Assembly: GCF_036365525.1 (NCBI RefSeq)
Contig: NC_090399.1
Coordinates: forward strand, 18,665,408 to 18,729,407
Length of the DNA stretch: 64,000 nt
Reading direction: 5' to 3'
Origin: Heterodontus francisci
Taxonomy: Eukaryota
Under the pieces are notes generated by a model, which made no database searches, was not told where the DNA came from, and saw only the letters and a list, made by a program, of their open reading frames with translations. Made by a program: the position numbers and the translations under genes. Of this stretch, positions 1-64,000 are shown piece after piece. Position 1 is the stretch's first letter, and each line of letters opens with the position of its first letter.

Positions 1-270
1 AAGCAGATGCTTGGGAACACTACCAACTGCAAGTTTTCTGCCAAGCCACACAACATCCTGATTTGGAATTATATTGTCGTTCCTTCACTGTGGCTGGGTC
101 AAAATCCTGTAACTCCCTTCCTCACAGCACTCTGGGTGTACCTACACCCCAAATATTGCAGCGGTTCAAGAAAACAGCTCGCCACCACGTTCTCATGGGC
201 AATTCGGGATGGGCAATAAATGCTGGCCTAGACAGTGACGCATATATCCCATGAATGAATGAAAAAAAAA
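1..270 (+). mobile_element. 3' end of a CR1/L2-clade LINE
   Basis: Ends in ...gggcaataaatgctggcc...atcccatgaatgaatg(a)n. Same family as the minus-strand copy at 2275-3575; ORFs 7..219 and 2328..2699 share GNTT.CKF...FSxAIRDGQ. Confidence 0.75.
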
Positions 271-659
271 GTAAAAATGAAGCTTCTCATATCCTGCCAC
301 GCATAGAAGAGGATATTTACCATCTGATCATCATATAAGGAGACCAGAAACATTGGTACATTGCCTGCCTTACACTTTGCCTATTGACATACTAGCATAA
401 ACGTTAGCCCTAACACACAACTCTACAATAGCAGATTTCAATTGCAAGTATCCCAGTTAAAACTCATTAATTTTTGGAAGGGATAAAGTATTCGTTAACT
501 AAGACTAATGAAGAAAACATCTCTACAGCTTAACATTTATTTTATTTTGTTTCAGCAAGAATTAATCAAGAACATTGGCACACAAATGAGAGATATTGAA
601 CAGCTGTAAAAGAATTCAACCATTTTGTCATTCGTTTTCACAATTTTGATTATTTTCAT

Positions 660-1120
660 TGCTGTATCTCCAGCTGATATTGAACTGGATCCAAATATGG
701 CAGATTCATGATCCAGTGGATGAAGAATCTACGGAACATCACTGAAATTCAAAAGAAGTAATTTGGAACCTACGTTCTATGGGCTGTTAAAGAATTCGCA
801 TGAGGAAAACACAATTGGGTGATACTGGTGGATGAAGGAACTGTTTGGTCCGTAAGTTTATTGGCAAGTTCGTCAGTGCAAATGTAACAGCCTCTCCAGC
901 AGACCAATAATGGACTATGCGGCTGTGGAACATATGGAGTAAAATCTACCAAATGAGGTCAATGGGATCCTTCGTTACAATCATTCAATTGCTCACAATA
1001 GAAATTTACGTGAACTGCATTGCAGGGATGGTGATGTTCCAATCCTGTAAATGATACTCCTGTCCACAAGTTCACTGGAAAACGTGTTGATAAACTTTAT
1101 TCTGTCGTTACAATGCGTGG
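660..1120 (+). pseudogene. Decayed B30.2 (PRY-SPRY) domain exon, TRIM/butyrophilin-like
   Basis: Manual translation across frameshifts gives motifs in B30.2 order: VSPADIELDPNMA (664), YVLWAVKEFA*GKHNWVILV (GKHNW at 804-818), IEIYVNCIAGMVMF (998), VHKFTGKRVDKLYSVV (to ~1110). These resemble the family motifs LTLDPxTA, VLGxEGFxSGKHYWEV, IGVYLDYExGxVSFY and HTFxxxFxEKLYP. Contains stops and at least three frameshifts. Confidence 0.65.
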
Positions 1121-1164
1121 CCCTCAGGCACGGTGGATAGAGGAGAACTCGTATAGAATGTTCA

Positions 1165-1700
1165 TTGTACATGAAGAACGCTTATGGGCATCGCACTTCA
1201 GGAAGGATATGTTGTCTTGGAGGAGTGCAGTGCAGAGTCAGTAGATTAATATAGGAGAATTGAGGTTTACATTCTGAGGAGAAGTTGCATAAATGTGGCT
1301 TATATACCCTTAATGACAAGAGATTGGAGAGGAACCTGAACGAAGTGTTTAAAATATTAAATAGATAAGATAGGGTAGTTATGATGAAACTAATTCTTCT
1401 GGTATGGGAACTAGAAAATCAAGAACAATGGGGCATAACCTTAAAGTTAGACCTAGTTGTGCAGAATCGAGTCAGGAAGCATTTGAAAGGTTTTTTGCTA
1501 GGACAATTTGAGTATCCACATTATGACAGATAGACGTTTATTAGGCAAAAGAATCAAGGAATGTGGAGAAAAGGCGGGAAAAATGGAGTTTAGGTGCATG
1601 ATCAGCGCAGATCTAATTGAATACTGGGGCAGGTTCGATGGCAAGAATTCCCTACTCCTACTCCTAATGTTTCTGCCTTCTATTCCGATATTCTAGCATT
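1165..1700 (+). mobile_element. Degraded CR1 LINE 3' fragment
   Basis: Resembles the ORF2 C-terminus and 3' UTR of the CR1 copies at 17420-18070 and 63050-63600, and ends in cctactcctactcctaatgtttct. Confidence 0.65.
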
Positions 1701-1819
1701 AGAAATCCCGAGTTACACTGTAGGATGGTAGAGTACTAAGTTTCAAATTGTCCATTCGAGATGTTGCTAAATGCTATTTGAATGAGGGGCCAATTCCTTC
1801 AATTTAATGTAGAAACACC

Positions 1820-2240
1820 TGCCTGTTCCCTTGATTATTGAATCACCTATCACTATAGCTCTTCCACTCTACCTGATACCCAAATGTGCTTCTGTGCTAC
1901 CCGTGATGCCTTGGACTTTGCTCTGGCTGCACTCCCCAGATGCAACATCACTCTCCTCTGTGTTCTGAACTGAATTCGTGTTGGAGAGTGAGATGCATTA
2001 AGGGGTCTCCTGAACTACCAGCCTGTTTCTTTCTGACTGCTTGGTGGTCACTCGCTCCCACTCTTCCTGCATATTCTGAGGCTGTGGAGTGACCACATGT
2101 ATAAATGTGCTATCCACGTGGCTCTCATCCTTACGAATGCACCGCTGTGTCGCCAGCTGCCGCTCAAGTTCCAAAACCCGGAGTTTAAGCTGCTGCAATT
2201 GACGACAATTCCTGCATTTCCTGAAATCTTCCTCATCTTT
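1820..2240 (-). mobile_element. CR1 LINE ORF1 fragment
   Basis: ORF 1998..2249 (CRNCRQLQQLKLRVLELERQL...VDSTFIHVVTPQ) looks like the Cys-motif plus leucine-zipper N-terminus of CR1 ORF1. Confidence 0.6.
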
Positions 2241-2274
2241 GCCATTCACTATTGTTTCCCCAGCCTATATTAGG

Positions 2275-3575
2275 ATTTTGTTTCTTATTTATTCAGGGAA
2301 TGTGCGTGTTGCTGACTTGGACAGCATTTATTGCCCATCCCTAATTGCCCTTGAGAATGTGCTGGTGAGCTGCCTTCTTAAACTGCTGCAGTCCATGTGG
2401 TGTAGATACGCCCAGAGTGCTGTTAGGAAAGGAGTTCCAGGATTTTGACCCAGCGACAGTGAAGGAACGGCGATATAGTTCCAAGTCAGGATGGTGTGTG
2501 ACTTGAAGGGGAATTTGCAGGTGGTGGTGTTCCCATACATTTGCTGCCCTTGTCCTTCTAGTTGGTAGAGGTCACGGGTTTGGAAGGTGCTGTCTAAGGA
2601 GCCTTGATGCGTTGCTGCAGTGCATCTTGTAGATGCTACACACTGCTGCCACTGTTCGTTGGTGGTAAAGGGAGTGCATGTTTGTGGATTGGGTGCCAAT
2701 CAAATGGGCTACTTTGTCCTGGATAGTGTTGAGTTTCTTATGTGTTGTTGGAGCTGAAACCATCCTGGCAAGTGGACAGTATTCCATCACACTCCTGACT
2801 TGTGCCTTTTTAGATCGTGGACAGGCTTTGGGGATTCAGGAGGTGAGTTACTCACCGCAGGATTCCTAGCCTCTGAATTGCTCTTGTAGTCATAGTATTT
2901 ATCTGGCTACTCCAGTTCAGTTTCTGGTCAATGGTAACCCCTAGGATGTTGATAGTGGGGTAGTCAGCAATTGCAATGCCATTAACGTCAAGGGGAGATG
3001 GTTAGATTCTCTCCTGTTGGAGATGGTCATTTTCTGGCACTTATATGGCGCAAATGTTACTTGCCACTTATCATCCCAAGCCTGGATATTGTCCAGGTCT
3101 TGCTGTAGTTCTACAAGGACTACTTCAGTATCTGTGGAGTCACGAATGGTGCTGAATATTGTGCAAACATCAGCGAACGTCCCCACTTCTGACCTTATGA
3201 TTGAAGAAAGTTCATTGATGAATCAGCTGAAGCTGGTTGGGCCTAGGACATTACCCTGAGGAACTCTGGCAGTGACGTCCTGGCGCTGAGATGATTGACC
3301 TCCAACAACCACAACCATATCCCTTTGTGCTAGGTATAACTGCAACCAGCTGAGAGCTCCCCCCGGCATCTCCCCCCAACCCACCCTCAGGTTCCCATTG
3401 ACTCCAGTTTTGCTAGGGCTCCTTGATACCATAGTCAGTCAGAGGTTGCCTTGATGTCAAGGGCAGTCAGTCTCACCTCACCTCTGGAGTTCAGCTCTTT
3501 TGTCCGTGTTTGAACCAAGGCTCTAATGAGGTCAGGACCTGAGTGGCCCCGGCGCAACCCAAACTGCATGTCAGT
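2275..3575 (-). mobile_element. CR1/L2-clade LINE, 3' part of ORF2 (reverse transcriptase) and tail, disrupted
   Basis: RT motifs VPQGNVLGP (ORF 3223..3432) and FADxCTIF...QQDLDNIQAWDDKWQVTF (ORF 2941..3186). The tail matches 1-270. Confidence 0.85.
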
Positions 3576-3829
3576 TAGACATGAAAAAGGAGGCCATTCT
3601 GCCCCTCGAGCCTGTTATACAGGAACAAGAAGTGGCCATTCCTTCGCTGTGAAATTCCCTTCCGCCACTTTGCCACTCCACCCAACCTTCCTCCTGTAAG
3701 ATACTCCTTAATTTCTACCTCTTTGAAAAGGCTTTCGGTATTCTCACCCACTATCTCTTTATTTGGCTCCTTGAGATGTTTTGTAATGTTAAAGGCACTA
3801 GATGCATCTAATTTGCTGCCGCTGTTGCT

Positions 3830-4150
3830 GTTGAACAGCAGGAGGCAATTCAGTCCCGCAGGCCTGATACACAAGAACAGCAGAAGGCCATTCAGCCTGT
3901 TGAGCCTTTTACACAGGAATGGGAGAAGGCCATTCAGCGCCGCAACCCCGTTACACATAAACGGGTGTAAGCCACTCAGCACCTTGAGTCTGCTACATAA
4001 AATAGAAGGAGTCGATTCAGCCCCATAACCCTGGTACACATAAACAGATGGAGGCCATTCAATTCCTCGAGGCTGGGACAGGAGGAGACTATTCAGCTAC
4101 TTGAGCCTCGTACACACAAGCAGAAGAAGGCCATTCAGTCCTGTTACATA
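3830..4150. repeat. Degenerate 42-bp tandem repeat resembling a CR1 3' terminal motif
   Basis: ggccattcag-like core recurs at ~3844, 3886, 3928, 3970 and 4011. Related units also occur at 3590-3645. Confidence 0.7.
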
Positions 4151-4479
4151 CGCACATAAGGATGCCCATGGGAGTGCGGTGACGGGTGCAAGTAAGGAGA
4201 CAGTCGTGGGAGTGATGGGCAGTTTCTACAATAACAGTTTAACTCACAAGCTCGCTGAAGTGCAGCTACTGACTATGCTTATTTCATAGACTCCCTGGTG
4301 GAGAGTCCCTGTAGACACCGAGGGGTCCACTGACCCCATTGTAAGAATCATTACATTAGGAGAAAAGATCGAACGCTGGGTCAAAGAATGGGGTTTAATG
4401 AGGGGAGGGAGATGGGAGGAATTAGGAATGGTTTCCGAGAGTAGACCTCTGTCAGCTAAAAACATGGTCGCTAATTGTA

Positions 4480-4820
4480 GCATGCTGGTTATGTTACTGG
4501 CTTAGTGATCCAAAGATCTGGACACGAGTTCAAAACCATGGTAGCTGGGAAATTTAAATTCAGACAATTCAATAAATCTGGAATAAAAATCTCATGTTAG
4601 CTGTGGTGACCCTGAAACTACAGGACTGTTGTAAAAAACCGTCCAGTTCACAAATGTTCTTCGGGGGAGGAAATTTGCCTTCCTTACCCAGTCTGCCCTA
4701 CATGTAACTCCAGACCATTAATAATGTGGCTGACTCTTAACTGACCCTCTGAGATGGCCTAGCAAGCCACTCAGTTCTAAGAAGGTGCCGCACTATCACC
4801 TTATCAAAAGAATTAGCTGA
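4480..4820 (+). mobile_element. SINE-like element
   Basis: ggttatgttactgg...gagttcaaa (A-box/B-box-like head) followed by a body related to the reversed copies at 24510-25235 and 33020-33330. Confidence 0.5.
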
Positions 4821-4879
4821 ATTGGGGGGGGGGGGGAGCGGGGGATGTGAGTTGAAGAGCGTGGAGGATAGCAAAATAC

Positions 4880-6500
4880 AGCAATAAAAAATTGCATTTA
4901 TATAACGTCTTTAACATAGCAACAGATCCCAAGGCATTTCACTGAGCTATAATCAGACAGAAAATGCCCCTCAGACAAAGAAGGAGATATTCACAGGAGT
5001 GACCATCAGCTCAGTCAAAAAGAAGAGATGCTTGGATGGACTGAAAGGAGGAGAGGGGTGAGAGGTGAAGGGGATTAAGGAGGGAATCCTAAACTATTCA
5101 GGCCGAGATGGCTGAAGGCACGGTTGACAATTCTGGGGAAAATGGAGGGAAGATGCACAAGCAGCCACAGTACAAGGAATAAAAAGAAGGGAGGGAGTGA
5201 CTGTAGGGCTGGAGGAGGTTACACAGATAGGGTTGGGGACGGACTTACAAATGAGGATGGATAACAGAGAGACAGTGGGAGTGGTCTCGAGAGAGGGTGT
5301 CAAGGGGTAAAGCTGGTGCTGTCCGTGTACATGTAACAGCTGATCCCATATCTGCAGATGAGAGAGCCAATGGGAAGCTTGCAGATGAGCAAGAAGGTAT
5401 AGAGTAATATAGATCCTTGTAAATTAACAAAGGCTATCATGAAGAAGACATTGCTGGAGATTCCCTGGTTCCCATTGGATTGAAAAGAGTGGGAATAAGC
5501 AAGGGGATTCCCACTAAAAAGTCCGTGTCAGAGGAATGAAGAGGTAATGGATTAGTGGAGAGGATGGAGAATCTGGAGCTGACAAATGTGCGATTGAGGA
5601 TTTCAGTGCCTGATGGATTGAGGCAGGGGAGGAGGCTGGTGAGGTTATGGAGACAGAAGGATACGTCTTGTGTGGTGGAGAGGATGTGAGGTCAGTATCA
5701 TAGATCAGGAGTGAATAGGGATCAGAAATTAAACATTATCATATTTAGCCTCAGAGAACAGCCAGGAAGAGGGATGGAATTGGTGACAAGTGTAAGGAGT
5801 TTCTGGTGGAGCCAAACGTGGAGACTTCACTCTTCCCCATGTTTAATTGGAGCAAATTGCAGCTCATGGGAAACAGACTGTTCCAGTCTGGGAACACTGA
5901 GGCAGCGGAGTGTCGGGAGAGACGGTGGAGAGCTGGAGCTGGGTACTGTCAGAACGCTTGTGGAAGCTGACCCCATGTCTGTAGATGATGTCGCCATTGG
6001 ACAGCATGTAGATGAGGAAGCTGAGGAAGTGAAAATGGGAAATTCAGGGACTCCAGAGGTAACGGTGCTGGTATGGGATGAGAAGCCATTGCTGGAGATG
6101 CTTTGGTTACAATCAGATCAGTAAGAATGGAACCAAGCGACGGCAGTCCCATTGAAAGAGGCCAGAGGTATGGACAGATCTTGTATGGATTCGCAGCAAG
6201 TTTCGAGGAGAGGCTGGAGTTGGGCAGAGGTGAGGACATGTAGGGATTTTTAACCAAGGATAATCATTTTAAATTTAAGATGATGGGTTACTGGGAAACA
6301 ATGTGGGCCAGTGAGGGTGAGGGTGATGGGTGAGTGGAAGTTGCTGTGTGAAGTTGGAGGTTGGGTGTCCGGTCAGGACTGAACTGGAGGAATGGAATCA
6401 GGAGGTGACATGATTCTAATTTTACTGCAACCATGAACAAGGATAAAGATCTGCAGTGAAATAGGAGAAAGAGGAATGTCAACGGGACAAATTCAGTGTC
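4880..6500 (-). mobile_element. Old L2-type LINE fragments
   Basis: Reversed L2-like tail (ttgcatttatataacgtcttt...cccaaggcatttc) and purine-rich plus strand. The 5950-6130 segment resembles the L2 RT region also seen at 47170-47360. Confidence 0.55.
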
Positions 6501-6909
6501 CATCCCCTAATATCACTCACAGTCATTTCTAGGTTGCAATCTGACACGTGGTCTTTAACTGTCCCTGTGTCAGAGACACAGTTCATATTTTATCTGGAAA
6601 ACTGGTGGGACAGAGTGAAACTGGTCTGTTTGTCTGCATTCAGTGTAAATTGCAGGGAAATCAGTAACATTTATCATTGAATCGACAGGAGTGAACATGG
6701 TCAATAGAATTATATGGAAACTGTAAATGACGCAGCTCATTATTGTGGGATCAGTCCTGTATGAATACAGTTTTCAGCTTTATTCCTGAGAGAGGTCTAA
6801 CTAAGGTAATGTACTGGACATTGAGATGCGTGTGCTTTATCCATCACATTACTTACAAAGCTGCTGACATAATGTGTTTGTACAAGTGAAAACAACTAAT
6901 AGCAATGAT

Positions 6910-6957
6910 CAGGGGGATAACCATGTCAGTGGAGACTTATCCCCTGTATACATCAGG
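6910..6957 (+). promoter_or_regulatory. Candidate proximal promoter of gene A (inverted GGGGATAA/TTATCCCC pair and TATA-like GTATACAT)
   Basis: TATACA at 6947-6952 lies about 90 nt upstream of the ATG at 7038, the same spacing as TATAAA in gene B. Positional inference only. Confidence 0.3.
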
Positions 6958-7037
6958 ACCCATTGAAATGGATCAGCTCCGTGTGCCTGCCGGAGCTGTG
7001 GTTTCCAGACCAACAGAAGTCATTGCTTCTCACAGAA

Positions 7038-7107
7038 ATGGGACATACAGTAATGAGTCAGATAGGACCCATTTACTATCCTATTCTTGCGGTTGTTGGA
7101 GTTCCTG
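7038..7107 (+). CDS. GPR139-like: GPR139-like GPCR gene A, coding exon 1 (MGHTVMSQIGPIYYPILAVVGVP + G)
   Basis: ATG at 7038, 70 nt, phase-1 donor CCTG/gtaag. Splices in frame to 20577 to give ...GVP-V-NLLAIV, restoring TM1 (compare GPR139 YYSLLLCLGLPAN). Predicted protein 326 aa, intron 7108-20576. No other exon-1 candidate was found within the intron. Confidence 0.75.
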
Positions 7108-8934
7108 GTAAGCTGTTAACTCAGCTGTTAATTTTGGAAACAGTGTTAATTGCGCTGCTGCAATCTGTATTATTTCTAACTGTGTGTTTAACACAGCTGC
7201 CTGTTCTATTCCAGCAGTTGAATGATGGAATATGCTCAGTCTCTGTACTTTCAGTCTTCCAGGAGCTGGATTTTATCTGTAACGATCTTTGTTTATCCCA
7301 CGCTGGTATTGTTTCTAGATTGTTCACTGCAATGAATGTATTAGGATCAGATGTCTGGAATAGGAGCAGCAGTCAGACCATCAGCAGCTGTTAACAGTTT
7401 CATGTTGTGGAACTAACCTGTACTGAATATTGTTACGAGTGTGTTTTTAGTGATTGACAATGAGACAGCTCACAGGCTCAGTGGTAAAAGGAGGTAGTTC
7501 AATCTTCGACCTCCCCAATAACATGGTTCAGTGTAACTGGGATTTCAATGTATTTATTGGTTATCGCAGTTATGAAATATTATTCCATTCTGTGTGTGTC
7601 TGATTTTGCTTCAGGGGTCAGGTTAGTGAACTAAGATTGCTGCTGACTCTTTCACATCTCCTTCTCTGCCTCACTGTGGGTGAAATCACTGTCACTGGGT
7701 TACATTGTAAAATGAAATGTGTTGATGTGATGTTGTATCAGTCTTCAATGTATCTGTTGGAATCATGAGTCCTTCTATTTATCTGTATATAAGTAGCAGC
7801 AATGATATTAGTGTTTTATGAGCTAAACAATCCCACCGTCTATGATGATTTATAATTCCAGGAGTAGGAATTGTAATGATTGTGAGGTGTGTTTGGAAGA
7901 GAATTTCAATTCTGTTTATTCCATGCCTTGTATACGAAATGAACAGTGTAGGTGAGCAGGTGGAGATTTGTGCGATCTGTAGGAACATTGAAATATTCAG
8001 AGGCCTCACCATTGAACAAATTGACTCTGAGAATAGGATCACTGAACAGGGGGCTGGTGAACAGAATACAGGCTCATGGTATTATGATGGAAAGGGATGG
8101 GAAAAGGATCATTAAGAGAGAGTACCAGATTGTGGAGAGCTAGAGGGAGGAGTGATAGAGAAAGAGACCTGAGGGAGTGGGAGAAAACATGCAAGAAGAG
8201 AGAGAGTGTGTGATAGCGGTGAGAATAATTCATTAGAATGAGCTGATGATCTTCCAGTACAATCCTGATGAGCAAATGTGAGATGAAGGTGTTATTAGAA
8301 TGTTGCCAGATTCTGAGAGTTTCATTGTACTGACTATGTTTATCATTTTCCGGTCCTCAGTCTGTTTCGCTGAATGTTGCTTCTTTCTTATTGACTGACT
8401 GAATACATGTACTTATAGAATATAACGCGAGATTTATTGTTCGTAATGTAAAACATAAGAATGAATCATAAGAAATAGGAGCTGGAGTAGGCCATTCAGC
8501 CCATTGAGTCTGCTCCACAATTCAACAACATCATGGTTGATCCATGGCCTCAACTCCACATTGCTGTAAAATTCTGCGTGAACCTGAGCTTCTGGTCACT
8601 TGTCACTTTAATTCTACATCCTGCGCTCAGTTTGACCTCTCTATCCTTGACCTCCAACGCCATTCCACAGGAACAGAACTGAATTTTTCAATTACACATT
8701 TTGCCGGTCGAAATCAAAATTGAGATTAAACAATTCAGATTATAAACACTGTTCCCATTTTCTGGGATGGCCTGTGGTGGTAATGGAGCATGGTTACACC
8801 AGAGTCACTGGGGCATTAATTTTATCATTCCTCTAGGGATGGACAGGGAGGTTGGGAGGAAGGTGCTGCCTACAGAATTACGAGGGAAGACGAGGGGTGC
8901 AGTGTATGTCACCCTTCCGACTTCATTCAGTTTA

Positions 8935-9905
8935 ACAAAGAACAGTACAGCACAGGAACAGGCCATTCGGCCCTCCAAGCTTGCGCTGATCTTGATGGCT
9001 GTCTAAACTAAAACCTTCTGCACTTCCACACACCATATCCCACTATTCCCATCCGATTTATGTATTTGTCAAGATGCTTCTTAAACTTCGCTATCGTACC
9101 TGCTTCCACCACCTCCCCCAGCAGCAAGTTCCAGGCACTCACCACCCTCTGAGTAAAGAACTTGCCTCGCACATCCCCTCTAAACTTTGCCCCTCGCACC
9201 TTAAACCTATGTCCCCTAGTAACTGACTCTTCCACCCTGGGAAAAAGCTTCTGACTATCCACTCTGTCCATGCCACTCATAACTTTATAAACCTCTATCG
9301 TGTCGTCCCTCCACCTCCGTCATTCCAGTGAAAACAATCCGAGTCTATCCAGCCTCTCCTCATAGCCAATGCCCTCCAGACCAGGCAACATCCTGGTAAA
9401 CATCTTCTGTACCCTCTCCAAAGCCTCCACGTCCTTCTGGTAGTGTGGCGACCAGAATTGCACGCAATATTCCAAGTGTGGCCTAACTGAGGTTCTGTAC
9501 AGCTGCAGCACGACTTGCCAAATTTTATACTCTATGCCCCGACCGATGAAGGCAAGCATGCCGTATACCTTCTTGACTACCTTATCCACATGTGTTGCCA
9601 CTTTCAGTGACCTGTGGAGCTGTATGCCCAGATCTCTCTGCCTGGCAATATTCCTAAGGGTTCTGCCATTTACTGTATACTTCCCATCTGTATTAGATCT
9701 TCCAAAATGCATTACCTCACATTTGTCCGGATTAACCGCCATCTGCCATTTCTCCGCCCAAGTCTCCAACCAATCTATATCCTGACGTATCCTCTGACAA
9801 TCCTCATCACTATCCGCAACTCCACCAAACTTTGTGTCATCCACAAACTTACTAATCAGAACAGCTACATTTTCCTCCAAATCATTTATATATACTACAA
9901 ACAGC
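8935..9905 (-). mobile_element. 5'-truncated CR1 LINE
   Basis: ORFs 9320..9952 (YINDL...KFVDDTK...RPHLEYCVQFWSP) and 9008..9280, plus the reversed tail aaagaacagtacagcacagg. Closely similar to 54010-54988. Confidence 0.92.
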
Positions 9906-10559
9906 ACCTGCAGTCGGGAACAGGGAAGGTCGAGTATGGCCTTCATACCCAAAGGCTAATTGAGGCCCTTATGTGGCGATTTACTGGTCCCATAAGGATC
10001 TCGACCGGTCACTGCTGATAATTTACAAGCGGCTGTTGGAATTTCTGCCACGTGAAGAGGCCGACCAGTAAAACCAGGCGGTCTCCATGTGGGCTAGTGG
10101 GTGCGTGGCCCTCTTGCTGGGGCAATCTGTGGCCCACAGAGGGCCCCAGTTGCAAATGCTGCACCTGTGCCAACACCCACCCCAATGCCCACCACAACCC
10201 ACCTCCCTCCGGATTGGCCCCGACGCTCCTACTCCCTCTTTCCTGTAGTCTGAGGCTCCAGCGTTGCTCCTGGTCCAGAGCATCATGCAGTTCCAGCAGT
10301 GGCCACCGGTTCTGGTGGCGCCGATGGCCTGCTGGGCTGCCGGCCCTCTGATTGGCCGCTTCTCTTGATGGCGGGATCCCCATCCTTAAAGGGATGGAGA
10401 ACACGGCGCCGAGCAGTTAATTGCCTATGCGCTGATAAATACAGACGGGGGTTCCCCAGAATGGCCGAAGCACGTTCCGTCATCTTTCTGGCCCAAGAGT
10501 CAGCAAAGTGTCCTAATGTTGCTTCAGGGGTTTCCATCCTGCCTGCCAATCCTCTGTGA

Positions 10560-10960
10560 CTGACAGCAGTCAGAGATGGATGGACACAGAGATGGAGAGG
10601 GGGATGGCGACAGATAGGGCAGAGGGGGATGGATACACAGCGGGAGAGAGGGGATGGGCACACAGGCGAGAGGGGGGATGGACACAGAAGGGGGATGGGG
10701 GATGGACACAGAGAAGTGAGGTGGATGGACACAGAGTGGGAGAGTGGGATGGAAACAGAGGGGTAGTGGGGGATGGAAACAGAGGGGGATGGAGACGGGG
10801 GAAGGGGGAGGCGGATGGAAACAGAGGGGGAGGGGGGATGGGCACAGAGGAGGGTGAAGGGGATGGACACAGAGGGGGGAGAGAAGGTGATGGACTCAGA
10901 GGGGGAGTGAGGGGGATGGTGTCATATAGGGGACAAACACAGTGGGGGTGGTGGTGATGG
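10560..10960. repeat. G-rich minisatellite, ~23-bp unit (ggggatggacacagag...)
   Basis: Repeated gatgg(a/g)(c/a)acagag cores; accounts for the Pro/Ser-rich and Gly-rich ORFs here. Confidence 0.8.
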
Positions 10961-12129
10961 ATACAGTGACAGTTATGGAAACAAAGGCGGTGGATAGAGG
11001 GAGAGAGAGTGCTCACTATCACTCCTACCAGATGGACATATATCTGACATCTCCGCATTTCTACATTAAGTGTGGGGGCAATATTGACTACTTATGCAAG
11101 CAAAATCATTGCCAGGTATCTCACTGTATATGGAGAAATGTATTTTCAAGCATTTGTGTTTTGATGGCATTCGTTTGGTTATACACTTTATATACAGATT
11201 AGTTGCCTCCATGTCTGTAGCTGCGTCAAAACTTTTGTCAAATATCCGTAGTACAACATGTCGGTATCTATCACTGTTCTGGCCCAGTGTAGCAATCCCT
11301 GTTGGCTATATAGAATCCCTCCCTGGGAGTGGAGGGGGTGTGAGCTGGTGTTTGAGGTGGGGGATTCCGTATTGGCAGGTGGTCCACATCCTTGGGCTCG
11401 ATCTGCCATTCTCTATCACTTTTCCAGGCCACTGGAGCCTTCTCCTCTTTTCCAGATTTTCCATGTTTTTCTCTCCCTCTGTTGTTCTGCTGGAATCATT
11501 TACACCTCACCTGGGCACATTTTCTGTTTCTTTAATTGTCCAATTCACCTCACTCCGTCATCCCTTTTGTCATTGAATCACACCTGCCCTGCACCCGATC
11601 ACAGACCTTCCCCTTTGTTCTTTCCTCCCCTTATATCCCAGTTTTCACTGTCTCTATCATTGCTTTAAAGCTGTTAATTTCCAATATCTTCCAATTCTGA
11701 TGAAAGGTTATTGACCTGAAACTTTGGGCTAAATTGTACCAGCCCTATGATGTCGGGGCTGTGGCAGGGGGGCCCGAAACATTCTAGAGGGTGAGGCCCG
11801 CCGGCCACCCCAGACGTCGCATGTGTCCCGTCCCATTTTACCATCAGTGGCGGAACCTCGGTGCAGACGTCCACCCCCACTTCTCCGCCTCCTACCCCAC
11901 CAACCATCCCTCCTCCCCCCGCTGCTCGTCGGTGAAACCCGAATTTAAGTATGTGAAACGCGAATTAACTTGCCTGATTCTGCATCCTGCTGCTGTTCAC
12001 TCCTTATTCTTGATTTTTCACGGAACCTGCGGCTGTTAGGTTCTATCCCATTCATCAATAAGAGAAGCTGGTTGGACAGCAGAAGAGGGAGCAATCGCTG
12101 ACAGAGCAAGTAAATCTTTCTCAACCGGA

Positions 12130-14270
12130 GTCTCGACTCTATATAATGGAAGGGACGTGGCAGGAGGGATGGGATTACTGGGGGCACAGCACTGCATAGT
12201 TGAAGGGAAGTGGGGCGGGGGATTTACTGGGGCACAGCTCTGAATAGTTGAAGGGAGGTGGAAGAGGGGATGGGATTGCTGGACGCACAGCTCTGCATAG
12301 TTGAAGGGAATGGGGGATGGCTTTACTGGGGCACAGCTCTGAAAAGATGAAGGGAGGTGGGAGAAGGTATGGGATTACTGGGGGCACAACTCTGCATAGT
12401 TGAAGGGAAGGGCGGGATTGCTTTACTGGGGCACAACTCTGCATTGCTGAAGGGAAGTGGGAGAAGGGATGGGATTACTGGGGGAACAGCTCTGCATTGC
12501 TGCAGGGAAGTGGGAGAAGGGATGGGGTCACTGGGGGCACAGCCCTGAATAGTTGAAGGCAGGTGGGAGACGGGATGGGATTATTGGGGACACAGCTCTG
12601 CATAGTTGAAAGGAGGCGTGAGGAGGGATGGGATTACCGGGGGCACTGCTCTGCATAGTTGAATGGAAGTGGGGTGTGTCGGGGGGGGGGGGGGAGGGAA
12701 TAACTTTCCTGAGGCACAGCTCTGAATATCTGAAGGGAGGTGGGAGAAGGCATGGGATTGCTGGGAGCACAGCTCTGTATAGTTGAAGGGAGGTGGAAGA
12801 AGGGTTGGGATTACCGGGGTCACAGCTCTGCATAGTTCAAGGGAGGTGGAAAAGGGATGGGATTACTGGGGGCATAGCTCTGCATAATTGAAGGGAAGTG
12901 GGGGGTGGCTTTACTGGGGCACAGCTCTGAATAGCTGAAGGGAGGTGGGAGAAGGGAGGGGTTACTGGGGGCACTGCTCTGCATAGTTGAAAGAAAGTAG
13001 GGGGATAGCTTTACTGGGGGCACAGCTCTGAATAGCTGACATGAGGTGGGAGAAGGGATGGGATCACTGGGGGCACAGTTCTGCAGGCATGAAGGGAGGT
13101 AGGAGTGGGGTTGGGAATACATAGGGGCACAGCTCTGAATTGCTAAAGGGAGGTGGAAGAGGGGATGAGATTACTGGGGCCACAGCTCTGTGTAGTTGAA
13201 GTAAGTGGGGGGGAGGGTGGCTTTACTGGAGACACAGCTCTGAATAGCTGAAGGGAGGTGGGAGAAGGGATGGGATTACTGGGGACACAGCTCTGCAGGC
13301 ATGAAAGGAGGTGGAAGAGGGGATGGGATTAATGGGGGCACCGCTCTGCGTAGTTGAAGGAAGTGGGGGCATGGATTTACTGGGGACAGAGCTCTGAATA
13401 GCTGAAGGGAGGTGGGAGAAGGGATGGGATTACTGGGGGCACAGCTCTGCAGGCATGAAAGGAGGTGGGAGTGGGGATGGGTTTACTGGGGCCCAACTCT
13501 GAATAGCTGAAGGGTGGTGGAAGAGGCGATGGGATTGCTGGGGCACAACACTGAGTAGTTGAAGGGTGGTGGAGGAAGGGATGTGGTTACTGGGGTCGCA
13601 GCTCTGTAGGCCTGAAGGGAGGTGGGAGTGAGGATGGGATTATTGGGGGCTCAGCTCTGCATTGTTGAATGGAGGTGGGGGTGGCATTCCTGGGGGCATA
13701 GCTCTGCATAGTTGAAGGGAGTTGGGGGTTGGGATTACTGGGGGCACAGCTCTGTAGACCTGAAGGGAGGTGGAAGAGGAGATGGGATTGCTGGGGCACA
13801 GCTCTAAATAGTTGAAGGGAAGTGGAAGAGGGGATGGGATTACTGGAGGCACAGCTCTGCGTAGTTGAAGGAAGTGGGGGCATGGATGTACTGGAGACAG
13901 AGCTCTGAATAGCTGAAGGGAGGTGGGAGAAGGGATGGGATTACTGGGGGCACAGCTCTGTAGACCTGACGGGAGGTGGAAGAAGAGATGGGATTACTGG
14001 GGGCACAGCTCTGAATAGTTGAAGGGAGGCGTGAGGAGGGCTGGGGGTACAGCTCTGCATAGTTGAAGGGAGTTGGGGGTGGCATTACTGGGGACATCGT
14101 TCTGCATAGTTGAAGGGAGTTAGCGGATGGTATTACTGGGGGCACAGCACTCCATAATTGAAAGGAGTTGGGGGATGGGATTACTGAGGGCACAGCTCTG
14201 CAGAGTTGAAGGGAGGTGGGGGGAAGTGTTAGTACTGGGGAAACAGCTCTGCAGGCATGAAGGGAGGTAT
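12130..14270. repeat. G-rich minisatellite, ~48-54-bp unit, about 40 copies, inside the Harbinger
   Basis: Unit gggattactgggggcacagctctg(c/a)atagttgaagggaggtgggagaagggat. Confidence 0.95.
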
Positions 14271-14599
14271 TGCGTACCCTCCCTTTGCAAACGGTGGTCA
14301 CTCTGCGCTATTTTTTGTTTGTGTGTGTGAAGGAGCAATGATATGCCAGTCACCCTGTATGTGGGGAGGGTGCCAGAAACGGTCGGAGTGTAAAGGTTAT
14401 TTGGCTGGTGGGGTCAATCGATGCAGCTGGTAGAATCTTTATGTAGTCAAGCTGTGCCACTTAGTGTGAGCTAAGATGGGAAATGCCATGCCACACCACA
14501 TAGTTGATCCATGAAATCACCTGATGTACCCGTCAACAACAATGCCTGCCCTGTTAGGAACTTTCAAGTAAGTGAAGGATACAGCATTATTTGTCACAT

Positions 14600-15420
14600 G
14601 GAGTTGGATATGGCTTATCCTAGATTGTGTGATCGGCTTCTCCAGAGGATCCATATGCACCGCAGGCAAAATCAACAGGCAGGTGCAGCCCACATAGAGC
14701 AGCAGCCCCCAAGGGGAGATCGCCTATATAGAACGCCGCACATCTACAGGTCCCACATGACATGCCAGCGGTTGTCAGAGCAGCAGTGTCAGAGGCGAAT
14801 GTGGATGTAGAGAGAGGTGGTGACATATCTCTGTGCCCTTCACAACGATGACCTACAGCTGACGGGTTTCGGTGGATATCCTTTGCCTGTGGTCCTCATA
14901 GTGATAGCTGTCTTAACCTTTACGACTCTGCATAATTTCAGGGGACCATTGTGGGGTCACACAGTTTTCGTGCACCACTGCATCAGGTAGGTCACCGATG
15001 CCCTGTACCGGAGGGCCGGTGAGTATGTCCGCTTCAGGGCAGACCCTAACAGCCAGATCCAGAAGGCCATCGGTTTCGGCAACATTGCTGGATAACCAAA
15101 GGTGCAAGGGGTAATAGACTGTCCCATGTGGCCATCAGGCCTCCCAACAGGGTACCAGCTGGAGACATAACGATTAAGGGATTCCTGTCAATCTTGGTAC
15201 AGCTGGTATGTGATCACTAGAGATGCTTCATGAAAATCTGCGCCCGCTTCTCAGGCAGCTGCCATGACGCCCGGATCCTGCGCCAGTTTCAGCTGCCAAT
15301 GCTGTTCACTGAACTGGCTCAAATGGAGGAGTGGCTTCTTGCAGGCAAGGGATACCCCTTGCAGACATGGCTCCTGACAAAACTGGGAGATGGCACCAAT
15401 GCTGCAGAGTTTTGAAGAAG
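14600..15420 (+). pseudogene. Harbinger (HARBI1-like DDE) transposase relic
   Basis: IYRSHMTCQRLSEQQCQRR, VQGVIDC, ICARFSGSCHDARIL and WLLAGKGYPLQTWLLT. Frameshifts and stops. Confidence 0.88.
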
Positions 15421-16948
15421 GTATAGCGATTGAACTTTTCACAGTGTTGTGTTGCCCATGCAGACTCATTTGAGTCACTGTGGTTTTTGGAAACGTTTGC
15501 AGCTGCTCCTTCAGGCTGTCACTTCTGCAGGAGAAGCCTGACTGGAAGAAGGCTGCTGATCACACTACCCTTTGGCTGTGGATGACTTTATTTGGCAGTT
15601 GTCAGGAAGCAGGTGCTTGTGCACTTTAAATAGCGACCCAGTACCTGCTACACATCTAAGCCAACATCCATCGTGGCTTCGGATGTCACGCCTCTCCCCA
15701 CATAATATGAGGGAGCGTCGCCGTGATGCGAATGAGTCCTCGTGTGAAATATCATGTGGGCTCAGCGGAGGCCGCTGTATACGGACAGACCGCCGATGAC
15801 AAAGCGCACCGCCATGAGTCGCAGTGCGCCAGTAAAACCCAGCCCATAAACTTTGTTTCTGTCCCCACAGATGCTGCCTGACCTGCTGAGTGTTTTCAAC
15901 ATTCTCCTGATTTGATCAGATTTACAGCAGTCTCAGTATTTTGTTTTTGCTCCAATGTTTAGGCCTGGATATTAACAGGTGTGAGTGACATAGCTGGGGA
16001 GCGGAGTTTCTGAGTTAAACTCCACAATCTGCCTCTTTTATCATTGACAGTATCCCCACCCTGACATCAGTCTGATTGACAGGACAAGCTTCCTGTCGGG
16101 CAGCGGCATTACTGGAGTTGGCCTCAGGACCAGGGAGTTCCTAACCATGACTCTGAGGCATGGGGGCCTGTCTGATACCGGGGGTGTCCAATCCCCAACT
16201 CCGGAGGCGGAGGGAGTGGAGACATCTCCGATCAGTGGGCTGTCCTGGGAGCGGTCTCCTATGCTGGAGCGTGGTCCATGTCCAGGGGAATGGGGAAGTG
16301 AGGGGAAGAGAAGGAGGGAGAAGGAGAGAGGATGTGGGAAGGGGAGGGGGAGGTGGAAAGGGATGGTGTCTGATTCCCAACCTCGGAATGGTGTGGTCTC
16401 CTATCCTGAAGCATTGTCCAATCCCGGGGGTGATCGAGCTCGGGTCGAGGTCTGATCTCAGCTGGATGCGATCCTGGGCGGAGTGTGATTCCGTGGGTAT
16501 TGATCTGGAGGTGTCTGTTTCTGACGGGGTTCAATCCCGGGTGTTTAGATCAGATTCCACGTGTACATCCATTACCAGGGTGGAGCGGGGCGGGAGGGGG
16601 GTTGGTGGTTGGTGGTGTTGTTATCTATCCCGAGGCGGGTCCGATCCCGGGGGAAGTGTTACATTCCGGGGAGTGGGTGTTGATGCTGAGGGTTTCTGAT
16701 CACCAATCCCCAGTGTCTTTGTATGGGCCGTGGAGTCTAATGGAGAAAGCCAGCCGGGCACAGTTAAACTTGGAAAACAGATGAAATCAGAGATTTCCAG
16801 ACTCATTAAAATATTTAAATTACCAACCTGCCTCTTGGGACTGGTTTCTGCCACTCTTCCTGTCCAGATTCCGTTCAACCCAGAAGTGGGCGAGTTGGGG
16901 CCGTGGTGAGATTTTTAAATATTAACCACCTACCCGCCCCCTTTCCAC

Positions 16949-19900
16949 TAAAGCCTGGCTTCCTGCCCGACCCAAACCCGACCGCTCCCACAACTGACTA
17001 TATGTGTCGGGTTCGGGGTCGGGTCGGGTCTGTATTCCGTGTCCAGCTTTCGTGTCCGGGTCTGGACTGTATTGCTTAGCTTTGGTAGTCTTCGTGCCAC
17101 TTGTCATGTCTGCTTATGTGAAAACCACAATATAAATACATATTATGTGTGAAAACGTAAGTGTGACATTTTTAAACCAAACTTTACTGTTATGATTTTT
17201 TAAAAATGTGGGAACACATGTTTTATATTTCCAGACTGGTGTTAAGTCTGGAATTTTTTATAAATTGCATTTAGAAACATCGAAAAAATAGGAGCAGAGT
17301 AGGCCATTCGGTCCTTCTAGCCTGCTCCGCCATTCATGGCTGATCATCCAAACTCAGTAACATGTTCCCGCCATCTCCCCATATCCCTTGATCCCATTAA
17401 CCCTAAGATCTATTATCTAACTCACAGGTATGTTGGCCTTCATAGTGAGCCGATTCGAGTACAGGAGCAGTGATGTCCTGCTGCAACAATACAGGGCCTT
17501 GTTGAGGTCACACCTGGAATATTGTCTGTAGTTTTGGTCTCCTTAGCTGAGGAAGGATGATCTTGCGACAGAGGGAGTGCAGCGAAGGTTTAACAGACTG
17601 ATTCCTGGGAGGGCGGAACTGACGTATGAGGAGAGATTGAGTCAGTTAGGATTAGATTCGATGGAGTTCAGAAGAGTAAGGGACGATCTCATAGAAACCT
17701 ATAAAATTCTAACAGGACTTTGCAGGGTAGATGCAGGAAGGATGTTCCTGATGGTGTGTGAGTCCAGAACCAGGGGTCATAGTCCAAGGATACGGAATAA
17801 ACCTTACAGGACTGAGATGAGGAGAAATTACTTCACCCAGAGAATGGTGAGCCTGTGGGATTCGTTACCACGGAAAGCAGTTGAGGCCAAAGTATTGCAT
17901 GTTTTCAAGAAGGAGTTAAATATAGCTCTTGGGCAAAAGGGATCAAAGGATACGGGGGAAAAGCGGGAACAGGTTACTGAGTTGAATGATCAGCCATGAT
18001 CATAATGAATGGCGGAGCAAGCTCAAAGGGCCGAATGGCCTACTCCTGCTCCTATGTTCTGTGTTTCTATGTAACTCTTTCTTGAATATATTTAATGATT
18101 TGGCCTCAACTGCTTTCCTTGGTAGAGAATTCCACAGGTTCACTGCTATCTGGGTGGAGAAATCACTCCTCATCCCGGTCCTAAATGGCTTACCCCTTAT
18201 CCTTAGACTGTGGCCCCTGGTCCTGGACACCCCCGCCATCGGGAAAATCCTTCCTGCATCTAGTCTGCCCAGTCCTGTTAGAATTTTGTAGGTTTCTATG
18301 GCAATTCTTTTTAAAATGACTTTAGTGTATGAAATTCAATAATACAAATTAGAGGCTGCCTTCTCTGCCCAAAGGAAACCCAGTCGTAGATTGTAAGGTC
18401 AAGTCATATTTCAGTTATAGTGGCTGCCAAAATGGTACGAAATTTACTGGATAATTTATGTAACAGTCATGTGAGTTAAAATTAGCCTCTAAGGGAATAC
18501 TAATGTTTCATTTCATACTTAACACATGCTTAAAATATAATTTATGAACTTTTTTTGTTTTAACGTTGCAAGTACAGACTTGGAAAAATAGCTGTAGTGC
18601 CCTGCCCAGACCACCCTGATTGTGAGCGTGTTGATGATTTGTCTGAACTGAAAAAAAAACACCAAAAATTTTCATGAATTAGCTCTGCCCGGTTTTTGAA
18701 AGAGGACAAAAACAAATTTGTCTACCACAGAATTCCATGATGGATTGCTTATGTAGAAAGCCATGTTGTAGCTGTTGTGTGGTGTCCATCTGGGAAGCTG
18801 CCACATTATGATTGAAAGTGAGTGCCATTCACCACAATAATGGATCTTGTGGACAAAATCCACTAGGAATTATGAGATAAACCAAACCACAGGATCCAAC
18901 TTAATTAATTCTCATTACTGAGTGGGTGAGAGACTAACTCATACTCAAGTTATCTTAGTTTTGAGAATCCAGTGTTTCAAATGCAAATATTAAAAATGAA
19001 AATGCATAGAGCCAATATTTATTGTATGTAGTCTAGACGTTAATTGGCATTGTGCACACTTTTTTCGTATATACGGGGTTGGGGGGCGGGGGCGGAGAGT
19101 AGCGTTGAATAATCACATTTTACCATCCAAGTTTAAATTCTAAATCTTCCACAGTATCGAATTAAAACACCCTGGCATATTAATCTGCCGTTGCTGGCTA
19201 TATTAATCAATCTAATAGCTTGTGTTCCTTGAATGAAGTATTCCTCTGATCCCAAAGGGCTGGTGACCTATTCCATGGAGTGAATAGAGAGTTAGCTATC
19301 TCTAGAAACATCGGTTCATGTCAAAACCATTTTGAAGACATTAGAAAGTGCATTTTTCCATCAAATGTAGATAATTTCAAACAAGCTATAATGGCTGTAG
19401 AAGTAATGTTGTTTGATTTTCAAAAGCAAGCCTTTGCCCCATTACTTGCCAACTGATTGTTTCACAGTAGCAGACAAGTAGCATTGCAGAGAGAAACCCA
19501 TCTATCAGCTTAACTAAAAGAAAAAGTAAATGAAACCACATACGTGTAGGAATAGGCACGATGTTAGGTGGTTCTTTTCCCAGAGAATGTAGAGCCTCTG
19601 GAATTCATTGTCAGCTGGTGCAGTGGGTGCTGACTTTCTCCGTGGCTTCAAGATGGAGCTCGATCAGTTCCTGACTGTGAGAAAGATTGCGTCATATAAA
19701 AGATAAGTTTCTTTACAGGTAACACGTGGTCCATGTAATCTCCTGGACACGTTTTTGACTGCCAGGGCAGCAGGACATTGGAGAGGAAATTTTTTGAGTT
19801 TTACCCCACATTAACCAGGATTTTTATGCTTTTGCCACTCCTAGTAGATTTAAATGTGATTTAAGGAGAGGGAAGAGGTGTTTAGCCATGATGGTCCAGC

Positions 19901-20469
19901 TATGTGTGGCGCGGTCTTGATGGGCCAGCTAGTCTTCCTGTGTCATTTCCATCGGTTTGTAAGCTAGAAATTTCCCTCTAAACCTACTGAAATTGTACAG
20001 GGAGCCGAATGCAACAAATTCTACAAGTATCTCCTTCCTCAATATTGTAGAGGAAGAACTAAGTAGCAGAGGATCTAAAATAGACAAAAGTTGGTTATTC
20101 TCTCTGACAGCACCATGTCTGGGTTCCTGAACTGTCTGCTAATGCAAGAATAATGTTGGTGGCTTATCCTCACACTTGTTGACTTATCTGGTCTACCTTA
20201 GGCAACCTAGCAAAGTTTGGGAACTCTCTGACACAGCACGACTGATTTGGATTTCCCAATTGCACTACTAATTGGCATTCCCATTAGCAGGTGCTATTGT
20301 TTTCTTTTTAATCTACAACTTTTTTTCTGTTTCAAGAATATGTTTGACATTTTCAGGTCGGTCGGGCATGAAACAAAATTAAAGGACTCGGGCCGGGGTT
20401 GGGTTTGGGTTGGCTGTTGTCGGGTCAGGCCCTGGTTGGGTTTTAATTTTACACCCAAGCCAGACTTTA
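16949..20469. mobile_element. Non-autonomous hAT-type DNA transposon
   Basis: 13-bp TIR TAAAGCCTGGCTT / AAGCCAGACTTTA (one mismatch), 8-bp TSD CTTTCCAC (16941-16948) / CTTTCGAC (20470-20477), and subterminal CCCGA/TCGGG repeats. Absent from the homologous position in genes B and C. Confidence 0.85.
17270..18300. mobile_element. CR1 3' fragments in both orientations, nested in the hAT element
   Basis: ORF 17577..17999 (+; QRRFNRLIPG...YEERL...RTRGHS) and ORF 18000..18239 (-). Confidence 0.85.
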
Positions 20470-20576
20470 CTTTCGACCTAATTTTGGTGCTAAACTCTTA
20501 CCCTTACTGTCTGGGTCATATAAGGAGAATGTTTGATCAGTAATTTCCAGTCTCTTTTCCTTTCTCTCTCTTACAG

Positions 20577-21487
20577 TTAATTTACTGGCGATTGTGATCC
20601 TGTCCCGGGCAAAGTGCGGACTCTCCACCTGCACCACTCGCTACCTGGTGGCCATGGCAACGGCGGATCTACTGGTCATTATCACTGATGTCATCCTGAG
20701 GCGGATCAGCTATTATTATTTCCCGGGATCTTTCCTGCGCATCACCCCTGTGTGTAGTGTTGTCACTGTCCTCCTTCGTGCAGCCATAGACTGTTCTGTC
20801 TGGTTCACCGTCACTTTCTCCTTTGATCGATTTGTGGTCATTTGTTGCCAGAAGCTAAAAACTAAATATTGCACTGAGAAAACTGCAGTTGTGGTTCTAG
20901 CAACAACCTGCATTTTGCTCTGTTTAAAAAATATCCCCGTCTACTTTATATATGAACCTGGAAAGATAATTGACAATGTACCATGGGGCTGTTATGTAAA
21001 GCCAAGCGTTTATACTGAGCCCGGATGGGTGGGAGTTGACTGGTTTGATACGATTTTAACCCCTTTTGTTCCATTTGCTTCAATTCTGTTGCTCAACGCT
21101 CTGACAGTCAGACACATTTTAGTAGCCAGTCGAGTCCGTAAGGAACTGAGGGGCCAGAGCAAGGGAGAGAATCGCAGTGACCCAGAGATGGAGAGCAGAA
21201 GGAAATCTGTGATTTTACTCTTCTGCATATCTGGCAGCTTCATACTTCTGTGGTTGTTAAGTATTATACATTTCTTATATTATAGCATTACAAGAACCAA
21301 TACCAGTGATTACAACAATTCTGAATTTATATTGCAACAAGTTGGATTTATGCTGCGGACTTTAAACTGCTGCACAAACACATTTATTTATGGGGTGACA
21401 CAGTCCAAGTTCAGTGAACAGTTCAGGAGTGCGGTGAAATATCCGGTTACATCAATTATTCAATTAATTCATAAACATAACAACTGA
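20577..21487 (+). CDS. GPR139-like: GPR139-like GPCR gene A, coding exon 2 (TM1 end to C-terminus)
   Basis: Pyrimidine tract with cttacag acceptor ending at 20576, then a 911-nt open exon. Class A motifs YLVAMATADLL, ECL1/ECL2 Cys, DRF, P in TM5, FILLW and NTFIY, arranged as in GPR139/GPR142. Confidence 0.93.
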
Positions 21488-21754
21488 GAGCAGCCGAAAG
21501 GTGGGCTCCCGTGCTTCCAGTCCATGAATGGGGGGGGGGGGGGGGGGGCGGGGCGGGAGGTGCACATCTGGACAAACCCAGCCGAGAGCATGGACTGGAA
21601 GACAGGACCTGGGCCGAGGGAAAGGGTCCAGGCTCGGCACAGGAGCCGACAGTCCTGGTGCCTCAGCCTGGTTGCTGCTCGGTTGGATAGGGCCGAAACA
21701 AAATCTGAAGCAGACACTCCCCAGACCAAAGGCACCCAGTAGATAGGGAGCGCA

Positions 21755-22452
21755 GCACTGTCGTAGGAACAGTAATGAGGAAGCACTACACTGTCGGAGC
21801 AGAAGTACTGAGGGACTGCTGCACTGTCAATGGGCAGAACTGAGGGAGTATGGTACTGTCCGAGGGTTAGTACTGAGGAAGGGCTGCACTGTTAGACGGT
21901 TAATACAGAGGGAGAGCTGCATGGTCGGAGGGGCAGTACTGAGGGAGAACTGAACTGGCGAGGGCCAGTATTGAGGGAGTACTGCACTGTTGAAGGGTCA
22001 GTACTGAGGGAGTGCTGCACTGTCGGAGTGTCAGTACTGAGGCATGGCTGCACTGTTGGGAGTGTTAGGACTGAGGGGCTGCTGCACTGTCTGAGGGTCA
22101 GTGCTGAGGGAGTGCTGCACTGTCTGAGGGTCAGTACTGAGGCATGGCTGCACTGTTGGGAGTGTTATAACTGAGGGGCTGCTGCACTGTCTGAGCGTCA
22201 GTGCTGAGGGAGTGCTGCACTGTCTGAGGGTCAGTACTGAGCGAGTGCTGCTCTATCGGAGGGTCAGTACAGAGGGAGTGCTGCACCATCGAAGGGTCAG
22301 TACTGACTGAGTGCTGCACTGTCTGAAGGTCAGTACTGAGCAAGTGCTGCTCTATTGGAGGGTCAGTTCTGAGGGAGTGCTGTACTGTCTGAGGGTCAGT
22401 ACCGAGCGAGTGCTGCTCTATCGGAGGGTTAGTACTGTGGGAGTGCTGCACA
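21755..22452. repeat. 33-bp minisatellite (about 21 copies) amplified from a DeuSINE segment
   Basis: Unit gtcagtactgagggagtgctgcactgtcggagg. Runs directly into DeuSINE-like sequence at 22452-22730. Confidence 0.9.
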
Positions 22453-23199
22453 ATTTATGGAACATTTTTTTGGATGAGAGTAATGCTGTCTCTTCTGTCG
22501 GTGGATGGTTAAGATTGCATGGTCATTATTGGAGGAAAAGGCGGGACAGAGTTTTCCCAGTGTCCTGGGGTCCAATATTTCTCCCACAAGCGCTATCACT
22601 AAAATGTGCATGATCTTTGCTCAGCTCTGGCATTGCTGTTAGGAATATTGTTGATCACTGCTGTGTTTTCCTCCATTCGGGCACTTCAGATGGGTTCTTT
22701 GGTATTTATGAAGCACCTTGGGAAAACCTATGGTGGTGAAAGTCGCTGTACTACTTTTTCTTCCAGCCATCTGGGTTCACAGACGTGTCTATACTGGATG
22801 CTGAATCAATCGAGGAAGAGGGGAACTGTCTCAGGTGTATAAGCTTCTTTGTCAGCAGGGAACTGAATATTTTCAGTGTCAGAACAAACCGTTTCTTTCC
22901 ATACAGCTTACAGAATGTGGAGCCCATGTTACAGATTGACATGTGTTTCAGATATTCCTCACTCTGTCCAGATGAGTATCAATGGCAGCCTGCTCGCAAC
23001 AAAACAACCAACCTGCATTTATATAGCGCCTTTAACGTATTTGAAACATGCCAAGTTGCTTCACAGGAACGTTGATCATAGAAACATTTACTACAAACCA
23101 CATGTCGGAAAATTAGGACAAGTGACGAAAAGCTAGTTCGAAAAGGTAGGTTATAGAGACGATCTTAAGGTCAAAGCTGGAAAGGTTCAGGACCTAAGG

Positions 23200-23760
23200 T
23201 CATCGACTCAAGTAGAAATAACAATCCTTGGGAATCATTGACTCGGGGGTGGGGGTGGGGCGGGGGGAACCACAAGCCTAGACATCATTGACTGAGGGGG
23301 AATCACAATCCCCAAGAACCATCGACAGAGATAGGAATCACAATCCCCGGGGATCATTGACTCAGGAGGGCACCATAATCCTATACATCATTGACTGAGG
23401 GTGGAGGTGGCGGGGGGGGGGGGGGGGGGGAAGGGATCACAATCCCCAGGGGCCATCGACAGAAGGGGAAATCACAATCACAGGGAGCAGTGACTGAGCC
23501 AGAGCTCACAGTTTTAGTGATCATCGAATCAGGAGGGCGGGGTGGGGGTGGAGGTTGTCGCAATCACAGAGGACCAAGGACTGAGTGGAGAAATCACAAC
23601 GCCCGAGGATCATCGACTGAGAGGGGCATCACAAACACCAGGCATCATCAACTCAGTGTGGAATCACAATCCCTAGGGATCATCGACTGAGCAGGGTATC
23701 AAAATCCCCAGGGATGATCGAGTAAGTGGGGAATCACAATCCTCGGGGACTATTGACTAT
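23200..23760. repeat. Degenerate ~35-bp minisatellite
   Basis: Recurrent gggatcatcgactgag...ggaatcacaatccc. Confidence 0.8.
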
Positions 23761-24038
23761 TTCTCCACAAACTTCTACATGCTGAAGCTATGGCACATTC
23801 CCTCTCCTGCCACCCCATGTGAACCCATGTTTTATTTGTTTAGTTAATTATTCCATGGACTTAATCAATTTAGTTTACAGTTATTTTAGTCTTTTAGCTG
23901 ATGCTATGTTCGAAAATTGGGTGAACTACTTAATGCGTGCACATCATGTAAAATACAAGGGAAAGATTTTAACTACTTATTTGTTGACGTTTAAGTTATC
24001 GGTCGATTAAATTAAATATTTTCTTACAACACAGCAGT

Positions 24039-24348
24039 GGGCGGCACAATGGTTAGCACTGCAGCTTCACAGTTCCAGTGACTCGGGCTCAGTTCTGGCT
24101 ACTGCCTGGGTGGAGTCTGCAAGTTCTCCCTGTGACTGTGTGGGTTTCCACCGAGTGCTCCAGTTTCCTCCCACAGCCAAAGACTTGCAGGTTGATAGGT
24201 AAATTGGCCCTTGTAAACTGTCCCTAGTGTAGGAAGGTGGTAGGCTGTGATAGGGAATATGGGATTAATGTAGGATTAGTATAAATGAGTGGTTGTTGGT
24301 CGGCACAGAGTCGGTGGGCCGAAGGGTCTGTTTCAGTGCTGTATCTCT
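24039..24348 (+). mobile_element. tRNA-derived V-SINE (HE1-like)
   Basis: gggcggcac...ggttagcact head, V-domain-like gtgtgggtttcc...gtgctcc(a/g)gtttcctccca, and a CR1-like tail. Confidence 0.85.
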
Positions 24349-24844
24349 ATATGGAAAATAACCCATTACAAAAATAGGAGGCACGAAAAAGCAGTTTTCA
24401 CATCTGCACTGAATTTCCATATATCAAATTCCCAACTGTTACACTCTATCTGTGATACACTCCATCTCTGATCACTCTATGCTCCACAGCCAGAGCACTT
24501 CTTTAAAAAATTCGTCATGGGATGTGAGCGTCGGTGGCTGGACCAGCAGTTGTTGCCCATCCCTAATTGCCCTTGAACTGAGTGGCCATTTTAGAGAGCA
24601 TTTAAGAGTCAAGCGCATTTCTAGAGACACATGTAGGTCAGACATGAGAATGGTAGACTTCCTTTCTAAATGACATTAGTGAATCAGATGCGTTTTCACA
24701 ACAATCAAAAATGGCTTTATGATCATCATTAGACGATGTTTTTATTTTAAATTCCAGAATGTAATAACTGAATTCAAATTTTGCCATCTGCCATGGTGGG
24801 ATTTAAAGCCACGTCACCAGAACATTAGCCTGGGCCTCTGGTTA

Positions 24845-25196
24845 TTTTTTTTTTAGAGATACAGCACTGAAACAGGCCCTTCGGCCCACCGAGTCTGTGC
24901 CAACCATCAACCCCCCATTTATACTAATCCTACACTAATCCCATATTCCTACCAAACATCCCCACCTGTCCCTATACTTCCCTACCACCTACCTATACTA
25001 GTGGCAATTTATAATGGTCAATTTACCTATCAACCTGCAAGTCTTTTGGCTTGTGGGAGGAAACCGGAGCACCCAGAGAAAACCCACGCAGACACAGGGA
25101 GGACTTGCAAACTCCACACAGGCAGTACCCAGAATCGAACCCAGGTCCCTGGAGCTGTGAGGCTGCAGTGCTAACCACTGCACCACTGTGCCGCCC
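24845..25196 (-). mobile_element. tRNA-derived V-SINE (HE1-like), inserted into another SINE-like element (24510-25235)
   Basis: Reverse complement of 24039-24348 with an A tail. The host sequence resumes as tagtccagtgacattaccact. Confidence 0.85.
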
Positions 25197-25326
25197 TAAT
25201 AGTCCAGTGACATTACCACTATGCCACCGCCTCTGCCTATAGGCATACAGTTCTGGTCACCTCATTACAGTAAGGATCTGATTGCACTAGAGAAGATACA
25301 AACGAGATTAACAAGGATGTTACCAA

Positions 25327-27010
25327 TATTACGATCAAGTGAGTAGAGGTAGAAGGGCTTACCTCTTTTCCCTCGCCTTGTTTGATAATAACAGGTTTAA
25401 TTCTTTCACAAAGTGGTCATACCGACCAGTTCTTTAGCTGTTTGATTACTTACTTGTTATGATCACAACAAAAAGCAATCGGACCGGTTTTCTTGAGTTA
25501 GCAAAGAAAGAAACTTTACTGCACCACACCTCTCTATAAAAATTATAAACTACGCGCCAACTTACACTCACTTGCACACTCTGATACAAATAGGTTACAG
25601 AGTCGGGAAAGGCAGATTGGTTGAGTTAGAATCCATCAATTCAACAAGGTATACAGTTTGTTAAGGTTGTTGATTTGGCTGGCTTCCAGCTGAATTCAGT
25701 AGTCGTGAGGCTTTTAGTTTGCAGATGTAGATGACTGATTCTCTGGGTTTGTTGGAGGTAGCGATGTGGATGATTTTCTCTTTTCACGCTTCTGGTGTAG
25801 CGGGAGTATGGAAAGGTGGTCAGTCAACAGATGGAGATGGCATGAGGAGGACAGTAACTGCAGTGAGAAAAGGACACCAGCAGATGGAGATGGTGAGAGG
25901 GGGCAGTAACTGCAGTGAGTCAAGGACACCAGCAGATGGAGATGGTGAGAAGGGACAGTAACTGCAGTGAGACAGGGACACCAGCAGATGGAGATGGTGA
26001 GAGGAGCTATTAACTGCAGTGAGACAAGGACACCAGCAGATGGAGATGGTGAGAAGGGACAGTAACTGCAGTGAGCCAAGGACACCAGCAGATGGAGATG
26101 GTGAGAAGGAACAGTAACTGCAGTGAGACAGGGACACCAGCAGATGAAGGTAGTGAGAGTAGGCAGTAACTGCAGGGAGACAAGGGCGCTAGCAGATGGA
26201 GATGGTGAGAGGGGGACAGTAACTGCAGTGAGACAGGGACACCAGCAGATGGAGATGGTGAGATGGGGCAATAACTTGGAAGCATTATCAACTGTGAGAA
26301 GGATAGTGTAGAACTACAAAAGGTCATAGCCAAGTTAGTGAAATGGGCAGTCAGGTGTCAGATGACGTTCAATGCAGAGAAATGTGAAGTGATTCATTCT
26401 GGTAGGAAGAACATGGAGAGACAATGTAAAATAAAGAGTACAATTCAAAAGAGGGTGCAGGAGCAGAGGGATCTAGGTGTATATGTACATAAGTCATTGA
26501 AGGTGGCAGGTGTTTCAAGTTTTCTATCTTTTATCCATCTGATTGTCCTTCCCTCTTGTCTGTCCCAACATATTCGCAGTTCTTTAATTAAGCTGAATGC
26601 AGAAGGCTAGTTCCCTTACATGGAACATGTTTCATAACCTTGAATAAAACGTTTTGATCAGTTGTGATACAGTGTATGTTCACACTCTTCTGAGTTGCAT
26701 TAGCCATTCCATGTAATGGTGCTGTCAGCGTGATTGACCATGTCTTGCACCCACCCAGTCTTCAGTGCATCATCATCACCATACATTCCATATAGTAATT
26801 GCCTCATGAGTGACTGATCACATTTGCACTTATAGAGGTATCCCAAGGTCAAACCACACGTGACATCAGACACAGGCCATTCTTGTGCATCGGGGTTATT
26901 TGATCATTAGATCGGGGTGTCTTGGGGTCTTTGATCTTCCCCTGCATGTTTGTGGCCAGGCTACAAAATGCATGTTCTCACTGTTCAGTATAGTTAAGGA
27001 CACAACCATC
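25327..27010. mobile_element. Probable LTR-like relic interrupted by a 52-bp array and a CR1 fragment
   Basis: The start resembles (tg)ttacga-type LTR ends. The CR1 RT piece WAVRCQMTFNAEKCEVIH is at 26270-26510. Boundaries uncertain. Confidence 0.35.
25820..26270. repeat. 52-bp minisatellite, about 8 copies
   Basis: acaccagcagatggagatggtgaga recurs at ~25874, 25926, 25978, 26030, 26082 and 26134. Confidence 0.92.
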
Positions 27011-27469
27011 TCGAAGACAAAGCTATCAATTAAATATTTGTAACAATACTTTCCGAACTTTCACTGGATTGTGTACTGATACCACATTGTGATATGTTGG
27101 TGAATCGCGCCCAGGTGATTTGTGTAACTCTAGATGCAGTCGCAAATCTTTTCCTGAAAATCTTTGTTTCAGGTTCCATATATTCACCCATGAATTTCGA
27201 GGCCCGACTCAATTGGTGATCAAGTGATGCTAAAAATAAAAGTTTTAAAGTAATGTTTTAAAGAAGGTTGCCTGGAAGGCTGATTGAGAAGCTTTGTGTG
27301 ACAACGTAAACAACTTGGGAGAGACCAGTATTAAGTTAGCCATCCAGACACCAGAGAAGAACATACATGTTGCATCATAGTGATCAGTGTAAACCCTGCA
27401 TTAGAAAGGAACAGGTGTTGAATTGAGAATAAATGTCATATTTGGTATTATGTCTGCAGGTAAAGGAGC

Positions 27470-27740
27470 GACTAAGATGTCGTAGGTTATGCTACTACTC
27501 CTGTTCGGGAATCGTATTTTTGGGAATGGACCCCTGATATCCTTTGTATCCTTACAATGAAAGGCCCCAGATACAAACCTGTAGGGTTGGTGTCGAACAG
27601 ACAACCTGCCATTATACACCACAAAACTACGAAGTTGAATAAGAACAGGACTTTTTGCTTTGTATACACTTATACCAGCTCCATAGATGTCGCCTTTCAC
27701 AAAGTAGAAGCAAATGGATCAGCAGGGAATTAGAAAAGAA
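27470..27740 (-). pseudogene. Probable decayed immunoglobulin V-set domain exon
   Basis: With two to three frameshifts: SFLIPC (Cys 27724-27722), SWYK (Trp 27677-27675), YNGRLSV, IVRIQRI and HSQKYDS (TAC GAT TCC is two changes from Y-Y-C). Cys-Trp spacing ~15 codons and Cys to presumed Cys ~71 codons fit a V-set fold. Confidence 0.42.
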
Positions 27741-30067
27741 GCACTGAGGATTAAGAATCACAACAAAATGTTACAAAGTTTTGTTGGTCTAAATGTCTTC
27801 CCCTGTGTATTTATTAGCAGGCATAAAATAACAATTGACAGGAGCTTGACCCATGGCACTCGTTAACACAATCAAACTGATAAGTAGCACACTTTATTAG
27901 TCAGTGTATTCATTGTAGACAATAAAATAATTAACTATAACTTTATTCCACTACCAATTGTTTCTCATAATCAAATGTGACAATGAACCATAATTTGATA
28001 ATTTATTATATCAAATTCAAATAACTGTAACATTTGTGTCCTGTGTGTTGCTGAATGTGCCAATTTTATAATTAACTGCAACACTGTTAACCTGTAGATA
28101 GTTATCCTGACTATTTTAACAATTAACTGTAGCTGCTTAACACATACACTCGTCATCGGGAACAATTTAACAATTCACAAAGACCAAGTAATTTAATTTA
28201 GCTATCCAATCGATTTTTTTATATCCATTTGAACAAGTGACTGCACTTTTACAGCACTGCATACTGCTTATCTGTCCTATGTAATAATTAACAATAATTT
28301 AATCTTCCTTTGTTTTGGTTATCAAGACTAATTTAACAATTAACTGTCAACTTAATGTCCTGTGTATTGCTAGCAAGCCCAATATTATAATTAATTGTAA
28401 CTTTATACCCAGTGTTTAGGTATCGGGTCCAATTAATTAATGACTTGTAACTTTATTACACTATGTATGACAACTAAATCCCAATTTAAAAGGAAACATA
28501 ATTTTATTCCAACTGTGTATCGGTTTTTATTTAACAACTAATTCTATCCTCATGCACCTGTGTATTGTTACCCAGGCAAATAAAACAATTAGATGTAACT
28601 TTATGCACAATTCAGTAGTAACCATGCCTAATTAAATAATTAACTGTATCTTCATTCCAGTATGCATTGGTTATCAAGCCAGACACAATAATTAACTGTA
28701 ACTTGTATTGCCTTTGTTTTGGTTATCATGTCCAATTAAATAAGCTGTAATTATATTTACCTATGTTTTGGTAGACATGTTCCATTAAATAATTACGTGT
28801 TGATTTATTACCTTGTGTATTGATTATCAAGCCAAATTGAACAATCAACAGCAACTTCTATTCCTCTAAGTATTGGTTATCATATCCAATAATTACTGTA
28901 ATTTTATACCCCTGTATACTGGTTAATAAATACAACTTAGCAATTAACTGCAGCTTTGTACCAGTGTGCATTGTGGTCAGGAGCAATTGAACAACTAACT
29001 CATTTCATTTGCAAATGCATTCGTTGTATGCAAATGAATAATTAATTAATTGAAAATTGATTCCCTACTTATTATTTATCAGATGCCAAAATAACTATTA
29101 ACTTTAATTTTATGTATCAATTTATTATTTACCATATCAAATTTAAATAACTAACTTTCTTCATATGTATTGCTTAATCTGTTCAGTTTTATAATTTATT
29201 GTGACACTATTAGATGTCATGTCAAGTCTAACAATTAACTTTGTTGTTTTACACAAGTGCACTTGGTATCACGACCAATTATCAATTATTTCATTTTAAT
29301 AGTTAGTGTATGTACAATTGAGCAATGAGCTGTAACTTTATTTCCCTGAATAATTTTATCATAATCCAATATAACAATGAGCTGCATTTTTATGAACTTG
29401 GGTGTAAATTTTTATATTAAATTAAATAACGGTAACTTTTTTTACTTGTGAATTGCTTAAGATGCAAGATTTTAGAATTAGCTGGTATGCTCTAAACCTG
29501 TGTGTTAGTTATCATGCGCAATTTAATGACTGAGTGTTTCCATACACCCCATGTACAGGCTGTCATGAGCAATTAAATAGTTTTATTATGTAGTGTATTT
29601 TGTCATATTCAATTAAACAGTTAACTGCAAATTTAGCCTTCTGCGTACTTTACCTGATGCAATTTAACAATTAACTATAACTTTATTGTGCTTTGCATTG
29701 GTTACCATTCTCAATTCAACTATACCTGTAGCTTTATTCCACAGTACATTGGTCTTCAAGCTCAACTTAACAAATAAGTGTAACCTTACTCCCCTATGTA
29801 CCGTTATCAAGCACAGTATAAAAATTAACTGCAAGTTTATTCTCTGTGCAGTAGTTATCAACCACAATGAACAATTAATTGTAACTTAATATTTAATGTA
29901 TTGGTTATCAGATGTAATTTAGCAATTAACTGTAAATTTATCCAGTCATGCATTGGTTATCATGTCCAATTAAACAATTAACTGTTTAGCTGTAACCATG
30001 TTTTCCTATAGTTAGGAGTGCTTCCATTTACAAAAAATGAAGATTTGTGGGTTGAAATTGAAAAGGA

Positions 30068-30359
30068 ATTAGAATTAGAATTAGAATTGGAACATTACAG
30101 CGCAGTACAGGCCCTTCGGCCCTCGATGTTGCGCCGACCTGTGAAACCATCTGACCTACACTATTCCATTTTCATCCATATGTCTATCCAATGACCACTT
30201 AAATGCCCTTAAAGTTGGTGAGTCTACTACTGTTGCAGGCAGGGCGTTCCACGCCCCTACTACTCTCTGAGTAAAGAAACTACCTCTAACATCTGTCCTA
30301 TATCTATCACCCCTCAAATTAAAGCTATGTGTATAGGAATGTAGCTATATGTAATGTGT
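30068..30359 (-). mobile_element. Short CR1 3'-end insertion in the 5' LTR
   Basis: (attaga)n tail with agga duplicated on both sides. Absent from the 3' LTR (ctgaaaaggagtca). Confidence 0.8.
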
Positions 30360-33300
30360 AGGAGTCCATTGATTTTTTTTACAAGGGTCACTGAGACGTC
30401 TGAACTGTAAACAGTTACTGAAAGGCACCTGTCTTGAAATATTTGTCCAGCAAGTGTTGGTTTTGACTTGGGGAGGATGCTTACAGAAAAATGATAGGTC
30501 AAGATTTATAGGTGTCAGGAGGCTTGACTCATGTGACACTGTTTATGGTTTCACTTTGGGAAGTGAGTTGGGATATGAATAATGGAGCAAAACCCCACCG
30601 CAGTCTGTTCCAGCCCTTTGAAAAAGGCATGCTAGTTATCCATCTCATGAGAAGCTGAGAAGCAAATGTAAGAACTGTGCCTCAAACCCCTGATACTGCA
30701 TTTTCCCTGGAAAGCCTGCCCATAATGATCTTCAATGTCACCTGACAAGAACAAATCTAGGAAGATCCCAGTGAGAGCTGTCTACGCGTATCTGGGAGGC
30801 CAAACCAAAAAGGATTTCTGACATATTTTCATATCTTCTCTTTTTTCTTCAAGAGTTAGCAAGTATTTTGACTAACATATTTTTGTCTGTTTTTGTACTA
30901 TTGTAAATTGTAAAGAGTAAATTGCTTTATTTTTTCCCGTTAACCAGTGTATGTATGAATATGTATGTGTGAGTGTGTGGGTGGGTGGGTGGGTGGGGGT
31001 TGGGTGCTATGGTAAAAATCAAACTTTTATATTTCGATCTCTGTGGTTGTGCTTTGCTCCATTACTGGTTAAGACCTGTTTTATAATGAATTGATAATTT
31101 TGTTGTTTATTAAACAATACTGGTTGGTGTGTATTATTCTGGAATAAAAATAGAGTCTATGATTTACTGTATCAGTAAGTGGGGGGAAAATAAATATATG
31201 TTCTGACCTGTGGAGAAGTGGAACTAGAAGGAACAGTGCACTCCTCCCACCTCGGTCGCAATATATAATTGGGGGTCTTTGCAGGATACCCCAACTCTTA
31301 TGACATGCAATTATACGTGGGGTAAAAATAATTGAAAAGATGGGAAAATAAAGGTTTATTGTGCAGTAGATTAAAGTTTACACTTCGGCAATGTCTCGAC
31401 CAGTGGCTGTGAGGTTTCTGGGGATGGAAGATGTGTCCCTGAGTGATTTGAGAAACTTAGCCAAGGTTAAATAGAGGACTTGTCAGAGCTATTGGTGTTG
31501 GGAGTTAAAACCAGGAACTAAAAAAACAGAATAATTGAAGTAATAACAAACCATTTGAAAATAGAAGAAGGCAAACCAGAGAGTAATGCAGTTGAATTAG
31601 ATAAAATTCGGTTGCAGATGAAGCAGCTGGAGCTGGAACAGGAAAACGAGCTGAAAAAGACTTGAACTTGAACAAGAAAGAGAATTAGAATGAAGAAACG
31701 TGAACTTGAAAGAGTGGAAAGGGCAAAAGGAAGGGGATTAAAATTAGAAGAGCTGCAACTAAGACAACAGGGTGGTCTTGACTTCAAGGAAAATTCTGAT
31801 GAGGAAAGAAATTACTCCAGCTCAGGACCCAATGGAGTGCTGTTTAAATTTGTGCAAGGTCTAAGTTTGAGGAAAGAGATGTAGGGGCATTTTTCATTTC
31901 TTTTTTTAAAAGATAGCTAAACAGATGAAGTGGACAAAGGAAAGCTAGACACTGTTTATGCAAAGCAGGTTGAAAGGCAGAGCTCATGAAGTTTATGCTA
32001 TGCTTTCTGAAGAGGCTCCTTTAGCTGTTGCGGAGGCTATTCTCACTGTGTATAAGTTAGTCCAACAGAAATTTCAGAACGTCCATAGATGTCTGGGCAG
32101 ACATATATATAATTTAAGAGGGTAAAGCCAATTAATTTTGATCATTGGATCTGGGAACTAAAGGTAGAGGCCACTTATGATAATCTTAGGGAATTAATTA
32201 TACTCTAATAATTTAAAATATCACTCCTTCCATTAGTAAGAACCCAGTAAAGAAACAAAAAGTTTCAACTGCCAGAAAAGCAGAAGAAATTGCTGATGAT
32301 TATGAGTTTGTTTGTCACCCCCACAAGCACAAGACAGAAAGAAGGTGGGAGGGTGAACGAAAGGCAAGTAGCCGAGGACAAGAAGGGACAGCTGGGAACG
32401 CTCCAGGAAATCCTCCTCAGGCCAAAAAAGAAGGTGCTGAGGGTGGAAGCGAGGTCTGTAAGTCTAGGTTTTACCATTGTCACTAGGTCGGACACATTTG
32501 TGCAGAATGCTGTCGCTCTGCCTGCATCTGTAAGGCTAAATACAAAAACCACCATGAGTGCTGTGGTTGTCAATAAGATACCTGAGAATTGTATGGAATT
32601 CTTGTCGAAAGGAAAAGTAACTCCTTATCCATCAAGTGAGGCAGGTAAGCCTAAAGTTATACTTAGGGATACAGGAGCCACACAAACTATTTTGCTGGGG
32701 AAAAGCATAACATTTCCACCAGAAAGTGCACTGAATGCCAAGGTTTTAGTGAATGGTATTGGCGGGAAGTATATATCCATACATTTGAACCAGGTGCACC
32801 TAGAGTGTGACCTAATGTTTGCAATGTCTTGAAAGGTAGCTGTAGGAGTTGGCCACAGTTTGCCAGTAGAATGAGTTGACCTACTCCTGGGGAATGATTT
32901 GTCTTTAGCAAAGGTATTAGCTTCTCTGGTAGTCATGGAAAAAAAACTAATGATGTTAGAGACAGAACAGTTGCAGGAAAAGGTTTTCAGAAATGTTTCC
33001 TTCTGTGTATTCTTTTTCAATCGCTTGTGAGATATGGTCTTCGCTCTCTAGGCCAAAACTTACTGCCGATCCCTAATTGTCCTTGAATGGAGTGGCTTGC
33101 TCGGCCATTTCAGAGAGCATTTTAAGAGTCAACCACATCGTTGTGGATCTTGAGTCACTTGTTGGCCAGACAAGGTCAGGACATCAGATTTCCTTCCCTT
33201 ATGGACATTAGTGAATCAGATATTTTTTTCCCAACAATCAACAATGGGTTCCTGTTCACCATTAGACTAGTTTTCAATTCCAGATTCATAAATTGAATTC

Positions 33301-35017
33301 AAATTTCACCTCTGCCATGGTGGGATTCAAAAGAGCAATAGCTAAACAAGTTCCATTGTCAGAGGTAAAATTGGCACCACAGTCACTTCATTTAGGGATT
33401 TGGATCATCCAAAGGAGATGCTTAATACATCTTCTCTGATCTGGACTCAGCAAGGTGATCCAGGGTTGCCAGAAGTGGCACGATCAGCCCGAACAGAAGC
33501 TGAGGCAAAAGGAATTCCAGAGGCGATTATAATAAAGATGTGGTTCTGATGAAGAAGTGAAGACCTCCTCACAGGCCTGCAGATGAAAAATGGACTGTAG
33601 TTCATCAGATAGTTGTACCACTAAAGTATCAGGCAACTATTAAGAATAGTGCACGAAATTCCTCATTCCTGTATCGGGGCATGTGGGGACCCAGAAACCC
33701 AATAAAGTATAAGTCGACAGTTCCCCTGGCCAGTTCTTTCCAAGTACGTGGTGCAGTTTTGTAAAACATGCCATAAGTGCCACATTGTGAGAAAACCTCA
33801 ACCTGCCATAACACCGGCACCTCTAATTCCCATACCCATTTTTGGTGAACCATTTAGTAGGGTGTTCTCAGATCTTTACCAAAAATAAAAGTGGAACACC
33901 AATATATACTCACTATCATGGATATGGCTACTTGGTTTACGAGAGGTTATTCCCTTGAGAACAAGTTATTAGTGGTATCAAAGTTAACCCAGTTCTTCAC
34001 TAGATATGAATTACCGATTGACATTCGGTTGGATCAAGGTTCCAATTTTCGGTTTAAAATCTTTCAGGAAGTTGTGGGTAATATGGGTACAACACAGTTA
34101 AAGTTTTCAAATACCACCCACAGACACAAGGACCTTTAGAAAGGTAACCTAAGACCCTCAAAACAAGTTACTTTGGCAGCTTGGCAGTTAACTGCCAGTC
34201 ACCATAAACTGGTGCATTCTCCATGGCAACGACTCTACTAGTCAGAGTCAACTTGCCAGTCAATCAGCATTCTCTTCTCATACGGTATAAATTTGTTGTT
34301 TCCTTTACATTGGTATTCTTGCGATTTGTCCTGATGAGTGCAAGAACAAAAGTTTCGACAAAATGTTACTATTTTCAGCAATATTCAAATTATAATTGGC
34401 TGACTTAGTAATTAACCTTGCCTTTTGGCGATGTGTGGTTTCGAACTAATGTTTGTACAAATTTTAGTACTATAGCTGCTCCACAGACAGATCTTCTACA
34501 AAAAAAGAAAACCAAGGTAGCATGGTCAGGGGAGTGCCAAGCATATTTTGAGAGGCTGAAAGTCATTTTGATTAATGAACCAGTGTTGTGTGCTCGATAT
34601 TTCGCTAAGCCCTTCAATGCAGCAATTGACACTAGTGACAGAGGAGCTGATGCAGTCCTGTTACAAGATGATAAATTGGGTAAATTTTCCAAAAAACTAA
34701 ATATACAACAAAAAAGATATTCAGCAGTGGCTCTTAAACATTTTGAAGTCTATGTCTGCCATGCCTACAGAGGGAGACTGGTGTTTACTAATCATAATCC
34801 CCTAGCTTTGTGGAGAAACATAAAAACCAGAATGGCAGAATACGCCAACTGAGTTTACTATTACAACCCTACCACTTAAAGATTCTCCACATTGTTGGCA
34901 AAAAATAATGTAAGTGCAGATGTTCAATCTAGAATCTAACGTTGCTTTGAGTTACTTGAATGCAATGATGGTACAAAGCAGAAGTGTATTAACTACAGAT
35001 AGAGTGAATGAGTATGA

Positions 35018-35157
35018 GGGCTGAATTTTCCTGCTCGACGCCCTGGGTCACGGAAAGGGAGAGGGAGAGGCGCGCCTCAACCCACGACGCAAAGAAGGGC
35101 CCACCGCATATTAATGGCGGTGGCAGGACCTACGTGCGCCACCCCTCCCCCGCCACC

Positions 35158-35188
<31 letters not shown>

Positions 35189-35811
35189 ACACTTCATCAG
35201 CATATGGGAAAAAGCAATTAAAGTATGCAAATGAACTTAACTGCAGGTGGCGGCCGTTCAATTCCAATATTACGACCAACCTTCAGCCTTCACACGCCTT
35301 TGGAATTCCATACGGAGTTACGGGAAAGAACTTGGTGGGGAGGAGGGAGTAATAACATTTTCAGGGCGGGAGGGGTGGAGGAGCGTGGAGACCAATTTTT
35401 ATTGGATGTGGGGATGATGGGAAAGGATTGAAGGGCAGAAGATTGAAGATTGGGGGAAAGTTCAGGTGTTACATAAATTACCTGATGGTCATTTCATTGT
35501 CTGATATGATCATGGTGTGGGAGAGGACTGGAGAAGGGCATCCATCACCTATTTTCAAATGTCATAAAAATCCTTTACACTGTCCCTTTAAAAATTAAAC
35601 ATATTTGTGCCGGCTTAAAGCACTTTAAACATTGTGCAGCCGCCTGTGTGGTGGCAGCAGGGTAGGCAGAGGCGGCCCCCTAATGTCATCGGGGCGGCCG
35701 CTCCACCTCCTCTATTTAAATGAGTCCCCACACATAATATCGCAGAGGTTCAGGGGCACCGCATCTGTGTGGGATGTGCCGCCATCGTGGCACACACATA
35801 AAGTTCAGCCC
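35018..35811. mobile_element. Harbinger-type MITE
   Basis: TIR GGGCTGAATTTT / AAAGTTCAGCCC and a perfect 3-bp TSD TGA (35015-35017 and 35812-35814). Confidence 0.9.
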
Positions 35812-37584
35812 TGATTGTGCAAATGTGTTTTAATTTTTTTCATCTTCTGTTTTTCCACACTTTATAATGAAATACCTTTAAAAATAACGTTTCATACCTC
35901 CAAGCGTGGACGTGTTATTAGTGTCTCCATTTTTGTTATTAAACTTTGAAAATTTGTGGTTTAAAACTGAAAAGGAGTCATTGGATTTATTTTTTTACAA
36001 GGATCAGTGAGCGGTCTGGATTGCAACCAGGTACTGGAAGGCACCCGTCTTCAAATAATTATCCAGCAGGGGTTGTTTTTGACTTGGGGAAGATGTTTAC
36101 AGAGAAGTTGCAAGTCAAGATTTATAGGGGTCAGGAGGCTTGACTCGTGACACTGCTTATGGTTTAGCTTTGGGCAATGAGCTGGCATACGGACAATGGT
36201 TTGAAAAGGCAGTTGAAGAAAATTTGACCCAAGATCAATATCCCACCTGAGTCTGTTCCAGCTCTTTGAAAAAGGGATGCTAGTTATCCAACTCTTGAGA
36301 AGCTGAGAAGCAAGTATAAGAAACTGCCTGAAACCTCAGATACTGCATTTTGCCTGGAAAGCTTGCCACGTCACCTGATAAAAACTATTCTAGGAATATT
36401 CCAGTGAGACCTGTCTATACGTATCTTGGATGCCAAACCAAAAAAGGCTTCTGATATCTTTTCATATGTTCTCTGTTTTTCTTCAAGCATTAGCAAGTAT
36501 TTTGGCCAACATATTCTTTGTCTGTTTTTTGTCCTAGAGCTCTAAAGAGTAAATCTCTTATTTGTTTCAGTGAACTTGTGTATTTGTGTGTGAGATAGTG
36601 TCGAAAGTAAAAGGGAACTTTTATACTCGATCGGTATGTTTATGCTTTGTTTCATTACTGGTAAAATTTTTTTATAATAAACTAATAATTTTGTTGTTCA
36701 TTAAAGAAAACTGGTTGATGTGTGTTACTCTGGGATAATGATACAGTCTATTACTGACAGTACCAGTAAGTGGGGAAAACATTTAAATATACGTTGTGAC
36801 CTGTGGAGAAGTGGAACTAGAATAAACAGTGCACTCCTCCCGCTTCAGTTCTAACACAATGTAATGTTCATCAAGTCACAATTAACAATTAATTGAAAAC
36901 TTATTCCGCTGTTTATTGTTGTCAGTCCAATATAACAATTAACTATAACTTTATATCCTTTTTGCTCTCTATTATGTCCAATTTTACAACTAACAGTAAC
37001 ATTATTTGTTTGTGTATTGGCTATCATATCCAATCAAACAATTAATTATAACATTGTTACCCAGTAAATTGTTATCAAACCCAATATAACAAATAGTTGT
37101 AACTTTATGCACCGATGTATTATCTACCATATCAAATGTAGCTAACAGTATCTTTTCCCTGTGTGTTGCTTCATATGCCCATTTTTATAATTTACTGTAA
37201 CTTCCTTACCTGTGCATTAGTTATCTTGTATAATTTAGGTATCAATTGTAGCTATGCAGAGCATGCACTTGTTACAACGACCAATTAGCAATTAACTAAT
37301 CTTATTAGCTGGTGTTCGGTTATATATGCAATTGAACAATTAACTGCGAATACATGCCTCAGCACATTGCTTAGCAGGTCAAATTTTAAAATAACTGTAA
37401 CTCATTAACACAGTGCACGAATTATTAAGCCCAATTTAACAATGAACTGTAACTACGTTCCTATTACAGAAGTTTTCAAGCACAATGAACAATTTATCGT
37501 CTCTTAATCCCCTGTGTATTTAACAACTAAGTATCAACTTATTCCCCTGTGCATTGTTATCAAATCCAATATAGCAATTAACGC

Positions 37585-38581
37585 TGTTACAACCGGTGCA
37601 CTGTGTTTTCTAGTCCCACTTCTCCACAGGTAACAGCATATATTTAAATGTTTACCCAGTTACTGATGTGGTCAATCATATACTCTACTCTTTATACCAG
37701 AATAAAATAAACCAACCAGGTTTCTTTAATCAATAATAAAATTATAAGTTTATTATGGAACAAGTCCTAACCAGTAATGAAACAAAGCTTAAATACACAG
37801 ATTTAGATATGAAAGTTTCCTTTTACCTGAGAGCCTCACACACACACACACACCAGTTAACCGAAAAATAAAGATATTTCCTCTTTAGAGGTGTCTTACA
37901 CACAAAAAAGACAGAAAAGAATACTTTGACCAAATGCCCGCTAATTCTTGAAGATAAGGCAGAAGATATTGAAAGATGTCAGTTGTCCCTTTTCTCATTT
38001 GGCATCCCATATACGTATAGATGGCTGTCACTGGGATCTTTGTGGAACAGTAATTTTCAGGTACCATACCATTGAAGATCAATTTGGCAGGCTTCCAGGA
38101 GACATGTGGCACCAAGGGTTTCTGACAAGCTTTTCAGGAGAAATGAAGCATCAGTTTCTCCATTTCTTATACTTCATTCTCAGAATTTCTCAAAGAGATG
38201 GAAGAGGTTGTTGATGGTGACTGCTCTCTTGGCTGCTTTTCTCAACTGTTTCAAACCATTCACAGCCCAACACACTGCTCAAAGCGAAACCAAGAACAAT
38301 CTCAGGAGCCAAGCCTCCTGACCCCTATAAATCTTGACCTGTCACTTCTCAGTAAACATCTCCCCCAAGTCAAAAAACTCCAGCTGGATATTTATCTGAA
38401 AGCAGGTGACTACCATTAAATATTGTTTTCAAACAAGACCTCTCAGTGTCCTTTCAACGGCCCCAGTAAAAAAAACAAACATGGCATCCTTTTTAGTATT
38501 CCCAAGTAAAACAAAGTCCATAATTCAAAAATACGAGTTCTCAAAAAAAAATAGCAAAAATATAGAAACACCATCATAACA
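37585..38581 (-). mobile_element. Solo LTR related to the Gmr1-like LTRs
   Basis: TGTTA...TAACA termini; reverse complement of the LTR blocks (cctgtggagaagtgg.actagaa and gtcaagatttatagg.gtcaggaggctt). Confidence 0.85.
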
Positions 38582-40756
38582 AGATTAAACTTAATCCCTG
38601 TGTTTTAGTTATCAGGACCAATCAGTAATTATAAATTTATACTGCATTTATGAGTAATGAATTACAATGTAATGATGTAAATTTATTCCCGTGTATTGGT
38701 TATGATGTACAATTAAACAGTAACTGTAACTTTGTTTCCTTGTGTATTGGATATCAATAGCTTTGTACCCACGAGTGCTCGTTATCACAATGTAATTAAC
38801 AAATAACTCATATTACTAGACAGTGTATGTGCAATTGACTTTATTCCCCAACACAATATTTATCATTATCCAATATAATAATTAAATTAAATTTCCTGTT
38901 CCGGTGTACAATTTATCATATCAAGTATAAATAACTGCAACCTTTTCCCCTGTGTATTGCTTAATCCATCCAACTTTATAATTAATTAAAATGCTCTTAA
39001 CCAGTTTATTAGTTATTATGTACAATTTAAGAATAAACTGCAGTTATGAAATACATGCATTGGTTATCATGAACAATTTAACAATTAACTAATTTTATTA
39101 ATCAGTTTTTTTTTACATTCAATTGAACAATTAACTGTAGCATTATTCCCCTGCATATGGCTTATCTTCTCAAATTTAACAATTATTCCTCTGTGTATTG
39201 GTTCTCATGCCCAATTTGACCATAACTGTAACTTTACAACACCATGGATCTGTTATCAAGCCCAATATAACAATTGGCATAATCGTATTTCCAGGGCATA
39301 GTCATAGGTCAAATATTAGAATTAACAGAAACTTTATTAGTTGTATAGTAATTTGTCAAAACCAATAAGCAATTAATTCTTTATTTATTCCCTGTGTATT
39401 ATTTAGCTTGTCCAATTTAACAATCAACAGTAGCTTTGAACCCATGTACACTCAGCATCACAAACAATTTAACAGTTAACTAATTTTATTATGCATTGCA
39501 TACATAATCGACAAATTAGCTGTAAAATTGTTTCCCCGAGTATTGTTATAGTAATCCAGTATGATGATGAACTGTGATTTTATTCACCATCTAAAGCTTT
39601 CCATATCAAATTGAAATAACTGTTACTTTCCCCCACGTTTTTCTCAATATATCCGAATTTATAATTAATGTTAACGCTTTTAAACTGTGTATTAGTTATC
39701 GTGCATAAATTAGCATTTAGTATAGCTATGTACCACTTGCAATTTTAACAATATTTAAACTGTGTATTGGTTATTATGTTCGATTTAAAAACATACGGCA
39801 ATATTATTCCCTTGTGCATTGTTATCAAACAGAATTTAACATTTATTTGTCACTTCATTCCCTGTGTATTAGTTATCAGCTGGAATTTCCTAAATAACGG
39901 CAAAATTAATCCCTAGTGCACGGGCTATCGGGTGCAATTTCACAATTAACCGCAATTTTATTTCCCTAAGTGTTGTTTATTGTTATCCAATATGACAGTA
40001 AACTGTAATTTTGTGCACTCATCCGTAAGTTAGCATATCAAACTTAAATAACGTAATTTTTCCCGTGTGTGGACTCATTTGTCTGACCTTATTATTAATT
40101 ATAACGATCTTAACCTGTGTTTAATAGTGTCCAATTTAACAATCATTGTAGTGTAGCTATGTACTGCATGTTGTGGTTATCTGTAATTATCCCGTGTATT
40201 GGTAATCATGTCCAATTTAACAATATACTGTTATATTATTCCCCTGTGTATAGTTATCATTCCGAATTTAACAATTAATTATAATGTTATACCATGTGTA
40301 TTAGTTATCAGGTACAATTTCACAACTAAGTGTAGATTTATTTCCTGGTGTATAGGTTACAAAGGCTATTTAACAATTATATGCAAACCTTATTTCCAGG
40401 CGTATTTTATCAAGCTCAATGCATATGCTTGTACTAGTTATCCTGCCCAATGTCGCTAATAAAGTGCGATGGGGTCTTCCCGGATTCAAGGCTCATGGAA
40501 GGCTTCTCCCAGAGTTATTTTCCAGCGCCTCCCGCCTCCATCACCACCCCCCCCCCCCCCCCCACCCGCCACGACTCCCAACATTGAGTATCTGGTAAAA
40601 TTCAACCCATCGTGTCTGAGTTGTCAAGCCAATTTAAGAATAACTGTAACGTATTCCGCTCTGTATCAGTTATCAGATTTCACATTTAACTGTATTTTCA
40701 TTGCCCAGTTGTATCGTTATCGAGCACAGAGTAATAATTAACACTAACTTGATGTT

Positions 40757-43735
40757 GGGCTGAAGTAAAATTCTGCAGGAAGAGGCACGTCTCGAGCCAC
40801 AATGTTGAAAAGGGACCGCCACATATTACTGGCAGCAGGGGGACCTCCGTGCCGCCCTCTCCCACCCACACCGCTTGGTGGTGGCACACCAATTAGAATA
40901 TGTAAACGTACTTAACTCTGCAGATTATGCATCCTGCCACCTCTGGCTGCACATTTCGCATTATCCAAAGGGCGGCCGTCACATACCATCCCGTTCATGA
41001 ACAGAAAACCAGATGGGACAGCAGAAGTAGAAGTCTGGACAACGAAGGTGAGTCCAGAAATACAGGGGTCTGAACTCTGCATACTGGAAGGGAGGGGGAT
41101 TAGAGGGGTCTCACTCTGCATTCTTAAAGAGGGGAGGGATGGGGGATTACAGGGGTCTCACTCTGTATTCTGGCAAGGAAGAGGGAGGGGGATTACAGGG
41201 GTCTCACTCTGCATTATTAAACGGGGGAGGGACGGGGGATTACAGGGGTCTCACCCTGCATTCTGGAAGGAGGGAGGGAGGATTACAGGGATCTCACTCT
41301 GCATTGCATAAGGGAGGAGTGAGGGGAGATTACAGAGGTCTTGCTCTGCATTCTTAAAGGGAGGAGGGATGGGAGATTACAGGGGTCGCACTCTGCCCTC
41401 TTAAAAGGAGGAGGGAGATGAGGATAGCAGGGGTCTCACTCTGCATTCTTAAAGGGAGAAGGGAGGGTGTCTGGGATTACTGGAGGGAAAGCTCTGAAGG
41501 CATGAAGGGAGGTACTGTGTATTTTCCCCCGTAGATATTGTACACTCTGTGTTTGTTTGTGTGTGTGAAGGACCAATGGCACTCTAGTCACCCTGTGTTT
41601 GGGCAGGGTGACAGAAAGGGTACGAGTGTTAAGGTTATATGGATGGTGGGGGCAATTGATGCAGATGGTAGGATCTTGATGTGGTCATGCTGTGCTACTC
41701 TGAATGTTAGCCAAGATGGGCAATGCCATGCCACGCCATACAGTTGATCCATGAAAGCACCTGATGTACCCATCAATGCCAATCCCTTCCCTGCTAGGAA
41801 CCTTCGAATAAAAGAAGGATACAACTTTATTTATCACATGGAAATGGGTATGGCTCATCCTAGATTGTGTGCTCCGCTTCTCCTGAGGATCCGTATGCGC
41901 CAGATTCAAAACCGATAGGCAGGTGCCGTCCATGTAGAAGTCCACAGTCGTGAGCAGCAGCCCCCAAGGGGAACTCACCATTATGGTAGTCAGGCAACTA
42001 CAGGCCCCACATGACATGCCGTCGGATATCAGAGCACCAGTTTCCGAGACGATTTCGCATGTAGAGAGTGTGGTAACACGTCTCTGTGCCCTGCTCAAAG
42101 ATGACCTGCAGCCCATGGGCTTTGGTGGACATCCTATGCCTGCGGTCCTCATAATAGCAGCGGTTCTTCACCTTGACGCTTGTGCAGCAATTCAGTGGCT
42201 CACCGGCGACCTTTTTTGGGTCACACAGTCAGCAGTGCACCGCTGCATTAGGAAGGTCACCGATGCCCTGCACCGGAGGGCCAGTGCACATGGGTGAATC
42301 AGGACAGACTATCACAGCTAGGCCCAGAGGGCCATCAGTTTTGGCACCATTGCCGGAGAACCATTGATTTTGCAATGCACCCATATGGTCATCAGGGCTC
42401 CCTCCAGGCTACCACCTGCAGATACTACCAGTAAAGGAATCCTCTCAATCTAGGTGCAGCTGGTATGTGATCACCGGAGATGCTTCATGCAAATATGTGT
42501 CCGCTTCACAGGCAGCTGCCATGGCACCTGGGCACTGCGACAGTCCCAGCTGCCACAGTTGTTCAGTGACCTGGCTCAGCTGGAGGGGTGGCTTTGTGGA
42601 GACAAGTTCTACCCTTTCCAGACATAGCTGCTGACACCTGTGAGAGACCACACCACTGCTGCAGAGGAGAGATACAATGCCAGCTACTGAGCTACAAGAG
42701 ACACCATTGAGCAGGCAACCGGCATACTGAAAAAGCACTTCCAATGCCTGGACTGATCGGGCGATGCCCTGTACAATGGGCTGAAAAAGCCAGCTCCCAT
42801 TCTTTGCCACTGGCTGTGCTCTTCCAATAGGTGGCAGGCCTAGCATGATGAGGAGAGACGTCAGCAGGATTTCTTCACTGACTATGAGGACGCTGAGGAC
42901 CTACAACAGGAAAGGTGCATAGGAGGGCAGATGGCACCCAGGATCTGCATGCAGGGCTAGCAGTGAGCTAGGGCTGTACGGCAGTGGCTTGTCAGAGTAA
43001 AGTTCTCTGCTCCATAGGAACCTACATGAGCTCTGCAAGCCGCACATCACCCTTGCTCACCTACTTTGCAGCAGTCCACATCTGCAACATCTTTGCATCC
43101 ACCGTTACAGGGAGCAGAATACTGAGTCATTGTCCATATTATTGCATCTGTGGAGACACATGAGTGATACCTGCATGGCAATGATGTTATTCCATACATT
43201 GGCAGTTGTGAAAGGCCAATAATGCAATGGGAGGAGCCACGATTGGTACATGCTGGCACACTTCATTCACACAGTAAAAGCAACACACATGTTATGAACA
43301 CGATTTTGTTTTCGGCCTTCCTACATTGTTGTGTCACCCATGTAGACCCATTTGTGTCATGGTGTTTTTTGAAAACGCTTGTGGATGTTCCTACGCGGTG
43401 CCACTTCTGTGCTAGCAGCCTGATTGTAGGAAGGCTGCTGATATGATGGCCCTTTGACTGTGGATGACTTTGGCGGTTAAACCCTGTGCGCACGAGGCCT
43501 CAGGGACCCTGGCTGGCTGAGAAAGTGATCATTAATCCCCTGACAGCACCGGCCCCTTTGACACCAGATGGCTCCACGGCTACTCACCTCCTCTTCCATC
43601 TTCAGCTGCTTGCCTTGTTCAGGCGGGATGGCCTCTTCTTACCATTGCTGGTGAAAAGGACCTCCCGCCTTGCCCACACAGCTTGCAGAAGAATGAGCAG
43701 GGAGGATTCTGCCACCTTCCCCTGTATCACCCTCA
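40757..43735 (+). mobile_element. PIF/Harbinger element with a transposase relic (+, ~41800-42900), a convergent Myb/SANT-like ORF relic (-, ~43590-43720) and an internal ~45-bp minisatellite (41060-41520)
   Basis: GGGCTGAA start, collinear with 12060-15420. LCALLKDDLQPMGFGGHPMP...VHRCIRKVTDAL and SLLILLQAVWARREVLF...GKKRP. Right TIR not found. Confidence 0.85.
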
Positions 43736-44089
43736 ACTTTTGGTGTGGTGCTTTAAATGTAAATGTGATTTCACCGTGTAAATGCTCTAACCTCTGTATG
43801 CTAGATTTGTCTTGCAAATGTTTGAAAACCAATCCAGGACTAGTGAGGAAATCTGTGCTGCTGTTATGGTTTTTCAACTATTACACATTAACTCATGTTC
43901 ACAAACACTTTGCTTCTGCAGCAGCTGATCATAGTTATTGGTGCAATATTTCTCCTTGGCAATGCAGCTAGAATATGAACACATTTTCCAGTTAATATCT
44001 GTGGGTTAACCAGTCTGACCATGTTATTATCTGTGGGATTCCCAGTCTGACAATGTTCATCTCTGTGGGTCTTCCAGTCAGACAATGTG

Positions 44090-46612
44090 GGAAATTGGTG
44101 GATAAAAGCAATAAATGGGCAATTAGGAGAATTGGAGTAAGGAAATCAATAAATAGGGGCGATGAGGAGAGAACAGCAATAAATGGTAATTAGTCGAGAA
44201 CACCAATAAACGGGGAAATAGTGGGCAACAGCAATAAATTATGAATTAGTAGAGAACATCAATAAATAGGGAATTAGGGGAGAATGCCAGTAAATGGGGA
44301 ATTAGTCGAGAAAACCAATAAATGGGGAATTAGTTGAGAACACAATAAATAGGGAATTAGGGGAGAATGCCAGTAAATGGGGAATTAGTCGAGAAAACCA
44401 ATAAATGGGGAATTAGTTGAGAACACAATAAATGGGGAATTAGGGGAGAACACAATAAATGGGGCATTAATGGAGAAGACAATAAATGGGGAATTACTCG
44501 AGAAAAACAATAAATGGGGAATTAGGGGAGAACACAATAAATGGGGATTTAGGGGAGAACACCAATAAATGGGGAATTAGGGGAGAACACTAATAAGATT
44601 GTAATTAGTGGAGAACACCAGTAAACAGGAAATTTGTGGACAACGCCAATAAATGAGGAATAGGTGGAGTACATCAATAAATGGGGAATTAGTGGAGCAC
44701 ATCAATAAATGGGGAATTAGTGGAGAACAGCAATAAATGGGGAATTTGTGGAGAAAATCAATAAATGGAGAATTAGGGGAGAACGCCAATAAATGGAGAA
44801 TTAGGGGAGAACATCAGTAAATGGGGAATTAGTGGAGAACAACAATAAATGGGGAATTAGGGGAGAACACCAATAGATGGGGAAATAAGGGAGAACAATA
44901 GTAAATGGGGAATTAGTGGAGAACACCAATAAATAGGGATTTAGCAAGGAACAACACTAACTGGGCGAATTACGGAAGAACACCAATAAATGGGGAATTA
45001 GTGGACAACACCAATAAATTGGGAATAGGAGGAAACACCAACAAATTGGGAATTAGTGGATAACAGCAATAAAATTGCGAATTAGGGAAGAACAACAATA
45101 AATGGGACAATTGCAGGAGAAACCAATAAATGGAGAATTCCGGGAGGGCAGCAATAAATGGGGCGATTAGGGGAGAATGCCAAAAATGGGGCATTAGTGG
45201 AGAACACCAATAAATTGCATATTTAGCAGAGAACACCACTAACTGGGCGAATTAGGGGAGAACACCAATAAATGGGCAATTAGTGGAGTACACCAATAAA
45301 TGAGGAATTAGTGGGCCACATCAATAAATGGGGAATTAGTGGAGACACCAATAAATGTGGATTTAGGGGAGAACACCAATAGATGTGGAAATAAAGGAGA
45401 ACACCAGTAAGTGGGGAATTAGTGGAGAACACCAATAAATGGGGAATTACGGGAGGCCAGCAATAAATGGGGCAATTACGGGAGAATACCAAAAATGGGG
45501 AATTAGTGGAGAACACAAATAAATTGGGAATTAGTGGAGAACACCACTAAATGGGAAATTAGTGCAGAACATCAATAAATGGGGAATTATTAGAGAACAC
45601 CAATAAATGGGGAATTATTAGAGAACACCAATAAATGGGGAATTAGTGGAGTACACCAATAAATGAGGAATTAGTGGGCCACATCAATAAATGGGGAATT
45701 AGTGCAGAACATCAATAAATGGGGAATTAGTGGAGACACCAATAAATGTGGATTTAGGGGAGAACACCAATAGATGTGGAAATAAAGGAGAACACCAGTA
45801 AGTGGGGAATTAGTGGAGAACACCAATAAGTGGGATTTAGCAGAGAACACCACTAACTGGGCGAATTGGGGGAGAACACCAATAAATGGGGAATTAGTGG
45901 ATAACAGCAATAAATGGGGAATTACGGGAGGCCAGCAATAAATGGGGCAATTACGGGAGAATACCAAAAATGGGGAATTAGTGGAGAACACAAATAAATT
46001 GGGAATGAGTGGAGAACACCACTAAATGGGAAATTAGTGCAGAACATCAATAAATGGGGAATTATTAGAGAACACCAATAAATGGGGAATTATCGGAGAA
46101 CACCAATAAATGGGGAATTATCGGAGAACACCAATAAATGGGGAATTAGTGGAGAACACCAATGAATGAGGAATTGGTGGAGCACATCGATAAGTGGGGA
46201 ATTAGTGGAGAACAGCAATAAATGGGGAATTAGTAGAGAACTGAAATAAATGTGGAATTAGGGAAGAACACCAGTAAATGGAGAATTAGTCGAGAAAACA
46301 AATAAATGGGAAATTAGTGGAGAACACAATAAATGCAGAATAAGGGGAGAACACCAGTAATGGGGAATTAGTGGATAACACCAATAAATGGGGAATTAGT
46401 AGAGAACTGAAATAAATGTGGAATTAGGGAAGAACACCAGTAAATGGAGAATTAGTCGAGAAAACAAATAAATGGGAAATTAGTGGAGAACACAATAAAT
46501 GCAGAATAAGGGGAGAACACCAGTAATGGGGAATTAGTGGATAACACCAATAAATGGGGAATTAGTAGAGAACATCAATAAATGGGGCATTAGTGGAGAA
46601 CTCAATAAATGG
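44090..46612. repeat. 28-bp satellite, about 90 copies
   Basis: Unit caccaataaatggggaattagtggagaa, with block duplications such as ~46210-46390 versus ~46390-46565. Confidence 0.96.
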
Positions 46613-46614
46613 GC

Positions 46615-47870
46615 TGGAGGAGTTTAGAGAAATATGGAGGAGCGAGGCCATGGTGGGATTTGAAAACAAAGATGGATTTATTTAAATCCATATTTTGCTT
46701 GACTGGGAGCCAGGGATGGTGGGTGAACGGGTGAACGGGTGACTTGGTGTGAGTTCAGATATGGCAGCAGGGATTTGGATGACCTCATGTTTATGGAGAG
46801 CACGGTGTGGAACAGCAGCCAGTAGTGCAGTGGAATAATCAGATCTAGAGTTAACAGAAATATGGGTGAAGGTTTCAGCAGCAGAGAGCTGAGGCTGGGA
46901 AGGAGTTCGGTGAAGTTACAGAGGGAGAAATAACAGGTTTTAGTGATGGTACTGATATGTGATGGGAAGCTCATCTTGCCGTCAAATATGACACCAAGGT
47001 TGTGAACTGTCTGGTTCAGCATCAGACAGTTACCAGGGAGATGCAGGAGTGCGTGGCTCTGGAGTTTATAGCAGGGTTTTTTGGAGTAACTGGCTGATTA
47101 TTCAGAACTGGATGTCTGACAAGCAGTCTGATAATTTAGAGATGGTGGAGGTGTTGAGATAGGTTGTGCTGAGGTAGATCTGGGTGTGGTCAGCGTACAT
47201 GTGGGAAGTAATGCTGTGGTTTCATATTAGGTCACCAAGGGGAGCACATAAATAAGAAATAGGAGTGGATCATAGATCCTTGCGGGATACTAGAGGTAAC
47301 AAATTGGGAAAGGGAAGAGAAGTAATTTTGCGGAAATTCTCTGGCTACCGAGGGACGAGAAGTGATAGTTTAAATTAGTCACATGGGATGCCACTTGTGA
47401 CTTTGTGACAGGGCGGTAACCAGATTGAGGATGGACAAGAATGGAAGCAGGTGATAGCAGTCCCACCCAGCTGGACGACCGTGGAGAGGCATTGGAGCAG
47501 GACGGTGTGGTCAACCATGTCAAAGGCTTTATAAAGTTTGAGAAGGACGAGAAGGGGTAGTTTACATTTTGCACATTCACCTCGATGTCATTTGTGACAC
47601 AATATTTGTGATAAAAGCCTTTTTGTTATTGTGAGAGGCGTGGAAACCTGATTGGTGTGATTCAAACATGGAATTCCAGGACTGATGACACTGATCTTAG
47701 AGAGAACAACACATTTAAGGTCTTTGGAGTCAAAAGGTAGATTGTAGTTTGGGCAGTAATTTACAAGGACAGAGCGATAAAAACTTGTTTTTTTTGAGGA
47801 GACGGATGATGACGGCAGATTTGAAAGAAAGAGGGTCAGATCTGTGGCGCGAGAACTGTTACCAAAATAA
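46615..47870 (-). mobile_element. L2-clade LINE ORF2 fragment
   Basis: ORFs with LNQTVHNLGVIFD...HISTITKT (46678..47022) and NYCPNYNLPFDSKDLKCVV (47588..48046). Frameshifted. Confidence 0.8.
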
Positions 47871-48632
47871 GCTGATATGAAGATCAGGAAGAGGCTCGGC
47901 CCGTCCGTCCCAGCAACTGCAAAGCTAAGATGACCGGGCTGTTGGCTCCTGCACTGTTTCCGACCCCGCTCCATCACCCTGGGTATCATCCCGTGGCCCG
48001 AGCGCCTCAGCTGAGTTTGTCCAGATGCAAACTCCCCCCACACCACCGTGTGACTCAGAGAGAGAGAGAGAGAGAGAGAGAGCCGAAATGACTAGTCGGG
48101 GGAATGAAAGAGAGATGGACTCAATAAACAATTTCTAAAGAAAATAAAACAAATAATAATAATCAACTGAGACAAGAAGGTTCCCCACATCTACAGCAGC
48201 TTGCTTTTTAAAGAACCAGTTTTATTTTCTGAGCAGGTGTGAACACTTGAGAATCAAACCAGTGGTGGTGGAGGAGCGACTGTGGCTGCAGATTCCCCTC
48301 CTGTCCTATAGGGAGCGCTCTGATTCTCCTCATTCCCCATTTGTGCCCGATCCTCCAAAGGTCAGTTCTTGCAGGCCAGCTTGATGCTGTTTGGTGTGTG
48401 TGAACACCCCCCAATTCTGTACCACCACACACCTCCCCTCAAGTGAATTTCAGGTCATCCAGCTGTTGGTAACTTCCTGCCCACCGCCCCGCTGTTCCTT
48501 GAATTATGTCACCACCCACTCCACCACCCACCAGTGTATATAGGGTCATCTGGCTGTTGTCACCTCTTGCCCCTTGGGGTTAAATATTACCTTCATGGAC
48601 TGGAAATATTGGAACCGGCCTCTGGGTTGCTT

Positions 48633-49543
48633 TCAGTTGTTTTCTTTATTCATTAATTGAATGATAGATGTAACTGGATATTTCACCAAACTTTTGACCT
48701 GCTCTCTGAACTTGGATTGAGTCGCCCCATAAATAAATGTGTTTGTGCAGCAACTTAAATTCTGCAGCATAAATCCAACTTGTAGAAATATAATTTCAGA
48801 ATTATTGTAATCCCCAGCATCTGTTCCAGTAATGTTATAATATAAGAATTCTATAACATAAACCAACCACAGAAGTATGAAGCTGCCGGATATGGTGAAG
48901 AGTAAAATCATGGACTTCCTTCTGCTCTCCATCTCTGGGTCACTGTGATTCCCTCCCTTGCTCTGACCCCTCAGTCCCTTACGGGCTCGACTGGTCACTA
49001 AAATGTGTCTGACTATCAGAGCATTGAGCAACAGAATTAAAACAAACGGGATAAATGGGGTTAAAACCGTATCAAACCAATCAAATCCCACCCATCCCGG
49101 ATCAGTATAGCAGCTTGGCTTTACAGCACAGCCCCACGGTACGTTGTCAATTATCACTTCAGGTTCATATATAAAATAGAAAGGGATGTTTTTTGAACAG
49201 AACAGAAAGCAAGTTGTTGCTGGAACCAGAGCCGCAGTTTTCCCAGTGCAATATTTTGTTTTCAGCTTCTGGCAACAAATGGCCACAAATCGATCAAAGG
49301 TGAAAGTGACGGTGAACCAGACAGAAGAGTCTGTGGCTGTACGGCTCAGGACACTGATAACACTACATACAGGGGTGATGTACAGGAATGATCCCGGGAA
49401 ATAATAATAACTAATCCGCCACAGTATAATTTCAGTGATAATGACCAGTAGATCCGCCATTGCCATGGCCACCAGGTAGCGAGTGGTGCAGGTGGAGAGG
49501 CCGCATTTTCCCCGGGACAGGATCACAATTGCCAGTAAATTAA
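48633..49543 (-). CDS. GPR139-like: GPR139-like GPCR gene B, coding exon 2
   Basis: The same cttacag/TTAATTTACTGGC acceptor as gene A. 911 nt open; about 79% amino-acid identity to gene A exon 2 by manual count; DRF and NTFIY present. Confidence 0.93.
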
Positions 49544-50764
49544 CTGTAAGAGAGAGAGGGGAAAATAATCTGGAAATTACTGACAAAACATTCTCCGTGT
49601 CTGACCTAGGCAGTAAGGGCATGATTTTAGCCCCCAAAACAGGTGGGTTGGTGGCAGGGTCAGAGGTTAAAATTTTACAAATCTCAACCCCGATCATAAC
49701 CCATTTCTGACTACCCCCCTCCCCCCACACCCGGGTTTAACGGAGTCGGGACAGGGTACGGACAGCCAACTGCTCCCAGCAGGTGGGTTGACAATTAATG
49801 TTTTAATGAGGCTGAAAGTCTCTGATTTAATCTGTTTTACAGTTTAACCTCTGACCGGCTGGGTTTCCCCATTATGCCTCACGCCACCTGCGTAGACACC
49901 CGGGCTTGGCGATCAGAACAGTCTCCCCACTCCAGGAGCACCCCCTACTCACGGGATTGGTCCCCACCACACCTGGGAATGGATCCCCCTCCAGTCTAGG
50001 ACTTTCCCCAGGCTTGGGCCCTGTCCTGGGATCTGACTACTCTTCTGGGATTGGATTCATGTCTGGCTCGGACCCCATCTTCCAGGATCAGTCCACACAT
50101 CGTGTTTTGGGTCATGCACTCCCCAGCCCCATCCCCCTCCCCAGACTCGGACCAGGCACCAGTACAAATCAGTGCCGGTTAGAGCGCCACACTTTTTTTA
50201 TTATTCAATTGTGGAATGTGGGCGTCGCTGACTTGGCCAGCATTTATTTCCCATCCCCAATTGCCCACGAGAAGGTCGTGGTGAGCTGCCTTCTTGAACC
50301 GCTGCAGTCCTTCGGGTGTAATTACACCAACAGTGCAAGTGGTATGATACAACTGTTTGGCTTACTCGGCTGAGTCAGAGGGAATTTTTTAAGAGTCAAC
50401 CAGGTGTTCCACTCCGAATGGTGACCCACACTCAGGGTGATTTTGAGCAAACTGAAACTGTCACTAATACTGCCACTCAGAGTTACCTGCACTGAGGTCC
50501 GATTCAAACAATGCACAATGTTCTACTCAAGGCAATAACCTGATCATTCTGCAAACCTATGAGTTACAGAGCTTTAAAACCACAGAGGTACTTCAGAATA
50601 TTTGATTTAACAAACTGATATCACTGAACAGTGTTCAATTCACTGAAAGGTGTCAGCATATCGTACCCATTAGGTCAGCCATGTAATGTAATCACATACA
50701 GAGTAAAACCAGAGACCAGCTCACATACAGATTTACACGACCATCAATTGTTATTGTCACTCAC

Positions 50765-50831
50765 CAGGAACACCAATGCCGGCAAGGATTAGGAAATAAA
50801 TTTTCCTGATACTGTAAATTGTTTCAAGCAT
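50765..50831 (-). CDS. GPR139-like: GPR139-like GPCR gene B, coding exon 1 (MLETIYSIRKIYFLILAGIGVP + G)
   Basis: ATG at 50831, 67 nt, phase-1 donor CCTG/gtgagt. Intron 49544-50764 (1221 nt); spliced protein 325 aa. Too short for the ORF track. Confidence 0.88.
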
Positions 50832-50917
50832 TTTCTTTGTTAAGTGATCTCTTCCTTTGTGCTGCATACAATCTCTCTGTATTAAACTCTGAGGCGATAC
50901 ATTCCTCCAGCCTGTAA

Positions 50918-50923
50918 TTTATA
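50918..50923 (-). promoter_or_regulatory. Candidate TATA box of gene B
   Basis: GTATAAAT on the minus strand, about 90 nt upstream of the ATG. Confidence 0.45.
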
Positions 50924-51787
50924 CCTTGTGGGATCGCCATGGGGATATTTGCTCAAATTGTTCAACTTGTTTTTTTTTTAACTTGAACAAACAGATTACG
51001 ACATCGAGTTCAGCCCATATTGTGATAGAATATATTTATTTCTGAGATTGAATTAGAAAACTGCAAAGAATGGACAATTTTGAACAGATTAATTAGTAAA
51101 AGAAAATAAATAAAAGCTATATTTTCCCACCAATGATGTTTTTTCATTCAAACACCATCAGTCCCATCTCTAGATCTCATGTTGTTTTCAGTGACATCCT
51201 TCACTCGACTGTGTCCATTCAGTAATAAAACTCTAAATGTTAGAGCGTCTCTCTCAGGCTGTTCTGCTGCATATGGGGATGTGGCTTCTCTCTTTAACTG
51301 AGGATATTCACTTAAGTGAGTTATTTGTGACTATACATTGCAGAATTCAATTAATACTGCATCTGAAACTAATTTAACACCACAAACTGATACAACATCT
51401 CTGCTGCCAATTCTTTTAGGTTATTCTTAGTTAAAGTTATCAAGTCACTGAGAGATACATTCTCCTTACCTAGAAACACTGCTGCAACTACTAATGCCAT
51501 TACAATGGCATAGACCATACCTTATTATACAAGAAACCTAGTTCCTTTTATTTTCATAATTGGCATTAGATTGGGATCCCACAATTGAATTTCCAATCAA
51601 TATAATCCTATACATGAAAGCAATCAATATGATGCCAGATGCAAGACCACAATTTATGTGTTATCCCAGAGACAAGTAATTAATATGATTCCAAATGCAA
51701 GCACCCCCACCCCACCCCCCGTACACCACCCACCCACCCTCCCCCCATTAGTCTAATTAATATCCCGGACCAGCCCCCAATTATATA

Positions 51788-52557
51788 TGTTATGACTGCA
51801 GCGGGAGTAACACACTATTAATTCAGTCCTCTCACTCCATCAGTTGCCGCATATTTATTATTTTTTACCAAAATCAGAAAAACAGCCAAATTAAACACTC
51901 TAATATCCCCAGAATGAAACAGACCAAACCAGATATCTTTACACAACAATTTAACTATTTATTTGAAGTCAACTAAATCTTAAACACTATTAAGATAAAC
52001 CTATATCCAAAGATCTGATAGCTGTTTGATTTAATCTAACTCCCACATTCACGCAGCCATTCAAAAAGGACAGTGACCCGGTTTTAAAGGCAGCATTTGA
52101 AAATTATCTGTCTGTTAAGAATAACTAAAAATGAGAAAGTCTTTGCGTTTTATGTTCCTGATAAATTAAGTCTTCTCAGGTGAAGATAATCAAAGTTCAT
52201 TTGATGTATTTATCTGGATTTGATCAAAATACTCAGTTCTTGTTAGGCAAAAAGTTCAGATGCAGTAGCAGTAACAGTTCCTTCAATGATAAGCACAGCA
52301 ATACAAACAATTTGTTGCAAAGGAAAAGTTTTTCTTATTTACTCAGGCATTTAACTTAGTCTGTAGCTTTGTAGAATTTTTCTTTAGAGAGAATAGACTA
52401 ACTCCTTTCTCCAGATCCCTCACTGAAAAGCTCTCAGAATAACTGCTTCAAACTGGTTTCTGCCAGTTACACACATAGTCCAAATGGATATATTATACCA
52501 TGTGACCTCTCTCTCCTGCTGTTTCCCATGGTAACCAAAATGCAATTGTGGTACACT
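51788..52557 (-). mobile_element. LTR-like fragment, followed by the start of a Harbinger-type MITE (52558 to ~52690)
   Basis: The TGTTATGAC start and layout resemble the solo LTR at 37585. A GGGCTGAATTTT TIR starts at 52558, and no partner TIR was found. Confidence 0.5.
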
Positions 52558-52689
52558 GGGCTGAATTTTATGCTGCCCCAGCAGGTCGGATGGTGGCGTG
52601 GGGCGGCATAAAATTGAGCAAGAGGCTCCAGGAGGCCTACACGTCCCACGACTGCCTCCTGCCAAGTTTATGGCATTGGGCGAGGGGTG

Positions 52690-54988
52690 GGAAATGGGGG
52701 AAAGAGCCTGACCAGGTGGTCGAAGTTTCAGTAGGGGAGCATTTCGGGAACAGTGACCATAATTCCGTAAGCTTTAAAGTACTTGTGGATAAGGATAAGA
52801 CTAGTCCTCGGGTGTAGGTGCTAAATTGGGGGAAGGCTAATTATAACAATATTAGGCAGGAACTGAAGAATTTAGATAGGGGGCGGCTGTTTGAGGGTAA
52901 ATCAACATCTGACATGAGGGAGTCTTTCAAACGTCAGTTGATTAGAATCCAGGACCGGCATGTTCCTGTGAGGATGAAGGATAAGTTTGGCAAGTTTTGG
53001 GAACCTTGGATAATGCGGGATGTTGTGAGCCTAGTCAAAAAGAAAAAGGAAGCATTCATAAGGGCTAGAAGGCTGGAAACAGACGAAGCCCTTGAGGAAT
53101 ATAAAAAAAGTAGGAAGGAACTTAAGCAAGGAATCAGGAGGGCTAAAAGGGGTCATGAAAAGTCATTGGCAAACAGGATTAAGGTTTTTTATACGTCTAT
53201 AAAGAGCCAGGGAAAGTGTTGGCCCACTCAAGGAAGAGGAGGGAATCTATGCATGGAGCCAGAGGAAATGGGCGAGATACTAAATGAGTGCTTTGCATCA
53301 GTATTCACCAAAGGGAAGGACTTGGTGGATGATGAATCTAGGGAAAGGTGTGTAGATAGTCTGGGCCATGTCGATATCAAAAAGGAGGAGGTGTTGGACG
53401 TCCTTAAAAACATTTAGATAAGTCCCCAGGGCCTGATGGGATCTACCCCAGCATTAAGAGGGAGGCAAGGGAAGAAATTGCTGGGTCCTTGACAGAAATC
53501 TTTGTATCCTCATTGGCTACACGTGAGGTCCCAGAGGACAGGAGAATAGCCAATGTTGTTCCTTTGTTTAAGAAGGGTAGCAAGGATAATCCAGAAAATT
53601 ATAGGCCGGTGAGCCTTACGTCAGTGGTAGGGAAATTATTAGAGAGGATTCTTCGGGACAGGCTTTACTACCATTTGGAAACAAAGGGGCTTATTTGCTT
53701 GAGGCAGCATGGTTTTGTGAAGGGGAGGTCGTGTCTCACTAATTTGATTGAGTTTTTTGAGGAAGTGACGAAGATGATTGATGAAGGAAGGGCAGTGGAT
53801 GTTGTCCACATGGACTTCAGTAAAGATTTTGACAAGGTCCCTCTTGGCAGACTGGTACACAAGGTGAAGTCACACAGGATCAGTGGTGAGCTGGCAAGAT
53901 GGATACAGAACTGGCTCGGTCATAGAAGACAGGGAGGAGCAGTGGAAGAGTGCTTTTCTAAATAGAGTTCTGTGATGAGTTGCGTTCCGCAGGGATCAGT
54001 GCTGGGACCTTTGCTGCTGTAGTATATATAAATGATTTGGAGGAAAATGTAACTGGTCTGATTAGTAAGTTTGAGGACGATGCAAAGGTTGGTGGAGTTG
54101 GGGATAGTGATGAGGATTGTCAGAGGATGCAGCAGGAAATAGATCGGTTGGAGACTTGGGCGGAGAAATGGCAGATGGAGTTTAATCCGGACAAATGTGA
54201 GGTAATGCATTTTGGAAGGTCTAATACAGGTGGGAAGTTACAGTAAATGACAGAACCCTTAGGCGTATTGACAGGCAGAGAGATCTAGGCGTACAGGTCC
54301 ACATATCACTGAAAGTGGCAACGCAGGTGGATAAGGTTGTCAAGAAGGCACATGGCATGCTTGCCTTCATGGATCGGGGAATAGAGTATAAAAATTGGCA
54401 AGACATGCTGCAGCTGTACAGAACCTTCGTTAGGCCACACTTGGAATATTGCATGCAATTCTGGTCGCCACACTACCAGAAGGATGTGAAGGGTTTGGAG
54501 ACGGTACAGAGGAGGTTTACCAGGATGCTGCCTGGTCTGGAGGGTATTAGCTATGAGGAGAGGTTTGATAAACTCGGATTGTTTTCGCTAGTACGACAGA
54601 GGTGGAAGGGCGACATGATAGAGGTTTACAAAGTTATGAGTGGCATGGACAAAGTAGATAGTCAGAAGCTTTTTCCCAGGGTGGAAGAGTCAGTTACTAG
54701 GGGACATAGGTTTGAGGTGTGAAGGGCAAAGTTTAGAAGGGATGTGCGAGGCAGGTTTTTTACACAGAGGGTGGTGAGTGCCTGGAACTTGCTGCCGGGG
54801 CAAGTGGTAGATGCAGGTACGGTCGTGATGTTTAAGATGCATGTTGACAAATACATGAATAGGATGGGAATAGAGGGATATGGACACTGAAAGTGCAGAA
54901 GGTTTTAGTGTGGGCAGGCATCAAGATCGGTGCAGGCTTGGAGTGCTGAATGCCCTGTTCCTGTGCTGTACTGTTCTTTGTTCTTTGT
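52690..54988 (+). mobile_element. 5'-truncated CR1 LINE (endonuclease C-terminus, RT, 3' tail), frameshifted
   Basis: GNSDHN, NYRPVSLTSVVGK, QHGFVKGRSCLTNL, KFEDDAK and RPHLEYC; tail ctgttctttgttctttgt. Confidence 0.95.
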
Positions 54989-57900
54989 ATCTATCAAATG
55001 CATATTTACAATTAAAGTTAACTGACATGAGCAAGGAATTGCTTATCATTCGTACACATGAAGGGTTTTACCAGTATGAAAGGTAACCGTTTGGGGTGTG
55101 TGAGGCTCCTGCAGTGTTCCAGAACACCATGAAGTAGGTACTAAGTGGGATGAAAGGAGTGTTCTGTTTCTTGGATGACATTTTAATTATCACTAAGACA
55201 GAGAAACTGCCAATTGTAAGGTTGAACAAAGTCCTAGATCGACTTTGAGAGTATGGCATCAAAGCTAAAAAGCACAAGTGAGGCTTCATTTTGTCGAATG
55301 CAACATACATGGGTCACCGAATAGATGGAGAAGGCTGAGGGAATTTGAAAGCAAAGATACCAGAGAACAAAGAAGAACTTGGAAAATTCATACGAATTGT
55401 TGTGCATTGTTCTAAGTTCATCGCCAACTTAGCTAATACATTTGCGTGATTGTATCAACTGCTCAAGGATGGAATAGATTGGGAGTGTTCTGTGGAGTGT
55501 CAGAAAACATTTGAAGAAGTGAAGAAAGTACTGATGAGTTATGGTGCTTTGACCCACTATGATCTCGTGAAACCATTGGTTTTAGCCTGCGATGCACATC
55601 ACAGGGGTTAGGTGTGGTGTGAATTCACATAATGGAAGATGGTGTGCAGAAGCCTGCAGAAAATACTTCACGTACTTTAATGAAGTCAGAGCAAAATTAC
55701 TCACAAGTTGAGAAAGAGGCATTACTGATCAGATATGGTGCTACAAATTTCTGTACAGTAGGAGGTTCTCCTTGTTAACTGACCACCAAACCCTTGCAAT
55801 CATATTTGGTTCAAACAAGAGAGCATCATTTCTAGCGACAGCGCAGCTTCAGAGATGGATGTTGATTTTTATGGCCCATCAGTATAATATTAAATACCAT
55901 TGGTTAGCAGATCTTGCAAATGTGGATGTTCTTTCCAGATTTCCAGTGAAGGTTGATTCATTTCTGGCAAATAACTCATCCGTGGATTATTTAAAATAGA
56001 CTTGGAAGTGTCTGCCAGAGGATTTTCTGAAGAAGCTCGCAATTACGTTGTGAATGGCTGCTGTAAAAAGTGTGATGATGATAAATTTCAGGAGTATTTC
56101 ACAGGTAGAAATGAAATGAGTGTAGATCAAGGCTCTCTCTTATGGGGTTTAAGAGTAATTATTGTGCCAAGAACAAAGAACAAAGAACAGTACAGCACAG
56201 GAACAGGCCATTCGGCCCTCCAAGCCTGCGCCGATCTTGATGCCTGCCGAAAATAACAAGGTTCAAGGAGAGATTGTTAGAGGAACTTCATCAAGATCGC
56301 ACAGAGTTATACAGTAGCAATAAGCTATTTTTGGTATTCTAATGTGATAGAGATATTGAAGAGTTGGTGAAAAGTTGTGAAGTGTGTCTCATAATGAGAA
56401 ATGATCAAACCAAGGTTCCTTTCATCAAATTGTCAAACACAAGAAAACTGTAGGAATGAGTGCATGTTCATTTCTTTGAAGTGGAAGTTAAAGATTGTTT
56501 TGTTTTGACCGATAGCTATAGCAAGTGGATACATGTTGAGTCAACACCCATTACCACGTCTATTGAGGTTTTGAGGAGAACTTGTTTGGCAATTTATGGG
56601 TTGCCAGAAGTGTTGATGTCAGGTAATAGTCTACAGTTTACATCAGACGTGTTTGAAATATTTCTGAGTAAGAATGGAGTCAAACACACTCTAATACCAC
56701 CATATTACACAACATTGAATGGTGCTGCAGAAAGAAGAGTACAAATTGTGAAGAGGTTTTTGCAGAAGTATTTACTCAGTGTTAAGCTGGACAGTAATGT
56801 CTATGTTTCTCATCAACACAGTTTAGACATTGTTTTGTTCCCTTAAAGAATAACCCCACAGTCTACAACAGGTTACTCACCTTTCAAGTTGGTGTGTAAA
56901 CATCCTTGGAGGACAAGGTTAAGTTTGCTTAAGCCTGATGTCAATAGCAAAGTAAGAGAAGCAAGACAGAGTGAAGATGAGTCACAGTACTTGAGGCATG
57001 AAACTTGGAGAGTTCAGTGCAGGTCAGAAGATCAAGCTTAAAAACCACGGAGGTGATAAGAAGTATGTGTTTGGAGCTGTTGTAAAAAGACTAGGTACAT
57101 TAACGTATCTGTTGAGGATTGGAGAGAGATGCCGTCAGTGTTATGTAGATCATTTGCTTGAAAGAGGACATGTGAAAAAGGGAGATTATGAGAAACCTCC
57201 TATAGTCCAAATTCCTACAGTACTAAGGGGAACTAAGCATGAAATTGAAAGGCACAAAGAAACTGAAAGTTTGCCAGAATCACAGAATCCACAGGTAGAA
57301 TAAAGTGAGTCAGGGTCTTTAATTAACACTAATCAATCAGTTTCACTGTCCCAAACATTAAGTGGAGTTTGTAGTCAAAGTCAAAATGCAGAGTCATCTG
57401 TCTGAGATGTTTGGAGGGCAGAATCGAGCTAATAGAAATGGAAGAATATATTCCGACAGAAAGATAAAGAAGTCAGATAGGTAAATTAAAAGTATGTAGG
57501 ATGGAAGAAGAAGTAAGTCATTCTTTTCATTACTTTCTGTTAGATGATGATATTTGTGCGAAAGACACACTGTTCTTTATGAATAAAAAACGTTGTAACA
57601 TGTCAATTACACTGCAAATATTGGTTTTAACTGTGACTAGAGTAACGAAAAGCAGGTAATCCAACCTGTCACATTTCAGGGCATATTGTTATTGTATTCT
57701 GGGGAATTATGTTCCCGTACCATTTTACAATTTAATGTATTTTTTTTGTTATTTGGGGAGGGAGTGTAGTGCCTTGAAATAGCTGAAGTGTATTGAACTG
57801 GATGAGCTCGTGTTTTGTGATAAATAAGCATTTTAAAACTGTTATGCTGCCTTTCCATTTCCGTTTCTGTTGGGGAGATGTAAATGAAAGTTGAACAATG

Positions 57901-58226
57901 GTTGCTTACAGCTGCAGACTGTATAAAGAGTTTATGTCAATAAAGCAGTAGGTGACACTGCGTTCAGTGTGAGATCTTGTAGCTGCAGTTTCTGAAGGTG
58001 AAAACTGGGGTGGTAGCATTATTCTGATCATTGATAGTAATCAGCAGCTTTAGTTCTCTTAGCCTTTTTTGGTGGCCCCATGACGCCTTCTTGTGAAAAC
58101 ATCCAGGTCCATGTATCCCGAATGAGAGCGTTTGCTCTAAAGAAAGGATTGGGGGAAAGAAAGACCTCACCTGACTTTCTTGTCAGCGGATTCTCTGTCA
58201 TGGAAGAGGTCATTGCAAGTCCTACA
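54989..58226 (+). mobile_element. 5'-truncated Gypsy retrotransposon (RT-RH-IN order) with probable 3' LTR at 57765-58226
   Basis: LSNAYLQL...PFGV...FLDDIL, LACDA, LTDHQTL and DSYSKWI...NGAAERRVQ. A purine tract ggggagggag precedes TGTAG...CTACA, which contains AATAAA. Many stops; a short CR1 tail is inserted at ~56170-56255. Confidence 0.85.
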
Positions 58227-59236
58227 GAAAGTAACAACTAATTATCATAAGTCTAAGAGTTTGAGTAAAATAGACGAAAGACGAATGAAACCTTTCTGTA
58301 TGTCATTAAAAAGCTAAATGTTTGAACAATGTCAATAAGGGCTAGGACTAGCCTAGTTTGACTCCAGATGGTGGTGTTGGTGGGTTGGGTTTTGCATTCT
58401 TAAATGCCCATCCCTACGTTGCTGCGAGGAAATGATAACAAACGTTTCATGACTTTAATGTGTTTTGGTACTGTGACAGGGGTGGAAAGCTGATTAGAGG
58501 GATTTGAGCATGGATAGAGAACCGTCACCAACGTCAGTAACATGGGAGCTAGGATGGTACTTGGCCCCATCCATCCGAGCAGCCACCAAGCTGAGGCGTC
58601 TGGCTGTTAGCTTCTCCACCAGCCTTGCCCCTCTCCCTCAGCTGGGTCCCGTCTCCCCACCCGAGGCTCAATGCTGGACACATCCAGATGAAAAACCCCA
58701 CCCACCAACACCACCGACTCTCTCAGAGGGAGACAGAGGGATGGCATTGATCGGTTGGGAGGAATTGAAGAGAGACGACTCAATAAATTTTCCCAAAAAA
58801 ATCGATTCACACCAGAAGATTTACAAAATCTGCAGCAATTGTTTTTTGTGCGAATAAGTTTTGTTTTCTGAGCAGATGTGAAGAGCTGAGAATGGAATGA
58901 GTGGAGGTGGATTAGAGGCACAGGATGCTGTTCCTCCTCCTGTCCTTCATGGGGCACTCTGATTATCCACATGCCTGTTTTCTGTTCGCTGCTCCAAAAA
59001 TCACTTCTTGCCATCTTCTCCGCTACCCTTTGGGTTGTGTGACCTCCAACACACCCTGCCAGTGTTTTGGGGGTCATCCAGCTGTCTGTTACATCTTGCC
59101 TACTGCCCTGCGGCTCTTTGGTGTGTGTGACCCAGTCCATCCCCAACCAGTGTATTTCTGGTCATCCAGCTGTTGGTTACCTCTTGCCCGTTGGGGATAA
59201 ATATTACAGCCATGGACTGGAAATACTGGGCTGCCC

Positions 59237-60147
59237 TCAGTTTTTTAGTTTATTTATTAATTGAGTAATTGATGTAACTGGATATTTCACCGCACTCTTG
59301 ACCTGCTCTCTGAACTTGGACTGAGTGGCCCCATAAATAAATGTGTTTGTGCAGCAACTTAAATTCAACAGCATAATTCCAACTTGATGAAATATATATT
59401 CGGAATTGTTGTAATATCTGGGATCTCTTCCTGCAATGTTATAATATAAGAATTCCAGTACATTTACCAACCACAGAAATATGAAGCTGCCGGATATGGT
59501 GAAGACTAAAATCAGAGACTTCCTTCTGCTCTCCATCTCTGGGTCACTGTGATTCTCTCCCTTCCTCTGACCCCTCAGTCTTTTACGGACTCGACTGGCC
59601 ACTAAAATGTGTCTGACTGTCAGAGCGTTGAGCAACAGAATTAAAACGAATGGGGACAATGGGGTTAAAACTTTATCAAACCAGTCATATCCAACCCATC
59701 TGGGCTCAGTAAAATAACTTGGCTTTATATAACAGCCCCATGGTAAATTGTTGATTATCGATCTAGGTTCAGATATAAAGTACATGGGTACATTTCTTGA
59801 ACAGAACAGAATGCAGGTTGTTGTTAGAACGACAGTGGCAGTTTTCTCAGTGCAATATTTTGTTTTCAGCTTCTGGCAACAAATGGCCACAAATCGATCA
59901 AAGGAGAAAGTGATGGTGAACCAGACAGAACAGTCTGTGGCTGCACGACACAGGATGACAATAACACTACACACAGGGGTGATGTGCAGAAAAGATCCCG
60001 GGAAATAATAATAAATGATCCTGTACAGTATGACCTCAGTGATAATGAACAGTAGATCTGCCATTGCCATGGCCACCAGGTAGTGAGTGGTGCAGGTGGA
60101 GAGGCCGCACTTTCTCCGGGACAGGATCACAATCGCCAGTAAATTAA
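59237..60147 (-). CDS. GPR139-like: GPR139-like GPCR gene C, coding exon 2 (exon 1 probably beyond position 64000)
   Basis: Same acceptor, 911 nt open and the same 7TM motifs. The intron stays collinear with the gene A intron up to the window end. Confidence 0.92.
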
Positions 60148-61074
60148 CTGTAAGAGAGAGAAGGGAAAAGAGACTGAAAATTACTGATCAAACATTCTCC
60201 ATGCCTGACCCAGACAGTAAGTGAAGGATTCTAGCAGAAAAAACAGATGAGTTGGGGGCTAATCAGAGGTTAAAATTTTCTTATCTGAACCCTGGCCCCA
60301 ACCGACCTCTGACCTCCCACTTCCCGGTTTAACGGAGTTGGAACAGGGGACAGATAGATAGCCCATCCCAGGAGGCGGGTTGGCAATTTAAATATTTGAA
60401 TGAGGCCGAAAGTCTCTGATTTAATCTGTTTTCCAGGTTGAACTCTGCACAGCCGATTTCCCCGTTATACCCCACACCAGATACAAAGACACCTGGAATT
60501 GATGAGGAGAACCATCCCACCCTCCAGGACCAGGCCCTTCCCTCACGAGCGGACCTCCACAACCCTGGGATCTCACCCGACCTTACCGAGGATCGGACGC
60601 CAGGCCTGGGATCAGATCACCCTCCTAGGATTGGACCCACTCCTGGGCTTGGAGTCCCTCAACTGGGATCAGACCCTCTCCTGGGCTCAAAAGCCCTGGA
60701 ATCAGATCCTCCAATCCTGTCTTAGATTGGGCACTCCCCACATCCCCTCCATCCCCTGGACTCGGGCATTACACCAGGATAGGAGATCCCTTCCAGTGTT
60801 CCTCATCAGACACGCTCGAGGATGGGAGACCCCTCCACGGGATTGGGGATTGATAGCCCTGCGGTAAAAGATGTCACCAGTCTCTCCTCATCAAGAATTG
60901 GTGATTGGACACACTCCAACAAATTCCCTGAGTCAGGTTCGGACCACCCTAGTCCTCAGGCCTGCTCCAAAGTCCTCATGGCCCTGCTGGAAGCCAAGCC
61001 TGTCAATCAGGACTAAGAAACTGTTAAGAATTAAAGAGGCAGGCTGTGGAGTTAAAACTCTGAAACTCCAATGG

Positions 61075-63600
61075 AGGCGTGTAAGACGGGCACTACAATT
61101 ATCATGGGTGATTTTAATCTGCAAATAGACGGGCCAAATCAAATTGGCAAGGGTAACTTGGAAGACAAATTTGTAGAGTGCATCAGGGATTATTTCTTAG
61201 AATAATACGTTGCAGAACCTACCCAGGAACAGGCAATTTTAGATTTGGTAATGTGTAATGCGGTAGGATTAATAAGAGATCTCAGACTTAATGATCCTCT
61301 AGGGGAATGCTGTCATGACATGGTAGAATTTCAAATTCAGTTTGAGGGAGAGCAACTCAGGTCTCAAGCCAGTGTCTTCAATTTAAACAAGGGCAATTAC
61401 AAAGGTATAAAGAAAGAGTTGGCTAAAGCGGGCTGGCAAAATAGACTTAAGGGAATGTCAGTAGCTGAGCAATGGCAGACTTTTCAGCAGATATTTCATA
61501 ACACTCAGCAAACATTTATTTCGGTCAGAAGGAAGGACTCGATGAGAATGATGAACTACCCATGGGTAACAAAGGAAGTTAAGGAGAGTATCAAATCAAA
61601 AACAAAGGTGTACAAAGTGAAGAAAGCTAATGGTAGTTCAGAGGATTGGATTTTTTTAAGAACCAGTAGTGGATGACTAAAAAAAACAAGTAAGAGAGAG
61701 AAAATTGATTATGAGAATAAATTGGCAAGAGCTATAAAAACAAACAGTAAGAGCTTCTACGGGTTTATAATAAGGAAGAGAGTAGCTAAAGTAAGTGTGG
61801 GAACCTTAGAGGATGAGACTGGGGAATTAATAACAGGGAACAGGAAAATGGCAAATTATTTGAATCATTACTTTGCATCGGTCTTCACGGTGGAGGACAG
61901 CATAAACATCCCAACAATAATAGATGAGCTAGGTGTAAATGGGAGGCTGGAACTTGTTATAATCTCAATCACGAGGGAAAAGGTGCTGGACAAAGTAATG
62001 GGACGAAAGACAGACAAGCCTTCAGAACCTGATGGCCTGCATCCAAGGGTTTTAAAAGAAGTAGCTGCAGAGATATTGAAGGCATTGATCGTAATATACC
62101 AAGACTCACTGGATTCGGTAGGGTACCAGCGGATTGGAAAACCGCTTATGTGATGACCCAATCCAAGAAAGGAAGGAGACAGAAAGCAGGAAACTTTCAA
62201 ACAGTTAGCTTAACATCTGTCATTGGGAAAATACTAGAGTCCATTATAAAGGAAGAAATAGCAGGACATTTCGTAAGACGTAATGCAACCAAACAGAGTC
62301 AACATGGTTTTATGAAAGGGAAATCATGTTTGGAAAATTTGTGAGTTTTTTGAGGTTATAACAAGCAGAGGGGATAAAGGGGAACCGGTAGATGTAGTGT
62401 ATTTAGATTTTCAAACGGCTTTCGATAAGGTGCCACATTAAAGGTTATTGCACAAAATAAGAGCTCCGGGTATTGAGGGTAATGTGTTGGCCTGGACTGG
62501 AGATTGGCTAACACACAGAAGACAGAGAGTCGGGATTAATGGGTATTTTTCAGGTTGGAAAGCCATAACTCGTAGGGCGCCACAAGATTCCGTCCTAGGG
62601 CCTCAACTATTTACTATCTATGTTAATGACTTGGAGGAAGGGACAGAGTGTAGTGTATCCAAATTTTCTGATGATACCAAAATAGGCGGGAAGGAATGAT
62701 GTGATGAATACACAAAGTATCTGCAAAGAAACATGGGTAGGTTAAGTGAGTGGGCAAGAACTTGGCAGATGGAGTTCAATGTCGGAAAGTGTGAAGTAAT
62801 CCACTTTGGTAGGAAGAATAAAAAGGCAGATTATTATTTCGATGGAGAAAGACTGCAAAATACTGCAGTACAGAGGGATCTGGTTGTTCTTGTACAGGAA
62901 ACACAAAACATTAGCATGCAGGTGCAGCAAGTAATTAGGAAGGCACATGGAATTTTGACCTTTATTGCTAGGAGGTTAGAGTTTAAAAATAGGGAAGTCT
63001 TGTTAAAACTGTACAGGGTGTTGGTGACGCCACACCTGGAGTATAGTGTGCAGTTTTATTCCACGTATTTAAGGAAGGATATGCTAGCATGGAAGGCAGT
63101 TCAGAAAAGCTTCACTAGGCTGACTCGTGGGATGAAGGGGTTGACTTATCAAGAATGGCCAGCCACGTTAGGCTTCTATTCATTGGAGTTTAGAAGAATG
63201 AGAGGTGATCTTATTGCAGCATATAAGATTTTAAGGGGGCTTGACAGGTTAGATGTCGAGAATATGTTTCCACTGGTGGGGGAATTTCAAAACTAGGGGA
63301 CGTAGTTACAGAATAAGGGGGGCACACATTAAAAATTGAAATGCGAAGGAATTTCTTCTCTAAGAGGGTGGTGAATCTCTGGAATCCTGTACCTCAGAGA
63401 GTTGTGGAGGCTAGGTCACTAAATGCATGTAAGGAGGAGACAGATAGGTTTTTGAAATCTCGGGGAGTCGAGGGTTCTGCAGAGCAGGCCCAAAAGAGAA
63501 GTTGAGGCCTGGGACAGATCAGCCGTGATCTTATTGAATGGCGGGGCAGGCTTGAGTTGCTGAATGGCCTACTCCTGCTCCTATTGCTTATGTTCTTATG
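61075..63600 (+). mobile_element. 5'-truncated CR1 LINE inserted in the gene C intron (antisense to the gene)
   Basis: EN/RT motifs (LDLVMCN, PDGLHPRVLKE, KFSDDTK, PHLEYSVQF) and a ttatgttc-type tail. The flanks rejoin to match 15962-16020 of gene A. Confidence 0.95.
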
Positions 63601-63649
63601 TTCCCCATCTATGTCACTTAATCCTGCTAATATCCTGGCCTATGAATTG

Positions 63650-64000
63650 GAGAAAAAAACAATATAGCACAACGACTATATATCTGATAAAAATAGAGAA
63701 TGTTGAAAACACTCTGCAGGTCAGGCAGCATCTGTGGATCGAGAAAAAGAGTTAATGCTTCAGGCTAATAAATTTTCATCAGAACTGGAAGATATTAGAG
63801 GTTAACAGTTTTAAACAAAAGATCGTGCCAGTGAAAAGTAGGGTATAGCAGGAGGAGTGGCAGGAGCAGGCACAGGAGTGATTCAATGATAAAAGGGATG
63901 ATGGTTCAAGTGTGCCAGGCGAGTGGCACAGTTAAAGAAACAGAGAGAAACAGAGGATGGGTCCAAAGGAAGTGTAAATGATGACAGCAGAATAACAGAG
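63650..64000 (-). mobile_element. Penelope-like terminal fragment, paralogous to 11480-11725 plus 15846-15950
   Basis: Reverse-complement match including gaatgttgaaaacactc.gcaggtcaggcagcatctgtgg and gtgattcaatga.aaaagggatga. Confidence 0.6.

Follow-up and report, generated by a model that had tools for sequence, protein, structure and literature searches.

A large receptor gene family of cartilaginous fishes with a diversifying predicted ligand pocket: a candidate chemical-sensor repertoire

Three receptor genes and their promoters

The window, a stretch of 64,000 nucleotides from the shark Heterodontus francisci, carries three paralogous receptor genes, here called A, B, and C (Table 1). Their second exons are each exactly 911 nt long, with an AG acceptor, an open frame and a TGA stop, and with zero indels between them, and they are pairwise 86-87% identical in nucleotides and 76-79% in protein. 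The preliminary description had reported three such exons among mostly broken elements, and both observations hold, in that these are real class A GPCR exons with acceptors and stops in place and the neighboring retroelement frames are fragments. The sole Pfam domain matched by all three second exons is 7tm_1, above cut-off, and the AlphaFold2 model of protein P0013, the N-terminus of which is identical to that of the full 325-residue gene B protein, has seven transmembrane (TM) helices (pLDDT 87.8). The family of the trio thus belongs to class A by its domain, its seven helices and its class A motifs.

Table 1. Positions of the features of genes A, B, and C (window coordinates unless a locus is named)
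Feature	Position	Strand	Details
Second ('A') type promoter and 5' region	6577..7037	+	76% identity over 6577-8076 to L113 gene
Gene A coding exon 1 (assigned)	7038..7107	+	70 nt, phase 1, GT donor; encodes the N-terminus and the larger part of TM1
Gene A intron	7108..20576	+	13,469 nt, repeat-filled; B-type intron piece at 16694-16890
Gene A exon 2	20577..21487	+	911 nt, open; TM1 end to C-terminus
Gene B exon 2	48633..49543	-	911 nt, open
Gene B intron	49544..50764	-	1,221 nt, GT..AG
Gene B coding exon 1	50765..50831	-	67 nt, phase 1
Gene B promoter and 5' region ('B' type)	50832..51200	-	TATAAA at 50923-50918; homologous to region upstream of gene C exon 1
Gene C exon 2	59237..60147	-	911 nt, open
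Gene C intron, 3' part	60148..64000	-	whole intron 13,469 nt, extends out of window
Gene C exon 1	L129:9683-9617	-	67 nt, open; 9.6 kb beyond window end

The first exon of gene A and its flanks (6577-8076) represent a promoter type other than that of genes B and C, with a TATA-like site (TATACA, 6947-6952) that reads TATAAA in most of its homologues (22 non-redundant sequences aligned). We infer that this exon is spliced to the second exon of gene A, with which it forms an open frame of 326 residues when the two are joined. A second exon of the subfamily to which the first exon usually belongs was found neither in the window nor in the next 20 kb. The same pairing of an A-type first exon with an A-like second exon recurs at four other loci (on C41, twice on C28, and on C31), where 6-19 kb separate each A-type promoter from the A-like exon downstream of it, and because of this recurrence the two exons of gene A more likely represent a recurrent mixed gene type than the first of them represents an orphan exon.

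Eight sequencing runs were considered that are only guessed to be RNA (word shares 0.00-0.08) and that carry no tissue label. A contig of one of them, X3, which comes from another organism, joins position 50765 to 49543 exactly, with the intron of gene B removed, and hence a relative has the gene as a spliced transcript; X3 alone of the four runs aligned to gene B gave this joint. Run X1 covers promoter DNA, has no joint at the intron among the matches listed and also contains an unspliced low-depth V2R-type contig, so what it shows of the family may come from DNA carry-over and is not counted. Runs X1, X3, X4, and X8 were also aligned to L175, a basal V2R-type exon that a small tree marks as the likely v2r1, and gave 1, 1, 0, and 0 contigs; since a lack of coverage is no proof of absence, we use this neither for nor against an olfactory role.

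A multigene family distinct from GPR139

The genome-wide homolog count proposed in the preliminary description did not return only a few copies: one 26-nt motif has 4,895 exact genomic matches and another motif 1,504, with 0 for the control in each case. At all 74 newly fetched loci of the 4,895-match motif, gene B is the best match among six references. The second exon is intact at 75 of the first 100 listed loci of this motif, which suggests approximately 3,000-3,700 open copies in the genome, and at 58 of 98 loci in another sample, in which 41% are broken; an open second exon is by itself no proof of a working gene. Near-duplicates, at least 99% identical to another copy, account for about a quarter of the sampled open copies (19/77 and 12/53). 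The copies are clustered in both orientations on many contigs and many broken copies adjoin open ones, a pattern indicative of birth-and-death evolution. About 18 of 130 matches in a hand-copied list are on contigs numbered above 51, which are probably unplaced. Amplification by a transposon was considered and rejected, since homology among loci stops 100-400 nt from the second exon and there is therefore no mobile cassette common to them. Family members are present in sharks, rays, skates and one chimaera, and subfamilies only 50-60% identical to each other, mostly open, are common to sharks, rays and a chimaera. The literature searched yielded no published account of the family, including the supplements of PMC13188829 and PMC13113109, and it is apparently undescribed.

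The trio had been described as GPR139-like, and in the sense of orthology this does not stand. The genome has its own GPR139 at a single locus, near-identical to human GPR139 (E 1.8e-164), as well as a GPR142-like gene, and the family is only 27-32% identical to the former. The likeness of the trio to human GPR139 is weak (E 2e-8; fold match at 20% identity), and a clade of the family with GPR139 is rejected (p-AU 5.9e-98) in a quick tree of 22 rows; the trees that place the family are of this quick kind, with SH-aLRT only and unrelated class A outgroups left out. Judged from these sequences, the family members are not GPR139 orthologs and the database name 'probable GPR139' is wrong for them.

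They do belong to the wider GPR139/142-related clade, in which the nearest characterized relative is GPR139 and the family groups with its non-mammalian paralogs in the quick trees. Its sister is an orphan gene found once per amphibian species and also in sturgeon, and next out are single-copy genes that the shark genome also has (L131 and L132). Non-mammalian orphans of this kind include GPR210A, GPR210B and the gar and coelacanth subtypes (PMC6504862, from the main text of which sharks are absent). Compared with them as a group, the family nests among such genes but differs from them in that they appear to be single-copy and that the pocket of the L131 clade is conserved. The wider clade is akin to the MIP/sex peptide and FMRFamide receptors, as shown by PMC12208981 and by the Atlas neighbors, and the relatives of the family are neuropeptide-type orphan receptors.

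The family shares with GPR139 and GPR142 a short N-terminus, DR(Y/F), N5.58, F6.44/W6.48 and apparently the TM1 position at which the main exon starts, and among solved structures theirs (7vug) is closest to it in both sequence and fold. Unlike them, it lacks F3x33, H5x43, N7x38 and P6.50 and has C3.25 and an ECL2 cysteine. Activation of GPR139 by Trp and Phe requires F3x33, H5x43, W6x48, and N7x38 (PMC5430874), of which W6.48 is the sole residue kept, the equivalents of the other three being R/R/R, D/D/D, and F/F/I in A/B/C. Carrying over the aromatic amino acid ligand to the trio is thus unsupported, as the family is not orthologous to GPR139 or GPR142 and three of the four agonist residues are lost.

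Selection on the predicted ligand pocket

Ballesteros-Weinstein numbering, set here via motif anchors, reproduces the pocket positions and residues given earlier. Genes A, B, and C show three-way differences at 20 of 291 codons, nine of them in the pocket (38 positions of a general pocket list) and six in the extracellular loops (41 positions). The four cytoplasmic motifs described as near-invariant are all present in A, B, and C, but across 58 paralogs they occur in 28, 44, 48, and 50, and KCGLSTCTT is therefore less fixed than the trio alone implies. Similarly, position 5.38 differs three ways in the trio but is not under family-wide positive selection (F in 48/58), and 7.42 is a weak case that reaches P=0.81 only. 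The activation core (D3.49-R3.50, P5.50, F6.44, W6.48, N7.49, Y7.53) is kept in 57-58 of the 58 paralogs.

In this set of 58 paralogs, models with positive selection are strongly preferred (M2a vs M1a, 2dL=262, with 9.9% of sites at omega 3.0; M8 vs M8a, 2dL=231). When synonymous rate variation is allowed, 15 sites are selected, 14 of them on the outer side. Positive selection falls at 10 of the 38 pocket positions against 1 of 158 other TM positions (Fisher p=2.5e-7) and at none of the 98 positions that make up the inner TM halves, and so the uniform spread of substitutions that the preliminary description had named as the contrary outcome did not occur. Amino acid change is in excess at 2.61, 2.65, 3.29, 3.32, 3.33, 6.51, 7.35, 7.36, 7.39, and 7.43 and in ECL1, ECL2, and ECL3, while purifying selection acts on the inner TM sites (mean omega 0.40) and on the intracellular ones (0.57). 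In five simulations of neutral evolution with recombination, 2dL ranged from -4 to 22 and the number of sites from 0 to 3. The three thirds of the real gene, each analyzed with a tree of its own, are all significant, and the recombination signal itself is marginal (18/300 permutations).

Among 34 family proteins from other sharks, the pocket exceeds every other TM class in variability (entropy 1.69 times the mean, p=1.4e-5), whereas among 51 proteins of the single-copy L131 clade it ranks lowest (0.59 times), and E2.61, Y3.33, and D7.36 do not vary there at all. Selection is significant in two smaller sets, from subfamilies with 16 and 12 sequences (2dL 34 and 60), but enrichment in the pocket is not (1/36, p=0.19; 1/38, p=0.48), and in one of them two of four selected sites are intracellular. 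Taken over the main set, the codon models argue that the predicted pocket is under strong diversifying selection and that the predicted G-protein face is conserved.

Candidate functions of the family

We propose, at about even odds, that the trio belongs to a class A GPCR family of cartilaginous fishes, with some 4,900 or more genomic places, that acts as a chemical-sensor repertoire. On this view every paralog would have a ligand of its own, a small molecule or short peptide of external origin that occupies the orthosteric pocket under ECL2, and all would signal via one shared G protein, the activation core being kept. The host cells, the least certain element, might be sensory cells, whether in nose, mouth, skin, gill or gut, that express one or few members apiece. 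A large clustered family with birth and death is what was found, as was positive selection on the pocket with a conserved G-protein face, the two small sets lacking significant enrichment. Catshark olfactory expression is reported to be dominated by V2Rs (PMC10116579), which counts against a sensory role, an objection weakened by the fact that four known families only were probed. Promoters of both types were screened with 11 crude pattern classes. An O/E-type site lies beside the TATA box in 89 of 392 TATA-anchored B-type promoters genome-wide, all on one contig, and is absent from A-type promoters; its palindrome is perfect in 7 of 2,000 shuffles. O/E and homeodomain sites together mark chemosensory receptor genes (PMC8213819), and both are present in one C29 subclade; the palindrome is a feature of a subclade rather than a family-wide olfactory mark.

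This restricted distribution of the olfactory-type site is compatible with an innate immune or barrier-surveillance repertoire, in which diversified pockets on leukocytes or mucosal cells would sense peptides and metabolites of microbes or parasites. Receptor families with immune and barrier roles, such as FPR and MRGPR, show the same signature of diversification, and omega near 3 in pocket and loops fits an arms race, as do fast turnover and recent near-identical copies. The sequence evidence fits such a role as well as it does a sensory one. On the other hand, ETS, RUNX, IRF, NF-kB and octamer sites, as crude patterns, are not common to half of the promoters of either type, and the relatives are neuropeptide-type orphan receptors; all in all, we consider the immune role somewhat unlikely. 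The same kinship, to MIP/sex peptide and FMRFamide receptors, agrees with reproductive or social recognition, with receptors in gonads, sperm or nose for polymorphic self-made peptides or pheromones, as do a fold in common with peptide receptors and selected sites in peptide-contacting loops. Thousands of receptors would, however, need a matching diversity of ligands, of which none is known, and this makes such a role improbable.

Still less probable is neutral amplification, in which a small gene multiplied in repeat-rich chromosomes under relaxed constraint, which together with gene conversion and uncollapsed haplotypes would account for both the copy count and the variation in the pocket. 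The broken share of one sample, the 23-25% of near-duplicates, the matches on probably unplaced contigs and the marginal recombination signal are all in its favor, and some of the copies may have arisen in this way. As an account of the whole family it is largely refuted, as omega >1 withstands the M8a null and the recombination controls, purifying selection acts on inner TM and intracellular sites, a common mobile cassette is lacking and divergent subfamilies have stayed mostly open across sharks, rays and a chimaera.

If the sensory role is correct, these genes would form an additional chemoreceptor family of vertebrates, confined to cartilaginous fishes and derived from a neuropeptide-type orphan receptor, with approximately 2,300-3,700 intact genes in the shark, a conjunction that we put forward tentatively, as possible and slightly doubtful. 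The family has no match to the Pfam OR, V1R, T2R and class C models; TAAR has no separate model, and the best relatives of the family are GPR139-type. It resembles the OR, TAAR, V1R-ORA, V2R-OlfC and T2R repertoires in its large clusters, birth and death, near-intronless 7TM exon, variable pocket and conserved cytoplasmic face, but it has no kinship with them and would be independently derived from a neuropeptide-receptor-like clade. The earlier proposal of a lineage-restricted expansion unrelated to OR, TAAR, V1R and V2R, with a conserved signaling face and a diversifying pocket, is therefore upheld. Cartilaginous fishes have large olfactory organs. Set against these, their olfactory repertoires of 20-62 genes (mean 43.8), the smallest of any vertebrate group (PMC10869828), are a puzzle, and thousands of pocket-selected receptors, concealed until now under the automatic label 'probable GPR139', make it directly testable. 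The estimated family size is at least that of the largest olfactory total reported, 2,514 (PMC10869828), and as a chemoreceptor repertoire the family would thus equal or surpass the largest recorded for olfaction and overturn the view that shark smell and taste rest on a few dozen receptors. Should the role be immune, the family would still rank with the largest germline receptor families to have diversified in a jawed vertebrate. Lineage-specific clusters whose pockets have diversified are also seen in formyl-peptide receptors, Mas-related receptors and nematode Srw chemoreceptors. The Pfam Srw/Srx models score relatives of the family, although gene B has no Srw match, and the family differs from FPR and MRGPR in its separate ancestry and its far larger copy number.

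The three receptor genes

Six-frame translation of the window gives three long frames that encode a single type of receptor amid retroelement fragments and satellites, and the three paralogs of the preliminary description, with indel-free second exons of 911 nt, are all present behind AG acceptors (see table). Their exon 2 proteins are 76–79% identical in pairs, and all three match Pfam 7tm_1. Each gene has a short first exon of phase 1, and when this is joined in frame to exon 2, genes A and B encode 326 and 325 residues, respectively. The intron of gene B is confirmed because a contig of a sequencing run of another organism, a relative (run X3), skips exactly 1,221 nt at GT..AG. Genes B and C have a promoter type in common; the exon at 7038 has the other type, which also occurs at loci L109 and L113 ahead of exons only 55% identical to A. 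Since this promoter type recurs at four other loci, 6–19 kb ahead of exons resembling A, gene A is probably of mixed type, with its first exon presumably spliced to exon A.

Positions of features (window coordinates unless a locus or contig is named)
Feature	Position	Strand	Remarks
Gene A TATA box	6947-6952		TATACA
Gene A exon 1	7038-7107	+	short, phase 1
Gene A intron	7108-20576
Gene A exon 2	20577-21487	+	911 nt, AG acceptor, no indel vs B/C
Gene B exon 1	50831-50765	-	short, phase 1
Gene B exon 2	49543-48633	-	911 nt, AG acceptor, no indel vs A/C
Gene C exon 1	L129:9683-9617		short, phase 1; outside window
Gene C intron	60148 to L129:9616
Gene C exon 2	60147-59237	-	911 nt, AG acceptor, no indel vs A/B
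Satellite, 53 nt	12149-14220
Satellite, 33 nt	21745-22451
Satellite, 52 nt	25828-26276
AT-rich repeats	~28000-40400		degenerate, 51-52 nt, several inverted arms, around LTR-retrotransposon-like fragments
LTR-retrotransposon-like fragments	32251-34849		RNase H-like match
Satellite, 47 nt	41089-41467
Satellite, 28 nt	44169-46613
V2R-type clusters (L143-L180)	C11: 64.6-65.2, 108-111, 115.7-116.1 Mb

At exactly 13,469 nt each, the introns of genes A and C have the same length, probably by coincidence; what they have in common is only the final ~95 nt, a short stretch of intron and some scattered repeats, out of register. TATA(A/T)A is matched in 20 of 22 non-redundant homologues, and gene A, given its TATACA box, may be weakly expressed. 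The 52-nt satellite type is also found after the stop codon in L113 and again ~16 kb past the window.

Extent and relatives of the family

The family is real and far larger than the preliminary description could show from the window. Within the 6.0-Gb genome, in which the window occupies C29:18665408-18729407, a 26-nt motif from TM3 (motif 2) has 4,895 matches and a 20-nt motif from ICL3 (motif 1) has 1,504, with none for either control, and the family total is higher than the motif 2 count because 33 of 98 motif 1 loci are without motif 2. In a protein search, 130 of 13,540 candidates were scored, a sample biased towards good copies; all 130 reach at least 75% identity across almost their full length, and 122 are without a stop. 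Among 98 of the first 100 listed motif 1 places, 58 are intact (AG and at least 285 open codons), 30 are frameshifted and 10 have stops, and loci with both motifs are intact in 40 of 65 cases. The first 100 listed motif 2 places comprise 26 already among the loci sampled (22 intact) and 74 new ones, for every one of which gene B is a closer match than the salamander gene, two single-copy relatives, GPR139 or the GPR142-like gene; 53 of these are open by a strict test. With intact shares of 62–75%, we estimate about 3,000–3,700 putatively open copies, an extrapolation for exon 2 alone from a non-random sample of the first-listed contigs. Removal of copies at least 99% identical to another (19/77 in one sample, 12/53 in the other) would reduce this to about 2,300–2,800, and part of the copies may be uncollapsed haplotypes. 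Copies of such identity lie megabases apart (L019–L022 and L025; C29, 33–42 Mb) and on different contigs (L017 and L024; C1848 and C48), and reflect either large duplications of very recent date or duplicates in the assembly. In a cluster on contig C5 (L035, L037, L044, L049, L053), introns are filled by an 84-nt tandem repeat that grew out of sequence close to where the B-type intron begins.

A public protein search returned 2,318 clusters at 90% identity, the named ones among the best 120 being all shark; distant members come from catsharks, bamboo and zebra sharks, skates, a stingray and Callorhinchus, and quick trees place a chimaera protein inside the family. In the same trees a salamander gene is the family's sister (SH-aLRT 99), the clades of two single-copy relatives in this genome (L131, L132) come next, and GPR139/142 lie outside. 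The amphibian sister gene is represented by 20 clusters, each from a different amphibian species, and one sturgeon protein. Such non-mammalian subtypes have been termed GPR210A/B (PMC6504862), and GPR139 has been linked to MIP/sex peptide and FMRFamide receptors (PMC12208981). True GPR139 is present once in the genome (L137, the single match to its motif; E 1.8e-164 to the human structure), beside one gene that we infer to be GPR142-like (L139, 56% identical to L137). GPR139 is the closest fold match to the predicted model of gene B as annotated (P0013; seven helices, pLDDT 87.8), at 20% identity, and a test on a quick tree rejects the family and GPR139 as one group (p-AU 5.9e-98). This value and the separate locus L137 rule out A, B and C as GPR139. 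The aromatic amino acid ligand of GPR139 is likewise not transferable, because three of the four GPR139 agonist residues for Trp/Phe (PMC5430874) are not kept in A, B and C, with H5x43 taken as sequence position 5.42.

The family is also misnamed in databases. Automatic names on members P0003, P0051, P0140, P0165 and P0179 are misleading (CCR3-like, capa receptor-like, tachykinin-like receptor 86C, vasopressin V2 receptor-like). L131 (C25), L132 (C3) and the P0234 clade each stand for another GPR139-related orphan lineage in non-mammalian vertebrates. In the L131 clade the pocket has stayed acidic (E2.61, D3.29, D7.36), which hints at a basic ligand.

Diversification of the predicted pocket

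Selection was analyzed in 58 sequences over 291 codons (91 intact sequences, less 19 near-duplicates and 14 that had indels or were of low identity) using our own codon code, which matches the IQ-TREE M0 likelihood (−14520.2), with branch lengths fixed and scaled and with naive empirical Bayes site posteriors. The M0 omega of these paralogs is 0.61, and M2a is favored over M1a (2dL = 262; 9.9% of sites at omega 3.0), as is M8 over M8a (231) and M7 (276). For the pocket we assumed a generic list of 38 class A positions, set before the results were known. The pocket variation of the preliminary description is borne out, in that the 20 sites at P > 0.95 comprise 10 of 38 pocket and 7 of 41 extracellular loop positions, 1 of 60 outer non-pocket, none of 98 inner TM and 2 of 54 intracellular positions (pocket vs. 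other TM, p = 2.5e-7; vs. outer non-pocket, p = 2.6e-4). When synonymous rates are free to vary, 15 sites are left, 14 of them outer. The recombination signal is marginal (18/300 permutations); five neutral simulations on segment-specific trees give 2dL of −4 to 22 and 0–3 sites, vs. 107, 57 and 54 for three real segments of the gene. The pocket is again the most variable part in 34 proteins from other sharks (Spearman 0.74 with site omegas) and is the least variable in the single-copy L131 clade, sampled with 51 proteins. Selection is also seen in two small sets from subfamilies, of 16 and 12 sequences (2dL 34 and 60), with no significant pocket enrichment in either. The family is shaped by selection, presumably for many different ligands.

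Promoters and possible function

By analogy, the family would act as a chemoreceptor or immune-sensor repertoire; it would resemble the known ones in its workings but is a member of none. Literature searches on GPR139/GPR142, elasmobranch GPCR expansion and shark chemosensory repertoires, with most subscription papers outside their coverage, found no published description of it. We give a chemosensory role an even chance on the sequences at hand. Sensing at immune surfaces or barriers is a distinctly less probable reading, and a reproductive or social role is improbable. Neutral amplification is least probable of all, and homology between family loci ends 100–400 nt from exon 2, which speaks against spread by a mobile element. 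Olfactory receptor genes reported for cartilaginous fishes number 20–62, against a vertebrate maximum of 2,514 (PMC10869828), and catshark olfactory expression is described as V2R-dominated (PMC10116579, PMC11979771). V2R clusters on C11 of this genome hold ~58 full-length open 7tm_3 exons, by our own count, somewhat above the 32 canonical v2r genes of a catshark (PMC11979771).

A TATA box near −90 and a TGTTTGTTCA element near −165 are common to A-type and B-type promoters, in samples selected for similarity to the query, which biases conservation upward. An O/E palindrome and TAATGA-type sites, both characteristic of olfactory receptor promoters (PMC8213819), are present in one subclade on C29, yet in just 89 of the 392 B-type promoters anchored on a TATA box and in none of the A-type promoters. 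Exons that follow the A-type promoter and exon 1 belong to two different subfamilies (L212/L007 on C41, L213 and L222 on C28, L214 on C31), which suggests that promoters and N-termini have been swapped between subfamilies. In alignments of L181–L240, chosen by likeness over promoter plus exon 1, coding exon 1 has a likeness of 0.77–0.80 vs. 0.83–0.89 for the preceding promoters, hinting that the N-terminus may also be diversifying.
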